Origin: a virus
Lineage: Duplodnaviria > Heunggongvirae > Uroviricota > Caudoviricetes
Reading direction: 5' to 3' (one strand)
Length of the DNA: 64,000 bases
Virus record (IMG/VR): IMGVR_UViG_3300042465_005697
Location: 28,280 to 92,279 of that record
This document shows, piece after piece, positions 1 to 64,000 of this stretch; the stretch's first letter is position 1, and the number at the start of each line of letters is the position of its first letter. The position numbers and the translations under genes were made by a program. The notes below the pieces were generated by a model. That model did not search any database. It was not told the DNA's origin and saw only the letters and a list, made by a program, of their open reading frames with translations.

Positions 1-49
1 TATATTAACAGAATCACAGTATGGAAGACTTGTTGAAAGTCAAGAAGTT

Positions 50-481
50 GTGGATCGTCTTTTAGATAAGATAACAGAAAAAGGATATGACTCTTTAAAT
101 ATTGATGAAAAAAGATATTTAAAATATTATTCAGAACATACAAAACAAGGTGGTAGACCTGATGAGTTTGTTGATCCTTCAGAACGATATGATGAAAGAG
201 AAGGTGAAGTAATCAATGGGATGCTTGCAGATCAACCAATACAATTTACATTTTCCGAAGAAAATGATAATGGTGATGAGGTTGAATATTTTGGTGAGAT
301 TAAATTTGGTGGAAAAGAATACTTTGGGTCATTTGCAACTGATAAACGAGGATATTTAATTGATTATGATTTTTATAATGTGGATGATGAGGAAGATTAT
401 GGATTAAAAGATGTTGCCGAAGGGTTAGAATATGAATTAGAATCATTTTTTTCTGAAAATGTTGTTCCACAACTGAAATAA
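50..481 (+). CDS. hypothetical acidic protein (possibly 5'-truncated by window edge)
   Basis: 143-aa ORF, D/E-rich, no recognisable motifs. Confidence 0.45.
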   Translation: MDRLLDKITEKGYDSLNIDEKRYLKYYSEHTKQGGRPDEFVDPSERYDEREGEVINGMLADQPIQFTFSEENDNGDEVEYFGEIKFGGKEYFGSFATDKRGYLIDYDFYNVDDEEDYGLKDVAEGLEYELESFFSENVVPQLK

Positions 482-525
482 GAGATATTTATAATAAAAC
501 AATAAAGAAATTAAAAAAAAACATA

Positions 526-909
526 ATGAAAAAAGTAATTAGACTAACAGAAAGTGAATTGACTGAGTTGATACAAAGAATAATCGTTGAGACAAAAATG
601 GATTCAAAAGAGTCTGATTTTGCTGAGATGGAAGAAGGGTTCTTCGGTGCTAGTCGTAAAGAAAAAGAGGAATCTAAAACTAAGATGAAATCTAATATGG
701 AAAATCTTTTATCAGATAAAGATATGACTGAAGATGATATTTTAAATTCAATTGAAGATGTTCTTAATCAAGCAAAACAATATAACTATAAAGGAACAGT
801 TAAATTGGTTAAATCATCTAAAGGTAAACCGATGTTATACTTAACTCCTGAATTAACTAAGATGCAAAAATTGGCAACAGGTACTGGAAGTCAAACTGCT
901 GGTAAATAA
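526..909 (+). CDS. hypothetical protein with conserved N-terminal MKKVIRLTESELTELIQRIIVE motif
   Basis: 127-aa ORF followed by hairpin+T-run terminator; N-terminus belongs to the repeated family seen throughout the window. Confidence 0.55.
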   Translation: MKKVIRLTESELTELIQRIIVETKMDSKESDFAEMEEGFFGASRKEKEESKTKMKSNMENLLSDKDMTEDDILNSIEDVLNQAKQYNYKGTVKLVKSSKGKPMLYLTPELTKMQKLATGTGSQTAGK

Positions 910-930
910 TTTAAAGAATTACAATAATAA

Positions 931-953
931 AAAGGGACTAATGTCCCTTTTTT
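931..953 (+). terminator. intrinsic terminator (gggac-taat-gtccc + T6)
   Basis: GC stem-loop followed by TTTTTT directly after stop of 526..909. Confidence 0.6.
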
Positions 954-956
954 AGT

Positions 957-1292
957 TTAATCCAAATCATCAACCATTTTGTGTATTAACAAAATAGCAT
1001 TATAATTAGTTTCACTAAACTTCAAGTAATTGTAAGATCTAATTGTTTGTTGGATAAAAACAACACCCAATGAGATAAATACGATTGTTGGTATAACCCC
1101 TAAAAATGGGTTAAGTCCGTAGATCACACTAATGAATGTGAAGAACACTAAACTAATTGCCGAGAATTTAAATTTAGATCTCCAAGACTCAACAATCAAT
1201 TCCTGTTCTTGCAATTGTTTTTCTTTTTTTTCTTTTAATTCTATTGAGTTCATAATCGTCGTATATTTAATAAGTATATACAAATATAACAC
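957..1292 (-). CDS. small membrane protein (two predicted TM helices)
   Basis: 111-aa ORF with two long hydrophobic stretches; start uncertain. Confidence 0.4.
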   Translation of the reverse strand: MLYLYILIKYTTIMNSIELKEKKEKQLQEQELIVESWRSKFKFSAISLVFFTFISVIYGLNPFLGVIPTIVFISLGVVFIQQTIRSYNYLKFSETNYNAILLIHKMVDDLD

Positions 1293-1323
1293 ATTTATTT
1301 AAACTACACAATATTTATTTAAT

Positions 1324-1935
1324 ATGAAGATAATAATTACCGAAGAACAAAATCAAATGTTAAATTTGATTGTTGAGATTGAGAATGTTAAACCATCAAG
1401 ATCTGCGGTAAAAAACATATGTGATAGTGAGAAATTTTGTAATGCTCAAGGAGAAATAACTTTTGGTCAATTACGTGCGTTAGTTGAATCAACAACAAGG
1501 AAGAGATTATTCCAACACGTAGGTGAAGGAGGGTTCAAAGCAACCATTAGAATGTTGCCTTGGTTTATACCCCAATTAATTATTGCGGGTGCGATTGGTT
1601 CAGCGGCAAGGGCAATAAATAAAATTATTAGACCAACATTAGAGGAGACTACTAACTATAAGACTTGGTGGGGAAAGTCGGTTATGAAAGCCTTTGATTT
1701 AATTGAGGGTGAATTAGGTATTTCAGATCCACTATCTAAAATATTCTTTATCTCTGATGGTCTTATGACTATGATGGATAATAAATATAAGGTAAAATTT
1801 GCAAGATATATTGCAAACATCGCAAGTGATCAACCAGATGATAAAGTAGTGCCTGAATATTTTGTTGAGAACGAATTAAGAAAGTGGGTTAATGATAAAT
1901 TCCTTTTAGATCCACCGCTTCCACCAAAATCATAA
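1324..1935 (+). CDS. hypothetical protein (N-term MKIIITEEQNQMLNLIVEIE)
   Basis: 203-aa ORF; N-terminus paralogous to 12452..13072. Confidence 0.55.
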   Translation: MKIIITEEQNQMLNLIVEIENVKPSRSAVKNICDSEKFCNAQGEITFGQLRALVESTTRKRLFQHVGEGGFKATIRMLPWFIPQLIIAGAIGSAARAINKIIRPTLEETTNYKTWWGKSVMKAFDLIEGELGISDPLSKIFFISDGLMTMMDNKYKVKFARYIANIASDQPDDKVVPEYFVENELRKWVNDKFLLDPPLPPKS

Positions 1936-1976
1936 CTTTTATTTTTTTTATTAAATGTTTTATCTATCTTTGTTGT

Positions 1977-2564
1977 ATGGACGATATTAAAACATATGGT
2001 AGATTACCAATTCCAAAAGATTCTGCTTGGGAAAGAGATACATTTTGGAGGAAACTACCATCTTGGTTGAAAGAATTTTTAACTGGATGTAACAATATAA
2101 TTAAATGGGTTCCAACAATTTGGAAACAAAGGGATTGGGATGATACATTTATTTTGATGATTTTACAAAAGAAGATAGAGTTCCAAAGAGAGGAATTAGT
2201 TTCTGCCAATAGACATACAAGAATTGATATTGATAACCGTGATATGACTATTGTGTTGAATTTAATTGAAAGGATTAAAGAACAATATTACTCTATTGAA
2301 TATTTGGACTATCGTGAAACCAAATTTAGATTTGAACCTATAGAAGGAGATCCAAAACGTAAACGTTTGGAGATTGATATTATTTGGGAAGAAGATGATA
2401 AGTTTTTATCAAAATACCCTTCTACTGTTCGTAAGGTAATGAAGGATAAACCAGATCTTGATAAATCAAGTCTATGTCACTGGGTATCACATTATAATGA
2501 AGAAAAAGCCAACGATCTTTTATTTAGAATCTTGAAGGAGAGAATGAGATGGTGGTGGGACTAA
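1977..2564 (+). CDS. hypothetical Trp-rich protein
   Basis: 195-aa ORF. Confidence 0.5.
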   Translation: MDDIKTYGRLPIPKDSAWERDTFWRKLPSWLKEFLTGCNNIIKWVPTIWKQRDWDDTFILMILQKKIEFQREELVSANRHTRIDIDNRDMTIVLNLIERIKEQYYSIEYLDYRETKFRFEPIEGDPKRKRLEIDIIWEEDDKFLSKYPSTVRKVMKDKPDLDKSSLCHWVSHYNEEKANDLLFRILKERMRWWWD

Positions 2565-2834
2565 TGGTTTAACGTCTAAGGTGGAAACAACAATTGGATT
2601 TGTGTTTCTACCTAAGATCGGCCAACCTGTACTTACCATAAAATTTATCCCATCGGGGTGAGCCTCCACAGATTCCACAATATTGTCGGTATATATTGTA
2701 ATTGTGATCATATGTGATTTTTTACTTCTAATCCAAACAACACTATTAACAATAATATCACAATTAGGACCATAAAGAATATCTTTTTGTTCTTTCAATA
2801 CCTTATTCAATATAATTTCTAAATGTCTTTTCAT
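2520..2834 (-). CDS. hypothetical protein
   Basis: 104-aa ORF convergent with previous gene. Confidence 0.35.
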   Translation of the reverse strand: MKRHLEIILNKVLKEQKDILYGPNCDIIVNSVVWIRSKKSHMITITIYTDNIVESVEAHPDGINFMVSTGWPILGRNTNPIVVSTLDVKPLVPPPSHSLLQDSK

Positions 2835-2941
2835 CTAATGAAAATATAACCCCATAATCTATTAAGACAAGGGTGTCTTTTGCTAATTTAACTCGTCAAT
2901 AAAGACAATATAAAATATATAACACTATTTATCGCATAACT

Positions 2942-5161
2942 ATGAAGAATTTAATTTTAACCTTACTGATGGTACTAATATCATCAACATCATTTACACA
3001 ATATTGCCCATATCTTGGGGTAGATCAAATATTACCTTGTGGGGTAGGTTCCACCACACTAACGGCAGATTTAAGTCAATGTGGTCCTGGAGGACCTAAC
3101 CCAAATCAAACCACAAACTATGGAATAACAAATATACCTTATGTTGCACAAACTAATACTGGAACGAGCATATCTATGACTGACGATTCGCAGCAAGGTC
3201 CGTTTAACATAGGGTTTAATTTTTGTTTTTTTGGAACAACATACACACAATTTTATATTGGGTCTAATGGTTGGGTTTCTTTTACAGGTGGACAACCCAC
3301 AACATTTACCTCACAAACAATACCAACTGGAAATGCATTAGTTCCTAAGAATTGTATTATGGGTCCGTGGCAAGATTGGCATCCAGGATTAGGAGGTCAA
3401 ATTAAATATCAAATGTCAGGGATTGCACCTTGTAGAAAATTAACCGTTAGTTGGATTGGGGTTCCAATGTTCTCTTGTACAAGTAATCAAGGAACATTTC
3501 ACATTGTCATATACGAATCAACAAATATTATAGAAAATCACATACAAAATAAACCATCTTGTGTGAATTGGCAAGGGGGAACTGCGGTTGAGGGAATTCA
3601 TAATGCCGCAGGGACAATAGGAATTACTGTTCCGGGGAGAAACTCAACTGCTTGGGTGACGAATAACGACTCTTGGAGATGGACACCATCAGGACCTGTG
3701 GTAACACCAACATTAACTTGGTATCAAGTGGGTAATCCAACACCAATTGGAACTGGACCAACGATTACTGTAACACCACCAGCGGCAGGTGCTAACTATA
3801 CGTGTCATTTTGTTTACCCAATTTGTAATGCCGGGTGGTCTACTTGTAATGTTGTTGGTGGGTTAGGTCCCGACACAGTTTTTGTTTCTCCTGGTCCTCC
3901 TAACATCCAAACCACAATATCATCATTCACAGAACCTCTTTGTTATTTAGATTGTGATGGTACTGCAACTGTAACCCCAATTAATGGTGGACCAATCTAT
4001 AATTATTTATGGTCTAACGGGCAAACATCACAAACATCCGTAAATTTATGTGCCGGCACTTATAATGTTGTTGTAACTGACAATAATGGGTGTACTGGTA
4101 ATTCTTCTATTACAATAAACCAACCAACTCAACTTTTATTTGATACTTTAATTGGAATTGACGTTACTTGTAATGAAAATGATGGATCTGTAATTATTGA
4201 AGGTGTTGGAGGAACACAACCTTACAATTATTTAATTGATAATGTAATATCAAACGACACTATCAATGGATTAAGTGGTGGAAACTATTTAATTTCCATT
4301 CAAGACATTAATGGGTGTCAGGTAGATTCAAATATCAACTTAACTTTCCCAATACCGGTAACACCATCATTAATTCCGTTGGATACTGTTAATTGCGTCC
4401 CTGGTGACTTCATATTTACCAACTTATCAACACCAATTGGTAATGTTGTTAGTTCATACATACAATTTGGTGATAATACGGATACAACTATACTATTAAA
4501 CAATGGTTTTACCCACATATATGACTCAGTTGGGATGTGGGACATCACTATGTCGGTAACATCTGACTATGGGTGTGTGTATGCCCAAACTTTTACCAAT
4601 ATTGTTGAAACAAAACCATTACCTACCGCACAATTTAATATATCACCTAACCCAACAACGTTTTTTGAGGTTACGGTGATGGTACAGGATCAATCATATA
4701 GTAATATTGTTGATTGGTGGTGGTATGCACCTGATGCAACACCAACATTAAGTATAACTAACAACCCAACATTCACATTCCCAGAAGGAATCGTTGGTCA
4801 ATACCCAATATACCTTGTGGTTACGGATAATCTTGGGTGTACAGACACAACATCAAGAATTTTAACCGTTTTAAGTGATGTGTTATCGTTCATACCTAAC
4901 ACATTTACACCTGATGGTGATGAATATAACCAAGATTGGGGTTTTAACTTTGATGGTATTGATGAAACAGGGTTTAGTTTGTATGTTTTTAACCGTTGGG
5001 GAGAGATTGTTTGGGAAACTCACGACTCACACGAGAAATGGGACGGAACATATGGTGGAAAGATCGTTTCAGAAGGTATGTACGTGTGGAAATCAGAGTT
5101 TGGTGTTATTAATACCGATGAAAGACGAACAATAAACGGAATTGTAAACGTTATAAGATGA
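2942..5161 (+). CDS. secreted Cys/Thr-rich repeat protein with PKD-like domain and T9SS type-B C-terminal sorting domain (gliding-motility-associated CTD)
   Basis: Signal peptide MKNLILTLLMVLISSTSF; repeated C..G.T / CxxxDGxxT modules; PKD-like segment; C-terminus FIPNxFTPDGDxxNQDWGF...YVFNRWGEIVWE..W.G matches the CHU_C/T9SS type-B CTD family; terminator downstream. Confidence 0.7.
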   Translation: MKNLILTLLMVLISSTSFTQYCPYLGVDQILPCGVGSTTLTADLSQCGPGGPNPNQTTNYGITNIPYVAQTNTGTSISMTDDSQQGPFNIGFNFCFFGTTYTQFYIGSNGWVSFTGGQPTTFTSQTIPTGNALVPKNCIMGPWQDWHPGLGGQIKYQMSGIAPCRKLTVSWIGVPMFSCTSNQGTFHIVIYESTNIIENHIQNKPSCVNWQGGTAVEGIHNAAGTIGITVPGRNSTAWVTNNDSWRWTPSGPVVTPTLTWYQVGNPTPIGTGPTITVTPPAAGANYTCHFVYPICNAGWSTCNVVGGLGPDTVFVSPGPPNIQTTISSFTEPLCYLDCDGTATVTPINGGPIYNYLWSNGQTSQTSVNLCAGTYNVVVTDNNGCTGNSSITINQPTQLLFDTLIGIDVTCNENDGSVIIEGVGGTQPYNYLIDNVISNDTINGLSGGNYLISIQDINGCQVDSNINLTFPIPVTPSLIPLDTVNCVPGDFIFTNLSTPIGNVVSSYIQFGDNTDTTILLNNGFTHIYDSVGMWDITMSVTSDYGCVYAQTFTNIVETKPLPTAQFNISPNPTTFFEVTVMVQDQSYSNIVDWWWYAPDATPTLSITNNPTFTFPEGIVGQYPIYLVVTDNLGCTDTTSRILTVLSDVLSFIPNTFTPDGDEYNQDWGFNFDGIDETGFSLYVFNRWGEIVWETHDSHEKWDGTYGGKIVSEGMYVWKSEFGVINTDERRTINGIVNVIR

Positions 5162-5187
5162 ATGTAGATATATTTATAGGAATATTA

Positions 5188-5216
5188 ACACCCCTTATCA
5201 TTTTGGGGGTGTTTTT
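5188..5216 (+). terminator. intrinsic terminator (acacccc...ggggtgt + T5)
   Basis: Stem-loop plus T-run just after stop of 2942..5161. Confidence 0.6.
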
Positions 5217-5303
5217 CATTGTTTCACATAGAAAAAAGAGAGATAATAAGTCATTTTAAAGTATTTATTTGTATAAACAACAATAAAATACAAATAAATC
5301 ACT

Positions 5304-6116
5304 ATGTTATTAAAATTAGGATCAAAAGGTGAGGAAGTTAAACAACTTCAAACCAAATTAGGGTTAACATCGGACGGATCGTTTGGTCCTGGCACTGAAA
5401 AAGCGGTTAAAGAATGGCAAACTAACAACGGATTAACCTCAGATGGTGTAATCGGAGATAAAAGTTGGTCTAAAATGTTCCCAACAACCGAATTAGTTAC
5501 AGAAAGTGTTGGTGGAACACTAAATATTGATAAATTAAAGGGTCATATACCTGATTCTGTCCTTTTACAGATCCCTGACACCGCAAAAAAGTTTAATATC
5601 ACAAATAATCTACGTTTGGCTCACTTTTTAGCCCAATGCAGTCACGAATCAGGTGGTTTTAAGGCGATTTCAGAGAATTTAAACTATTCTGCTGACGGTT
5701 TGAAGAAAATATTCGGTAAATACTTCCCAGGGAACTTAAATGAGTCATATGCAAGACAACCTGAGAAGATTGCGGCTCGTGTTTATGGTGGAAGAATGGG
5801 AAATGGTGACGAATCTACTAAAGAAGGGTATAAATTCCGAGGAAGAGGGTTCATTCAACTAACAGGGAAGTCAAATTATGTCAATTTTACCAAATTTATA
5901 GGTGAAGATTGTGTTTCTAACCCCGATTTGGTAGCAAATAAGTACCCATTAGCGTCTGCGGCGTTCTTTTTTGACTCAAATAAGTTGTGGAGTACCTGTG
6001 ATCAGGGATCTAGTGATGAAATCGTCACAAAAGTAACAAAAAGAGTGAATGGAGGAACAATTGGACTACCAGATCGTATAAAACACTTCAAAGAGTACTA
6101 TAATCTACTAAAATAA
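5304..6116 (+). CDS. endolysin: N-terminal peptidoglycan-binding domain fused to a GH19-family (chitinase-like) lysozyme domain
   Basis: Tandem LGxxxDGxFGxxTxxAVKxWQ PG_binding_1-like repeats; AHFLAQCSHESGGF and FRGRGFIQLTG motifs typical of GH19 phage endolysins. Confidence 0.75.
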   Translation: MLLKLGSKGEEVKQLQTKLGLTSDGSFGPGTEKAVKEWQTNNGLTSDGVIGDKSWSKMFPTTELVTESVGGTLNIDKLKGHIPDSVLLQIPDTAKKFNITNNLRLAHFLAQCSHESGGFKAISENLNYSADGLKKIFGKYFPGNLNESYARQPEKIAARVYGGRMGNGDESTKEGYKFRGRGFIQLTGKSNYVNFTKFIGEDCVSNPDLVANKYPLASAAFFFDSNKLWSTCDQGSSDEIVTKVTKRVNGGTIGLPDRIKHFKEYYNLLK

Positions 6117-6163
6117 GTTGATAATACCCATAATTACCGTTATTATTAGTAAAAACAGTAATT

Positions 6164-6376
6164 ATGGTACTTGCAATTGCATTATTCGTCTTTTCGGCGA
6201 TATTATTAGTAGGTTTTATCGGTTTTTACCTTTGGTGGAAGAAATTTGGTAAAGAAATGTTCAATATGGTTAAAAATATGGGAAATCAGAGTAAATTACC
6301 CATAAAACCCTTAAATATTGGAGATATAACCAAACAAATGGATGAATTTAAGAAAATGTTCAACAAAAACAGGTAA
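6164..6376 (+). CDS. small single-TM protein (holin/lysis-associated candidate)
   Basis: 70-aa ORF, N-terminal TM helix, basic C-term, immediately downstream of endolysin and followed by terminator. Confidence 0.4.
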   Translation: MVLAIALFVFSAILLVGFIGFYLWWKKFGKEMFNMVKNMGNQSKLPIKPLNIGDITKQMDEFKKMFNKNR

Positions 6377-6402
6377 AATCACCTAAAAACTAACAATTTT
6401 AA

Positions 6403-6442
6403 GGTAAAAGTGATAAAAAAACGTCATTTTTACCTTTTTTTT
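6403..6442 (+). terminator. intrinsic terminator (ggtaaaa...ttttacc + T8)
   Basis: 7-bp stem followed by TTTTTTTT. Confidence 0.5.
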
Positions 6443-6533
6443 GTTATAAAAAGACATTTAATGGTAATTTATGACGTTTTTTTAGGTAAAAATACCATAT
6501 AATTACCTTAATTTAGGGGTAAAATGACCCAAA

Positions 6534-6734
6534 TTAGACCTTTTTTATGGGTTTTTTGTACTTAGTTTCCACCTCATATGGTCCTGTAACTGTCTTTAAA
6601 TTGTCATATCTCCATACCTGAGTACAATCATCATACTCAAATACACGTTCAAACTTAACTTGATCCTTTATTTTAACATTATTCTTTCTCATAACACAAA
6701 GATACGAATAATAATTGATATAAAAAAACCCCAC
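6534..6734 (-). CDS. hypothetical small protein
   Basis: 66-aa ORF. Confidence 0.3.
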   Translation of the reverse strand: MGFFYINYYSYLCVMRKNNVKIKDQVKFERVFEYDDCTQVWRYDNLKTVTGPYEVETKYKKPIKKV

Positions 6735-6748
6735 TTTCGGTGGGGTTT
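6724..6748 (-). terminator. intrinsic terminator (ccccaccgaaagtgggg + T-run on minus strand)
   Basis: 9-bp GC stem with T-run on minus strand downstream of 6776..7525. Confidence 0.55.
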
Positions 6749-6775
6749 AATGTTGAAACCTTGTTTTTATGTTAT

Positions 6776-7525
6776 TTAGAACTTTTCACCACAAGTTGGA
6801 CAGAACTTATGATTTGTTTTCTTTCGTTTAGACCCACAATTGGTACAATAGGATACTAAATCCTTAACTTCGTATTTTTTTTGTGATTCTGGTAGTATTT
6901 TCCAGTATGATTTTGAAACTGTTAGGTGTTCAAACTCTTTATTTACGGTTTTAAATGATTGGTCACTATTAGATCCTTTCTCAACACGACCTGTTTCCAC
7001 ACTTTTTAACTTTTTACGTCTTAGATTATTAAAACCATTTTCTTTGTTTGAACTTAAATTTGTTATTGTCGTTGTTTTATAGTTAACATCGGTTGAACCG
7101 ATAGTTGTGTTAAAGTAAGTTCCATAAGTACTATGAAGACTACCTAAAGGGTTATAATTTAAATTTAATACCGGTATTGATTCCTTTTCATTATAAAACT
7201 CAATTTCCACATCACCATTCTCAACAATTGCGTTTTGAGTCTCAACCGATCCATCTACGTGGTAAGTTTCAAACTTAAACTTACGAGGATCATCCAAGTA
7301 TCTTTCTAAGAATACTCTTTCACCAGGACGAAGGACAATTCCCCCACCTGTGATATATGTTCCATTTATTTTTACTTTTGATAGGACGGTTTTCCTTGAT
7401 GGGTTATAGAGTTCTAGTTCAAACTCAGATCCGTCTTTTAGATAGACATTATGATCAAATTGTTTGATTCTTTGTCTGTTTTTAGTTACATATGCACACG
7501 GCATATCATTAATTGATTGATACAT
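6776..7525 (-). CDS. hypothetical protein with C-terminal zinc-ribbon (CxxC...CxxC)
   Basis: 249-aa ORF ending ...CTNCGSKRKKTNHKFCPTCGEKF. Confidence 0.5.
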   Translation of the reverse strand: MYQSINDMPCAYVTKNRQRIKQFDHNVYLKDGSEFELELYNPSRKTVLSKVKINGTYITGGGIVLRPGERVFLERYLDDPRKFKFETYHVDGSVETQNAIVENGDVEIEFYNEKESIPVLNLNYNPLGSLHSTYGTYFNTTIGSTDVNYKTTTITNLSSNKENGFNNLRRKKLKSVETGRVEKGSNSDQSFKTVNKEFEHLTVSKSYWKILPESQKKYEVKDLVSYCTNCGSKRKKTNHKFCPTCGEKF

Positions 7526-7669
7526 TTTTCATTATTTTAATTTTTATGTTTATTGATCTCCGATTCATTGGTTTTACTCCAACTCAAATGTCTTACAGAC
7601 ACTCGGACCTCATTAACAAGGTTTCAAGTATAATTATACGATTAGTTTATTATTTTGTAAACATATTGT

Positions 7670-8080
7670 TTATTTTTTTCTTCCCCACTTATAATGTACC
7701 ACTTCACCATTTATGTATTCCTTCCATCTTTTTTTCCAAGGACCTGATAATAGTATTGTACAACAACCATTACTTTTTGCAATTCTATGATATGAATCTC
7801 TTGGGAAATACTTAAAGAATTGAGTCCTCCTTTCAATATGGAACTCACCTGTCTTTTCATCATCCAAAATGTGTTCATCATATTCACCAAACAATTTAAA
7901 CGACAATGCGTTAAATGCGTGGGTATGAAACCTATCTTGAGAATGATCTGATTTATGAAAATAAAAAAATATGATTGATCCCAACCATTTACACTCAAAT
8001 ACCACGAATTGAGTTACTTTCTGCTCACCAAACTCAAATCTATTGAGTCTTAAAAATGAAATATTATCCGTCTTTATCAC
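7670..8080 (-). CDS. hypothetical protein
   Basis: 136-aa ORF; preferred over overlapping low-complexity + strand ORF 7513..7815. Confidence 0.4.
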   Translation of the reverse strand: MIKTDNISFLRLNRFEFGEQKVTQFVVFECKWLGSIIFFYFHKSDHSQDRFHTHAFNALSFKLFGEYDEHILDDEKTGEFHIERRTQFFKYFPRDSYHRIAKSNGCCTILLSGPWKKRWKEYINGEVVHYKWGRKK

Positions 8081-8120
8081 GGAATATAATGGTAGGTAAT
8101 TTATATTAATTAGTCAAACA

Positions 8121-8147
8121 AAAAAAACCCACCTTTGTGGGGTGGGT
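8121..8147 (-). terminator. intrinsic terminator (cccacc/ggtggg stem + T-run on minus)
   Basis: Downstream of minus-strand gene 8165..8425. Confidence 0.55.
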
Positions 8148-8164
8148 TATATAAAAGATTATTA

Positions 8165-8425
8165 TTATCGTTTAAAGTTCCTTAATACTTCATCCTTGGT
8201 GAGTGATCCAATGTTATTTTTTCTTCTATGATGTATTGCCTTTGAATTTCTTAATATGTTTTCCAAAACATCAACAACATCAGATGGGTTAATGCCCGAA
8301 TATTTTTCATTAATTAAATCGTTAATATCGGAATATAAATTACCTTTTTGATCGTCTTGTTCTTTAATGACTTTTTTAATTATTCTGCTTAAATCAGTTT
8401 CATTTAATTTTATTGCTCTTCTCAT
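8165..8425 (-). CDS. small protein with N-terminal MRRAIKLNETDLSRIIKKVIKE motif
   Basis: 86-aa ORF; member of N-terminal motif family. Confidence 0.5.
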   Translation of the reverse strand: MRRAIKLNETDLSRIIKKVIKEQDDQKGNLYSDINDLINEKYSGINPSDVVDVLENILRNSKAIHHRRKNNIGSLTKDEVLRNFKR

Positions 8426-8454
8426 AAGTTATTTTATTTATAAATAGTATGAAA

Positions 8455-8482
8455 AACAAAAAACCCCACCTTGTGAGTGGGG
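8455..8482 (-). terminator. intrinsic terminator (ccccac/gtgggg + T-run on minus)
   Basis: Downstream of 8508..8801. Confidence 0.55.
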
Positions 8483-8507
8483 AATAGTTAATAAAAATGA
8501 TAATGGG

Positions 8508-8801
8508 TTAATCTTCTTTTTTTTCTTTTTGAATTTGGTTAATAATGTATCCTGAGATTGCAAACTCAATACCTGCCCACATAACCATATCTGTTGTGGT
8601 CATTGTACTGACTTTATTTAGTAAAAAATAAATCATGCCCCACTGTGCAATAATAAATGCAATACCTGATTCAACTCTCTTCTTGGAAAAAAATGATTTA
8701 TTAACACTATAAACGTTAATAATTTCTTTAATACCCCATTTAATGTTTGTCCAACCAAAAAAATACTTCTTTTCGGTGACATTTTCTTTCTTTGTTGCCA
8801 T
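8508..8801 (-). CDS. small membrane protein
   Basis: 97-aa ORF with hydrophobic segments. Confidence 0.45.
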   Translation of the reverse strand: MATKKENVTEKKYFFGWTNIKWGIKEIINVYSVNKSFFSKKRVESGIAFIIAQWGMIYFLLNKVSTMTTTDMVMWAGIEFAISGYIINQIQKEKKED

Positions 8802-8878
8802 ATCCCTTTTTATTATAAATATTTAAAAAAGTTGTGAAAAACTATTTACTTTAATTTATGGGTTATTTTTTATCGCAT

Positions 8879-8906
8879 AAAAAAAGGGACAGTAGCGAAT
8901 TGTCCC
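8879..8906 (-). terminator. intrinsic terminator (gggaca/tgtccc, T-runs both sides)
   Basis: Downstream of 8949..9473 on minus strand. Confidence 0.5.
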
Positions 8907-8948
8907 TTTTAAATGTTACCATAACGATAACGGTCCTAATTAAAAATC

Positions 8949-9473
8949 TTAAACCCCTTTTATAAGGTTAATACATTGTTTTAAATATTCTTTAGATCTT
9001 GGAGATGGTGTATATTCGTCATCAGTTACTTGTAAGTTAAGTATTTTCTCAATGTCTTTAACTAATTCAGTTCCGTGTTCGTTCTCTTTATATAGTTCAA
9101 TAATTTTATTCATTGACTTATGACATTCACCACTAGTCTCATCGTAATAATGTTTATTACGGAACTTATTTAAATGGTTCATCATTTCATATGCCAAATG
9201 TTCTCCACCATCCTTAACATCTTTGAATAATCTGATGTTATTTAGGATACCTAAAGTATCTACCATACCATTAACGCCTTTGTTTCTTTTTGAGACACCA
9301 GGTGAGTATTTTGTATATCCTTCTGAATCACCAACAATCTCATCCAACGGAATAACGTTCTCGGGCATACATCTTGGTTTAACTTCTCCTTTATTAACTT
9401 TAGATTTTTCATCTTCGGTTAGGATTCTACGTAATGTAGTCTTAATCGCTCTTTCTGTTATAAATTTTTTCAT
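8949..9473 (-). CDS. hypothetical protein (N-term MKKFITERAIKTTLRRILTE)
   Basis: 174-aa ORF. Confidence 0.55.
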   Translation of the reverse strand: MKKFITERAIKTTLRRILTEDEKSKVNKGEVKPRCMPENVIPLDEIVGDSEGYTKYSPGVSKRNKGVNGMVDTLGILNNIRLFKDVKDGGEHLAYEMMNHLNKFRNKHYYDETSGECHKSMNKIIELYKENEHGTELVKDIEKILNLQVTDDEYTPSPRSKEYLKQCINLIKGV

Positions 9474-9543
9474 AATAAAAAACTTTTTAATATAAATACC
9501 GAATAAACAATAAGTTTTATAGTATTTATTAATATAAATATAT

Positions 9544-10185
9544 GTGAGTATGGTTAATATTGAACAAATCGTTAGAAAAGTTTTAAATGAAACTTATAAT
9601 CCCAAATCTATGGTGATTGTGGAGGATGTTAAAACATCTAGTAATTTGGATTACCACATTAAAAATAATTTAACAATTTCCGAAAATATCTTTAGACCAT
9701 ATTCGGATAGTTACTTTAATTTAGTTTGTGAGGTTAGAGAATTATATAATAACGGATCCATTGATTTACCTAAGAATGATTTATGGTTAATTGAAACGGA
9801 TCTTGGTAATGTCGTTAAATTAACGAATGGGGAATATGTTTCATTGGATTGTCCTTATTTGATTGAGGATAATGAATTGTTATCTGAAGCTGAATATCAA
9901 GGTAAGAAGGTGAAGGTTGGTTATCCAATGAGAGATTCTGGAGGAAAGAAGAAATATAAGGTTTATGTTAAAAATCCAAGTACTGGAAATATTAAAAAAA
10001 TCACATTTGGTGATGTACACGGGGGTTTAACTGCCAAGGTATCCAATCCTAAGGCAAGAAAAAGTTTTGCTGCTAGACATAAGTGTAAAGACAAAAAAGA
10101 TAGGACTAAGGCTGGTTATTGGGCGTGTAGAATAAATAAATATGGTCACCTATGGGGTAATCGCACTTATCCGGGGTATTGGTAA
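9544..10185 (+). CDS. hypothetical protein
   Basis: 213-aa ORF; basic C-terminus. Confidence 0.55.
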   Translation: MSMVNIEQIVRKVLNETYNPKSMVIVEDVKTSSNLDYHIKNNLTISENIFRPYSDSYFNLVCEVRELYNNGSIDLPKNDLWLIETDLGNVVKLTNGEYVSLDCPYLIEDNELLSEAEYQGKKVKVGYPMRDSGGKKKYKVYVKNPSTGNIKKITFGDVHGGLTAKVSNPKARKSFAARHKCKDKKDRTKAGYWACRINKYGHLWGNRTYPGYW

Positions 10186-10187
10186 TT

Positions 10188-10805
10188 ATGAAATATACTG
10201 AAGAATATTTAGATAAAACTGAGAAAATGATTAATAGATTTATATCTAAATACAGACCATTTTCTGATGATAATTTTATTGGATATAGAGCAATTATTGG
10301 TCAAGAAATATATTCTGATTATTTAACGGTTAACTTAACGGGGGTGTTTGAAAATCCATTTAGTAGAGACTCTTCAGATACTGCAAATCATAATACAATA
10401 ACGTTAATTAGACTTTTAAGAAATACATTTCCCTTTTTAAAAGGTGCAAGTATTACAGGAGGAAGTACCTCTACTAACGATTCATATCTTAACCGTATTA
10501 AATATGAAAAACGATGGTTAGGTAGGGACGTAGTTGAATCCCATACACCATACAAACAAACAATAAAAGACGGAATAAAAACACGTAAATTTGATCAGAA
10601 CATTGACGAACACGAACTTAAATGGCATCGTGATGAAAGTGATCGTGTGGTTAAAGTTGTTAAGGGTAATGGTTGGAAATTCCAAATGGATAATGAATTA
10701 CCGATAACATTAAAAGAAGGGGACAGAATAACCATCCCCTCTGAAACATATCATAGAGTGATTAGGGGCACAGGTGATTTAATTATAAAGATCAAAGAAC
10801 TTTAA
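10188..10805 (+). CDS. hypothetical protein
   Basis: ORF-track start 10179 is TTG; first ATG at 10188 (MKYTEEY...). Confidence 0.5.
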   Translation: MKYTEEYLDKTEKMINRFISKYRPFSDDNFIGYRAIIGQEIYSDYLTVNLTGVFENPFSRDSSDTANHNTITLIRLLRNTFPFLKGASITGGSTSTNDSYLNRIKYEKRWLGRDVVESHTPYKQTIKDGIKTRKFDQNIDEHELKWHRDESDRVVKVVKGNGWKFQMDNELPITLKEGDRITIPSETYHRVIRGTGDLIIKIKEL

Positions 10806-11765
10806 TTATTTCACAATAACATAATCAACAGACAAAAGGGATTTCAACTTGGAAGGGTTACCTCCACCATAAGAGATTGCACTTTGTAACGATTCCTCAA
10901 TAGATTTTAATTTAACAAATATTGATTCTTGTTTAAATGGGACTAATTTCTTAATTCCCTCAACTCTTTCATTTTTTCCTGTTTGTTCTGACGATGCTGA
11001 TCCCCAAAATGTTTTATACCAAACATTATCAACTTGTTTTAATTTTCCTGGAGATTCTTCATACCCGGCAAACATTCCACCAACCATAACCATATCGGCA
11101 CCCAAAACCAAACTTTTAACAATGTCCGAATGTTCTTTAATTGACCCATCAGCAATAATTGGTTTTTTTGCTACCTCACAACAATCTTTAATCATATTTG
11201 CTTGCCACCCACGATTACCAAATCCGGTTGAATGATATGTTGTACAGGCAGATCCTCCACCAATACCACATTTAACTGAATCACAACCCCATTTCTCAAG
11301 ATCAATTACACCTTCAGGTGTTGATACATTACCACCAATGATAAACGTATTCATCATTTTCTTTCTAAGGTGGGTAACCATTTTTTTCATTTTTATTGAA
11401 TGTCCGTGGGCAATATCAATTGTAATAAAATCGGGAAATAGATTTTTGGATATTAGTTCGTCTATCAAAGTATAAGAGTCATCATTAACACCTATTGAGA
11501 TGGAAGTCATTAATCCCATTTCCTTCATTACGGTAACAAATTCAACCACATCAGTTCCAAATCTATGTAAGATATAGAAATACCCTTCCCTAACTAGTTT
11601 TATTGCCAATGAGGTATCAATAATACTTTCCATATTTGCAGGAACCACAGGTAGTTTAAATTTAAACCCACCAAATTTTGTTGTAACGTCACATTCGGAT
11701 CTGGATTCAACTACACTATATTTAGGGATTAATGTTATATCCTCAAAATCAAATTTTTTCTTCAT
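10806..11765 (-). CDS. guaC: GMP reductase (IMPDH/GMPR family), auxiliary nucleotide-metabolism gene
   Basis: 319 aa; DITLIP...S, IDIAHGHS, GGNV, CGIGGGSxCTT, ADGSI, GADMVMVGG motifs align along the length with bacterial GuaC. Confidence 0.8.
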   Translation of the reverse strand: MKKKFDFEDITLIPKYSVVESRSECDVTTKFGGFKFKLPVVPANMESIIDTSLAIKLVREGYFYILHRFGTDVVEFVTVMKEMGLMTSISIGVNDDSYTLIDELISKNLFPDFITIDIAHGHSIKMKKMVTHLRKKMMNTFIIGGNVSTPEGVIDLEKWGCDSVKCGIGGGSACTTYHSTGFGNRGWQANMIKDCCEVAKKPIIADGSIKEHSDIVKSLVLGADMVMVGGMFAGYEESPGKLKQVDNVWYKTFWGSASSEQTGKNERVEGIKKLVPFKQESIFVKLKSIEESLQSAISYGGGNPSKLKSLLSVDYVIVK

Positions 11766-11824
11766 ATTTATTTAAAAGTATTTAGTTTAAACATTCAAGA
11801 AAAATAATCGTTATATTTATTACT

Positions 11825-12439
11825 ATGAACATCAGGGAAACAATAAAGAAAATAATCAATGAAGACAATAGGATGAGAGGTAATATTCGTCAGATAGTAA
11901 GGGATATTGTAATCGTATTTAAAAATGAAGATGAGGGAGAATTCCAATTACCTGAATATTTTGAGGATCGTGATGAAATGGTTTATAACTTTGTTGGGTT
12001 ACCAGTTCCATTATCCGTTGAAGTTGATTTAAATGTTGATGAATCAATTGATGGTTATGAGTTGGATGCTGATTATTATAGAGAAGAACATACTATCAAT
12101 CTTAGAATAACTTATAATCCAGAAGAAAAGTCCCAATCAATGTATGATATGATTGGTGAATTAAATGAACTAATTGCTCACGAATTAAAACACACAAGAC
12201 AACGAGTTACCGGTAATTATGATCTTGATGTTGAGGAACCTGAAGAACCCTTACAATATTACACACAACCCCACGAAATTGATGCACAATACTTTGGGTT
12301 TAAAAGACTTTCAAGATTAACAAGAAAACCATTTGAAGAAATTGTTAGAAATTGGTTTGATACACATCAAACACAACACGGATTAACGGATGATGAATCG
12401 GAGATTGTTATCGGTAAAATATTAAAACACAAAAATTAA
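11825..12439 (+). CDS. hypothetical protein
   Basis: 204-aa ORF. Confidence 0.5.
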   Translation: MNIRETIKKIINEDNRMRGNIRQIVRDIVIVFKNEDEGEFQLPEYFEDRDEMVYNFVGLPVPLSVEVDLNVDESIDGYELDADYYREEHTINLRITYNPEEKSQSMYDMIGELNELIAHELKHTRQRVTGNYDLDVEEPEEPLQYYTQPHEIDAQYFGFKRLSRLTRKPFEEIVRNWFDTHQTQHGLTDDESEIVIGKILKHKN

Positions 12440-12451
12440 TGGGAATTGGGG

Positions 12452-13072
12452 TTAACCTCTAAATCTATTAACAATCTTTTTTATTAACTCCCTAACAATT
12501 GCACTTGATCCAATAATTGCACCATAACTCAAAATTCTTTTAATTATTTGATTTACGGTATTTTGATCATACCCTGTTTGTGCCATTTCATATAGTTGTG
12601 GTAATAATGGAATAAGAAATGTATATGCTAACATATTTGCCATTTTACCCATCGTAATATTTAAACTACTAACAAATGATAAGAATGTGTCCTTTAAATT
12701 AGATGTCGCACTTAACACCTCATCAAAAACATTAACCAAACCTTTTTCTTTAATTGTTTCAAGAATTTTTGATAATGCCTTTTTATTTGAAGTGTAATAA
12801 GTAACCATTGCTCCTGTAATCAATAGTGATATGTCCAAACTTGTTAGTTCAGGGTGTTTACCCTCAATATATTGTGATACTGGCATCATAAGACCACCAA
12901 GTGTTGAACCCCAACTCATTAAGAACTCAAAATCAAGTCCTGTTGTGTCCCGTGTTTCTTTTAAAACCTTTTCGGTAAATTTTTTCATTGACCTATAAGA
13001 TCTTACGATTGATTCCGAAACACCCTCATTGAGTAGTGATCTATTCTGATTTTCTGTGATTATTATTTTCAT
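12452..13072 (-). CDS. hypothetical protein (N-term MKIIITENQNRSLL, paralogous N-terminus to 1324..1935)
   Basis: 206-aa ORF. Confidence 0.5.
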   Translation of the reverse strand: MKIIITENQNRSLLNEGVSESIVRSYRSMKKFTEKVLKETRDTTGLDFEFLMSWGSTLGGLMMPVSQYIEGKHPELTSLDISLLITGAMVTYYTSNKKALSKILETIKEKGLVNVFDEVLSATSNLKDTFLSFVSSLNITMGKMANMLAYTFLIPLLPQLYEMAQTGYDQNTVNQIIKRILSYGAIIGSSAIVRELIKKIVNRFRG

Positions 13073-13109
13073 AATTTATAATAATAAATATATTGATATA
13101 TTTATTTGT

Positions 13110-13763
13110 ATGGCAAATTTAAATTTAAATCCAGAATTGGAAAATGGGGATAGAGTAATCTGTATCTCAATGGATGATATGTATTCTCCTGTTCATATGG
13201 GAACACCAGGAACTGTAATGACTAAAAGTGTTGTTTTTGGTGATACTCAATATTATGTTGCTTGGGATAATGGATCCAAATTGGCACTTATTGCTGGTGT
13301 TGATAAGTGGGTTAGAGAAGAGGATATGAAGGGTAGAAGAAAGAAGACTGAAGAATCTGTTATGGAAACAACTAAAAAAGGTTTTTTAAAAGAAAACTTT
13401 TTCCAACAAAATAAAGAGTTGTTTAAATATTTTAATCACGCATTTTTACACAAATACCTAAAAAGTTTGAGAGAGTCTGGTGTTGTTAATATGTTAGGGG
13501 CGGCACCTTATTTTGTTCTTGGTTCGGAAAGAGTTGCTCACGAACATCATTATGATGATAATAAAAATGAGGAAGCATTTGAGGAAGTGGTTGAAATGGC
13601 TGATCAGGCAAGAGATGAAATGATTAGAGGTGCAATGAAACTACTTGAAGCAGAAGGAAAAGAAATCACACCAGAATCGGTTAAAAAAATAATGGATATT
13701 TATTCAAGAAAGATGGTAATGGCTTACACCAAATTTGCCGGAGGATATTTAAACACTAATTAA
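13110..13763 (+). CDS. hypothetical protein
   Basis: Likely start MANLNLNPELENG inside ORF 13056..13763. Confidence 0.5.
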   Translation: MANLNLNPELENGDRVICISMDDMYSPVHMGTPGTVMTKSVVFGDTQYYVAWDNGSKLALIAGVDKWVREEDMKGRRKKTEESVMETTKKGFLKENFFQQNKELFKYFNHAFLHKYLKSLRESGVVNMLGAAPYFVLGSERVAHEHHYDDNKNEEAFEEVVEMADQARDEMIRGAMKLLEAEGKEITPESVKKIMDIYSRKMVMAYTKFAGGYLNTN

Positions 13764-13788
13764 TGATATTTATATAAAAACAAAAACT

Positions 13789-14499
13789 ATGGCACAATAT
13801 TTTTTCGGGATGACCCAAGCAGAAAAAAACGATATTTTAGAACAACACAAAACCATTTATGATGGTTATGTGACTGAATACGGACAAGGAAGTAATGAAA
13901 CACCGTTATATGTTCAAGACTTTGCAAACGATAAACAAGGAATTACCGTATCCAATAAGGGTGTTGTTAAACCATATACCAATATGGGAATTAACGAATC
14001 TGATCTACCATTAGATATGATTGGTGATGGTGAGGATGACTTAATTAACGGAACAGTTGATATTGATGGTGAAAACCGTTTTGAAGATGAGGATATTGAA
14101 TACATATCATTAGGTCTAAACGATGATGGTGATTACGATGATTATGCTGATGAAGATTATGACGATAAGTTTGATAAAGAATCTCAAGAAATTAAAAGAA
14201 TAAATAGAGACTTAGGTAAAGACGAAGACGAATTAGATGAAGGGTGGGATGATCATAAAATGAAACGACGTTATGATGATTATGACCCAGCAAACTTTAG
14301 AAAAATACCAAAAACTTTTCGACCAGGAATGGAGGATTATGAAGGAACAGAATTAATTAGTCGTGATGATGATGAAGAGTTTGATATGTTTGACGATATT
14401 GATTTTTCAGGTGAGGTTGATGAAGACATTTTACCGGAATTTACGGAGAAGTTGAACGAGTCTTTGGATATGTTTAAAAGATTCAAAAATTACAACTAA
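13789..14499 (+). CDS. hypothetical highly acidic protein (D/E/Y-rich)
   Basis: 236-aa ORF; shares DEDYDDKFDKESQEI(K/E)RI segment with 51611..53056. Confidence 0.5.
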   Translation: MAQYFFGMTQAEKNDILEQHKTIYDGYVTEYGQGSNETPLYVQDFANDKQGITVSNKGVVKPYTNMGINESDLPLDMIGDGEDDLINGTVDIDGENRFEDEDIEYISLGLNDDGDYDDYADEDYDDKFDKESQEIKRINRDLGKDEDELDEGWDDHKMKRRYDDYDPANFRKIPKTFRPGMEDYEGTELISRDDDEEFDMFDDIDFSGEVDEDILPEFTEKLNESLDMFKRFKNYN

Positions 14500-14537
14500 C
14501 ATTTCTTTTAAAGAAAAATAAGTTAATTTAAGGTTAA

Positions 14538-14840
14538 ATGGAAATTAATGAAATCATATCGTATTACATTCAAGATAATACAAGAAGATTAGAAGTTTCG
14601 TTCAGATTAATCAATGATGATGAAGATGAGGTTAGAAACGATATTATTAGTATTGAAGATGCCGAAAGTTTTGGATATAATCTAATTCAAGAGGGGTTTG
14701 ATATCTTTGATGATGAAGACGAGGAAGAATTTGACGATTTTGACGATTTTGAAACAATAGATGAAGAAATATTAATAAATTACCTGAACGAATATTATAT
14801 CGTTAACCCAAAAAGACTTCCAAAGACAGAATTATTTTAA
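14538..14840 (+). CDS. hypothetical acidic protein
   Basis: 100-aa ORF. Confidence 0.45.
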   Translation: MEINEIISYYIQDNTRRLEVSFRLINDDEDEVRNDIISIEDAESFGYNLIQEGFDIFDDEDEEEFDDFDDFETIDEEILINYLNEYYIVNPKRLPKTELF

Positions 14841-15082
14841 ATTGATTCCATATACTCATCTATCAACCTAAATAATATTGGGTTGGATCTACCCATTCTA
14901 AAATTTAAAAATAAATGATCGTCATCCCCAAATTTATCGTCCAATTGTTTGGATTGGGGTTTAAATTCTCTAATATAATCATCAATTATACCTTCATAAT
15001 TAATTTCGTCCATATTAACCTCCTTCACTAACCAATCAGTATCTGAGTTATGGGTAGTAAAACATAATTTAACTTTTGTCAT
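14837..15082 (-). CDS. hypothetical small protein
   Basis: 81-aa ORF. Confidence 0.35.
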   Translation of the reverse strand: MTKVKLCFTTHNSDTDWLVKEVNMDEINYEGIIDDYIREFKPQSKQLDDKFGDDDHLFLNFRMGRSNPILFRLIDEYMESI

Positions 15083-15109
15083 ATTGTCTATTTTAAATGA
15101 GTTGATCCA

Positions 15110-15616
15110 TTAAGGACCAACTCTTGTTAAAAATAATGTTACAGACATATCAGATCCAGCATTACCACTTGCCCAAGTACCTGTAGTTCTCAATACCAAT
15201 GACTCGGCACCATCATCAATAATCTTCAAAGTTCTAACAGAACCATTAATATCACATTGAATGTATCCAAGATCATATTGAGTTGTTTGACCGTGAACGT
15301 AGTATGTATATTCCTTAGTCCAATTAACTGACCCATCAGCGTTATTGATAGGGTTGAATCTAATCATACTGTAGTCCATTGAGATACGAGTAAAACCTAC
15401 CTGAATAGAATCCATCGGAAACACCTCACTTGGGTTAACATACAAGTCACCAGGGTAATAAACCATATTATTACTTGATGCAGTGTTATCCACTTCTTCG
15501 TAAGTGATTTTATCCACTCTGTATTCACCACTTAAACTAAGTAATGGTGATTGTTCGTACTTAACACAAGAAGTAAGTAAAAAAAACGATACTAAAACAT
15601 ATACAAGACTTTTCAT
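15110..15616 (-). CDS. putative lipoprotein
   Basis: Internal start MKSLVYVLVSFFLLTSC = signal peptide with lipobox (LTSC); upstream part of ORF 15110..15742 is AT-rich low complexity. Confidence 0.5.
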   Translation of the reverse strand: MKSLVYVLVSFFLLTSCVKYEQSPLLSLSGEYRVDKITYEEVDNTASSNNMVYYPGDLYVNPSEVFPMDSIQVGFTRISMDYSMIRFNPINNADGSVNWTKEYTYYVHGQTTQYDLGYIQCDINGSVRTLKIIDDGAESLVLRTTGTWASGNAGSDMSVTLFLTRVGP

Positions 15617-15689
15617 AATTCTATTTTTTATTAGGTTATAATACAAAGATACAATAATTTTATTAATCCACAAGTATTTATATAAATAT

Positions 15690-15935
15690 ATGGAAACAAA
15701 CTTAGACGAATTAATATATTTAATGAAAAAATTTACCATCAATAGTAATAATGGTGAAATTGGGGAACAAGATGATGCACCTGCGGCAGCACCTTCGGGT
15801 GGTGGTGAGGGTTATCCAACTGTTACAAAATGGGAAACAGGGTTAGTTAGAAGCGTTGCAAATACAATTGACGATAAGGTAACTTGGAAGTCTCTTAATA
15901 AAATTGTTAGAGGGAAAGGAAATACATTGTTATGA
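15690..15935 (+). CDS. hypothetical small protein
   Basis: 81-aa ORF. Confidence 0.4.
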   Translation: METNLDELIYLMKKFTINSNNGEIGEQDDAPAAAPSGGGEGYPTVTKWETGLVRSVANTIDDKVTWKSLNKIVRGKGNTLL

Positions 15936-16777
15936 AAAATGCTGACGAACTATTAAAACGAATACTTCTTAATATGAAGTATGATTCAAGAAAAACTTTG
16001 GTTGAAAATAAAGAGTATATTTTTGAGGCTAACGTTATACCTGTTAATACACCATTAACACAAGGAATTGTTGGTAATGTAAGAAGTGAAAAATATCCTG
16101 AATTAGGTAAATGGGGGGATGGAAATTGTAAATGTTCCTACACCGATAAATTAGTGTTTGATAAGTCTTGTTGTAAAACACCAACGATTACTGTTGGACC
16201 TACTGAATTTTTGGGAAACATAGACGATACTATTGATAATGACAATAAAGGAAAAAATGTGATAGATTATTACGGTAACCCATTAACATTACCTCCAGGT
16301 ACAACGGAAATTAGAACATTTACTAAATGGGATCCGTCAATTGGGGGATTAATGTCCGACCCTAAATTAGCCTCTAAAACATTTCCAAAATTTATGGAAC
16401 TTTGTCAATCAATTAGTGCGCCTAATATTAATAAATGTATTACAGATACCGCCACTTCATTTATAAATAAATTATCTGAGGGTGGTGTTACGTCTTTTAA
16501 AAATGGTGGTAGATTTTATAGAGGATGTTATCCGGTTAAAAAAAGTGGGACATTTCTTAACCCAAACGATATTAAAATAGAAAATTATGTTGGGTCATTA
16601 CCTAATGAAATAACCCCTAAAGATATGTATTCTGGGTGTGTTGGAGTTATTTGGGGTGAAGTAAGTCAAGATAAATCAGATTTAAAGAATAAACAAGGTA
16701 AAGCATATTCAACAGGTGAGGGTGAAGCGTACGATTCAAATGCGGGTGGTGAACTTATGTTGGGGTTAGATTTATAA
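15932..16777 (+). CDS. hypothetical Cys-containing protein
   Basis: 281-aa ORF, ATGA overlap with upstream ORF. Confidence 0.5.
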   Translation: MKNADELLKRILLNMKYDSRKTLVENKEYIFEANVIPVNTPLTQGIVGNVRSEKYPELGKWGDGNCKCSYTDKLVFDKSCCKTPTITVGPTEFLGNIDDTIDNDNKGKNVIDYYGNPLTLPPGTTEIRTFTKWDPSIGGLMSDPKLASKTFPKFMELCQSISAPNINKCITDTATSFINKLSEGGVTSFKNGGRFYRGCYPVKKSGTFLNPNDIKIENYVGSLPNEITPKDMYSGCVGVIWGEVSQDKSDLKNKQGKAYSTGEGEAYDSNAGGELMLGLDL

Positions 16778-16784
16778 TTATTTT

Positions 16785-18689
16785 ATGAAAAAAAACATTA
16801 TTTTAGAATTAGACAGAATAAAATCTTTAATGAAGATTATTGTTGAACAGGGTAGTGCCGACATCAATATTGATAGAATGGCACAAGACCAACTTGTGGA
16901 TGCTCCGGATAGTTTTGGACCTATGGATCAATATAATACAATTAAAATTGGTGAAGGAACTAAATACCCAGTTATTTATCCTGATTATAATACTATAATT
17001 ATGGGGGATCCTGACCCCCATTTAAAACAAGCAGTAGGTAATATCAGTGCATCTAATTTTATTAAAGATGTTAAAATTGATGATAATGGTGAGGAATATA
17101 TTATAAAAAACGGTAAAAAATATTGTTTACCAACAAAAACATCAGGATTTTGGAAACTTCTTTCAAATGGTAAATTTGTTTACCAATTTAGTAATCCTAA
17201 AAATGGTCTTATCTTCTCAATGTTTATAACCCCTAAACCATCGGTTACGTTACCAATGTTAAATTCTGACGGTGTTCCTGTAGATGAAACAATGACTGGT
17301 GTGGAAGCGGCAATAAGATGTGCAGGTGGAGATAATGGTTGGGGTTTCCATTATAAAGATGGTAATCTTTTTTGGGGTAAAGATGGTAAATCATATGATC
17401 CTACTAACCCCGAACATTTTGACAATAGATCAACATTTGATGAATGGTGGGATAAATGGGGTTTAGTGGTTGAAGTTGTTATTGGTTTGGCAGCGGCATT
17501 TACAGGTGCAGGATTGGCGGCATTTCTTGTTGAGGCTGGTATTGTTGAAGGGGCATTTGCAACTGCGTATGTTGGAGGAAGTAGTGAAACCATTTTATCT
17601 GTTGTGTTACAAGCGGGAGTTGAGGCGGGTCTTATGGCACCTATAGCAAAATATCAATGGGATAGAGGTAAAGAAAGTGATGCAATATTATCAATAGCAT
17701 TTTGTTTCTTACCTTTTTTAACAGAATTAGGGTCAGTTCAAAAATATATTAAGGGTGGAATATCTCCGAACACTACCAAATCATTATCGGAAAAATTTCT
17801 ATCTAATGGTGGATCTTCAGGAATATACGCATCTAAAGAAGCTTACGAATCATATTTAGAGTCTTTAACAGGTACTGAATTGGGATTATGGAAAGCCACG
17901 GTAGAGCAACTATCAACAAAACAAGGGGCTGACCAATATAAAGAAACATTAAAAGGGTATTTAATAAAAAATCAAAGTAAAATAAATAATACAATATTAG
18001 ACCATAAAGTTTGGGTGGACCAAATGGATGATCTAACCGCAGGTCAATTTAGTAAAAAAGTTTTAAACCAAAACATAATAACAGGTAAAGGGGCTATTGC
18101 GCAACTATTAAGAATTGGTATTCCAATTGCTGGTGTTGCAATTGGGTTTACCCAAATATATAATAAACTTAAATCTATGGGGTATAATGATACCCAAATT
18201 GAGAAGATCTCAAATAAATTAGAAACTTCATTAAATAATAGTGAATATTTTAAAGGGTTAATTAAAATTGATTCTGAATTATATCAGAAATTAGTTGAGG
18301 AGTTAATACGAACTAAAATATTATCAGATAAAAAAATACCGGATAGCATATTACAAAATTCTATGAGTGATCCTGAACTTAATAATTTAGTTGAACAAAG
18401 TGCAATTAAATTAATAAAGGAACGTCCTGAATATTCTGAAGTTTTTGATATACCAATAGATGTTACACAAGAAGAAATATTAACACTTTTTAAAAAGAGA
18501 ATATTAAAACATCTTAAGGTTAATGGACATGAAAATATTAAATTTACGGATGAAGTTCCATTTAAAACTTACAATTTTACGTCCAATAAAACACAAAACG
18601 GGGTTGTTACGGTAAAAGTGCCGACATATTTTAAAACAGATTTGGATGTTTTAAAATATGATATGTCTGGTTTAGAAATTACGGAATAA
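16785..18689 (+). CDS. large hypothetical protein with central Gly/Ala-rich hydrophobic (TM-like) region
   Basis: 634 aa; N-term MKKNIILELDRIKSLMKIIVE motif; segment VVEVVIGLAAAFTGAGLAAFLVEAGIVEGAFATAYVGG. Confidence 0.55.
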   Translation: MKKNIILELDRIKSLMKIIVEQGSADINIDRMAQDQLVDAPDSFGPMDQYNTIKIGEGTKYPVIYPDYNTIIMGDPDPHLKQAVGNISASNFIKDVKIDDNGEEYIIKNGKKYCLPTKTSGFWKLLSNGKFVYQFSNPKNGLIFSMFITPKPSVTLPMLNSDGVPVDETMTGVEAAIRCAGGDNGWGFHYKDGNLFWGKDGKSYDPTNPEHFDNRSTFDEWWDKWGLVVEVVIGLAAAFTGAGLAAFLVEAGIVEGAFATAYVGGSSETILSVVLQAGVEAGLMAPIAKYQWDRGKESDAILSIAFCFLPFLTELGSVQKYIKGGISPNTTKSLSEKFLSNGGSSGIYASKEAYESYLESLTGTELGLWKATVEQLSTKQGADQYKETLKGYLIKNQSKINNTILDHKVWVDQMDDLTAGQFSKKVLNQNIITGKGAIAQLLRIGIPIAGVAIGFTQIYNKLKSMGYNDTQIEKISNKLETSLNNSEYFKGLIKIDSELYQKLVEELIRTKILSDKKIPDSILQNSMSDPELNNLVEQSAIKLIKERPEYSEVFDIPIDVTQEEILTLFKKRILKHLKVNGHENIKFTDEVPFKTYNFTSNKTQNGVVTVKVPTYFKTDLDVLKYDMSGLEITE

Positions 18690-18690
18690 T

Positions 18691-20133
18691 ATGATTTTAA
18701 CTGAAGAAATAAATAGAATAAAAAAAATGATGGGTCTGAACCTTTTAAATGAAGGTTGGGATGATATCTTTAAGAAACTTTTTGGAGTATCAGATGAAAC
18801 TGTTACTGTTATATCAAAAGAATTTGGGGATGATCCTGGAAAATATTCATCAAAATTGGCATCAATTGTTGGGGGTACCGGAAGTATTTCCGATGTTACA
18901 ACCTATTTGTCAAGACAAGGTACTGGAACTTCAGATGAGGCAATAGTTGCTTGGATTAAAACACAACCAGAAATTATAGATCAAATTGCAAGAAATTCTG
19001 ATGAAGTAATGAAAAAAGCAAGTAAGATTGTGTATGGTAAATTACAATTATCCGAATTTTTAACACCTAACGCCCTTGATGTTATTAATACAACATTATT
19101 AATTAAGTTGGAAGAGGATTCTGTAGATGTTATTATAAAATATATTGACAAATGTTTAGATGTTTTAACTAAACTACCTCAACGAGGAAATAATTCCGAT
19201 TTGGATACTTTAATTAAACAATTGGAAGACAAAAAAAGATTGTCGGAAAATTATAAAAGTTCTATGAGTTCTTCGCCTGTTGTTAAAACGACAGATGAAT
19301 TCACCCCATCACCAACCGCAAAATCTTATCTTGAAACATTCGCTTATAATAATTCCAATAGTTTTATTCAAATGGCAACAGGTAAACCGATGAGTGGTTG
19401 GAAAATTCATATTTATGGTGATAGTGTTGAAGATTCGGCAAAATTAATTACCAAATTAGATGATTATTTAAAATCAACCGAATCGTTTTATAAAATTGCA
19501 ACCGATAAATTTTACAAAAATTCTTCAGGGACAAAACAACAAGGTAAGGCATTAACAATTTACATACCTTACGATGTGGTTAAAAGTGGAAAACAAAAAG
19601 AATATTTTGATGGGATTAGTCAGAAATTAGGGAATTATAATAAAACTGGTGATATATCTGGTGATAAATCATATAATGGTGTCATACATTATAGATACGA
19701 ATATAAAGAACCATTTGATACATTACCTGAAGGTGGGGTAACAATTGGAGATGCGGGTAAATACTATGAAAGTAATGAAGGTGATTATATGTCGGGGACA
19801 GGTGATAAACAACCCGATTTATTTAATAGGTCTTCAACAACCGATAGTCCAATCGTTAAACAAACAACAGATTTTTTATCCGGAAAAAGAATATCAAATA
19901 GATCATTTAATGAATCGGACATAGATTGGGCAAATATAACAAATGCCAAAAGTGTGGACGATTATAATAAAATTATTGCAAACGCTATTCAAACGGGGGA
20001 TTATAGTAGAGTATCTAGAAGTGGATTTGAACGGTATGGGATTGATAATTTTAGAGAATATCTAATGAATAATATTTCAAAAGTTAATGAGGTTGATCCA
20101 TCAATAGGTAGATGGAGCGTTAATTTTAAATAA
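18691..20133 (+). CDS. hypothetical protein, paralog A of tandem pair
   Basis: 480 aa; first ~190 aa near-identical to 20191..21564. Confidence 0.55.
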   Translation: MILTEEINRIKKMMGLNLLNEGWDDIFKKLFGVSDETVTVISKEFGDDPGKYSSKLASIVGGTGSISDVTTYLSRQGTGTSDEAIVAWIKTQPEIIDQIARNSDEVMKKASKIVYGKLQLSEFLTPNALDVINTTLLIKLEEDSVDVIIKYIDKCLDVLTKLPQRGNNSDLDTLIKQLEDKKRLSENYKSSMSSSPVVKTTDEFTPSPTAKSYLETFAYNNSNSFIQMATGKPMSGWKIHIYGDSVEDSAKLITKLDDYLKSTESFYKIATDKFYKNSSGTKQQGKALTIYIPYDVVKSGKQKEYFDGISQKLGNYNKTGDISGDKSYNGVIHYRYEYKEPFDTLPEGGVTIGDAGKYYESNEGDYMSGTGDKQPDLFNRSSTTDSPIVKQTTDFLSGKRISNRSFNESDIDWANITNAKSVDDYNKIIANAIQTGDYSRVSRSGFERYGIDNFREYLMNNISKVNEVDPSIGRWSVNFK

Positions 20134-20190
20134 ACAAGATAATAACTTAACTTTTTTGTAGGTTAAGGTATTTATAATAAAAGATTTAAT

Positions 20191-21564
20191 ATGAGAACAA
20201 ATATTGGTGGAATTCTATTAACCGAAGTTAATAGAATAAGAGAAATGATGGGTGTAAACATTATAAATGAAACGATAGATCCTGAAGCTTTACTTAAGAA
20301 AGTTTTAGGGGTCTCAGACGAGGTAGCCACGGGAATTGCAAAAGAAGCTGGTGATGATCTTGTAAAATATTCATCAAAATTGGCATCAATTGTTGGGGGT
20401 ACCGGAAGTATCTCAGATATTACAACTTATTTGTCAAAACAAGGTCTTGGAACTTCGGATAATGAAATCGTTGCTTGGATTAAAACACAACCAGAAATTA
20501 TAGATCAAATTGCAAGAAATTCTGATGAAATAATGACAAAGGCAAGTAAGATTGTATATGGTAAATTAAAATTGGATGAATTTTTAACACCTAACGCCCT
20601 TGATGTTATTAATACAACATTATCTATTAAGTTAGATGAAGATTCTGTAGATGTTATTATAAAATATATTGACAAATGTTTAGATGTTTTAACTAAAACG
20701 CCTCAACGAGGAAATAATTCCAATTTGGATACTTTAATTAAACAATTGGAAGATAAAAAGATATTATCGGTGAATTATAAAAATTCTATGAATAATCCAA
20801 CTAAAGTTGTTGATGATATTGCTGGAGGATCATCTAGGTCATTAGATGATGAATTTATTAATGACCCAAAAATAAAAAATGTTACAGATAATCAGAAATC
20901 AAAAATAGAATCTGACATTTCTTCAATGAGTGAACAAGAAGCTAAGACAATTTTGGACGAAATTAAAAATAAAAATGGTAAATTTTCTTCAGGTACTTTA
21001 TCAGCTAATGGTTTAACAAAAGAACAGATTGAGAAATTTGGTGGTATGGTTGGTTCGATACTCCTCATGCCACTTAATCTTGTGACTAGAATTCTTAAAA
21101 CTTTAGGTTTTAATGTACAAGTAAGTCCCGTTAAAGCATATCTTTCATTAGCGTTACTTAGTTTAATCGGATATACCACTTACAAATGGTATAATGGTGA
21201 ATTTTCTCTTTCACAAGCACTCCCAAAAATAGATACGTCAGATGAAAATTGCGTACAAAATGTTGTTGGTTATGATACACTTACTAAGGATATGAAAAAT
21301 TTTGTCGCAATACAATTTGGTTGTAGAAAAACAAAAGATATTGATGCAAATTCTACTGAAAAAATAACTGGATTTGGTAATGTAACAACAAACCAAATTT
21401 CAGTTATCTACTCAAACGCAAATTGTAATAAAATATACGAAATAAGTGCTGGTGGTATGGGTGAATTAATTGGGGACACTTGTAGTGGGTCTACTTCGGG
21501 TGGAGGTGAGGAAGAAACAACAACTCCTGATGTAGGTGAAGAAGGGGCATTAGATGAATTATAA
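20191..21564 (+). CDS. hypothetical protein, paralog B of tandem pair (C-terminal TM segment)
   Basis: 457 aa; conserved N-terminal half, divergent C-terminal half. Confidence 0.55.
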   Translation: MRTNIGGILLTEVNRIREMMGVNIINETIDPEALLKKVLGVSDEVATGIAKEAGDDLVKYSSKLASIVGGTGSISDITTYLSKQGLGTSDNEIVAWIKTQPEIIDQIARNSDEIMTKASKIVYGKLKLDEFLTPNALDVINTTLSIKLDEDSVDVIIKYIDKCLDVLTKTPQRGNNSNLDTLIKQLEDKKILSVNYKNSMNNPTKVVDDIAGGSSRSLDDEFINDPKIKNVTDNQKSKIESDISSMSEQEAKTILDEIKNKNGKFSSGTLSANGLTKEQIEKFGGMVGSILLMPLNLVTRILKTLGFNVQVSPVKAYLSLALLSLIGYTTYKWYNGEFSLSQALPKIDTSDENCVQNVVGYDTLTKDMKNFVAIQFGCRKTKDIDANSTEKITGFGNVTTNQISVIYSNANCNKIYEISAGGMGELIGDTCSGSTSGGGEEETTTPDVGEEGALDEL

Positions 21565-21575
21565 AAAAAAATAAT

Positions 21576-23663
21576 ATGGAGCAAGATAGAAAAAAATTAT
21601 ATGAGTATTTACATACCCATATAAATACTGAGACAAATAAACATTATACTAGTAAAACATATTCCGTATTTGATTCGTCATATTATCAAAATGAATCAGG
21701 TGCTAATACATTATACTCCTCAGTATATAAATGGAAATTATATACTAAAGATAAAAAAAGTTTTTACAATAAATATCTTTGTGATTTAAATTGGGCGAAA
21801 TCGACAAGTAATTGTAAAACATCATCAACTGATGAACCAGTGGTAGATCCTGTTGTTATAACACCAGGTGGTAGATACAGTGATTGTACTGGAAAAACAT
21901 ACAGTAAAGGTTGTACAGACACTGAAGGAATTATTAGAAAAGTTCAAGGATGTCTTGGAACAACTGTTGATGGTAAATTTTGGTCAAAAACTGAGGATGC
22001 GTTAATGTCAAAAACAGGTAAAAACACTTTCACAAAGGAAGATGTTAGTAAAATCTGTTCGGGTGTATCAACCGATGGAGGTCCCCTAAAACCATTTGGT
22101 ATTGAGGAACAAAAAATATATTGGGAAGATCTTAAAAGTGAAGGTCAAATAACCACATTAGGTACCCCATTAACAAGTACAAAAAATAATGTTGTTGTTT
22201 ATGTTTATAAGAAAAACAGAACAACAGACAAAAAAGAAAAAATAACTTCAAATGAGGTTAATTGGAAATCGTCACCAGAAATTAAAGATGCGTTACTTAA
22301 GAGTTTTGAGGTATATGATTATATTGTATTACATCCGATAAATCCAAACACTCCAAATATGCCAGGTGAGGTTAGTATTATGACCGCAGGTTTAAATCAA
22401 GATGACGAGGTTGTAATTTCAACGGTTACTGCAGGTAGATGGGCACCAGCACAAAAAACTGTGTCATATGATTCTGAGGAATCTAATGATTTAATGGCAG
22501 AAACAATACAAAAGATTTTAAAAGGTAGGTTAATTGAACAGAATGTTACACTTACAAAACATTCATCACCAGACCCAACAATAAAAGGTACTGATATTGC
22601 ATCTACATCAACTAAAGATAGTGGTACGGGTACCTCAACTACAACAACTAAATCAACAATCACACCAAAAACAATTGATGTTAAAGTTGAGACAGAAAAA
22701 ATAATGACCCCAATCAAACAAAGGGCATTAAATAAAATTCAAGAGTGGGATGATTATAATGAGGGATTATCAGGACTGTCAGTAAGATCTGCGGGTAAAG
22801 GTAAAATAAATACTGAAATAGATAAAGCAAGATCAATAATTCAATCTGTTGAACCTAAAGATTTTTGTTCAAATGATGTTAAATCACAAATTAATAGTGC
22901 AAAGACGGACATCAACAAAAAGAAAAAGGAATATAGTTCAATCTTAACTAGTCAAGACAACAAATTTATGTCTGAATTGGAAGCATTGTTAAATGACCTT
23001 ATAGTTGGTTGTGAAACAATTCAAACTAAAGTTAAATCATCAGAAATGTCAGCAACAGTTGGTGGAACGACAGTTAGTGGAACAAAACCTGAATCTATGT
23101 CAACAACAGTTAGTGGAACAAAACCTGAATCTATGACAACATCGGAATTAAAGAAAGAAGAAGAGTCAATACCGGATTGTTCAAATTCAGTAACAATGTT
23201 AGTTGATTATGTGATTTCAGGTTTACAAGGTGTTATGTTAGATCAAACAAAAATTGATAAACAAAAAAGTGATTTATGTTATTGTCATAGAACAGGTGGA
23301 TTTAATAGTATGAATGCCAGAACAAAAGTTGGTGATATATTTAAAGACAAAATAAAGTCATATGATCTTAAAAGTGATTTTAAAACTAAAGTAGCGCCTG
23401 ATAAACAATTGTTTAGACCATTAATAAATAGAAATTTAGGTTGGAATGAAATACAAAGATTAATCCAAGGTAAACCAGTATTTAATGTAACTATTAACTC
23501 ACGATATATTGATAGAAACTTTGGTACAGAAAATTGTTATAGAGCCGTTAATGAGTCAATTAACTCTAAAGTTAAAAGACATATGACGGAAGCAATTAAG
23601 ACTAAAAGAAAAGATGTTATGGTTGAATCAATCTTAAAGGATATTAAAGGATTGAGAAAATAA
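21576..23663 (+). CDS. large hypothetical protein with internal 42-bp tandem repeat
   Basis: 695 aa; TVSGTKPESM(S/T)T duplicated (nt 23059..23142); T/S-rich linker. Confidence 0.55.
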   Translation: MEQDRKKLYEYLHTHINTETNKHYTSKTYSVFDSSYYQNESGANTLYSSVYKWKLYTKDKKSFYNKYLCDLNWAKSTSNCKTSSTDEPVVDPVVITPGGRYSDCTGKTYSKGCTDTEGIIRKVQGCLGTTVDGKFWSKTEDALMSKTGKNTFTKEDVSKICSGVSTDGGPLKPFGIEEQKIYWEDLKSEGQITTLGTPLTSTKNNVVVYVYKKNRTTDKKEKITSNEVNWKSSPEIKDALLKSFEVYDYIVLHPINPNTPNMPGEVSIMTAGLNQDDEVVISTVTAGRWAPAQKTVSYDSEESNDLMAETIQKILKGRLIEQNVTLTKHSSPDPTIKGTDIASTSTKDSGTGTSTTTTKSTITPKTIDVKVETEKIMTPIKQRALNKIQEWDDYNEGLSGLSVRSAGKGKINTEIDKARSIIQSVEPKDFCSNDVKSQINSAKTDINKKKKEYSSILTSQDNKFMSELEALLNDLIVGCETIQTKVKSSEMSATVGGTTVSGTKPESMSTTVSGTKPESMTTSELKKEEESIPDCSNSVTMLVDYVISGLQGVMLDQTKIDKQKSDLCYCHRTGGFNSMNARTKVGDIFKDKIKSYDLKSDFKTKVAPDKQLFRPLINRNLGWNEIQRLIQGKPVFNVTINSRYIDRNFGTENCYRAVNESINSKVKRHMTEAIKTKRKDVMVESILKDIKGLRK
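23059..23142 (+). repeat. 42-bp in-frame tandem duplication inside CDS 21576..23663
   Basis: acagttagtggaacaaaacctgaatctatg repeated twice. Confidence 0.6.
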
Positions 23664-23743
23664 CCGAAGATGCTTATCTGACGTAGTGGTTGGATGAGGA
23701 TAAACCATCAAAAGGAAGGGAGGTGTTTATTATCTAGCAATTT

Positions 23744-23770
23744 AGGAACTCAGGTTCCTATTTTGTTTTA
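23744..23770 (+). terminator. intrinsic terminator (aggaac/gttcct + T-run)
   Basis: After stop of 21576..23663. Confidence 0.5.
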
Positions 23771-23776
23771 TACCTA

Positions 23777-23807
23777 TTGATATTTCAAAAAATAGTACAT
23801 ATATTTG
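23777..23807 (+). promoter_or_regulatory. Bacteroidota-type sigma-A promoter (TTG-N20-TATATTTG)
   Basis: Match to -33 TTG / -7 TAnnTTTG consensus with 20-nt spacer. Confidence 0.45.
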
Positions 23808-23811
23808 TCAT

Positions 23812-23997
23812 ATGTATGTAATAGTTAAACACGTTAAAATGAATTCAAGTCCTATGAGTAGGAAAGTCCCTGTAATACTTTTAAATAGTGATACTGAGGT
23901 TTGGGAGTTTGAAACTGAAAAAGAGGCTGAAGAAATGAAAGAGATTTTCCAGACCAATTCCGATTCAGGTCATAAATATGAAGTTAAAAAACTTTAA
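23812..23997 (+). CDS. hypothetical small protein
   Basis: 61-aa ORF just downstream of promoter. Confidence 0.35.
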   Translation: MYVIVKHVKMNSSPMSRKVPVILLNSDTEVWEFETEKEAEEMKEIFQTNSDSGHKYEVKKL

Positions 23998-24003
23998 CAA
24001 TTT

Positions 24004-24076
24004 GGTCCCATGATGTAATTGGATAACATATTTCTCTTCTAAAGAAATCTTTCAGGTTCGAACCCTGATGGGACTA
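24004..24076 (+). tRNA. tRNA-Arg(TCT)
   Basis: Hand-folded cloverleaf: acceptor ggtccca/tgggact, anticodon loop cttctaa, T-arm tcagg-ttcgaac-cctga. Confidence 0.75.
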
Positions 24077-24140
24077 CTATTTTTTTTAGGTTTTGGTTCG
24101 TTTTTGTCAATTGTTGATATTTATAATAAAGAGGTATAAT

Positions 24141-24746
24141 ATGGGTATTGACGAAAAATATAAAAAAGAAGATCTTGAAAGATTAATTTTTATTGAAAAC
24201 AAATCTTATCGGGAAATAGGAAGGATCTATTCTGTTAGTGATACATACATAAAAAAAATTGCTAATAAATTAGGTATTTCTTTAAGGAAACGAAAAGAAC
24301 AACCTGAAGGATTTAAACCACATAACACCGGAAAGGCAAAAAAAATTAATTGCCAACAATGTGAAAAAGAATTAACACCTTATTCAAAACATCAAAAATT
24401 TTGTTCTATGGAATGTGGTGTTAATTATAAGGTTTTTAAGAAATATGAATCATATCTTGAAAACCAAAAAGATTATTGTCACACCAACGATATGAGATTT
24501 GTTAAAAAACACATATTAAATGATCAAAACAATAAATGTTTAATTTGTGACATTGATAATAAATGGAATGGTAAATCATTAATCTTTATTTTAGATCATA
24601 TCGATGGTAACGCATCAAATAATTTTAGAATTAACTTAAGATTAATATGTCATAATTGTGATTCACAATTAGAAACTTATAAGTCAAAAAATAAAAATTC
24701 CGCAAGAAAAGAAAGATATTTAAAAAATTATAAAAACAATGGATGA
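24141..24746 (+). CDS. HNH homing endonuclease-like protein
   Basis: Cys-rich zinc-binding segments and HNH-like motif ...DHIDGNASNN...NLRLICHNCD; sits inside the tRNA island. Confidence 0.6.
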   Translation: MGIDEKYKKEDLERLIFIENKSYREIGRIYSVSDTYIKKIANKLGISLRKRKEQPEGFKPHNTGKAKKINCQQCEKELTPYSKHQKFCSMECGVNYKVFKKYESYLENQKDYCHTNDMRFVKKHILNDQNNKCLICDIDNKWNGKSLIFILDHIDGNASNNFRINLRLICHNCDSQLETYKSKNKNSARKERYLKNYKNNG

Positions 24747-24859
24747 AACATTAGAAGAGATGCACATTGAGTTTATTAACTCCGAAGAATATTGTGTCTT
24801 ATTACAGAGATTTAGAGACGAAGAAGAGGAAAGATATTCAACAAAATAAAAAATAATAC

Positions 24860-24889
24860 TTGTCAAATGAAAAAGTTTGACTATATTTG
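24860..24889 (+). promoter_or_regulatory. Bacteroidota-type promoter (TTG-N19-TATATTTG)
   Basis: Consensus match. Confidence 0.4.
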
Positions 24890-25081
24890 TACCATAATTA
24901 AGATTTTAACAAAAAACGATATATTTATAACAAGATGAAAACAACACAGAAACATATGAGCTTTAATTCCCCGTGTAATAATTGGGTCAAGTCGTATAGT
25001 ACGCTAATTCGCGTATCTCGGTGTCTTTCATTAAATTTTATGGTATAACGTATCATCATAATATAACCACAAATGGATTGA

Positions 25082-25114
25082 CCCGAGATTTTTAAAGAGA
25101 TCTCGGGTTTTTTC
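25082..25114 (+). terminator. intrinsic terminator (cccgagat...atctcggg + T6)
   Basis: 8-bp stem followed by TTTTTT, immediately 5' of the tRNA-Thr gene. Confidence 0.55.
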
Positions 25115-25122
25115 GTTTATAA

Positions 25123-25195
25123 GCTTTCTTAACTCAGTTGGTAGAGTGCTTCACTTGTAATGAAGATGTCATCGGTTCGACTCCGGTAGAAAGCT
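25123..25195 (+). tRNA. tRNA-Thr(TGT)
   Basis: Acceptor gctttct/agaaagc, D-stem actc/gagt, anticodon loop cttgtaa, T-arm atcgg-ttcgact-ccggt. Confidence 0.8.
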
Positions 25196-25233
25196 CAGAA
25201 CAAATGTTCTTTGACATATTGGCAAATTTAAAT

Positions 25234-25304
25234 TCTCTCCTCGTCTAGCGGCAGGACCCTTGGTTTTGGGCCAAGTGACCGAGGTTCGAATCCTTGGGAG
25301 AGAT
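25234..25304 (+). tRNA. tRNA-Gln(TTG)
   Basis: U1-A72 start typical of bacterial tRNA-Gln; anticodon loop ttttggg; T-arm cgagg-ttcgaat-ccttg. Confidence 0.75.
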
Positions 25305-25309
25305 CATAA

Positions 25310-25393
25310 GGAAGTTTAATTAATCTGGCGATTAACCTAGTCTTGAAAACTAGTGGTACCGAAAGGTATGGGGATCGATACCTCAGGCTTCCT
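25310..25393 (+). tRNA. tRNA-Ser(TGA), type II
   Basis: GGAAGTT acceptor (cf. E. coli Ser GGAAGTG); anticodon loop cttgaaa; long variable arm tacc-gaaa-ggta; atypical T-loop atcgata. Confidence 0.65.
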
Positions 25394-25460
25394 CTAACTA
25401 ACACAGAGTTGAATGATACGAGCCTGTAAAGTTCGAAAGGAGTCATGGTGTTGGTTTTTA

Positions 25461-25537
25461 ACGAGTAGTAGAGGAGTCTGGTTTATCTCGGGCCGTTTGG
25501 GGCGGTCAGCACGTTGGTTCAAATCCAACCTATTCGA
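25461..25537 (+). tRNA. tRNA-Pro(TGG)
   Basis: C1-G72 start; anticodon loop tttgggg; T-arm gttgg-ttcaaat-ccaac. Confidence 0.75.
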
Positions 25538-25606
25538 CTAAATAAATAAACAATTAAAAACAAGTATCATGGAAAGTGACAAGAGCGACAAGAGTCGCAA
25601 ACAGAA

Positions 25607-25677
25607 TCCCTCGAAGCTTTAAAGTGAAGCTTTCCGCTTTTAACGGAAAGAAGTCGGAGCGTTACCGTCCGGGGGAA
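25607..25677 (+). tRNA. tRNA-Lys(TTT)-like, atypical (no GG in D-loop, non-canonical T-loop); possible pseudo-tRNA
   Basis: 7-bp acceptor tccctcg/cggggga, D-stem gctt/aagc, perfect anticodon arm ttccg-cttttaa-cggaa identical to bacterial Lys loop, weak T-arm gtcgg-agcgtta-ccgtc. Confidence 0.3.
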
Positions 25678-25832
25678 CAAAAAAATTCAGATTAATACCT
25701 GAATATCAAAATAAAGTATTAACTTTGTGGTATGGTGTTGGTCTTAAATCCCAGTAGGAAGACACACTTAAATAAAACACACAATGGGGAAAGTGTCGAC
25801 TTAAGAAACGGCAAGTATCAACGAAGGGACAC

Positions 25833-25905
25833 GCACCTTTAGCTCAGTTGGTAGAGCGTTGCTTTTACATAGCAAATGTCATAGGTTCGAATCCTATAGG
25901 GTGTA
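25833..25905 (+). tRNA. tRNA-Val(TAC)
   Basis: D-arm gctc-agttggtag-agc, anticodon loop tttacat, T-arm atagg-ttcgaat-cctat; acceptor has two G-U pairs. Confidence 0.7.
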
Positions 25906-25915
25906 CAAAAAATTG

Positions 25916-25988
25916 GGGAGTATCGGCAGGGTCCTGATCGTGTCTGTAAAACATCGTCTTGGTGGTTCGATTCCATCTGCTCCCACCA
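25916..25988 (+). tRNA. short atypical tRNA-like gene with genomically encoded 3' ACCA; possible anticodon GTA (Tyr) but D/anticodon arms irregular
   Basis: Acceptor gggagta/tgctccc, T-arm ggtgg-ttcgatt-ccatc, then a-cca; only a 4-bp anticodon-like stem gtgt/acat around loop ctgtaaa. Confidence 0.3.
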
Positions 25989-25994
25989 AAAAAA

Positions 25995-26067
25995 GGAACA
26001 GTATCTTAATTGGTGAAGAATTTGACTGTTAATCAAAAGATTGTAGGTTCGAGTCCTGCCTGTTCCG
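25995..26067 (+). tRNA. tRNA-Asn(GTT)
   Basis: Acceptor ggaacag/ctgttcc, anticodon arm tttga-ctgttaa-tcaaa. Confidence 0.8.
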
Positions 26068-26073
26068 CAATAT

Positions 26074-26147
26074 ATTCATGTAGCTCAGTTGGTTAGAGCG
26101 TCTCGCTGATACCGAGAAGGTCATAGGTTCAAATCCTATCTTGAATA
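26074..26147 (+). tRNA. tRNA-Ile(GAT)
   Basis: A1 start as in bacterial Ile; D-arm gctc-agttggttag-agc; anticodon arm tctcg-ctgatac-cgaga. Confidence 0.75.
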
Positions 26148-26205
26148 CAAAAAGGGGAATAAATAGTGTGGGTGCCCCAACTACTGCAGTAGTACCACAC
26201 TCAAT

Positions 26206-26294
26206 GGAAAGAAATCCCTGAAGGCGACGGGACCTACCTGCTAAGTAGTGTGACCGGTGAGAATCCGGTTGTGGATCGTTACCACTTCTTTCCT
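26206..26294 (+). tRNA. tRNA-Ser(GCT), type II
   Basis: Acceptor ggaaaga/tctttcc perfect; anticodon loop ctgctaa; variable arm accgg-tgagaat-ccggt; T-loop atcgtta. Confidence 0.7.
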
Positions 26295-26300
26295 CAATAT

Positions 26301-26371
26301 GCCGAGTGGTCTGGGACCGAGGTTGGTTCATATCCGACCTTAGAGTGGATCGTTACCATTACTCGGTACCA
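26301..26371 (+). tRNA. short (68 nt + CCA) tRNA-Met/Ile2(CAT)-like with reduced D-arm and encoded CCA
   Basis: Acceptor gccgagt/actcggt, anticodon arm gttgg-ttcatat-ccgac, T-arm agtgg-atcgtta-ccatt then a-cca; D-arm only ~11 nt. Confidence 0.45.
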
Positions 26372-26548
26372 AGAAGATTGGTGTAATCGTTAGTTAGGGT
26401 GAACAGTTCATTACTTTGAAACTACTATGTAACATATTCTGAAGATAGTGTTTAATTACGTAAACGGACACGAAAATAGGAATGTGGGTCAACAACATAC
26501 CATACGTGGAGTGTGGAGTTCCAAAATCGGGGATCTTTGATATTAAAT

Positions 26549-26622
26549 GGTGTTTGTAGCTCAATCGGAAGAGTGTCGGTTTGTGGAACCGAAGGTAGTG
26601 GGATCGAAACCCACCATTCACC
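26549..26622 (+). tRNA. tRNA-His(GTG) with G-1
   Basis: Extra 5' G opposite discriminator C; anticodon arm tcggt-ttgtgga-accga; T-arm gtggg-atcgaaa-cccac; two U-U mismatches in acceptor. Confidence 0.6.
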
Positions 26623-26628
26623 CAAATT

Positions 26629-26701
26629 GCCCACATAGTTCAACTGAACAGAATACCCGACTACGGATCGGGAGATAGGAGTTTGAATCTCTTTGAGGGT
26701 A
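26629..26701 (+). tRNA. tRNA-Arg(ACG)
   Basis: Anticodon arm cccga-ctacgga-tcggg (cf. E. coli ctacgaa); D-stem gttc/gaat; T-arm aggag-tttgaat-ctctt. Confidence 0.7.
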
Positions 26702-26765
26702 CAATAAACTAAAATTTGCTTAATAAACAAGGTTAGTTTATTGAGCAAAAACAGGTTTATCATTT

Positions 26766-26839
26766 ACGTCTGTAGCTCCAATTGGTAGAGCATTGGATTC
26801 CAAATCCGAGTGTTGGTGGTTCGAATCCATCCAGGCGTG
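26766..26839 (+). tRNA. tRNA-Trp(CCA)
   Basis: A1 start; D-arm gctc-caattggtag-agc; anticodon loop ttccaaa; T-arm ggtgg-ttcgaat-ccatc. Confidence 0.8.
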
Positions 26840-26948
26840 CATAGGACGGGAGGCAAGTGTTGGGGGTACAACCGTTAGGATACCCCAACCGAGTCCTCCC
26901 CGAAGAAATTAAATTTTGCCAATTAAAAAAGTTTTTGTATCTTTACAG

Positions 26949-27444
26949 TATGAAAGAAGGATTACCATACTGTACGACAAAAGAAGCGATTAAGGGATAT
27001 GAAGAGTCTACAATTGCAAAAAGAGAGACCAATGATTGTGTTGTGAGAGCATTTGCATCTTGTTTTGATTTACCTTACAATAGGGCTCACGAATACGTTA
27101 AAGTAAACTTTGGACGTAGGGATCGTAACGGCACTTATGGTACTGTAAATAGAATGGGTGAACTTGCAAAAAAAGGAACTCAAGTAAACTATAAAAAAGT
27201 TAAATGTGTTGGTATACTAAATGAATATCATAAACATACGTTGGAGTATACTGTTAAAGTGAAGGGAGAAAGAGTTAACCGTAAAATGACTGTTGGTACT
27301 TTTACAAAACAAAACCCTGTTGGAACATTCTTCATTCTTGTTTCAAGACACGCCTTCACGATTAAAGATGGTGTTGTTATTGGTAATTGGGATGATGCGG
27401 TAAAAAAGAAACGTATTATAAAACATGCGTTTGAGGTTAAATAA
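26949..27444 (+). CDS. hypothetical protein embedded in tRNA cluster
   Basis: Likely start MKEGLPYCTTKEAIKGYEE within ORF 26857..27444; stop abuts tRNA-Phe. Confidence 0.45.
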
Positions 27445-27517
27445 GGACAGGTAGCTCAGTTGGTAGAGCACCACATTGAAGATGTGGGTGTCGGAGGTTC
27501 GATTCCCTCTCTGTCCA
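27445..27517 (+). tRNA. tRNA-Phe(GAA)
   Basis: ggacagg...cctgtcc acceptor, anticodon arm ccaca-ttgaaga-tgtgg, T-arm ggagg-ttcgatt-ccctc. Confidence 0.85.
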
Positions 27518-27523
27518 CAAAAT

Positions 27524-27593
27524 GCTCAAGTTGATCGTGGTGGTCGGTTAGTCTGCAAAACTAATGGTGTAAGTTCGATTCTTACCTTGAGCT
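27524..27593 (+). tRNA. tRNA-Cys(GCA)
   Basis: Perfect acceptor gctcaag/cttgagc; anticodon arm ttagt-ctgcaaa-actaa; T-arm gtaag-ttcgatt-cttac. Confidence 0.7.
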
Positions 27594-27602
27594 CAATAAA
27601 AT

Positions 27603-27684
27603 GCCCGAGTGGAGGAATTGGTAGTCTCGTCAGATTTAGGATCTGATTACTTCGGTAGTGTGGGTTCGAGTCCCACCTTGGGTA
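27603..27684 (+). tRNA. tRNA-Leu(TAG), type II
   Basis: D-arm gagg-aattggtag-tctc, anticodon arm tcaga-tttagga-tctga, variable hairpin tac-ttcg-gta, T-arm gtggg-ttcgagt-cccac. Confidence 0.8.
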
Positions 27685-27762
27685 CAAATAATACAATAAT
27701 TAACATAAAAATATTTGGTTTATTAAATAAGAGTAAGTATCTTTGATAAAAATAAATAAATT

Positions 27763-28023
27763 ATGGTGGTTATGGTAAGAAAAATGGCAGGTCCAATATT
27801 GTTAATAACGGGGATATTAATAATGACTCTCAGTATTTCACACTTCGTCCTCAAAGAGGACACAGAATGTGATCAGGTTATATTCCTTGAAGGGGAGATG
27901 AGTATGGACGTGATGGATGTTAATTCCTACGAAAATGGTATGTCTACCATTTATTTATGTGATGGTAAAACATTACGAGTACCAACTAGTAGAATAATTA
28001 AAATTGTAGATAAAGAAATATGA
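27763..28023 (+). CDS. small membrane protein
   Basis: 86-aa ORF with N-terminal TM helix. Confidence 0.35.
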   Translation: MVVMVRKMAGPILLITGILIMTLSISHFVLKEDTECDQVIFLEGEMSMDVMDVNSYENGMSTIYLCDGKTLRVPTSRIIKIVDKEI

Positions 28024-28247
28024 AAAATAATATGAGTAGGGAATTTGATAACACAACATTTAATTACATTGCAAACTCATTAAAAGAGACCGTTAACAGA
28101 ATGAACTATACAGGTGATATTTCTGACCTTGGTAATGAAATTGGTGTTGTTGTGGGGTTGGCATTTAAAGATATGACCGATGATGATATAACCGAATTTA
28201 TTCACGGTTTTAAACATGGGGTAAGTTTAACAAATGGAACTCATTAA
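28020..28247 (+). CDS. hypothetical small protein
   Basis: 75-aa ORF, ATGA overlap with previous. Confidence 0.35.
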   Translation: MKNNMSREFDNTTFNYIANSLKETVNRMNYTGDISDLGNEIGVVVGLAFKDMTDDDITEFIHGFKHGVSLTNGTH

Positions 28248-28788
28248 AATATTACCCCTGCTCGAAGTAAACAAATAACTGGTGTGTAATCCGCCCTGTA
28301 TATAGGTACAGAAACTAAATGAAGTTAGAATCCATAACCAAGAGTGGAGTTGTTTGTAGAGAGATAATATCTGTGAGGTCGTACTCTGGTTAAATTATTC
28401 AGCAACTTGGGCTGACAGGGTATGTTATTAAAACTAAGGAAATAGGCAGCTAGAACTGTCACAGGCTCACAAGAGAAAGTAGTATAATGTAGTACGCCTT
28501 AGTTTTATTAAATGTGTTGTTCATGTGAGGTATGAAGGTAATACTAATAAATTGTACAATAAGTGATGGGTACACAACACTGAGGTTCTCAACCTCAACT
28601 ATTAAAACCAATCCGGTTAAAGGATAAACACCAGCCGGCCCCGATTTGCGGTGAGTAATCACTTTAGGGATAAAACTTTAGGTGCGTGTAGGGATATTGG
28701 GAGCCCTACAAAAAATACCGATGGGGTCCTAAGATAGAAATATTGAAAAAGACATGCAAGACCTCGTGAAAGTAAAGGCGTCGGTATT

Positions 28789-28893
28789 GGTCAGGTGGCG
28801 GAATGGTAGACGTTATAGGGGCGATGATTAAGTGGTTAGGATTGTAAGACTTCCTCGAATAACCACATACAGGTTCGAATCCTGTCCTGACTA
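28789..28893 (+). ncRNA. tRNA-like module U1 (type-II-like D-arm GCGGAATGGTAGACG, long internal hairpins, canonical T-arm+acceptor); not a standard cloverleaf
   Basis: 5' GGTCAGGTG + ... + ACAGGTTCGAATCCTGTCCTGACTAC 3'; no 5-7-5 anticodon arm found. Confidence 0.5.
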
Positions 28894-29059
28894 CACATAG
28901 TCCTCTGCGTAGTACTGCGTATGGATCGAAGATAGGGAAAGCCTCTTGAACGTTAGTTAGAATATTTCGGTATTCTTTAATCAATGCTCACATCGCCCTC
29001 CGAATCGTGTGTCGGCACAGTTTGTACGTTCTGGGGATAAACCAAAAACGTACATTTTT

Positions 29060-46769: not shown

Positions 46770-48796
46770 GTTCTTTTTGGTTTTTCTGTGGTAATTAACT
46801 TTGATGGTTCTGTAATTGTTACAACATCATCTTTTACTATAAGAGTGTAGTTAGTATTTTCCTTAACATCCCCAATTAAAATACCTTCAGATATTAGATC
46901 CTCAATTTTATCTTGGATTGCTCGTTTTAGAGGACGGGCACCAAACGTCTCATCAAACCCAACTTTTGAAATCATCTCAATCACCGAATAATCGGCAACA
47001 AAGTTATATTTCATTTTTGTTAATCTATTTAATAAGATATCAATCTCAAGTTTAACAATCTTATCAATATGGTCTTTCTTAAGTGAATTAAAGATAATAA
47101 CATCGTCAATTCTGTTAAGGAATTCAGGGGCAAAGAATTTACTTAATTCTGATTTAAGGATATCTCTTTTATGTTCCTCCTCAATATAGTCACTTTTCTT
47201 GAATCCCATTCCACCACCAAAATCTTGTAATTTTCTAACACCAATGTTTGAGGTCATAATAATTAAACAATTTTTGAAATTAATCTTTCTACCCAAACTA
47301 TCAGTAAGGTGACCATCATCCAACATTTGTAATAATGTTGAGAATATGTCTTTATTTGCCTTCTCAATTTCGTCAAACAAAATAACCGAATATGGTTTAT
47401 TTTTAACTTGTTCGGTAAGTTGTCCACCCTCTTCGTGTCCTACGTATCCTGGAGGTGATCCAATTAGACGAGAGATGGTATGTTTCTCTTGGTATTCGGA
47501 CATATCCACACGGATCATATTATCTTCATTACCAAAGATCTCTTTTGCTAGTTTCTTAGCCAAGAATGTTTTACCCACACCTGTTGATCCCAAGAATATG
47601 AATGAACCAATTGGTTTATTTGGATCCTTAATTCCGACTCTATTTCTTCTTATTGCTTTTGATATTTTGGCAACCGCTTCTTTTTGACCAATAACCAAAT
47701 CATTAAGGGTATCCTCAAGATTAACTAAAGATTTTGTTTCATCAATTGTAATTTTACTTACAGGTATTTTGGTCATATTGGATACTACCTCATATACAAG
47801 TTCTGGTGAAATTTCTTTCTTTTTAATTGTTAATTCATCATCAAACTTCTTTTTTTCTTCTGCAAGTTTTGTGATAATTTTTCGTTCTTTATCTCTCAAC
47901 TCTGCAGCCATCTCAAATTTTTGACTTTTAATAACGTCAATTTTTTCTTGTTTGATATCAGAGGCTTGTTGTTTTAATTTTTCAATTACTTCAGGTAATT
48001 TTATATCCACTTGAGATCTTGCACCAACCTCATCTAAAATATCAAATGCTTTATCGGGGAATTCACGATCCGTGATATAACGATCCGCAAGCTCAACACA
48101 AAGACCCAAAATCTCATCTGTGTATGAAACTTTATGGTGTGCTTCATATTTTGCCTTACTATTTTGTAGGATTATTAATGTTTCTTCTTTTGTTGATGGA
48201 TCAACAATAACCTTTTGGAAACGTCTTTCTAATGCCCCATCTTTTTCAAAGTTCTTACGATATTCATCTAATGTTGTTGCACCAACACATTGTATCTCTC
48301 CTCGGGCAAGTGCCGGTTTAAAGATGTTGGAAGCATCCAGTGATCCTGATGAACTACCCGCACCAACAATCGTATGGATCTCATCAATGAATACCACAAT
48401 ATTGGGGTTGTTCTGAAGTTCCTCAATAATCACTTTCATTCTTTCCTCAAATTGACCGCGATATTTTGTTCCAGCAACTATTGAATTCATATCTAAAGAT
48501 ACGATACGTTTATCCATTAAATTTTTAGGACAATCCCCTTCATAGATTTTCATTGCCAAACCTTCAACGATTGCAGTTTTACCACAACCAGGTTCCCCAA
48601 CTATAATTGGGTTATTTTTCTTTCTTCTTGATAGGATCTGAGCGATTCTCATTATTTCTGCTTCTCTACCAACCACAGGATCTAATTTACCTTCTTCTGC
48701 TAGTTTATTAAGGTCTCTACTGAAATTATCTAATACTGGTGTTCCTTTATCTGATGACTTTTTGTTTTTGTCTTCATTATCCATATTTTCTATCAT
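46745..48796 (-). CDS. ClpA/ClpC-type Hsp100 AAA+ ATPase (two nucleotide-binding domains, no Clp N-domain)
   Basis: D1 Walker A GEPGCGKT and D2 Walker A GSTGVGKT; LDxFxRDL...[10 protein letters not shown] start typical of ClpA/B D1; 683 aa. Confidence 0.8.
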
Positions 48797-48960
48797 TGTT
48801 TTCTCTTTTTTAAAGTTTAATTATAATATATCAAAAAGTATATTAATTTGACAATATGTCATTAACTTTTTTTACATACTGACATTTTGTCAGGTTTTAT
48901 ATTTTGGCATGTATTTGGTAAAAAAAAGGACACAAATAAACAATAAAAAAAAATAAAACA

Positions 48961-49314
48961 ATGTTTAACACAATTTTTGATGAATTTAACGCATTAACAA
49001 AAAGACCAACAGATCTATTACAAACTTATCAAACAGAAGAGTCCACTGTATGTATTATGGATTTACCGGGGTATAATAAAGATAACTTGACGGTTGAATT
49101 AAAGGAGGGTATATTATCTATTGAAGGTAAGAGGTCAATTAAAATTGACGGTTTAAAAGACCCAATTAAAAACAGTTCAATTTCAAGATCCTATACCTTT
49201 GGGAATAAGTATGATGAAGAAAAAATAAAGGCGGAGATAAGTGATGGAATTTTAATAATCACACTCCCATTCAAAATTGAAAGTAAAAAAAGAGTGATTA
49301 GTTTGTTAAGTTAA
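48961..49314 (+). CDS. small heat-shock protein (Hsp20/alpha-crystallin family)
   Basis: 117 aa; alpha-crystallin-domain pattern ...VELKEGILSIEGKR...DGILIITLP. Confidence 0.65.
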   Translation: MFNTIFDEFNALTKRPTDLLQTYQTEESTVCIMDLPGYNKDNLTVELKEGILSIEGKRSIKIDGLKDPIKNSSISRSYTFGNKYDEEKIKAEISDGILIITLPFKIESKKRVISLLS

Positions 49315-49320
49315 AAAAAA

Positions 49321-49346
49321 AAGACCTGTTATGGGTCTTTTTTTTA
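49321..49346 (+). terminator. intrinsic terminator (aagacc...ggtctt + T9)
   Basis: After Hsp20 stop. Confidence 0.55.
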
Positions 49347-49373
49347 TTATTGTATATTTATAATAAAAAAACT

Positions 49374-49952
49374 ATGAACAATAATCTTTTTAAAATAGAT
49401 GATTCCGAAAAAATGAGAATTTTGGAAATGCATCAATCAGCAACAAGTAGACATTACTTGGGAGAACAAGTTGCACCGGCAACAACCGCAGCGGCACCAG
49501 GACCTAAAGATCCTTCGGCTTTTGTTAGAACTGTTAACGATCTTAGATATGGAGCGTCACCTGGGGATAAATTATGGTTCCAATCACCTAAATACCCGAT
49601 ATTATCAGGAACTACAGGATTATATGGTGGTATAGCTTTTACAACACAAGTGACCAAATCTCAAGATACGAAAGACCAATCAGGTAAAGTTATTACAAAT
49701 GGAGCATATGATTTCCGTTTAAATTCTGCACCATTAATTATTGATTTTTCATTAACTTGTGGTGGTGGTGCTAGACTTCGTCAAGTATTAGTTAACGACA
49801 AACAAACCACTGTTAATGTGCCATCAGCAAATAATAAACCATCAACGGGGGATGCTATAGTACCTTTAGTGAAAAATTTATTTGGAGTAAAAGGGTTTTC
49901 AGAAAATAACCCATTTATTACTGAGTTTAAACAACAATATTGTCAATCATAA
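49374..49952 (+). CDS. hypothetical protein (N-term MNNNLFKIDDSEKMRILEMH)
   Basis: Start chosen at MNNNLF inside ORF 49350..49952. Confidence 0.5.
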   Translation: MNNNLFKIDDSEKMRILEMHQSATSRHYLGEQVAPATTAAAPGPKDPSAFVRTVNDLRYGASPGDKLWFQSPKYPILSGTTGLYGGIAFTTQVTKSQDTKDQSGKVITNGAYDFRLNSAPLIIDFSLTCGGGARLRQVLVNDKQTTVNVPSANNKPSTGDAIVPLVKNLFGVKGFSENNPFITEFKQQYCQS

Positions 49953-49980
49953 AAAAAAGGTCCTAATGGACCTTTTTTTA
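49951..49980. terminator. bidirectional terminator (aggtcc-taat-ggacct with A/T runs)
   Basis: Between convergent 49374..49952 (+) and 49978..50418 (-). Confidence 0.5.
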
Positions 49981-50418
49981 TTTAAAATAACTAATCATAC
50001 CATATGATTTATTCGTATTTATGTCCGAATAAAATTGGGTTACATATGGGTCATTTGATTTAAGGATGTTTGTGTTTACTGTTACAAACAAATCCATTGG
50101 TTCGTTTGTTTTTCTATCAATACATTTACAAGTGAAAATATAAACACCTTTTTCTAATTTATATTCCATAACCCCATTTGAAAATTCATTCTCAAGAAAA
50201 AAGAATTTATAGGTTTTAGATTTTAAATCAAATGTTAATTTATTTTGACCATTACCTTGACCTAAGAAAAAAATGTTTGGGTCAGAAATGATACTATCAT
50301 ACTCTTCTGTAAATCTACATTCAAATGTGTTCCATTCATTAATTTCTGCAATTATTATTTGAGAAAACCCAACAAACGATACAAACGATAATACTACGGA
50401 TAAGATAAATTTTTTCAT
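49978..50418 (-). CDS. secreted hypothetical protein
   Basis: Start MKKFILSVVLSFVSFVGFSQ (signal peptide) within ORF 49978..50457. Confidence 0.45.
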   Translation of the reverse strand: MKKFILSVVLSFVSFVGFSQIIIAEINEWNTFECRFTEEYDSIISDPNIFFLGQGNGQNKLTFDLKSKTYKFFFLENEFSNGVMEYKLEKGVYIFTCKCIDRKTNEPMDLFVTVNTNILKSNDPYVTQFYSDINTNKSYGMISYFK

Positions 50419-50503
50419 AAGTTCTAAGATTTTAATTGTTTCTACAAAGATAAACAAATTATTGAGTTATTTATAATAAATATTATATTTTTAAAAAAAA
50501 GTT

Positions 50504-50746
50504 ATGGCAATTTTAAAAGAAGAAATCGTTGGATCAAAAATTATTAATGAGATCCAATCTACAAACGTTACAAAAACGGAGTATGATACAACAACAAAAA
50601 AGTTGATTGTTGAGTTCAAAAATGGAACAAAATATGAGTATGATGAGGTTCCCCACCAAATATACACACAATTTAGAATGTCGGAATCTCAAGGGAAATT
50701 CTTTAGTTCCAAAATTGCTAAGGCATTCAAATACAAAAAAGTATAA
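50504..50746 (+). CDS. small KTSC-like domain protein
   Basis: 80 aa; Y-x-Y-x-x-V ... SxGKFF pattern reminiscent of KTSC domain. Confidence 0.35.
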   Translation: MAILKEEIVGSKIINEIQSTNVTKTEYDTTTKKLIVEFKNGTKYEYDEVPHQIYTQFRMSESQGKFFSSKIAKAFKYKKV

Positions 50747-50776
50747 CAATTTAATATATTCTGGTATTTATCTGAT

Positions 50777-51511
50777 ATGGACAAATATTCGGACGTAATT
50801 AAAAGTTTTGAAACTCAAAAAGAATTAAATTCAAAGTTTTGGGTTGAATCTGGTGATGAGGTTAAATTAAAACCTTTAATTAGAGAAAAATTACTTGAGA
50901 CTGCATACCAATTTATTGATACTTTGGGTGTTGATCTTGTTGTTACTGATATCATTATGATTGGGTCTTTGGCTAATTATAATTGGTCAAAATTTTCGGA
51001 CATTGATTTACATATTGTTGCAAACTTTAATCAATTTCCATCTAACCAAATTGATCTTTACACAGAATATTTTGATTTAAAAAAAATCGTATTTAATCAA
51101 AAACACGACATTACCATTTATGGGTTTGATGTAGAATGTTTTGTTCAGGATGAAAGTGCTGAGGCATTCAGTAGTGGTGTTTATTCTTTACTGTTTGATA
51201 TGTGGATGAATAAACCAAAACAGGAAGAGTTTAAGGTTGATAAATCCCTTTTAAAACAAAAATCCGATCAATGGATGGACATCATTGATGGTGTCCTTAA
51301 TAACGTTAAGGATGAAGAACCTGAAACGGTTAAAGAAATCATATCTAAATATAAAAAGAAATTAAAAAAATATAGACAATGTGGTTTGGAAAAAGATGGT
51401 GAATCATCTCTTGAGAATATGGTCTTTAAGGTATTAAGAAGAAATGGTTATATTGAAAAACTATATGATATGGGTACCGATATTATGGATAAAAAATTAT
51501 CAATTAAATAA
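50777..51511 (+). CDS. minimal nucleotidyltransferase (Pol-beta superfamily) domain protein
   Basis: IGSLANYNWSKFSDIDLHIV matches hG[GS]x9-13Dh[DE]h NTase motif. Confidence 0.5.
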   Translation: MDKYSDVIKSFETQKELNSKFWVESGDEVKLKPLIREKLLETAYQFIDTLGVDLVVTDIIMIGSLANYNWSKFSDIDLHIVANFNQFPSNQIDLYTEYFDLKKIVFNQKHDITIYGFDVECFVQDESAEAFSSGVYSLLFDMWMNKPKQEEFKVDKSLLKQKSDQWMDIIDGVLNNVKDEEPETVKEIISKYKKKLKKYRQCGLEKDGESSLENMVFKVLRRNGYIEKLYDMGTDIMDKKLSIK

Positions 51512-51610
51512 AAATTTTAACAAAAAATAAACCATTATCAATCATTATGATAATAAACAACGATTATTGTATATTTATATAATAAAAATAATTTTATAAA
51601 AAAAAATAAA

Positions 51611-53056
51611 ATGGGAAGTTTAAAACCAATTGGTAGTGAAAAACTACAAGGGATGGATAAAATCAGAAGAATGATTGAGATTTCAAATTATAATGGTCAT
51701 CAATCATCACCTGTAAATGAAAATGAATCCAAGAATTATAACCGTATGTTAGCAGATGGTAATCGTTATGAGATCGTTAAAGAAAAAACGGGTTATATCA
51801 TTAAAAAACAACTTTCAGAAGGGGTTTTGGAATATACTGAACCTATGAAAAATAGAAAATACCATTCATCGTATTCTCAAGCACTTAGAAAATTAAATTT
51901 AATGGCTAAAGAAATAAATTCGGTTAATGAACATAAAGAAGAAATTTCATTATTTGGTGAAGAGAAGAAATTTTATCTAAAGAAAGGAACTAAAGAAATT
52001 GATGAACAAGCAGCGGTACCTGCTCCGGCACCTGTACCTGCACCCGCACCTGTTCCATCACCGGAACCAACACCTGAAGAAGAACCGATGCCAGAACCTG
52101 AAATGGATATGGAAGAACCTGAAATGGATATGGAAGAACCTGAAGACGATGGTGAAGAAGTTACTTTTAAATCAATCCAAAAATTAACTGGTAAATTAGC
52201 ACAAAAAATACGTGATCTTGAATCTAAGTCTGAAGACGAGGATGAGGGTATGACAGGAAATGATGTTAAATATGTAATCAATTCTATTTTATCATCTTTG
52301 GATTTGGATAAATTGGAAGAAGATGATGTTGATGAGATTATGTCTCGTTTTGAAGGTGAAGAAGAAGGAATGGACACTGAAGAAGGTGATGAAGATATGG
52401 ATATGGGTATGGAAGAACCAATGCCTGAGGAAGGAATGGAAGAACCGGCACCTGAAGGTGAAATGGCTGAAATGATGAATTTGGGTCAAGCAATTAATAA
52501 AGGTGTTGAAATGAAATATTCTGATAATATGAAAAACGAATTACCTGAAATGTTTGACGAAGGTGATGATGAAATGGACTTTAGTTCTATGATGGATGAC
52601 TATGAGTATAACACAGAAGAAGATGAAGAAGATGAAGAATATTATGACGATAAGTTTGATAAAGAGTCTCAAGAAATTGAAAGAATAGAACGAGAACTTA
52701 GACCTGAAAAATACCAAAAACACGGTTCAAGAGAAAATATTCACAGAATGGATGATCATTTTTCACACGGAACATTTAGTGAATCTAAAGTTGATAGTAT
52801 CCTTAAAAAATATTTTTCAATAGAAGATGCTGAAAAACAAATTAATGAAAATAAGAAAACAACGTTTCTTCACTTAAGAGAAACAAGATCTGAAATTGAA
52901 AGATTATCGGAAAATGTTCGTCAAGAGAGATCGGCAATTAAATTCTTAGATGAAAATAAAAATGCTGAATTAGTTGGTATTACTAACAAGAAAAATTTGG
53001 TATTCCAATTAAATAACCAAGAGTATAAGATATCCACACGAGGAAGTGTTATATGA
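51611..53056 (+). CDS. highly acidic repeat protein (PAPAPVP and EEPEMDME repeats); head internal/scaffold-like candidate
   Basis: 481 aa, low-complexity acidic repeats, located at start of head module. Confidence 0.5.
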   Translation: MGSLKPIGSEKLQGMDKIRRMIEISNYNGHQSSPVNENESKNYNRMLADGNRYEIVKEKTGYIIKKQLSEGVLEYTEPMKNRKYHSSYSQALRKLNLMAKEINSVNEHKEEISLFGEEKKFYLKKGTKEIDEQAAVPAPAPVPAPAPVPSPEPTPEEEPMPEPEMDMEEPEMDMEEPEDDGEEVTFKSIQKLTGKLAQKIRDLESKSEDEDEGMTGNDVKYVINSILSSLDLDKLEEDDVDEIMSRFEGEEEGMDTEEGDEDMDMGMEEPMPEEGMEEPAPEGEMAEMMNLGQAINKGVEMKYSDNMKNELPEMFDEGDDEMDFSSMMDDYEYNTEEDEEDEEYYDDKFDKESQEIERIERELRPEKYQKHGSRENIHRMDDHFSHGTFSESKVDSILKKYFSIEDAEKQINENKKTTFLHLRETRSEIERLSENVRQERSAIKFLDENKNAELVGITNKKNLVFQLNNQEYKISTRGSVI

Positions 53057-53460
53057 ATAAATTGATTTATATCAATGGTCTAGGACCAAACTATAAAGGG
53101 GATAATATATATGAATTTATATTTTCAGACACTTTAGAAGTTTGGGGTGAAAATTGGGAATCAAAACCAGCAAATGGTTATCCCTTACCTCCTGACATTG
53201 AACATATCAAGAAAGTTGGAGTATTAAGAAACGGTGAAATAACATTGGAGTTAATACAAAACTCTGATGTTTTTTCTATTATGGACGCAACTGACGATGT
53301 AATTGCGTTAGGGTGGGAGAGTGAAGGTGAAAACTTAGATTTCTCTATAATAAAAAGACTTGTTTTTAAATTTGGTCAAACCGAAGAAGAAGTGAAAGAT
53401 AAATTATATGAACGAGATATCGTTCTTGAGTTCGAAAAAAAAGTAGTATATGAAAACTAA
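53053..53460 (+). CDS. hypothetical protein
   Basis: 135-aa ORF, ATGA overlap. Confidence 0.45.
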   Translation: MNKLIYINGLGPNYKGDNIYEFIFSDTLEVWGENWESKPANGYPLPPDIEHIKKVGVLRNGEITLELIQNSDVFSIMDATDDVIALGWESEGENLDFSIIKRLVFKFGQTEEEVKDKLYERDIVLEFEKKVVYEN

Positions 53461-54280
53461 TAACCATACATTAACCTTACTTGAAAATGGGATTCATTTT
53501 TCAACATTAACTAATATGTCAGAAAGACAAATTAAAGTTTTGGCGGAAAGGTTTAAGAAAGAAGAAACTAAAGAGGCGGTAAATAAAACTGTATACCAAC
53601 CTTTAAAAGATCCTAATGATAAAAAAGCAGTGCAAGATATGGTTATGAAAACCAATCCAAATGCGTCTGTTGAATTGGAAGAAAAATTTGAATCTAAATC
53701 ACAACAAGGTTTATTTTGGGCAAAATGTAATAACAGTAAAGGTAAAGAAAAGAAAAAATGGTGTGATATGGCAAGAGAATTCTCTGATAGCACAACAAAA
53801 AAAGATTACAAGAAAATGCCTGAAAAGAAAAATCCTGAAAAAACTGTAGAATACAAAAAGAAACTTCAGAAAGAAAGTAATGAACAATATCTGGAAGATA
53901 GAATAATGGAAATGATTGAAAAGAATATTAATCCAAGAATCACTAAAGGTGATTTAAAGAAAAATATTTCAGAAAGATCAGAAGATATGATGTTGAGAAA
54001 CCCGAAAAAAATGTCTATGTTTAGTGATGAATCAGGAATTGAAATGAAGAAAATGAAAAGACCAATCGGTAAAATTTCATCTATGGGTAGAATGTCTATG
54101 GAAGAAAACGGAACAAAAGAAAAAGAGGCACCAACAAAACCTGGTACTAAAACACCACCAAAGAGAAAAGGGAACCCATTTAAGAACCCTAATCCTGGCG
54201 TTAAAGAGGATCCAAGAGGTAATAGTAAAGAAGATGTTAAAATGACATTTATTAATCAAATTAAAAAAGCACTATATTAA
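53450..54280 (+). CDS. Lys/Glu-rich hypothetical protein
   Basis: 276-aa ORF. Confidence 0.5.
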   Translation: MKTNNHTLTLLENGIHFSTLTNMSERQIKVLAERFKKEETKEAVNKTVYQPLKDPNDKKAVQDMVMKTNPNASVELEEKFESKSQQGLFWAKCNNSKGKEKKKWCDMAREFSDSTTKKDYKKMPEKKNPEKTVEYKKKLQKESNEQYLEDRIMEMIEKNINPRITKGDLKKNISERSEDMMLRNPKKMSMFSDESGIEMKKMKRPIGKISSMGRMSMEENGTKEKEAPTKPGTKTPPKRKGNPFKNPNPGVKEDPRGNSKEDVKMTFINQIKKALY

Positions 54281-54281
54281 G

Positions 54282-55640
54282 ATGGGAAATAAAGATTTAG
54301 AAAGATTAATCAGAAAGGTAATAAAAGAAGCCCCTGTTGATTATGGAGATTATCCTGAGAGAATGGATCCAAAGAGTCAAAAAAAAGTTGAGGATCCAGA
54401 AGGAATATACGCAAAAAACAGAGCGTTTAAAGGTGGTGTTTCTGACGTAGAAAAAATTACAGGAACGAGATTTAAAGAAGTTGTTGATTATGTAAAAAGA
54501 TATTTTGGAACTGAGGAGAATATTACAAGTCCTTTGGTTAAAAGATCTATACAAATGGAACAAATGAGATCAGTACAACAAGCAATGATGATTGAAAATT
54601 CACATAAGAGTGAATTAAAAGATTTGGCGGTTGAAATTGCCGCAAAAGAAGAAGGGTGGATGCCTTATTCGTCAACTCTTGAGGAGGCGATAGAAGGGGG
54701 ATCAATTAATAAGTCCCCAATTCAAGGTGCTGGTACAAGATATGGGTTTGAGTTTATTAATGTTGAAGCATTTTTAAATGAACAAAGAATTAATCCAAAC
54801 CAATTCAAAATGGATAAAGCAAAACTTCCTAAATTGGAGTTACCACCAAACTTTTCATTTGATATTGACGAATTAACACCAGAAGAACAAAGACAATTAG
54901 AAATTGAGAAACGTCACGTAATTAACGCAATTATTCAAGGTAAAGGTAAAAGAGGTCAATTTAGTTATCAAGGATTTAAAGATAGGTTGGATGAAATAGA
55001 CCCAAGGTTATATTCATTATATAATAAAATTATGTCGGCAAATGATCTTATGTATTTTACTGAAGAAGATCTAATTGAGGCGATGGGTGGTAATGCCGCA
55101 GGATCGTCAAAAATTGAGAATAGTGATGGTGATGAAGATGAAGATGAGGAAGGTGAGGAAGAAGGAATGGATGCCGTTGTTGCTAATGGTATTATATTTC
55201 CAATCTTACTACACGAATTAGTTAAAGGTTTTGCATCCGTTGCATCAAGAGAACAATGGAGAGATCTTGATCCTGATATGGCACATGATGTTATGGGACA
55301 AACAGACATAATGCCGAATGAACCAATGCAATTTAGAGTTGGTGGTGAATTAGTAAGAAAATTAAAAACATTACTACCTGACGAATTAACAATTAATGTT
55401 GAAAATAGAGAGTTATTACCATTCTTTGAAAGAATTTTATATGGTATTCCAGCTGAACAATTTTTAAAAGATATTATGGCTAATGTTATTTCTGAAGTAC
55501 CTGCGGATAATGAAAAGGCAAAACGTAAATTCAGAGAAATTTTGGATAAAGCAAAAAGAGATTATCAAAGATATAAAGGAAATGATCAAGACGAAGATGA
55601 GGACGAAGATGATGATCTTTTGGCTCAGTTAGGATTATAA
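54282..55640 (+). CDS. hypothetical protein immediately upstream of terminase (N-term MGNKDLERLIRKVIKE; acidic C-term)
   Basis: 452-aa ORF; position compatible with small terminase subunit or internal head protein but no motif support. Confidence 0.5.
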   Translation: MGNKDLERLIRKVIKEAPVDYGDYPERMDPKSQKKVEDPEGIYAKNRAFKGGVSDVEKITGTRFKEVVDYVKRYFGTEENITSPLVKRSIQMEQMRSVQQAMMIENSHKSELKDLAVEIAAKEEGWMPYSSTLEEAIEGGSINKSPIQGAGTRYGFEFINVEAFLNEQRINPNQFKMDKAKLPKLELPPNFSFDIDELTPEEQRQLEIEKRHVINAIIQGKGKRGQFSYQGFKDRLDEIDPRLYSLYNKIMSANDLMYFTEEDLIEAMGGNAAGSSKIENSDGDEDEDEEGEEEGMDAVVANGIIFPILLHELVKGFASVASREQWRDLDPDMAHDVMGQTDIMPNEPMQFRVGGELVRKLKTLLPDELTINVENRELLPFFERILYGIPAEQFLKDIMANVISEVPADNEKAKRKFREILDKAKRDYQRYKGNDQDEDEDEDDDLLAQLGL

Positions 55641-55661
55641 AATAGTATTTAATTAATGTAA

Positions 55662-55694
55662 AACCCCCTTTTATGAAAATAACTGGGGGTTTTG
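55662..55694 (+). terminator. intrinsic terminator (aaccccc...gggggtt + T-run)
   Basis: After 54282..55640. Confidence 0.5.
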
Positions 55695-55716
55695 ATATTT
55701 ATAGTTAAATAGTACT

Positions 55717-64000: not shown

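Follow-up and report, generated by a model that had tools for sequence, protein, structure and literature searches.

Many proteins encoded on this 64,000-nucleotide stretch of viral DNA (the window) begin alike and then differ, raising the question of what a shared N-terminus does on so many unrelated proteins. In T4, the internal proteins IPI to IPIII and Alt carry capsid-targeting sequence (CTS) propeptides of 10 to 19 amino acids (aa), which are cut by gp21 (PMC9026906, PMC3012670, PMC5694885), and the internal-protein cargos behind the conserved CTS are hypervariable (PMC3012670, PMC9026906). A preliminary description of the window listed 14 such N-termini, fitted them to one pattern, and proposed a capsid-targeting propeptide or, alternatively, a common secretion or assembly tag. 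Here, we report that they comprise at least four families of exchangeable, virus-specific tags, which may be capsid-targeting propeptides of the T4 kind.

Tag families and tagged genes

All 14 N-termini were found at or beside the coordinates first given, with two starts revised: the true start at 49374 is an ATG lying inside a TTG-initiated open reading frame (ORF) listed from 49350, and the ATG at 9550 is the likelier start of the ORF listed from 9544 (MVNIEQIVRKVLNE). The single pattern did not hold. Hidden Markov models (HMMs) and comparison with relatives resolved at least four families, all recurring in related viral contigs: tag A (consensus MKKIIRLTESDLTRIVKRVIKE), tag B (MNLQEQISRIQSMMGVINE), tag C (MKKFLITEEEKSRILGMHKSAIAREFLGE), and tag D (MKIIITE), with a short form of A, termed A', that consists of its tail half only. 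Tags A to C are 19 to 31 aa long and tag D is 7 aa (7 to 31 aa over all families). An HMM built from the four full A tags was strong only for those four (42 to 47 bits) and weak for the protein at 54282 (11 bits). The window holds about 14 firmly and 6 weakly tagged genes, and relatives hold up to 11 per 20 kb. Two A' genes, at 11825 and 2834 (minus strand), were absent from the earlier list. The tagged N-termini are listed below; counts are ORFs matched in related loci by the N-terminal part (28 aa for tag A) versus the remainder of the protein, and a slash marks the boundary.

526 to 591, plus strand: full tag A (22 aa), MKKVIRLTESELTELIQRIIVE, on a 127-aa protein (526 to 909); HMM, 42.5 bits; 228 versus 1
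8360 to 8425, minus strand: tag A, MRRAIKLNETDLSRIIKKVIKE, on an 86-aa protein (8165 to 8425); HMM, 47.5 bits; 207 versus 1
29776 to 29841, plus strand: tag A, MKKIIKLTESDLSRIVKRVIKE, on an acidic 112-aa protein (29776 to 30114); HMM match; 243 versus 18
46453 to 46518, plus strand: tag A, MKKIIKLNETDLTRIISKTINE, on a 93-aa protein (46453 to 46734); HMM match; 211 versus 2
54282 to 54329, plus strand: short tag A', MGNKDLERLIRKVIKE/APVDY, on a conserved 452-aa head-module protein (54282 to 55640)
9550 to 9591, plus strand: short tag A', MVNIEQIVRKVLNE, on a protein of ~211 aa (to 10185); tail-half motif
11825 to 11863, plus strand: short tag A', MNIRETIKKIINE, on a 204-aa protein (11825 to 12439); assigned by sequence inspection, as it fails the tail-half motif definition
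2790 to 2834, minus strand: short tag A', MKRHLEIILNKVLKE, on a 104-aa protein (2520 to 2834); tail-half motif; orthologue in locus L049 carries MKRRLQIILNKVLKE
9414 to 9473, minus strand: weak A'-like N-terminus, MKKFITERAIKTTLRRILTE, on a 174-aa protein (8949 to 9473); no support from relatives in the related loci searched; doubtful member
18691 to 18753, plus strand: tag B, MILTEEINRIKKMMGLNLLNE, on a 480-aa protein (18691 to 20133); 15 versus 0
20191 to 20271, plus strand: tag B with an 8-aa extension, MRTNIGGILLTEVNRIREMMGVNIINE, on a 457-aa protein (20191 to 21564) with a hydrophobic segment; paralogue of 18691
16785 to 16847, plus strand: weak B-like N-terminus, MKKNIILELDRIKSLMKIIVE, on a 634-aa protein (16785 to 18689) with hydrophobic segments; under the class B HMM threshold
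38752 to 38838, minus strand: tag C, MARFILDIDDSEKLRILEMHSSVKKTITE, on a 404-aa protein (37624 to 38838)
49374 to 49466, plus strand: tag C, MNNNLFKIDDSEKMRILEMHQSATSRHYLGE, on a 192-aa protein (49374 to 49952)
38900 to 38971, plus strand: C/D-like tag, MKKKIVITEEEVKSILNKHKNLKE, on a 254-aa protein (38900 to 39664); weak SLT transglycosylase match (E = 5e-4, below the Pfam cutoff)
13789 to 13878, plus strand: weak C-like N-terminus, MAQYFFGMTQAEKNDILEQHKTIYDGYVTE, on a 236-aa protein; zero tag-only matches in relatives; doubtful member
1324 to 1344, plus strand: tag D, MKIIITE(EQ), on a 203-aa protein (1324 to 1935) with a hydrophobic segment; 18 versus 2
13052 to 13072, minus strand: tag D, MKIIITE(NQ), on a 206-aa protein (12452 to 13072); 13 versus 0
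2 to 37, plus strand: tag D cut by the left window edge (..ILTESQYGRLVE), on an ORF ending at 481; relatives have either tag A or tag D on this cargo family (cluster with L030/L033/L049)

Conservation and the Glu boundary

Instances of tag A were chosen on residues 7 to 16 only, leaving Met1 and positions 20 to 22 out of the selection. Among the 212 instances, Met stands at position 1 in 186 and [LIVM]-x-E at positions 20 to 22 in 201 (95%; background, 1.9% per position); P3 is I, V, L, or M in 207/212, and P2 is the most variable position within the tag. Class A proteins match 207 to 243 ORFs in related loci with their first 28 aa and 1 to 18 with the remainder. Only 5 of 271 HMM matches lie internally, and the tail-half motif is 79-fold enriched at N-termini relative to internal positions. 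The motif search in relatives, as proposed earlier, returned an N-terminal signal far above chance.

The tags are strictly N-terminal and selected at the protein level. Residues L7, E9, and E22 never vary among 180 distinct tag-A DNA sequences; Leu, Arg, and Ser alternate between six-fold codons (TTA/CTT, AGA/CGT, and TCA/AGT), and mean third-codon-position entropy is about twice that of positions 1 and 2. Right after E22, all three codon positions jump to an entropy of about 1.8 bits. The same codon pattern and sharp boundary are seen for classes B, C, and D, which also end in h-x-E (B, ..MMGVINE; C, ..YLxE; D, IITE). In all four families, I/L/V-x-E falls exactly where conservation collapses. 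The h-x-E motif is of low information, and the proteome is rich in I, L, K, and E.

Tag A is amphipathic (muH 0.63; P = 0.009 versus shuffles). AlphaFold, which had been suggested for the leader, predicted helices in the tags, only at low confidence (for 29776, an AF2 helix at residues 9 to 22 with pLDDT <50).

Distribution and cargos

The tags are virus-specific. Tag A gave >597 pattern matches in IMG/VR and 4,689 protein clusters in public protein data, versus 12 pattern matches (2 confirmed) in 185,579 bacterial genomes, which disposes of the earlier concern that it might be a generic start of host proteins. It is almost absent from cultured phages, and no cultured relative of the clade was found in INPHARED; the host is probably a type IX secretion system (T9SS)-bearing member of the Bacteroidota. 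In a Bacteroidales metagenome-assembled genome (MAG), a tag-A-like protein at a contig end adjoins bacterial housekeeping genes.

The tagged set of 356 distinct proteins falls into 217 cargo clusters, with 160 singletons and 11 to 16 members in some; cargo lengths run from 49 to 637 aa. Contrary to the initial statement that the mature parts of the listed proteins are otherwise unrelated, the proteins at 18691 and 20191 are paralogous over about 170 aa past the tag. Pfam matches of cargos are few (PG_binding_1, Tae4 amidase, weak SLT, sigma-70, and zeta-toxin-like kinase), and several large cargos have hydrophobic segments; domain content hints at many unrelated folds. Replication and metabolic enzymes, though common among untagged neighbors, do not occur in the tagged set; T4 baseplate proteins are also among the untagged neighbors. 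Neither in 150 tagged proteins nor in the tagged proteins of the window is the tag covered by a Pfam family. Among the 120 listed of the 4,689 database relatives, none has a Pfam domain, and nearly all bearing a name are called "hypothetical protein."

The tags are also modular and exchangeable. Homologous cargos carry different tags (A/D, B/D, and B/C pairs), one conserved structural-module family (...RYMFFSNLEQM) has either a long or a short A tag with a linker of variable length, and fused proteins hold a second, internal tag between two cargo modules. Some tagged genes lie in tandem arrays.

Head genes, protease, and promoter box

The right part of the window encodes a T4-type head module:

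55717 to 57480, plus strand: large terminase (TerL), T4-type
57794 to 59632, plus strand: portal, T4-type (gp20)
59654 to 60367, plus strand: conserved protein of 237 aa, placed as gp67/68 (prohead core) are in T4; N-terminus MKFGILKSKIENVLIE/SYK
61130 to 61858, plus strand: prohead serine protease, gp21 family; Peptidase_S77 (PF03420) at 7e-22
62222 to 63631, plus strand: acidic scaffold-like protein in the gp22 position; N-terminus ...NLENVIAE/NAQGIL

The protease, noted as gp21-like at the outset, is a genuine gp21 relative (35% identity to T4 gp21) and is presumed to be the enzyme that removes the tags. It keeps the His and Ser positions at which wild-type gp21 and the 5JBL chain differ. 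Those differences in the 5JBL chain are most likely its inactivating mutations, and from the LNHP and SSRG motifs, both conserved in the protease, we infer that the two positions are catalytic. The major capsid protein (MCP) of the clade (L081, 7716 to 9584) is a gp23 homologue (1e-23), and its propeptide, which aligns with that of T4 gp23, keeps the cut site at the homologous position (ASFLINE/ATSEG versus GSFLTE/AEIGG in T4).

An N-terminal helix ending in h-x-E is conserved in the scaffold-position, core-position, and 54282 families, with Ala at P1' in two of them. For the scaffold-like protein at 62222, h-x-E is kept in nearly all listed orthologue variants. The 54282 gene lies directly upstream of TerL, and its product, which had no match when scanned against PHROGs, has a predicted helix at residues 3 to 16 (AlphaFold, low confidence); in its family, invariant columns are near continuous from E16 on, and before E16 only M1 is invariant.

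The tags end in the motif of the protease and occur together with it, and the head-gene promoter box also stands upstream of tagged genes. In 0.94 Mb of loci retrieved only by similarity to the protease, there were 21 tag-A and 4 tag-C genes, and one contig was common to the tag and protease searches. The box, TATTTAT(A/T), lies upstream of core-position (45/45), protease (42/43), scaffold (28/34), and TerL (20/30) genes, of 69% of tag-A genes, and of 71% of tag-C genes, and is absent at ClpB (0/6) and nearly so at M20 peptidase (1/6) genes. It also precedes 40% of all long ORFs and is therefore not specific to head genes. Often it stands only 11 to 13 nucleotides before the ATG, which implies very short mRNA leaders.

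Capsid-targeting reading and its alternatives

These observations are best accommodated if the tags are T4-CTS-like capsid-targeting propeptides, much expanded, in uncultured large T4-like phages, to which we assign a probability of roughly 0.6. Each tagged protein would be made alongside the head proteins; its tag of 7 to 31 residues, mostly helical, would dock it onto the scaffolding core of the assembling prohead; the gp21-type protease would cut behind the Glu of the terminal (I/L/V)-x-E, releasing the cargo within the shell; and the cargo would enter the host together with the DNA. All computational tests run agree with the capsid-targeting proposal of the preliminary description, and the alternatives it named fail; as drawn from sequence, it is the best-supported inference, not a proof. 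Several counterpoints stand beside it. Tag A is far more conserved than a T4 CTS requires, and about twice as long, which could be a sign of another specific partner; and the very large number of tagged genes puts capsid capacity in question. The low information of h-x-E, the promoter box upstream of 40% of long ORFs, the tag-A-like protein in the Bacteroidales MAG, and the low confidence of the predicted tag helices also count against it.

We see about an even chance that this abundant, uncultured, lake-associated T4-like jumbo clade loads dozens of different fast-evolving proteins per genome into its capsids, with at least four interchangeable, protease-removable tags, for co-injection. If so, it would exceed every known capsid-cargo system by a wide margin, the injected cargos would include cell wall hydrolases, sigma factors, toxin-like kinases, and membrane-inserting proteins, and the tags would offer a sequence handle for finding thousands of injected effector or antidefense candidates in metagenomes.

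The tags might instead be docking helices for some other shared partner, with the terminal Glu in a binding surface and not at a cut site; candidate partners are the ClpB/ClpA-like AAA+ protein of the phage at 46745 to 48796, a host target (e.g., RNA polymerase), and a membrane or other phage-specific assembly. Conservation of nearly all 22 tag-A positions, beyond T4-type CTS needs, speaks for docking, as do the two-domain Clp-type ATPase encoded by the phage, the sigma factors among the cargos, the small, diverse tagged genes arrayed as phage host-takeover genes are, and the tag-like protein in a bacterial MAG context. We nonetheless consider it unlikely: it leaves unexplained I/L/V-x-E at the conservation boundary of four unrelated tags, the same tail motif on conserved head-module proteins, and a promoter box common with head genes but missing at ClpB. 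Common descent alone, in which one or a few families were duplicated many times, their C-terminal parts diverged beyond recognition, and the N-terminus was kept for an internal structural reason, seems improbable. The tandem arrays, the cargo clusters with 11 to 16 members, and the clear paralogy of 18691 and 20191 would suit it; the 160 singleton clusters of differing length (49 to 637 aa) and domain content, and conservation that stops at one residue with no gradual decay, do not. Different tags on homologous cargos require module exchange, and the internal second tag between cargo modules of fused proteins also argues against descent alone.

A very improbable reading takes the peptide as a by-product of a nucleic acid element, either 5' coding sequence selected for translation start on mRNAs with a short leader or none, or an anchor for recombination in cassette exchange. 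The box 11 to 13 nucleotides before the ATG, with its very short leaders, and the A/T-richness of the tags are in keeping with this, and a conserved 5' segment could aid cassette shuffling. For classes A to C it is largely refuted by the codon data: synonymous sites are free and amino acids fixed, switches alter first and second codon positions, and in tag A third-position entropy is about twice that of the other two. Export or secretion signals (Sec, Tat, lipoprotein, double-glycine leader, or T9SS) are scarcely credible, even though the tags are N-terminal and amphipathic, the host is probably T9SS-bearing, and tag A has an L-x-x-x-x-L-x-x-I spacing that we take to resemble that of double-glycine leaders. 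The uncharged hydrophobic core of about 7 to 15 residues that follows a basic N-region in a Sec, Tat, or lipoprotein signal is missing, the longest uncharged run being 2 residues in tag A and 5 to 6 in B and C, so the secretion tag first considered is excluded, as a Sec-type signal, by composition; true Sec-type N-termini in the window look different (e.g., MKNLILTLLMVLISSTSFTQ at 2942). A double-glycine (bacteriocin/RiPP) leader, which has Gly-Gly (or Gly-Ala/Ser) at -2/-1 and goes with a C39 peptidase-ABC exporter, was likewise rejected: the tags have no Gly-Gly, K/R-R occupies the matching positions, tag A runs on to ..VIKE, and the cargos are 49 to 637 aa long. The T9SS signal sits at the C-terminus, and the tag is essentially missing from bacterial genomes.

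Comparison with known systems

The capsid-targeting reading rests its main parallel on T4. In both systems, a short N-terminal peptide ending in L/I-x-E precedes unrelated, fast-evolving small proteins, and the cargos are hypervariable while the tag is conserved; genes for a gp21-family protease and for a T4-type portal, TerL, and MCP are present here as well, with the MCP propeptide site conserved. The T4 N-termini, read from the T4 record (MKTYQEFIAE/A, MKTFKEF...TITE/A, and MELITELFDE), have no similarity to the tags beyond M-K and the terminal x-E, and the tag HMMs found nothing above threshold in T4 locus L160 (T4 100 to 135 kb, a span with the ipI-III region outside it). The present system differs in having at least four distinct tag families rather than one or two, tags A to C of 19 to 31 aa rather than 10 to 19 aa, a tag A near-invariant over hundreds of genes, and a candidate repertoire (about 14 to 20 tagged genes in 64 kb, and 4,689 protein clusters in public data) much larger than the handful in T4.

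The phiKZ-like giant phages (phiKZ, 201phi2-1, and SPN3US) have propeptides that are mostly >100 aa with the motif A/S/G-x-E, and descriptions of them include no family of short tags common to many proteins; the diverged SPN3US paralogues gp53 and gp54 have identical N-termini, noted as CTS-like (PMC5694885). Like them, the present phages would combine a large head loaded with many different internal or ejection proteins and a T4-related prohead protease cutting after Glu. They differ in their I/L/V-x-E tags of 7 to 31 aa, in place of long A/S/G-x-E propeptides, and identity with phiKZ-type propeptides was rejected on these lengths and on the P3 residues of tag A (I/V/L/M in 207/212).

Encapsulin cargo-loading peptides, and the MIX and FIX modules of type VI secretion system (T6SS) polymorphic effectors, are short conserved address modules on many unrelated cargos; encapsulin tags usually sit at the C-terminus and stay on the cargo. 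Although their machines and sequences are unrelated to those described here, the logic is the same, and in each case the tag gives a means of finding the cargos.

Results

The preliminary description had treated 14 N-termini as one motif and proposed a capsid-targeting or propeptide signal. All 14 were found in the sequence (14/14), with three corrections; as to the listed starts, the 49374 protein begins at the ATG at 49374, and the start of the open reading frame (ORF) listed at 9544 is more likely 9550. The single pattern did not hold. In a six-frame translation, an HMM built from the full tag of ORFs 526, 8165-, 29776, and 46453 (trailing hyphen, minus strand) was strong on only those four and weak on 54282; because it missed the ten other N-termini, the single-motif model was dropped and the N-termini were divided into families. 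Four families of short N-terminal peptides ending h-x-E were distinguished, from by-catch and two further scans.

Tag families
Tag A: MKK(I/V)(I/V)RLTESDL(T/A)RIVKRVI(K/N)E
Tag A': tail half of A only, e.g., MKNLIRRILKE (89 such N-termini in the loci)
Tag B: MNLQEQISRIQSMMG(V/I)(I/L)xE
Tag C: MKKFLITEEEKSRILGMHKSAIAREFLGE
Tag D: MKIIITE(E/D/N/S)Q

The window carries ~14 firm tags and ~6 further weak ones; three firm tags were new to the list (11825, 2834-, and one cut by the window edge at bases 2-37).

IMG/VR was scanned with an alignment of the four class-A window proteins, which gave >597 pattern matches to tag A and at least 351 confirmed relatives, most aligning to query residues 1-24 to 1-30 only. 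About 250 copies of tag A lie in the 79 loci retained (up to 11 per 20 kb), nearly all beginning at the ORF Met and followed directly by unrelated sequence. The first 28 residues of the window class-A proteins matched 207 to 243 ORFs in the 79 loci, and the remainder of each matched 1 to 18. N-terminal matches numbered 18 and 13 for 1324 and 12452- (remainder, 2 and 0) and 15 and 4 for 18691 and 20191 (remainder, 0). Tag A also marks 4,689 clusters in a 5.8-billion-protein collection; 0 of the 120 listed had a Pfam domain, and the names given were almost all "hypothetical protein."

The 356 distinct tagged proteins (49 to 637 aa; class medians, 114 to 277 aa) fell into 217 clusters by cargo, the part after the tag (BLAST, E<1e-5), including 160 singletons. 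The earlier statement that the mature parts are unrelated fails for 18691 and 20191, which are paralogues well past the tag. Homologous cargos with different tags made up 7 clusters. One structural-region family (...RYMFFSNLEQM) has a long tag in some phages and a short one in others, with a linker of differing length from the Glu to the conserved part. Some database proteins (P0041, P0089, P0098, and P0027) are two-unit fusions with an internal, Met-less tag A between cargo modules; they may be substrates of a polyprotein-like kind or the product of recent gene fusion.

Comparison of tag A across 180 distinct DNA copies showed L7, E9, and E22 to be invariant, with synonymous codons varying at these positions and at Ser10, Arg14, Arg18, and Val19 (including TTA/CTT, TCA/AGT, and AGA/CGT). 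Mean entropy within the tag was 0.57 bits at the first codon position, 0.39 at the second, and 0.99 at the third, and straight after codon 22 it was ~1.75 to 1.8 bits at all three. Classes B, C, and D showed the same codon behaviour. Fixed amino acids with varying synonymous codons indicate selection on the peptide, with a boundary at a single residue.

The boundary motif was assessed on tag A instances picked on residues 7 to 16 only (n=212). Glu stood at position 22 in 203/212, and [LIVM]-x-E occupied positions 20 to 22 in 201/212, versus a rate of 1.9% per position in cargo sequence; within the tag, position 21 varied most. Tags B and C have the same h-x-E motif at the conservation boundary, and tag D reads ...IITE. 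The prohead protease gp21 of T4 cuts at L/I-x-E in the capsid-targeting sequence (CTS) of internal proteins IPI to IPIII and Alt and in the propeptides of gp23 and gp24 (PMC9026906, PMC5694885); precursors in the T4 record read MKTYQEFIAE↓A (IPII and IPIII), ...TITE↓A (IPI), and MELITELFDE (Alt).

The window is a piece of a large T4-like phage of low GC content (~31%), with 25 tRNA genes (ARAGORN) and the following head genes.

55717-57480, T4-type large terminase (TerL)
57794-59632, T4-type portal (Portal_T4, 3e-74)
61130-61858, gp21-family prohead protease (Peptidase_S77, 7e-22)

The protease, already named in the preliminary description, is confirmed: it shares 35% identity with T4 gp21 and keeps the His (LNHP) and Ser (SSRG), the two positions that are Ala in the 5JBL chain. 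Loci fetched by protease similarity only (0.94 Mb, mostly structural genes) held 21 tag-A and 4 tag-C genes, and among the matches listed, tag and protease were seen directly on the same contig in at least one contig. Genes without a tag that neighbour tagged ones encode gp25 and further T4 baseplate proteins, among others. Locus L081 extends the window, adding the genes of a scaffold-like protein and the major capsid protein (MCP) as well as more tagged genes. The MCP is homologous to gp23 (1e-23 to PDB 6uzc). Aligned with the T4 propeptide, its N-terminal region pairs INKWDKLGFLEG with LNKWKPLLEG, VAQLYENQ with IAKIFENQ, and ASFLINE↓ATSEG with T4 GSFLTE↓AEIGG; by this alignment, the known T4 cut site is conserved as L-I-N-E. 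Clade-wide, an N-terminal stretch ending h-x-E is also kept in three further conserved proteins of the head module: the 54282 family, core-position protein 59654, and the protein in the scaffold position. In the 54282 family, invariant columns are near-continuous from E16-A17-P18, and before that M1 alone is invariant. MCP residues 15 to 23 (LKHLKVIKE) were left out of the evidence, as their likeness to tag A is confined to its last five residues and they lack the longer tail motif.

A box, TATTTAT(A/T), lies at preferred distances of 11 to 13 and 21 to 24 nt before the ATG (e.g., window sites 486, 8446-, 29754, 55696, 59633, and 61107); at the shorter distance the mRNAs would be leaderless or near-leaderless. 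Across the clade it is kept upstream of the core-position gene (45/45), protease (42/43), scaffold (28/34), TerL (20/30), and gene 51611 (18/20); neither ClpB (0/6) nor GMP reductase (0/1) has it, and for the M20 peptidase it occurs just once (1/6). Of the tagged genes, 69% in class A and 71% in class C have the box upstream. Because 40% of long ORFs overall have it as well (background, 2.3%), it was rejected as a specific head-gene marker. From this supportive, unspecific evidence we infer a late-type promoter; the box hints weakly at co-expression of tagged and head genes.

Tag A is amphipathic (muH, 0.63; p=0.009 versus shuffles), with a net charge of +4. AlphaFold2 placed a helix at residues 9 to 22 of the 29776 protein (mean pLDDT, 55.6) and 3 to 16 of 54282 (51.4), at low confidence, in two models whose quality ruled out a fold search.

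Pfam matches occurred in ~8/150 representative tagged proteins: PG_binding_1 (3 proteins), sigma-70 regions (2), Tae4 amidase, DUF6576, and a zeta-toxin/AAA-like kinase. The window's tagged proteins had essentially no Pfam matches; the 38900 protein had a weak SLT match. As a control, 147 untagged ORFs of the same loci matched 56 families, many of them enzymes. Several large tagged proteins contain hydrophobic segments (16785, 20191, 1324, and 12452-). This cargo profile suits ejected proteins, and early host-takeover proteins would fit too. A tandem block at 16785-23663 (+) comprises four large ORFs (634, 480, 457, and 695 aa), with B-type tags on ORFs 1 to 3, hydrophobic segments in 1 and 3, and paralogy between 2 and 3; the block may encode a group of ejection proteins that span the envelope.

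No DNA match to cultured phages was found in the cultured-phage collection, where the best portal identity was 38 to 39% (Microcystis phage Mel-JY01 and Flavobacterium phage vB_FspM_immuto); IMG/VR holds contigs identical or near-identical to the window. Proteins with a T9SS C-terminal sorting domain point to a Bacteroidota host. Further features were as follows.

16942-17028, ARAGORN tRNA-Ile(tat) within ORF 16785-18689, probably a false call
24004-36988, tRNA region
28789-28893 and 36745-36852, Rfam tRNA matches of ~105 nt that may contain introns
24138-24746 and 32898-33830 (window) and 9622-10359 and 14342-14857 (L081), HNH/zinc-finger endonuclease-like ORFs between structural and tRNA genes, likely homing endonucleases
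41960-42367 (+), full-length GOLLD RNA near the tRNA region (Rfam RF02032; 321.6 bits versus a gathering score of 150)
42560-43108 (-), zinc-finger/HNH-like ORF just downstream of the tmRNA/group I intron, same strand
43234-43457 (-), group I intron (94.7 bits)
43431-43824 (-), tmRNA match (49.7 bits, just over gathering), abutting or overlapping the intron; 42560-43824 (-) may be an intron with homing endonuclease at the phage tmRNA gene
46745-48796 (-), two-domain ClpB/ClpA-like AAA+ protein (AAA_2, 1.4e-67; AAA_lid_9; ClpB_D2-small)

Discussion

These peptides are N-terminal, modular, under protein-level selection, and closed by a boundary motif, in phages with a co-occurring gp21-type protease, an MCP that keeps the T4 cut site, and a promoter box common to tagged and head genes. 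We read them as the T4 CTS principle, much expanded and spread over several tag families, with a probability of roughly 0.6. A tagged protein would dock to the prohead core via its tag, the tag would, to judge from the sequence motif, be cleaved, and the cargo would be packaged and then injected.

A generic host-proteome start was one alternative raised in the preliminary description. Among 185,579 bacterial and archaeal genomes, tag A gave 12 raw pattern matches and was confirmed in 2 (both MAGs), and it gave no match in 50,697 cultured-phage records; since it is nearly absent there and abundant in viral contigs, that alternative is rejected. Searching the literature in full text for the motif strings brought up nothing of relevance. 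A common secretion tag was also raised earlier; the Sec type is excluded because the longest uncharged run in tag A is 2 residues.

The strongest rival, which we consider unlikely, has the tags docking to a different shared partner. The main caveats to a CTS-like role are that h-x-E is low in information, that tagged genes are very numerous, that conservation of tag A exceeds what a T4-type CTS needs, and that a tag-like gene occurs in a bacterial MAG context. The last is in L161, a reindeer-derived Bacteroidales MAG (GC content, 46%): a 169-aa protein at 1032-1541 (+) starts MKKVIRLTESDIHRIVKNSVKKVLTE, and its divergent neighbour at 111-983 (-), PRTase-like in appearance, starts MNTLDNIIKESIDNIINE; both genes lie where the contig ends, with tandem repeats and bacterial housekeeping genes alongside. 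Even with a non-prohead partner, a near-invariant 22-residue peptide on >200 unrelated cargo families is an unannotated signal for protein sorting, and an unusually clear one.

If these peptides do address proteins to the capsid, searching with a 20-residue motif would yield an inventory of the proteins that an entire abundant phage clade injects, amounting to thousands of unannotated proteins in which hard-to-find anti-defence and host-takeover functions are likely to be common. They would also provide new, longer, apparently very specific packaging tags for engineered phage-capsid protein delivery. The CTS principle of T4 would then reach a distant, uncultured T4-like lineage and would prove able to diversify into parallel tag families with frequent tag/cargo shuffling.

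Follow-up and report, generated by a model that had tools for sequence, protein, structure and literature searches.

[quoted passage not shown] The gene encodes a 739-amino-acid protein in which a signal peptide, a conserved N-terminal head, an Ig-like stalk and a C-terminal sorting domain follow one another. The explanation that we favor, and consider likely as a whole, is that the protein is a host-derived type-B adhesin that is exported by the T9SS during infection and alters the cell surface, and that its gene is a stable, host-derived component of a clade of huge T4-like Bacteroidota phages. The gene, its parts and its flanking elements are as follows.

2926..2932, plus strand: promoter-like TATTTAT, here CTATTTATC, 16 nt 5' of the start codon
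2942..5161, plus strand: whole CDS of the predicted phage-encoded T9SS type-B cargo, 739 aa (ORF and profile searches)
2942..2998, plus strand: Sec/SPI signal peptide, aa 1-19, with the predicted cut between SFT and Q (inspection and conservation)
2999..3901, plus strand: conserved N-terminal head, aa 20-320 (conservation and model; not annotated by Pfam)
3902..4873, plus strand: stalk of about four Ig-like modules, aa 321-644 (Pfam SprB and PKD_4; model)
4874..5158, plus strand: T9SS type-B C-terminal sorting domain (CTD), aa 645-739 (PF13585 and TIGR04131)
5188..5219, plus strand: terminator-like hairpin ACACCCC...GGGGTGT followed by a T-run, 27 nt past the stop codon
5304..6116, plus strand: endolysin with PG_binding_1 and GH19 domains, neighbor of the cargo gene (Pfam; phrog_181)

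The preliminary description had placed a 739-aa protein at 2942-5161, and the ORF coincides exactly with these positions, its ATG being the first start past an in-frame stop at about 2903. The window also encodes a T4-type large terminase, a portal and a prohead protease, and holds an endolysin, 25 tRNAs and a GOLLD RNA. The terminase, portal, prohead protease, endolysin and tRNAs, together with the viral relatives of the gene, establish that it is phage-borne. The closest deposited relative of the window is a huge phage of 634 kb, in which relatives of the gene also occur; a megablast search with positions 1-12000 of the window returned no match among deposited phages. Export of the protein had been suggested for infection or lysogeny. 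The window ORFs scanned include no integrase, so nothing in the window suggests lysogeny and infection is the relevant case. The earlier assignment of the host to Bacteroidota is consistent with the GTDB loci encoding relatives (76 of 79 are labelled as Bacteroidota lineages), with the Gln at +1 of the signal peptide, and with the Bacteroidetes hosts predicted for related phages above 634 kb (PMC7162821). The remaining three loci, assigned to Competibacteraceae or Akkermansia by their labels, could be mis-binned. The hosts are probably Flavobacteriales or Crocinitomicaceae-like bacteria from freshwater.

The motif (A/G)TATTTAT(A/T), a putative promoter-like element, was found 11-40 nt upstream of approximately 29 of 69 ORFs, including those encoding the terminase, the prohead protease and the endolysin. 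The 8-mer TATTTATA has 33 occurrences genome-wide, and 16 upstream windows contain one. A scan for sigma-70 promoters gave 17 sites against 18.9 expected and thus no enrichment, and the T4 late-promoter motif TATAAATA is absent upstream of the cargo gene. The product of the adjacent endolysin gene matches phrog_181 with an E-value of 3e-65.

The N-terminus of the protein reads MKN-LILTLLMVLISS-TSFT/QYCP (the slash marks the predicted cut), with n-, h- and c-regions and small residues at -3 and -1. The signal peptide that had been proposed is upheld by this inspection, by a helix over residues 2-17 in the AlphaFold model and by conservation. All 50 aligned homologues have the Gln at +1 (Q20), and each of the 80 full-length phage copies starts with a comparable signal peptide, after which comes Q-x-CP-x-LG. 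Gln at +1 after the signal peptide is known as the Q-rule of Bacteroidetes (PMC5837995).

The type-B CTD, also named in the preliminary description, was recovered by both of the profiles suggested for it. CHU_C (PF13585, Pfam) matches residues 651-735 of 739 (E 3e-12; 46.9 bits against a curated cut-off of 27 bits), and TIGR04131 (NCBIfam) matches residues 651-720 (E 1.8e-10; 40.8 bits against a curated cut-off of 35 bits). A family-specific CTD profile runs to the last residue in 80 of 80 full-length phage copies. By phmmer, the CTD matches residues 5816-5883 of 5898 in GhpA (E 3.4e-6), a T9SS substrate that has been experimentally imaged (bioRxiv 10.1101/2024.01.29.577165). The Pfam and NCBIfam scans gave no match to the type-A CTD (PF18962, TIGR04183) in the 739-aa protein, and the family-specific profile, run against every frame, found no second CTD in the window. 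The protein is predicted to be exported by the T9SS and attached to the cell surface, and its type-B CTD implies anchoring by PorP/SprF and independence from PorV and PorU.

Type-B cargo is anchored by PorP-like proteins and is thought to require cognate partners in F. johnsoniae (PMC9143113). Among the window ORFs with 195 aa or more and a few shorter ones, Pfam scans revealed neither a PorP/SprF partner nor a type-A CTD protein nor any other T9SS component, and the genes listed up to 10 kb from four orthologues do not include a PorP/SprF gene either. Given the requirement thought to hold in F. johnsoniae, this absence counts against the export explanation. An adjacent PorP/SprF partner is absent beside the cellular homologues examined as well.

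The Cys/Thr-rich repeats noted earlier turn out to be SprB repeats and Ig-like modules. The stalk consists of two SprB repeats, one Ig-like module and one PKD domain, all of them all-beta in the AlphaFold model, and the Pfam and NCBIfam domain matches lie far beyond chance. The SprB repeat (PF13573) was detected in two stretches with 32.9 bits (cut-off 28). A PKD-like domain had been proposed, and PKD_4 (PF18911) matches residues 558-639 with 37.5 bits (cut-off 27); the second PKD profile, PF00801, reaches 21.3 bits and falls short of its cut-off of 23.5. Twenty Cys positions are invariant or nearly so among the aligned homologues, implying that the protein folds outside the cytoplasm.

The conserved and presumably functional part of the protein is the N-terminal 300 residues and not the repeats, a point that the preliminary description missed. 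The head is predicted to consist of a Cys-rich, possibly NIDO-like beta-sandwich and an Ig-like subdomain. It is the most constrained region (about 85% identity, dN/dS about 0.07-0.09), with 80-96% identity in most of 49 homologues, and its dN of 0.078 and dS of 1.18 compare with 0.28 and 1.08 in the stalk, the most variable region (27-66% identity). Purifying selection acts on every region and most strongly on the head, with dN/dS well below 1 throughout. Residues 20-320 have no direct match in Pfam, NIDO included, at E up to 1. The head is called NIDO-like through a transitive link via two proteins, P0139 and P0252, which contain 8-14 tandem head copies and match the head by phmmer with E-values of 1e-80 and 1e-50, respectively. 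These two proteins match NIDO (PF06119) with 59.8 and 58.4 bits (cut-off 25), over profile positions 2-54 of 186 only, and the matching segments are also covered by the head profile A3. The head may therefore represent a distant NIDO-like domain. No solved structural relative of the head was found, as Foldseek against the PDB gave nothing below E 0.1 and sequence and profile searches of the PDB gave no match. The NIDO-like heads form a very large family of uncharacterized extracellular domains, with about 8,400 clusters at 50% identity.

Relatives of the cargo gene are carried by at least 327 IMG/VR viral contigs. Signal peptide, Gln at +1, head and CTD are all intact in the 80 full-length phage copies, which come from three genomic contexts. 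In syntenic phages the shared neighbors are only 30-80% identical and the cargo diverges about as much, which points to vertical inheritance. One locus (L081) had suggested that the cargo is far more conserved than its neighbors; this was ruled out, since whole-protein identity tracks that of the neighbors in syntenic phages, and exceptional conservation relative to the neighbors applies to the head only. An NJ tree built without bootstrapping groups the phage copies into nearly a single clade, which lies nested within chromosomal Bacteroidota homologues. Most phage copies are about 731-775 aa long, and cellular copies have 815 aa or more. The full-length chromosomal homologues have the architecture and secretion signals of the phage protein; one, from a Crocinitomicaceae MAG, adjoins enolase and carA, and a second lies on a 1.38-Mb contig.

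The tree also places the closest cellular homologue, from a Crocinitomicaceae MAG, inside the viral clade, although without support values, and the G+C content rises slightly over the gene (0.354, compared with 0.296 and 0.302 in the adjoining 2-kb windows). Both observations would fit a passenger gene without a phage role that had only lately been acquired from a host, or a chimera produced by assembly or binning. This explanation is largely refuted by the conservation data: the number of viral contigs carrying the gene, the synteny held across phages with such divergent neighbors and the low dN/dS in all regions argue against it, as does the recovery of an identical 739-aa protein (P0001) with likewise identical neighbors from independent metagenome contigs and samples. 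We regard it as extremely improbable. A different alternative arises from gene position. The gene occurs in at least two genomic settings, namely next to the endolysin, an adjacency that recurs in 19 related viral loci, and directly 3' of a tail-tube gene. In about 28 related viral contigs it directly follows tail-sheath/tail-tube genes and precedes a baseplate-like gene. The possibility that these contigs are contractile injection systems was rejected, as major head, adaptor and tail-tube proteins are present. Such a position would suit a virion protein too, that is, an Ig-like tail-associated or decoration protein assembled in the cytoplasm, whose CHU_C-like domain would be a mere beta-sandwich or a ligand of the host T9SS. 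Hoc and other virion proteins resemble the Ig-like and PKD modules, and the top viral fold matches are uncharacterized phage proteins. However, the cleavable signal peptide and its invariant Gln at +1, both kept in every full-length copy, the 20 conserved Cys positions and the same secretion signals on full-length chromosomal homologues are difficult to reconcile with cytoplasmic assembly. In addition, the cargo matches no PHROG family and was not placed in any known phage structural family, and in the window the gene is separated from the head genes by 50 kb and is followed by a terminator of its own. A structural role in the virion is thus very unlikely.

With respect to other neighbors, a rhomboid protease gene and a gene for a GEVED protein lie directly upstream of the orthologue in two loci (L081 and L082). 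A rhomboid link was rejected, since the upstream ORFs of the window are unrelated to these genes.

The domain architecture, phage context, conservation and phylogeny are directly supported by the results above, and from them we infer the export, anchoring, timing and role of the cargo as follows. During infection, the pre-protein would be exported by Sec, cleaved by signal peptidase I before Gln20 and folded in the periplasm with about ten disulfides. The host T9SS translocon would then recognize the type-B CTD, and a PorP/SprF-like outer-membrane protein of the host would hold the protein on the cell surface. There, a short stalk of four Ig-like modules would present the NIDO-like head as the binding (adhesin) module, and the display or stickiness of the infected cell would be altered by the phage. 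The location of the gene beside late genes (the endolysin here; tail tube and baseplate in the sister group) suggests late action. The phage could benefit if surface receptors were blocked or replaced, leading to exclusion and protecting progeny from debris, or if the lysing cell were held next to new hosts or particles. In Flavobacterium, susceptibility to phages depends on gliding and T9SS genes (PMC9804748), in line with this explanation.

The protein might also be a dedicated superinfection-exclusion or receptor-masking factor, in which case the short phage copy would compete for PorP/SprF anchors or the translocon with the longer homologues or type-B adhesins of the host, removing or covering the phage's own receptor. 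The phage copies are shorter than the cellular ones yet keep head and CTD, and the gene sits among tail or lysis genes. When F. psychrophilum loses gliding or T9SS functions, it becomes resistant to phages (PMC9804748). If the head mimicked a receptor, diversification would be expected, but the head is the most conserved region, and we consider this dedicated role unlikely; it is a sub-case of T9SS export rather than an alternative to it. Going beyond moron carriage, the huge-phage clade could use the T9SS/gliding apparatus of the host to steer adhesion or motility of the infected cell, which we judge distinctly unlikely. The late type-B adhesin would then be loaded on host PorP/SprF anchors and possibly on the gliding track. 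Its head, being nearly identical to host adhesin heads, could bind the same ligand, or the host homologue on neighboring cells. Through such binding the lysing cell would stay attached to particles or fresh hosts, or the receptor would be replaced. In some relatives, a GAF-PAS histidine kinase and a response regulator are encoded beside the cargo gene, an arrangement that would fit regulated deployment.

If export of a host-derived type-B adhesin is correct, huge phages of Bacteroidota carry more than translation and nucleotide genes, and purifying selection preserves in them a surface protein that is workable only via the phylum-specific T9SS of the host. In uncultured megaphages, the cargo would serve as a sequence marker of the host phylum and probably of the host order. 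It would also offer a concrete, testable case in which the virocell surface is remodelled by the type-B, PorP/SprF-dependent T9SS route, and a handle on the NIDO-like head family. It also raises the question for T9SS biology of whether type-B cargo without a cognate PorP-like partner uses a resident one.

Among known systems, chromosomal homologues encoded in JBILRE010000002.1 (Crocinitomicaceae, L002) and JBGASD010000001.1 (Bacteroidia, L011), named 'gliding motility-associated C-terminal domain' proteins in their sources, show the same order of signal peptide, Q, CPxLGP head, Ig-like stalk and CHU_C, with heads 65-74% identical. At 815 to over 2,700 aa they exceed the phage protein in length and have extra stalk modules or tandem heads, and no report of a functionally characterized one was found. 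SprB of F. johnsoniae, GhpA of Aureispira and PG1035 of P. gingivalis share a Sec signal, Ig-like/SprB repeats and a C-terminal type-B domain with the present protein. GhpA and SprB have about 5,900-6,500 aa, whereas the present protein has only 739. Unlike SprB, GhpA and PG1035, it is phage-encoded and bears a NIDO-like head, and the search next to its gene revealed no PorP/SprF or PorE gene. The comparison with SprB-family adhesins proposed in the preliminary description therefore holds for the SprB repeats but not for a giant repetitive protein in a sprCDBF-type operon, as the phage protein has about four stalk modules and phage neighbors.

Lom and Bor of phage lambda, Llp of phage T5 and Cor-type proteins are phage envelope proteins encoded in or near tail genes. 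They alter the surface of the infected cell, conferring exclusion, adhesion or serum resistance, and travel by Sec, Lol or Bam pathways, not by the T9SS. To our knowledge, they have no sequence relationship to the present protein. T5 Llp and Cor resemble it functionally if it acts in exclusion, and their genes likewise lie in tail regions.

Phages of P. gingivalis encode proteins with Q-rule signal peptides (Matrishin et al. 2023, PMC10367356), which are similarly fitted to Bacteroidota Sec/SPI export with Gln at +1; in contrast to the present case, these phages are temperate with small genomes, and no T9SS CTD is reported there. Bellas et al. (2020, PMC7468147) described T9SS-tagged cargo genes in cryoconite 'Cryophage', and de Jonge et al. 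(2019, PMC6949934) described ORFs with T9SS sorting domains on contigs of gut crAss-BACON phages. Both are similar to the present case in that phage proteins end in a sorting signal for the T9SS and presumably hijack secretion, and in both cases the evidence is metagenomic only. Cryophage carries type-A CTDs on enzymes or PA14 proteins in hypervariable islands, whereas the present protein is adhesin-like and has a type-B CTD, and its gene is maintained stably and in synteny throughout a large clade of huge phages. No literature report of the type-B, PorP/SprF-dependent route in phages was found. Phage-encoded T9SS cargo of type A has thus already been reported, and what is new here is the type-B kind and its breadth.

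The cargo gene (2942-5161, +) encodes a 739-aa protein and starts at the first ATG past an in-frame stop at ~2903. The identical protein with the same neighbors was recorded in independent metagenomes. [quoted passage not shown]

CHU_C (PF13585), residues 651-735: Pfam, E 3e-12, 46.9 bits, cut-off 27
PKD_4, residues 558-639: Pfam, 37.5 bits, cut-off 27
SprB repeats, two: Pfam, 32.9 bits, cut-off 28
TIGR04131, type-B T9SS sorting domain: NCBIfam, 40.8 bits, cut-off 35

The N-terminus (MKN-LILTLLMVLISS-TSFT, then QYCP past the cleavage site) is by sequence a classical SPI signal peptide, and the AlphaFold model shows a helix over residues 2-17. Gln20 is kept in 50/50 homologues. This invariant residue agrees with the Bacteroidetes Q-rule: SPI cleavage leaves a Gln at the new N-terminus, which is then cyclised to pyroglutamate (PMC5837995).

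AlphaFold models of the protein are all-beta (full length, pLDDT 76; head alone, pLDDT 76 and pTM 0.67). Conservation along the protein is very uneven, as seen in the dN and dS values between the window gene and its phage orthologue L081.

Signal peptide, residues 1-19
Head, residues 20-320: dN 0.078, dS 1.18
Stalk, residues 321-644, four Ig-like modules (two SprB repeats, one Ig-like module, one PKD domain): dN 0.28, dS 1.08
CTD, residues 645-739: dN 0.26, dS 1.96

Head identity is 80-96% in most of 49 homologues, with full-length identity of only ~51%, and is still 65-74% in chromosomal copies. Twenty Cys positions show little or no variation among the aligned homologues, an argument that the protein folds oxidatively outside the cytoplasm.

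The head was found in 8,438 cluster representatives at E<=1e-3 and in 870 at E<=1e-30 (1.84 billion scanned), usually right behind a signal peptide; giant proteins can hold as many as 14 heads in tandem. The head (window 2999-3901) thus belongs to a very large extracellular family of ~8,400 clusters at 50% identity. Four giant proteins of 2,000-4,600 aa (P0128, P0131, P0139 and P0252) carry 6-14 tandem heads. The head received no Pfam annotation in the window protein. Two tandem-head proteins match Pfam NIDO (nidogen-like) with 58-60 bits in segments that overlap the head-profile coverage, so the head is predicted to be a distant bacterial NIDO-like module, by a transitive link that spans only the first third of the NIDO profile. 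We know of no biochemical function of NIDO beyond being extracellular. In a refined reading, this NIDO-like head would be the functional part of the protein.

More than 2,248 proteins match the cargo protein at E<=1e-3. Relatives are encoded on at least 327 IMG/VR viral contigs, including, among the matches listed, contigs of 304, 291, 229, 226 and 219 kb. Among 50,697 deposited phage records, no cultured phage has a relative and only two phages do, both uncultured huge phages: LR745206.1 (634,780 bp; locus L084), with a full-length copy at 45.9% identity, and LR756502.1 (642,428 bp), with a partial match. At least two CTD-bearing paralogues lie within 12 kb in LR745206.1 (1348-3846, -; 12001-14199, +). 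Genome-wide, four CTD-like places occur in LR745206.1 and three in LR756502.1, so huge phages may carry small repertoires of type-B cargo.

The window itself is phage, with T4-type packaging and head genes, an endolysin directly downstream of the cargo gene, and several other features.

5304-6116: endolysin, PG_binding_1 + GH19, phrog_181
10806-11765 (-): IMPDH/GMP-reductase family protein, cellular-type gene
31562-32467 (+): SPFH/Band-7 protein, cellular-type gene
32898-33830 (-): C2H2-zinc-finger protein with DUF559/MTES_1575 endonuclease-like domain, cellular-type gene inside the tRNA region
41960-42367 (+): full-length GOLLD RNA (Rfam RF02032, 321.6 bits, gathering score 150, model positions 1-416)
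43234-43457 (-): group I intron (RF00028, 94.7 bits)
43431-43824 (-): tmRNA-like match (RF00023, 49.7 bits, gathering score 47)
46745-48796 (-): ClpB-like double AAA+ ATPase, cellular-type gene
55717-57480: T4-type large terminase
57794-59632: T4-type portal
61130-61858: T4-type prohead protease

ARAGORN called 25 tRNA genes with 20 amino-acid specificities (span 16942-36988), one of which, Ile-tat (16942-17028), lies inside a 634-aa ORF (16785-18689). Two Rfam tRNA matches of ~105 nt (28789-28893 and 36745-36852) were not called by ARAGORN and may carry introns. The GOLLD RNA lies ~5 kb past the last tRNA gene of the array (36914-36988). The group I intron and the tmRNA-like match abut with a 27-nt overlap; ARAGORN called no tmRNA in the window, and the pair may be an intron-containing or unusual phage tmRNA.

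Clustering of neighbor genes across 86 viral loci gave two recurrent settings. In context A, that of the window, the order is FKBP, DUF6576, several small ORFs, cargo gene and GH19 endolysin, sometimes with a GAF-PAS histidine kinase and a response regulator between the last two. In context B (~28 loci), the cargo gene follows genes for the major head protein, a head-tail adaptor, two tail sheaths and the tail tube (phrog_4542), and precedes a 123-aa ORF, a weak T4_baseplate-like protein and large unknown proteins. Contractile injection systems were considered for context B loci and rejected, as major head and adaptor genes mark real phage structural modules. At four loci of related huge-phage contigs (L087 10392-13744; L091 12351-15618; L106 9090-13380; L122 4031-9086, -), the cargo gene is adjoined on its endolysin side by genes for a sensor histidine kinase with GAF, PAS and HATPase domains (590-740 aa) and a response regulator with a receiver domain (145 aa), and by a 225-aa ORF. 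All three are absent beside the window's cargo gene, and kinase and regulator would be a phage-encoded two-component system. Directly upstream of the orthologue in two diverged phages (L081 7188-9934; L082 9260-9823) is a rhomboid-family intramembrane protease of 187-188 aa; L081 also has a 692-aa GEVED-domain protein upstream. A DUF6576 protein recurs in the vicinity, and DUF6576 is also encoded by the window's first ORF (end at 481).

Each of the 80 full-length phage copies has a signal peptide, a mature part that starts with Q-x-CP-x-LG, the head, and a CTD that runs to the last residue. Whole-protein identity is 44-76% in phages syntenic with the window and tracks neighbor identity, which points to vertical inheritance and not repeated capture.

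The 107-nt spacer upstream of the cargo gene holds the variant CTATTTATC at -16 of a motif, (A/G)TATTTAT(A/T), that lies 11-40 nt upstream of ~29 of 69 window ORFs (e.g. at 55696, 61107, 62194 and 2926). Genes preceded by it include those for terminase, prohead protease, the probable major capsid protein, the cargo protein and endolysin. The 8-mer TATTTATA is ~8-fold enriched in upstream windows. The motif may serve as a phage promoter or leader element and differs from the T4 late TATAAATA. Past the cargo stop codon lies a G+C-rich hairpin, followed by a T-run. In context B, the cargo gene is only 19-74 nt from tail genes; this tight packing and the endolysin adjacency suggest late expression.

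In GTDB species genomes, 79 loci encode relatives, and 76 of them carry Bacteroidota labels (Crocinitomicaceae, Flavobacteriales, Chitinophagales, Sphingobacteriaceae and others). The remaining three (L005, L016 and L020), on MAG contigs assigned to Candidatus Competibacteraceae or Akkermansia, are probably binning or labelling errors, since the secretion signals are Bacteroidota-specific. Several loci are clearly chromosomal, such as L002, which adjoins enolase and carA on a 241-kb contig, and L011, on a 1.38-Mb contig. The cellular proteins have the same part order as the phage cargo but are longer (815 to >2,700 aa). In a neighbor-joining tree of the head domain, built without support values, 64 distinct viral sequences form roughly one clade, nested within cellular diversity and sister to Flavobacteriales MAG sequences, with the Crocinitomicaceae copy L002 placed inside it. 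This nesting suggests that a Flavobacteriales-like host lineage passed the gene to phages long ago, in agreement with the Bacteroidota host proposed earlier.

The best-supported reading remains that first proposed, a phage-encoded predicted cargo of the host T9SS, here conserved, vertically inherited, type-B and adhesin-like. A virion protein gains some support from the placement among tail genes in context B, but the signal peptide kept in every full-length phage copy, the Gln at +1, the Cys pattern and the secreted cellular homologues speak against it. A dedicated exclusion or receptor-masking role is plausible and would agree with the location of other phages' exclusion genes in tail regions. 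Phage resistance from gliding and T9SS mutations in Flavobacterium also favors such a role (PMC9804748); however, the extreme head conservation better matches a conserved ligand than an arms race.

For the T9SS cargo reading, secretion would be PorV-independent, as for other type-B cargo, which stays on PorP-like outer-membrane barrels (SprB with SprF, PG1035 with PorP); F. johnsoniae is believed to rely on cognate cargo/PorP-like pairs (PMC9143113). The CTD is homologous to the last 80 residues of GhpA (E 3.4e-6), the Aureispira grappling-hook protein, a Sec/T9SS substrate seen on the cell surface (bioRxiv 10.1101/2024.01.29.577165). PorP and PorE homologues are encoded downstream of GhpA (bioRxiv 10.1101/2024.01.29.577165). 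For the phage cargo, the window ORFs scanned included no PorP/SprF-like gene, and none turned up within 10 kb of four orthologues or beside three cellular homologues. The phage protein would thus need a resident host anchor, the weakest step of the model, with the phage genome seen only within the window.

The literature searched gave two earlier reports of phage-encoded T9SS cargo, one on 'Cryophage' and one on gut crAss-BACON phage contigs, where ORFs with T9SS sorting domains were noted (PMC6949934). Phages of P. gingivalis are known to have Q-rule proteins (PMC10367356), and the huge-phage paper mentions cell-surface proteins of such phages only generically (PMC7162821). In the literature searched, no report was found of a type-B CTD in phages, of this cargo family or of its clade-wide conservation, and we therefore consider the type-B cargo a new form of phage T9SS cargo. 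In 'Cryophage' the CTDs are type-A and sit on variable enzymes, which that study presented as a unique occurrence (PMC7468147), whereas the window cargo joins a type-B CTD to a conserved adhesin-like protein.

Follow-up and report, generated by a model that had tools for sequence, protein, structure and literature searches.

Three non-canonical tRNA genes in a phage tRNA array

The window, a 64,000-nucleotide stretch of viral DNA with a G+C content of 32%, carries a tightly packed, same-strand array of tRNA genes that contains an HNH-like open reading frame (ORF). ARAGORN calls a tRNA-Lys(ttt) at 25607–25678, a tRNA-Tyr(gta) at 25916–25988 and a tRNA-Met(cat) at 26301–26371, which is where a preliminary description of the sequence had placed three non-canonical tRNA genes. 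Because all three are called in the native sequence and none appeared after dinucleotide shuffling of the whole window (30 times) or shuffling of the cluster region (200 times), they are real genes rather than products of chance. At a lower threshold, ARAGORN returned no additional convincing tRNA in the array spacers. Some of the spacers are conserved and structured (e.g., 26149–26205).

In each of the three genes, the acceptor stem is 7 bp long, U33 lies in a 7-nt anticodon loop, a 5-bp T-stem closed by G53-C61 carries a 7-nt loop, and a single discriminator base follows. The canonical core (U8-A14, G18-G19, U54-U55-C56 and A58) is altered in all of them. The Tyr gene keeps GG and TTCGA and has a D-stem of 3 bp, and the short Met gene is without positions 8 and 9 and has A54/U58. 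Since the replacement bases covary, the core contacts have probably been re-formed rather than lost.

The Rfam tRNA model RF00005 has a gathering threshold of 29 bits. The Lys gene attains 35.8 bits only when a short input relaxes the speed filters and is missed on longer inputs; the Tyr gene reaches 24.8 bits, under the threshold, with its D-arm skipped in the alignment; and the short Met gene, given as an 81-nt input, has no match at E≤10. The preliminary description had regarded a covariance-model score below noise, coupled with a lack of syntenic homologues, as evidence against such genes. For the short Met gene, the Rfam model indeed finds nothing, but syntenic homologues are plentiful.

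ARAGORN and the Rfam model found no further Lys or Tyr tRNA within the window. Two long Rfam matches (28789–28893 and 36745–36852) were considered as a source of Lys or Tyr tRNA and set aside; they are paralogues of uncertain anticodon and are not clearly either.

The tRNA-Lys(UUU) gene

The Lys gene (25607–25677, + strand) spans 71 nt to the discriminator A73. CCA is not encoded, and CAAAA comes next. The three genes had been suspected of being structurally minimised; this description fits the compact Tyr and Met genes and is wrong for Lys, which folds into a full-size cloverleaf with altered nucleotides in the tertiary core. Positions A8-A9, the D-stem 5ʹ strand GCTT and the D-loop TAAAGTG occupy 25614–25626. 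Within this D-loop, U14 is followed by AG at the usual place of G18-G19, there is no GG, and the final G replaces A21. The anticodon loop CTTTTAA (25637–25643) holds the anticodon TTT at 25639–25641, and the T-loop AGCGTTA (25658–25664) supplies A54, G55, C56 and U58. The 7-bp acceptor stem, the CTTTTAA loop, the missing D-loop GG and the non-TΨC T-loop were thus all described correctly at the outset. The T-stem contains one U·U mismatch in the window.

An alignment of 42 distinct 71-nt family members has 99.0% of its helix cells paired, with changes on both sides in 20 of 22 pairs and a covariation score of 0.869, versus 0.207 in shuffles. The stems vary freely, and the D- and T-loop motifs hardly change among these sequences. 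The anticodon loop CTTTTAA is likewise invariant (42/42), but the search pattern itself demanded it. Position 8 covaries with the first D-loop base (A-U, 34 sequences; U-A, 8 sequences), and the last D-loop base follows suit, with G in the 34 that have A8/U14 and A in the 8 that have U8/A14.

The same Lys type occurs in Verrucomicrobiota chromosomal tRNA arrays of 15 to 16 tRNAs in about 4 kb; these arrays are GC-rich and keep the motif. Because of this distribution, the type is not specific to phages and may serve another purpose. A degenerate scaffold of the Lys type with a poor acceptor stem was found in Pseudomonas phage ventosus. Searched alone against GenBank phages by blastn, the Lys gene of the window had no match.

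The compact tRNA-Tyr(GUA) gene

The Tyr gene (25916–25988, + strand) measures 70 nt to A73 (25985) and is followed by an encoded CCA (25986–25988). As first described, its anticodon loop is CTGTAAA within a type-I frame. Bacterial tRNA-Tyr has a type-II body with a long variable arm; here, the variable region is 3 nt. The bacterial tRNA-Tyr identity set of A73, U35 (in GUA) and G1-C72 is nevertheless complete (GGGAGTA...TGCTCCC-A), and the T-loop TTCGATT is canonical.

Between the acceptor and anticodon stems, a 4-nt linker (TCGG) and a miniature D hairpin (CAG-GGTC-CTG) take up 25923–25936. The extended anticodon arm (ATCGTGT/CTGTAAA/ACATCGT; 25937–25957) carries the anticodon GTA at 25946–25948. 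Its stem had been read as only 4 bp; it has seven positions with a C·C mismatch at the fifth. Among homologues, this mismatch is invariant and the outermost pair covaries (A-U, C-G or G-C), and in metagenome variants, the two outer pairs shift from U·G/A-U to G-C/G-C. The Tyr alignment comprises six distinct sequences, in which 94.7% of cells are paired and four pairs changed on both sides. The 76-nt variant L180 was excluded from the pair count because MAFFT misaligned it, and it was compared by eye.

The D-stem CAG/CTG is invariant within this close family and therefore has no direct covariation behind it. The length of its loop does vary (GGT, GGC, GGTC, GGTTT and 8 nt in L180) around a constant stem. 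An alternative hairpin, GRC-AGG-GTY, was set aside, because the CAG/CTG assignment places the length changes in the loop and L180 retains this stem around its 8-nt loop. Assignment of the D hairpin to CAG/CTG is thus indirectly supported by the comparison of sequences. In other lineages of compact Tyr genes, the D position is taken by unrelated hairpins such as TTC-AGG-GAA and GGCA-AGG-TGCC.

The short CAU gene

The short Met gene (26301–26371, + strand) extends 68 nt to A73 (26368), with CCA at 26369–26371. A CAT anticodon arm and a D-arm of about 11 nt had been noted; the latter is an 11-nt hairpin, GGTC-TGG-GACC (26308–26318), which adjoins the acceptor and anticodon stems directly, with 0-nt linkers on both sides. 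An 8-bp anticodon stem with the loop TTCATAT follows at 26319–26341, placing the anticodon CAT at 26329–26331, and the T-loop ATCGTTA (A54...U58) lies at 26349–26355. Homologues were collected with a covariance model built for this gene, which yielded 11 distinct sequences. In their alignment, 96.6% of cells are paired and 16 of 24 pairs changed on both sides. The D helix is 100% paired with compensatory changes in three of its four pairs, the anticodon stem changed on both sides in six of eight, and the loop reads YTCATAT in all 11 sequences. Positions 54 and 58 are A...T in the window and in one homologue (L017), and T...A in the other nine (TTCGATA, TTCGAAC).

A role as initiator was judged unlikely for this tRNA, because both the 1×72 mismatch and the three consecutive G-C pairs of the initiator anticodon stem are absent. 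It is possible, though doubtful, that the gene is a tRNA-Ile2, in which C34 would be converted to lysidine so that the tRNA reads the frequent AUA codon rather than specifying Met. AUA accounts for 24 of every 1000 codons in 14 long ORFs. Ile(UAU) is called only once in the window (16942–17028), within a 634-aa ORF, and that call looks spurious; a second, canonical CAU tRNA is present at 36914–36988. The anticodon stem without the initiator's three G-C pairs also agrees with this reading, as does the known switch from Met identity of unmodified CAU to Ile upon lysidine modification (PMC9976931). Against it stands one relative (L035) that has a short CAU tRNA plus a separate Ile(tat) gene.

T-loops, a shared repeat and encoded CCA

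T-loops beginning with A54 had been attributed to three genes, tRNA-Ser(tga) (ATCGATA), tRNA-Ser(gct) (ATCGTTA) and the short Met (ATCGTTA). All three named genes have them, and the count rises to five with tRNA-His (ATCGAAA) and tRNA-Lys (AGCGTTA). The 14-nt repeat GTGGATCGTTACCA is common to the T-arms of tRNA-Ser(gct) and the short Met, whose T-loop falls within it, and it lies at 26271 and 26345 rather than at 26272 and 26347.

The observation that only the two short genes encode CCA was borne out: a discriminator followed by CCA is found in 2 of 24 credible tRNAs (Tyr and short Met), whereas the discriminator is followed by CA in twenty and by CT in four. As a meaningful trait of these families, encoded CCA was rejected; it looks incidental because homologues mostly do not encode it and end in CAA, CTA, CGA or ACT.

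Relatives and exchange of slot alleles

Relatives of the window share a conserved gene order, Arg-Thr-Gln-(Ser)-Pro-Lys-Val-Tyr-Asn-Ile-(Ser)-(short Met)-His and so on. In the same slots, some relatives have a canonical Lys gene with a TTCGA-type T-loop or an 82–86-nt type-II Tyr gene. This synteny with ordinary Lys and type-II Tyr genes supports the earlier proposal that the divergent genes fill the Tyr and Lys gaps, and the array otherwise covers the code, with no second Lys or Tyr gene called by ARAGORN.

The alleles in these slots assort independently. Locus L048 combines a canonical Lys with the short Tyr, and L035 combines an A54 Lys with a long Tyr. In the closest relative (L022), the flanks are 92–98% identical to the window and the 47-nt upstream spacer is identical, but the Lys gene is only 60% identical. 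Conversely, L069, L082 and L165 have flanks only 70–91% identical to those of the window and an identical Lys gene. The identical Tyr gene is present in L022, L043, L048 and L052. These comparisons indicate that slot alleles swap independently between phages, and the anticodon is retained when an allele is replaced by an unrelated sequence.

A blastn search of GenBank phages with the whole cluster gave scattered single-tRNA matches and no close relative, and the genes are unannotated in most matching GenBank phage records. The 15-mer GGTTCATATCCGACC, used as a DNA search pattern, returned 20 loci, only 2 of which were true relatives.

Functional interpretation

The reading favoured here, with a probability of roughly 0.8, is that all three are working, structurally divergent tRNA genes of a T4-like phage with the structures and roles proposed below. 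The host is probably a member of the Bacteroidota. Each gene would be the phage's only one for its anticodon slot in the conserved array. In Lys, A8-U14 would stand in for U8-A14, A18-G19/G55-C56 for G18-G19/U55-C56 and A54-U58 for U54-A58, all re-paired together. In Tyr and the CAU tRNA, a D hairpin of 3 to 4 bp keeps GG in its loop, and the anticodon stem of seven to eight positions recruits the usual D-stem 3ʹ strand and variable-loop nucleotides. Because these nucleotides lengthen the anticodon stem, the distance from anticodon loop to T-arm is held at about 10 nt.

Charging is predicted to be performed by host LysRS, TyrRS and MetRS via the anticodon and A73, plus G1-C72 for Tyr, or alternatively by IleRS after lysidine modification of the CAU tRNA. 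The corresponding identity elements (as compiled by Giegé & Eriani, PMC9976931) are present, namely UUU and A73, GUA with A73 and G1-C72, and CAU and A73, and A73 and the anticodon loops are invariant among homologues. CCA would be added or completed by host enzymes. During infection, the tRNAs may supply the very frequent AAA, UAU and AUG/AUA codons; per 1000 codons in the 14 long ORFs, AAA is used 72 times, TAT 31, ATG 29 and ATA 24.

The preliminary description had left open whether the genes are functional or pseudo-tRNAs, and compensatory changes and syntenic slots favour function. Were these genes decaying remnants of once-canonical tRNAs that have lost function, missing hallmarks (Lys without GG or TΨC, truncated D-arms), low or absent Rfam scores, mismatches in the Lys T-stem (U·U) and the Tyr anticodon stem (C·C) and the degenerate Lys-type copy in phage ventosus would all be accounted for. 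However, many compensatory changes keep the helices across dozens of divergent homologues, anticodon loops and A73 do not vary, the Lys gene is unchanged in phages with flanks only 70–91% identical, and an otherwise code-covering array has no other Lys or Tyr gene. The C·C mismatch itself is conserved, unlike a product of decay. Decay is therefore highly improbable. Scarcely more probable is that the elements do not decode at all and serve as RNase P/Z processing punctuation in the array transcript or as decoys, an idea that draws on the tightly packed same-strand array, the blindness of the general tRNA model to the short Met and the presence of other conserved structured spacers such as 26149–26205. 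Punctuation would have no need for a 7-nt anticodon loop that never varies and contains both U33 and the right anticodon, for A73, or for keeping the anticodon when an unrelated allele takes the slot.

Working genes might still owe their unusual bodies to neutral drift in AT-rich phage genomes, with a shape that has no adaptive meaning or link to defence. This account deserves some weight, although it is on the unlikely side. The 32% G+C of the window is compatible with drift, mitochondrial tRNAs shrank under mutation pressure (PMC7609411), and canonical alleles suffice for many phages of the same lineage. Yet the Lys D- and T-loop motifs are near-invariant in 42 sequences while the stems are free to vary, the motif persists in GC-rich Verrucomicrobiota arrays, and three tertiary contacts change in coordination, all of which argues for a selected alternative design rather than erosion.

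Coupled tertiary changes beyond the Lys gene

In cytosolic tRNAs, U55 (as pseudouridine-55), G18 and U54-A58 are treated as near-universal. The coupled tertiary changes seen in Lys are general among 1148 distinct tRNAs surveyed from the fetched loci, a sample biased by how those loci were fetched. Of 179 surveyed tRNAs with G55, 141 have AG without GG in the D-loop, versus 7 with GG; among tRNAs with U55, GG is found in 478, versus 12 that have AG alone. At positions 54/58, T/A (596) outnumbers A/T (72), as it does at positions 8/14 (481 versus 39).

A broader and more speculative reading, which we put forward tentatively, is that Lys belongs to an unrecognised, horizontally mobile tRNA class whose tertiary core has been rewired as a unit, and that it joins the compact Tyr and CAU tRNAs in a "shadow" set poorly seen by host enzymes, defence nucleases and annotation models. 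The features of the class might be A8-U14(-G21), A18·G55, a retained G19-C56 and often A54-U58 in many isoacceptors. Its range, with similar hesitation, could take in phages of unrelated hosts and the Verrucomicrobiota tRNA arrays. That the set evades readers of the canonical elbow, D-arm or long variable arm is conceivable and equally doubtful. If true, a covarying family that replaces U55, G18 and U54-A58 together would represent a second workable tRNA elbow in nature. In the part of the literature covered, no description was found of A18/G55, of compact phage Tyr or Met tRNAs or of D-arm-reduced phage tRNAs.

Comparison with other unusual tRNAs

tRNA-Pyl and mammalian mt-tRNA-Ser(UCN) have compact cores with a 0–1-nt acceptor–D linker, a D-loop of 3–5 nt, an anticodon stem of more than 5 bp and a variable region of about 3 nt, and they retain the L-shape (Krahn, Fischer & Söll 2020, PMC7609411). 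The short Met resembles them in all four dimensions (0-nt linker, 3-nt loop, 8 bp, 2-nt variable region). The short Tyr does so in three (4-nt loop, seven positions with C·C, 3-nt variable region) and differs in its 4-nt linker. Both keep GG in the D-loop, as does mt-tRNA-Ser(UCN), and Tyr also has a TTCGA T-loop. The likeness is one of architecture only. There is no sequence homology, nor any evident dedicated synthetase; GUA and CAU take the place of the anticodons CUA and UGA; the genes belong to a phage of bacteria rather than to mitochondria; and the anticodon stems are longer (seven to eight positions), with a 4-nt linker and a conserved C·C in Tyr. If true, Tyr and CAU tRNAs of bacterial type whose compact cores resemble those of mitochondria would also amount to a second solution for a workable elbow.

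The T-loop of the eukaryotic initiator tRNA-Met (A54, A60; PMC7912444) likewise has A rather than U at position 54. In that tRNA, A54 pairs with A58, whereas A54 in the window goes with U58 and, in Lys, additionally with G55 and A8-U14. The array resembles the mobile tRNA arrays of phages and bacteria, as portrayed in excerpts of the papers on them, in being dense and same-strand with homing-endonuclease genes nearby, and arrays of this kind in Verrucomicrobiota harbour the Lys type of the window. It differs in being a phage array in which most members are canonical, and those excerpts make no mention of the T-loop or D-loop and do not describe an altered core.

Because each gene belongs to a conserved family of many phages, standard tRNA models miss a real class of viral tRNAs. 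Phage tRNA repertoires, including "missing" Lys, Tyr and Met genes, may thus be mis-estimated, as these genes are filtered out or under-scored by Rfam and lack annotation in most matching GenBank phage records. Swapping of slot alleles among close relatives offers a natural experiment on tRNA body shape versus tRNA-cleaving defence, and orthogonal tRNA engineering could draw on the compact or rewired bodies as candidate scaffolds.

A possible link to defence evasion

The favoured hypothesis for why the altered bodies persist and swap between phages is that they would stay usable when defence nucleases attack host Lys, Tyr or Met tRNAs. The anticodons of the three genes, Lys(UUU), Tyr(GUA) and CAU, match reported nuclease targets (PMC11464382, PMC11555353, PMC13056530). 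tRNA-Lys(UUU) is cut by PrrC, by the PARIS effector AriB and by a bacterial Schlafen, RorSlfn5, which also attacks Met(CAU) and Ile(CAU); retron-Eco7 depletes tRNA-Tyr, and tRNA-Lys and tRNA-Tyr of phage T5 rescue infection (PMC11464382, PMC11555353, PMC13056530, PMC10264068). Evasion of host tRNA nucleases is a plausible, hypothetical reason for the shape. The rationale is circumstantial with respect to altered cores, because T5 tRNA-Lys owes its resistance against PARIS to the anticodon stem-loop and not the elbow (PMC11464382) and evasion of retron-Eco7 appears to be dosage-dependent (PMC11555353).

Like T5 tRNA-Lys, which counters PARIS (PMC11464382), and like tRNA-Tyr of T5 and SP15 against retron-Eco7 or tRNA-Lys of T1 and T7 against PrrC (PMC11555353), the window genes include phage Lys(UUU) and Tyr(GUA) tRNAs of non-host sequence in a tRNA-rich region, and these are isoacceptors that nucleases attack. 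The known defence-countering tRNAs are canonical cloverleaves that resist through anticodon stem-loop substitutions (variants, PMC10264068) or overexpression. In contrast, the window genes have ordinary anticodon loops (CTTTTAA, CTGTAAA and TTCATAT), and depart from the known cases in the D/T elbow, the D-arm and the variable region.

Three divergent tRNA genes in a phage array

The window, which has a G+C content of 32%, has genes for a prohead protease, a large terminase of the T4 type and a T4-type portal protein (250.6 bits). A 739-aa protein (2942-5161, + strand), which may be a surface or adhesin-like protein carried by the phage, combines PKD domains and SprB repeats with a CHU_C sorting domain for type-IX secretion. 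From these genes, the window is part of a large T4-like phage, and the CHU_C/SprB/PKD domains point to Bacteroidota as the probable host. Of the 25 tRNA genes that ARAGORN calls, which span 16942 to 36988 on the + strand, 18 crowd into 24004-27685. One 87-nt call, Ile(tat) at 16942-17028 (+), lies inside a 634-aa ORF (16785-18689), folds poorly, lacks Rfam support and is probably a false positive.

Within this array, three genes of unusual build are, from comparison with homologous loci, conserved, structurally constrained and syntenic replacements of canonical Lys, Tyr and CAU tRNAs. ARAGORN calls all three, as Lys(ttt) at 25607-25678, Tyr(gta) at 25916-25988 and Met(cat) at 26301-26371, the last termed the short CAU tRNA here; after shuffling it calls no tRNA at all, whether for the whole window (30 dinucleotide shuffles) or for the cluster (200 shuffles). 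The finding of odd tRNAs is real, and the structures read from the sequence in the preliminary description are correct apart from minor points. The Tyr anticodon stem, put at only 4 bp, runs longer, over seven positions; T-loops of the A54 type, attributed to three genes, occur in five (Ser-tga, Ser-gct, short CAU, His and Lys); and the two copies of the 14-nt repeat are at 26271 and 26345, slightly off the positions first assigned. Discriminator plus CCA is indeed encoded only by the compact Tyr and short CAU genes among 24 credible tRNAs, an incidental detail. Discriminator plus CA occurs in 20 and discriminator plus CT in 4; the CA ends, usually CAA or CAT where CCA or an unrelated sequence might stand, could be a shared 3ʹ-processing or partial-CCA signature.

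The Rfam tRNA model detects none of the three genes at its gathering threshold or in a permissive 2.1-kb scan. When inputs are shortened to about 85 nt, which makes the speed filters lax, Lys passes the 29-bit gathering threshold with 35.8 bits, Tyr reaches 24.8 bits with its D-arm handled as a deletion, and the short CAU tRNA has no match at E≤10. The covariance-model check suggested earlier would thus, taken by itself, throw out a gene backed by other evidence. Ser-tga (25310-25394), Pro-tgg (25462-25538) and Ser-gct (26206-26295) are also unseen by this model in long inputs. Ser-tga instead matches the selenocysteine tRNA model (44 bits), and its counterpart in the related contig L017 differs by a compensatory D-stem change from U-A to G-C.

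The Lys(UUU) family and its altered core

The pattern CTTTTAA-N14-AGCGTTACC matched at least 119 viral contigs, and a complete cloverleaf in at least 88 of the matches yielded at least 49 distinct Lys sequences. In an alignment of 42 distinct 71-nt members, 99.0% of positions expected to pair do so, and 20 of 22 pairs have changed on both sides. Covariation scores 0.869, versus 0.207 for shuffles, and pairing falls to 36-50% when the 3ʹ partners are slid. Despite free variation in the stems, A9, the D-loop TAAAGTG, a 4-nt variable region and A73 are near-fixed; the T-loop AGCGTTA is constant as well, but was demanded by the search pattern. The combination of position 8 with the first base of the D-loop is A-U in 34 members and U-A in 8; at the D-loop's last base, 34 members have G and 8 have A, with G accompanying A8/U14 and A accompanying U8/A14.

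A survey of the same positions took in 1148 distinct tRNAs that ARAGORN calls in all the loci fetched, a sample biased by how loci were found, though most came from flanks. Where position 55 is G, the D-loop contains AG without GG in 141 tRNAs versus GG in 7; where it is T, GG is present in 478 versus AG only in 12. At positions 54/58, T/A occurs in 596 tRNAs and A/T in 72; at 8/14, the counts are 481 for T/A and 39 for A/T. All three swaps (8/14, D-loop/55 and 54/58) are present in the window's Lys. This covariation suggests an alternative build of the tRNA elbow and core, with A18·G55 and with G19-C56 retained. G55-type tRNAs of many isoacceptors account for 36 distinct sequences in viral loci. 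No described class like the Lys type was found in the literature searched, coverage of which was incomplete; reviews of non-canonical tRNAs and T-loop conservation report A54 only for eukaryotic initiators, and neither G55 nor phages.

Two compact architectures

Six distinct viral sequences of the compact Tyr are 94.7% paired, with changes on both sides in 4 pairs. The outermost pair of the anticodon stem is A-U, C-G or G-C, and a C·C mismatch at the fifth position is unchanged in all six. A metagenome scan gave at least 73 further distinct GUA tRNAs, mostly 68-75 nt. Part of these are ordinary archaeal type-I Tyr with C1-G72; many, among the matches listed, are compact with G1-C72 and A73, and in the corresponding place they carry mini hairpins with unrelated sequences (TTC-AGG-GAA, GGCA-AGG-TGCC and GGTA-AGG-TACC). 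Variants of the window's own subfamily keep the C·C mismatch while two outer pairs change from U·G/A-U to G-C/G-C. Because the CAG/CTG stem does not vary within the close family, support for it as the D-stem is indirect: length changes sit in its loop, and a 76-nt variant (locus L180) keeps the stem around an 8-nt loop.

In the short CAU tRNA, a hairpin of 11-13 nt, whose loop contains GG, follows the 7-bp acceptor without linker. Next come an anticodon stem of 7-8 bp with the loop YTCATAT, a variable region of 2-3 nt, the T-arm and A73. Pairing is 100% in six close homologues, with changes on both sides in 5 pairs, and a covariance model built from these six retrieved more divergent 70-nt members. 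In the resulting set of 11 distinct sequences, pairing holds in 96.6% of cells, and 16 of 24 pairs have changed on both sides; in the D hairpin pairing is again 100%, and 3 of 4 pairs covary. Positions 54/58 are A...T in the window and L017 and T...A in the other nine. In both compact tRNAs, the segment from anticodon loop to T-stem is 10 nt, the canonical length, which suggests that the extra anticodon-stem pairs come from positions equivalent to 26-44 and 25-45. The architecture of both resembles that of tRNA-Pyl and mt-tRNA-Ser(UCN) (PMC7609411), although they lie outside those families. The literature searched, again with incomplete coverage, held no account of compact Tyr or Met tRNAs from phages, nor of phage tRNAs with a reduced D-arm.

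Features of a bacterial initiator are absent from the short CAU tRNA, and that role is judged unlikely. The tRNA may be charged with Met or, somewhat less probably, with Ile after lysidine formation: AUA is common (24 per 1000 codons) and the window contains no credible Ile(UAU) gene, but a related contig, L035, carries both a short CAU tRNA and an Ile(tat) gene.

Synteny and exchange of alleles

Related phage contigs, collected from IMG/VR by DNA-pattern and protein-anchored searches, share the array order Arg-Thr-Gln-(Ser)-Pro-Lys-Val-Tyr-Asn-Ile-(Ser)-(short Met)-His-Arg-Trp-Phe-Cys-Leu. The Lys slot holds an ordinary Lys with a TTCGA-type T-loop in L017, L025, L034, L037, L041, L042, L045 and L048, and A54 variants in L022 (ATCAGTA) and in L035 and L052 (ATCGTAA). 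The Tyr slot holds a type-II Tyr of 82-86 nt in L017, L025, L034, L035, L037, L041, L042 and L045, and a 70-nt Tyr in L022, L043, L046, L048, L052 and L054. The two slots assort independently, with canonical Lys beside short Tyr in L048 and A54 Lys beside long Tyr in L035.

Of the two readings initially offered, functional but minimised tRNAs or pseudo-tRNAs, the functional one is well supported by covariation and synteny. Pseudogenes are unsupported, the helices being constrained and the genes syntenic with canonical ones.

Slot alleles evidently move between phages by recombination, to judge from the flanks. The flanks of L022 are 92-98% identical to the window, including an identical 47-nt spacer upstream of Lys, and its Lys matches at only 43 of 72 positions; conversely, L069, L082 and L165 carry the window's Lys unchanged within flanks only 70-91% identical. 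A zinc-finger/HNH-like ORF lies within the window's array (24093-24746, +). HNH-type ORFs also occur in L017 (~1408-790, -) and in L022 (~2170-2800), and a further endonuclease-like ORF lies at 32898-33830 (-); a DUF559/MTES_1575 nuclease with a C2H2 finger is among these ORFs. Their position differs among relatives, and one displaces Ile-gat in L022. Such shifting ORFs would fit mosaicism driven by homing endonucleases, and recall the endonuclease-driven inheritance of the T4 tRNA region cited in PMC8421152.

The Lys type beyond these phages

Kin of the altered-core scaffold occur in cultured phages in GenBank, mostly without annotation (L177 1493-1566; L176 ~1496-1570; L178 1501-1571). Synechococcus phage BUCT-ZZ01 has a Lys(UUU) partly beneath an annotated 'hypothetical protein', Streptomyces phage Warpy has a His scaffold annotated as tRNA-His that 13 further Streptomyces phage records leave without annotation, and Pseudomonas phage ventosus has a degenerate copy with a poor acceptor stem. 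A stricter Lys pattern found 44 loci in bacterial genomes, mostly Verrucomicrobiota, some on megabase contigs and one on a 4.26-Mb chromosome. Most bacterial copies encode CCA, and those examined lie in tightly packed arrays, with 15-16 tRNAs over about 4 kb, whose members have U54-G55 (or A54-G55) T-loops. The Lys type is therefore not phage-specific, and belongs to a mobile pool of array tRNAs comparable to L-arrays (PMC8421152, PMC4758250).

Verrucomicrobiota chromosomal arrays (L206 1257-4956; L186 4324-7919; L183 2331-3026) include tRNA-Leu of only 75-77 nt, a type-I length, and 92-nt Ile(tat) genes. Most of their D-loops have AG or AC in place of GG; in L206, all tRNAs encode CCA and have G55.

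Proposed function

The expected identity nucleotides (set per PMC9976931) are present in all three genes. The three tRNAs would be transcribed with the array and processed, their CCA would be completed by a host enzyme, since CCA is absent from most homologues, and host synthetases would charge them to serve the very common AAA, UAU and AUG/AUA codons. The odd bodies may persist and be traded since they would still be usable under attack on host tRNAs. Lys(UUU) is a target of PrrC, PARIS AriB and the Schlafen RorSlfn5, which also targets Met and Ile(CAU); retron-Eco7 targets Tyr, and T5 tRNAs rescue infection against PARIS and retron-Eco7 (PMC11464382, PMC11555353, PMC13056530, PMC10264068). 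The isoacceptors represented here are thus known defence-nuclease targets. However, known resistance of phage tRNAs involves the anticodon stem-loop or dosage rather than the elbow, which counts against evasion as the explanation. Beyond this, the three genes belong to widespread, poorly annotated families of structurally divergent tRNAs.

Other RNA elements

Paralogous tRNA-model matches at 28789-28893 (+) and 36745-36852 (+), 105-108 nt long (35.3 and 36.5 bits), share an acceptor (GGTCAGG/CCTGACT), a Leu-like D-arm, a canonical T-arm and an over-long middle section. ARAGORN calls them only with its intron option, giving 22-27 nt introns and dubious anticodons. Directly upstream of a Met gene, where 36745-36852 lies in the window, relatives carry a 'tRNA-?(ctta)' of 91 nt whose anticodon loop has 8 nt.

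The spacer between Ile-gat and Ser-gct (26149-26205) is conserved and without an Rfam match. Its interleaved complementary segments (GGGG...GTGTGG...CCCC...CCACAC) would form a pseudoknot, and its inner palindrome shows a compensatory change in L034 and L037, from ACTACTGCAGTAGT to GGAACTGCAGTCC.

About 1 kb downstream of a full-length GOLLD RNA (41960-42367, +; 321.6 bits), a tmRNA match on the opposite strand (43234-43457, -) barely passes its threshold of 47 with 49.7 bits, and its 3ʹ end is overlapped by 27 nt by a group I intron match (43431-43824, -; 94.7 bits). Together, 43234-43824 (-) could be a phage tmRNA gene with an intron inside or after it. Homologues of the GOLLD region are present in L069 and L052.
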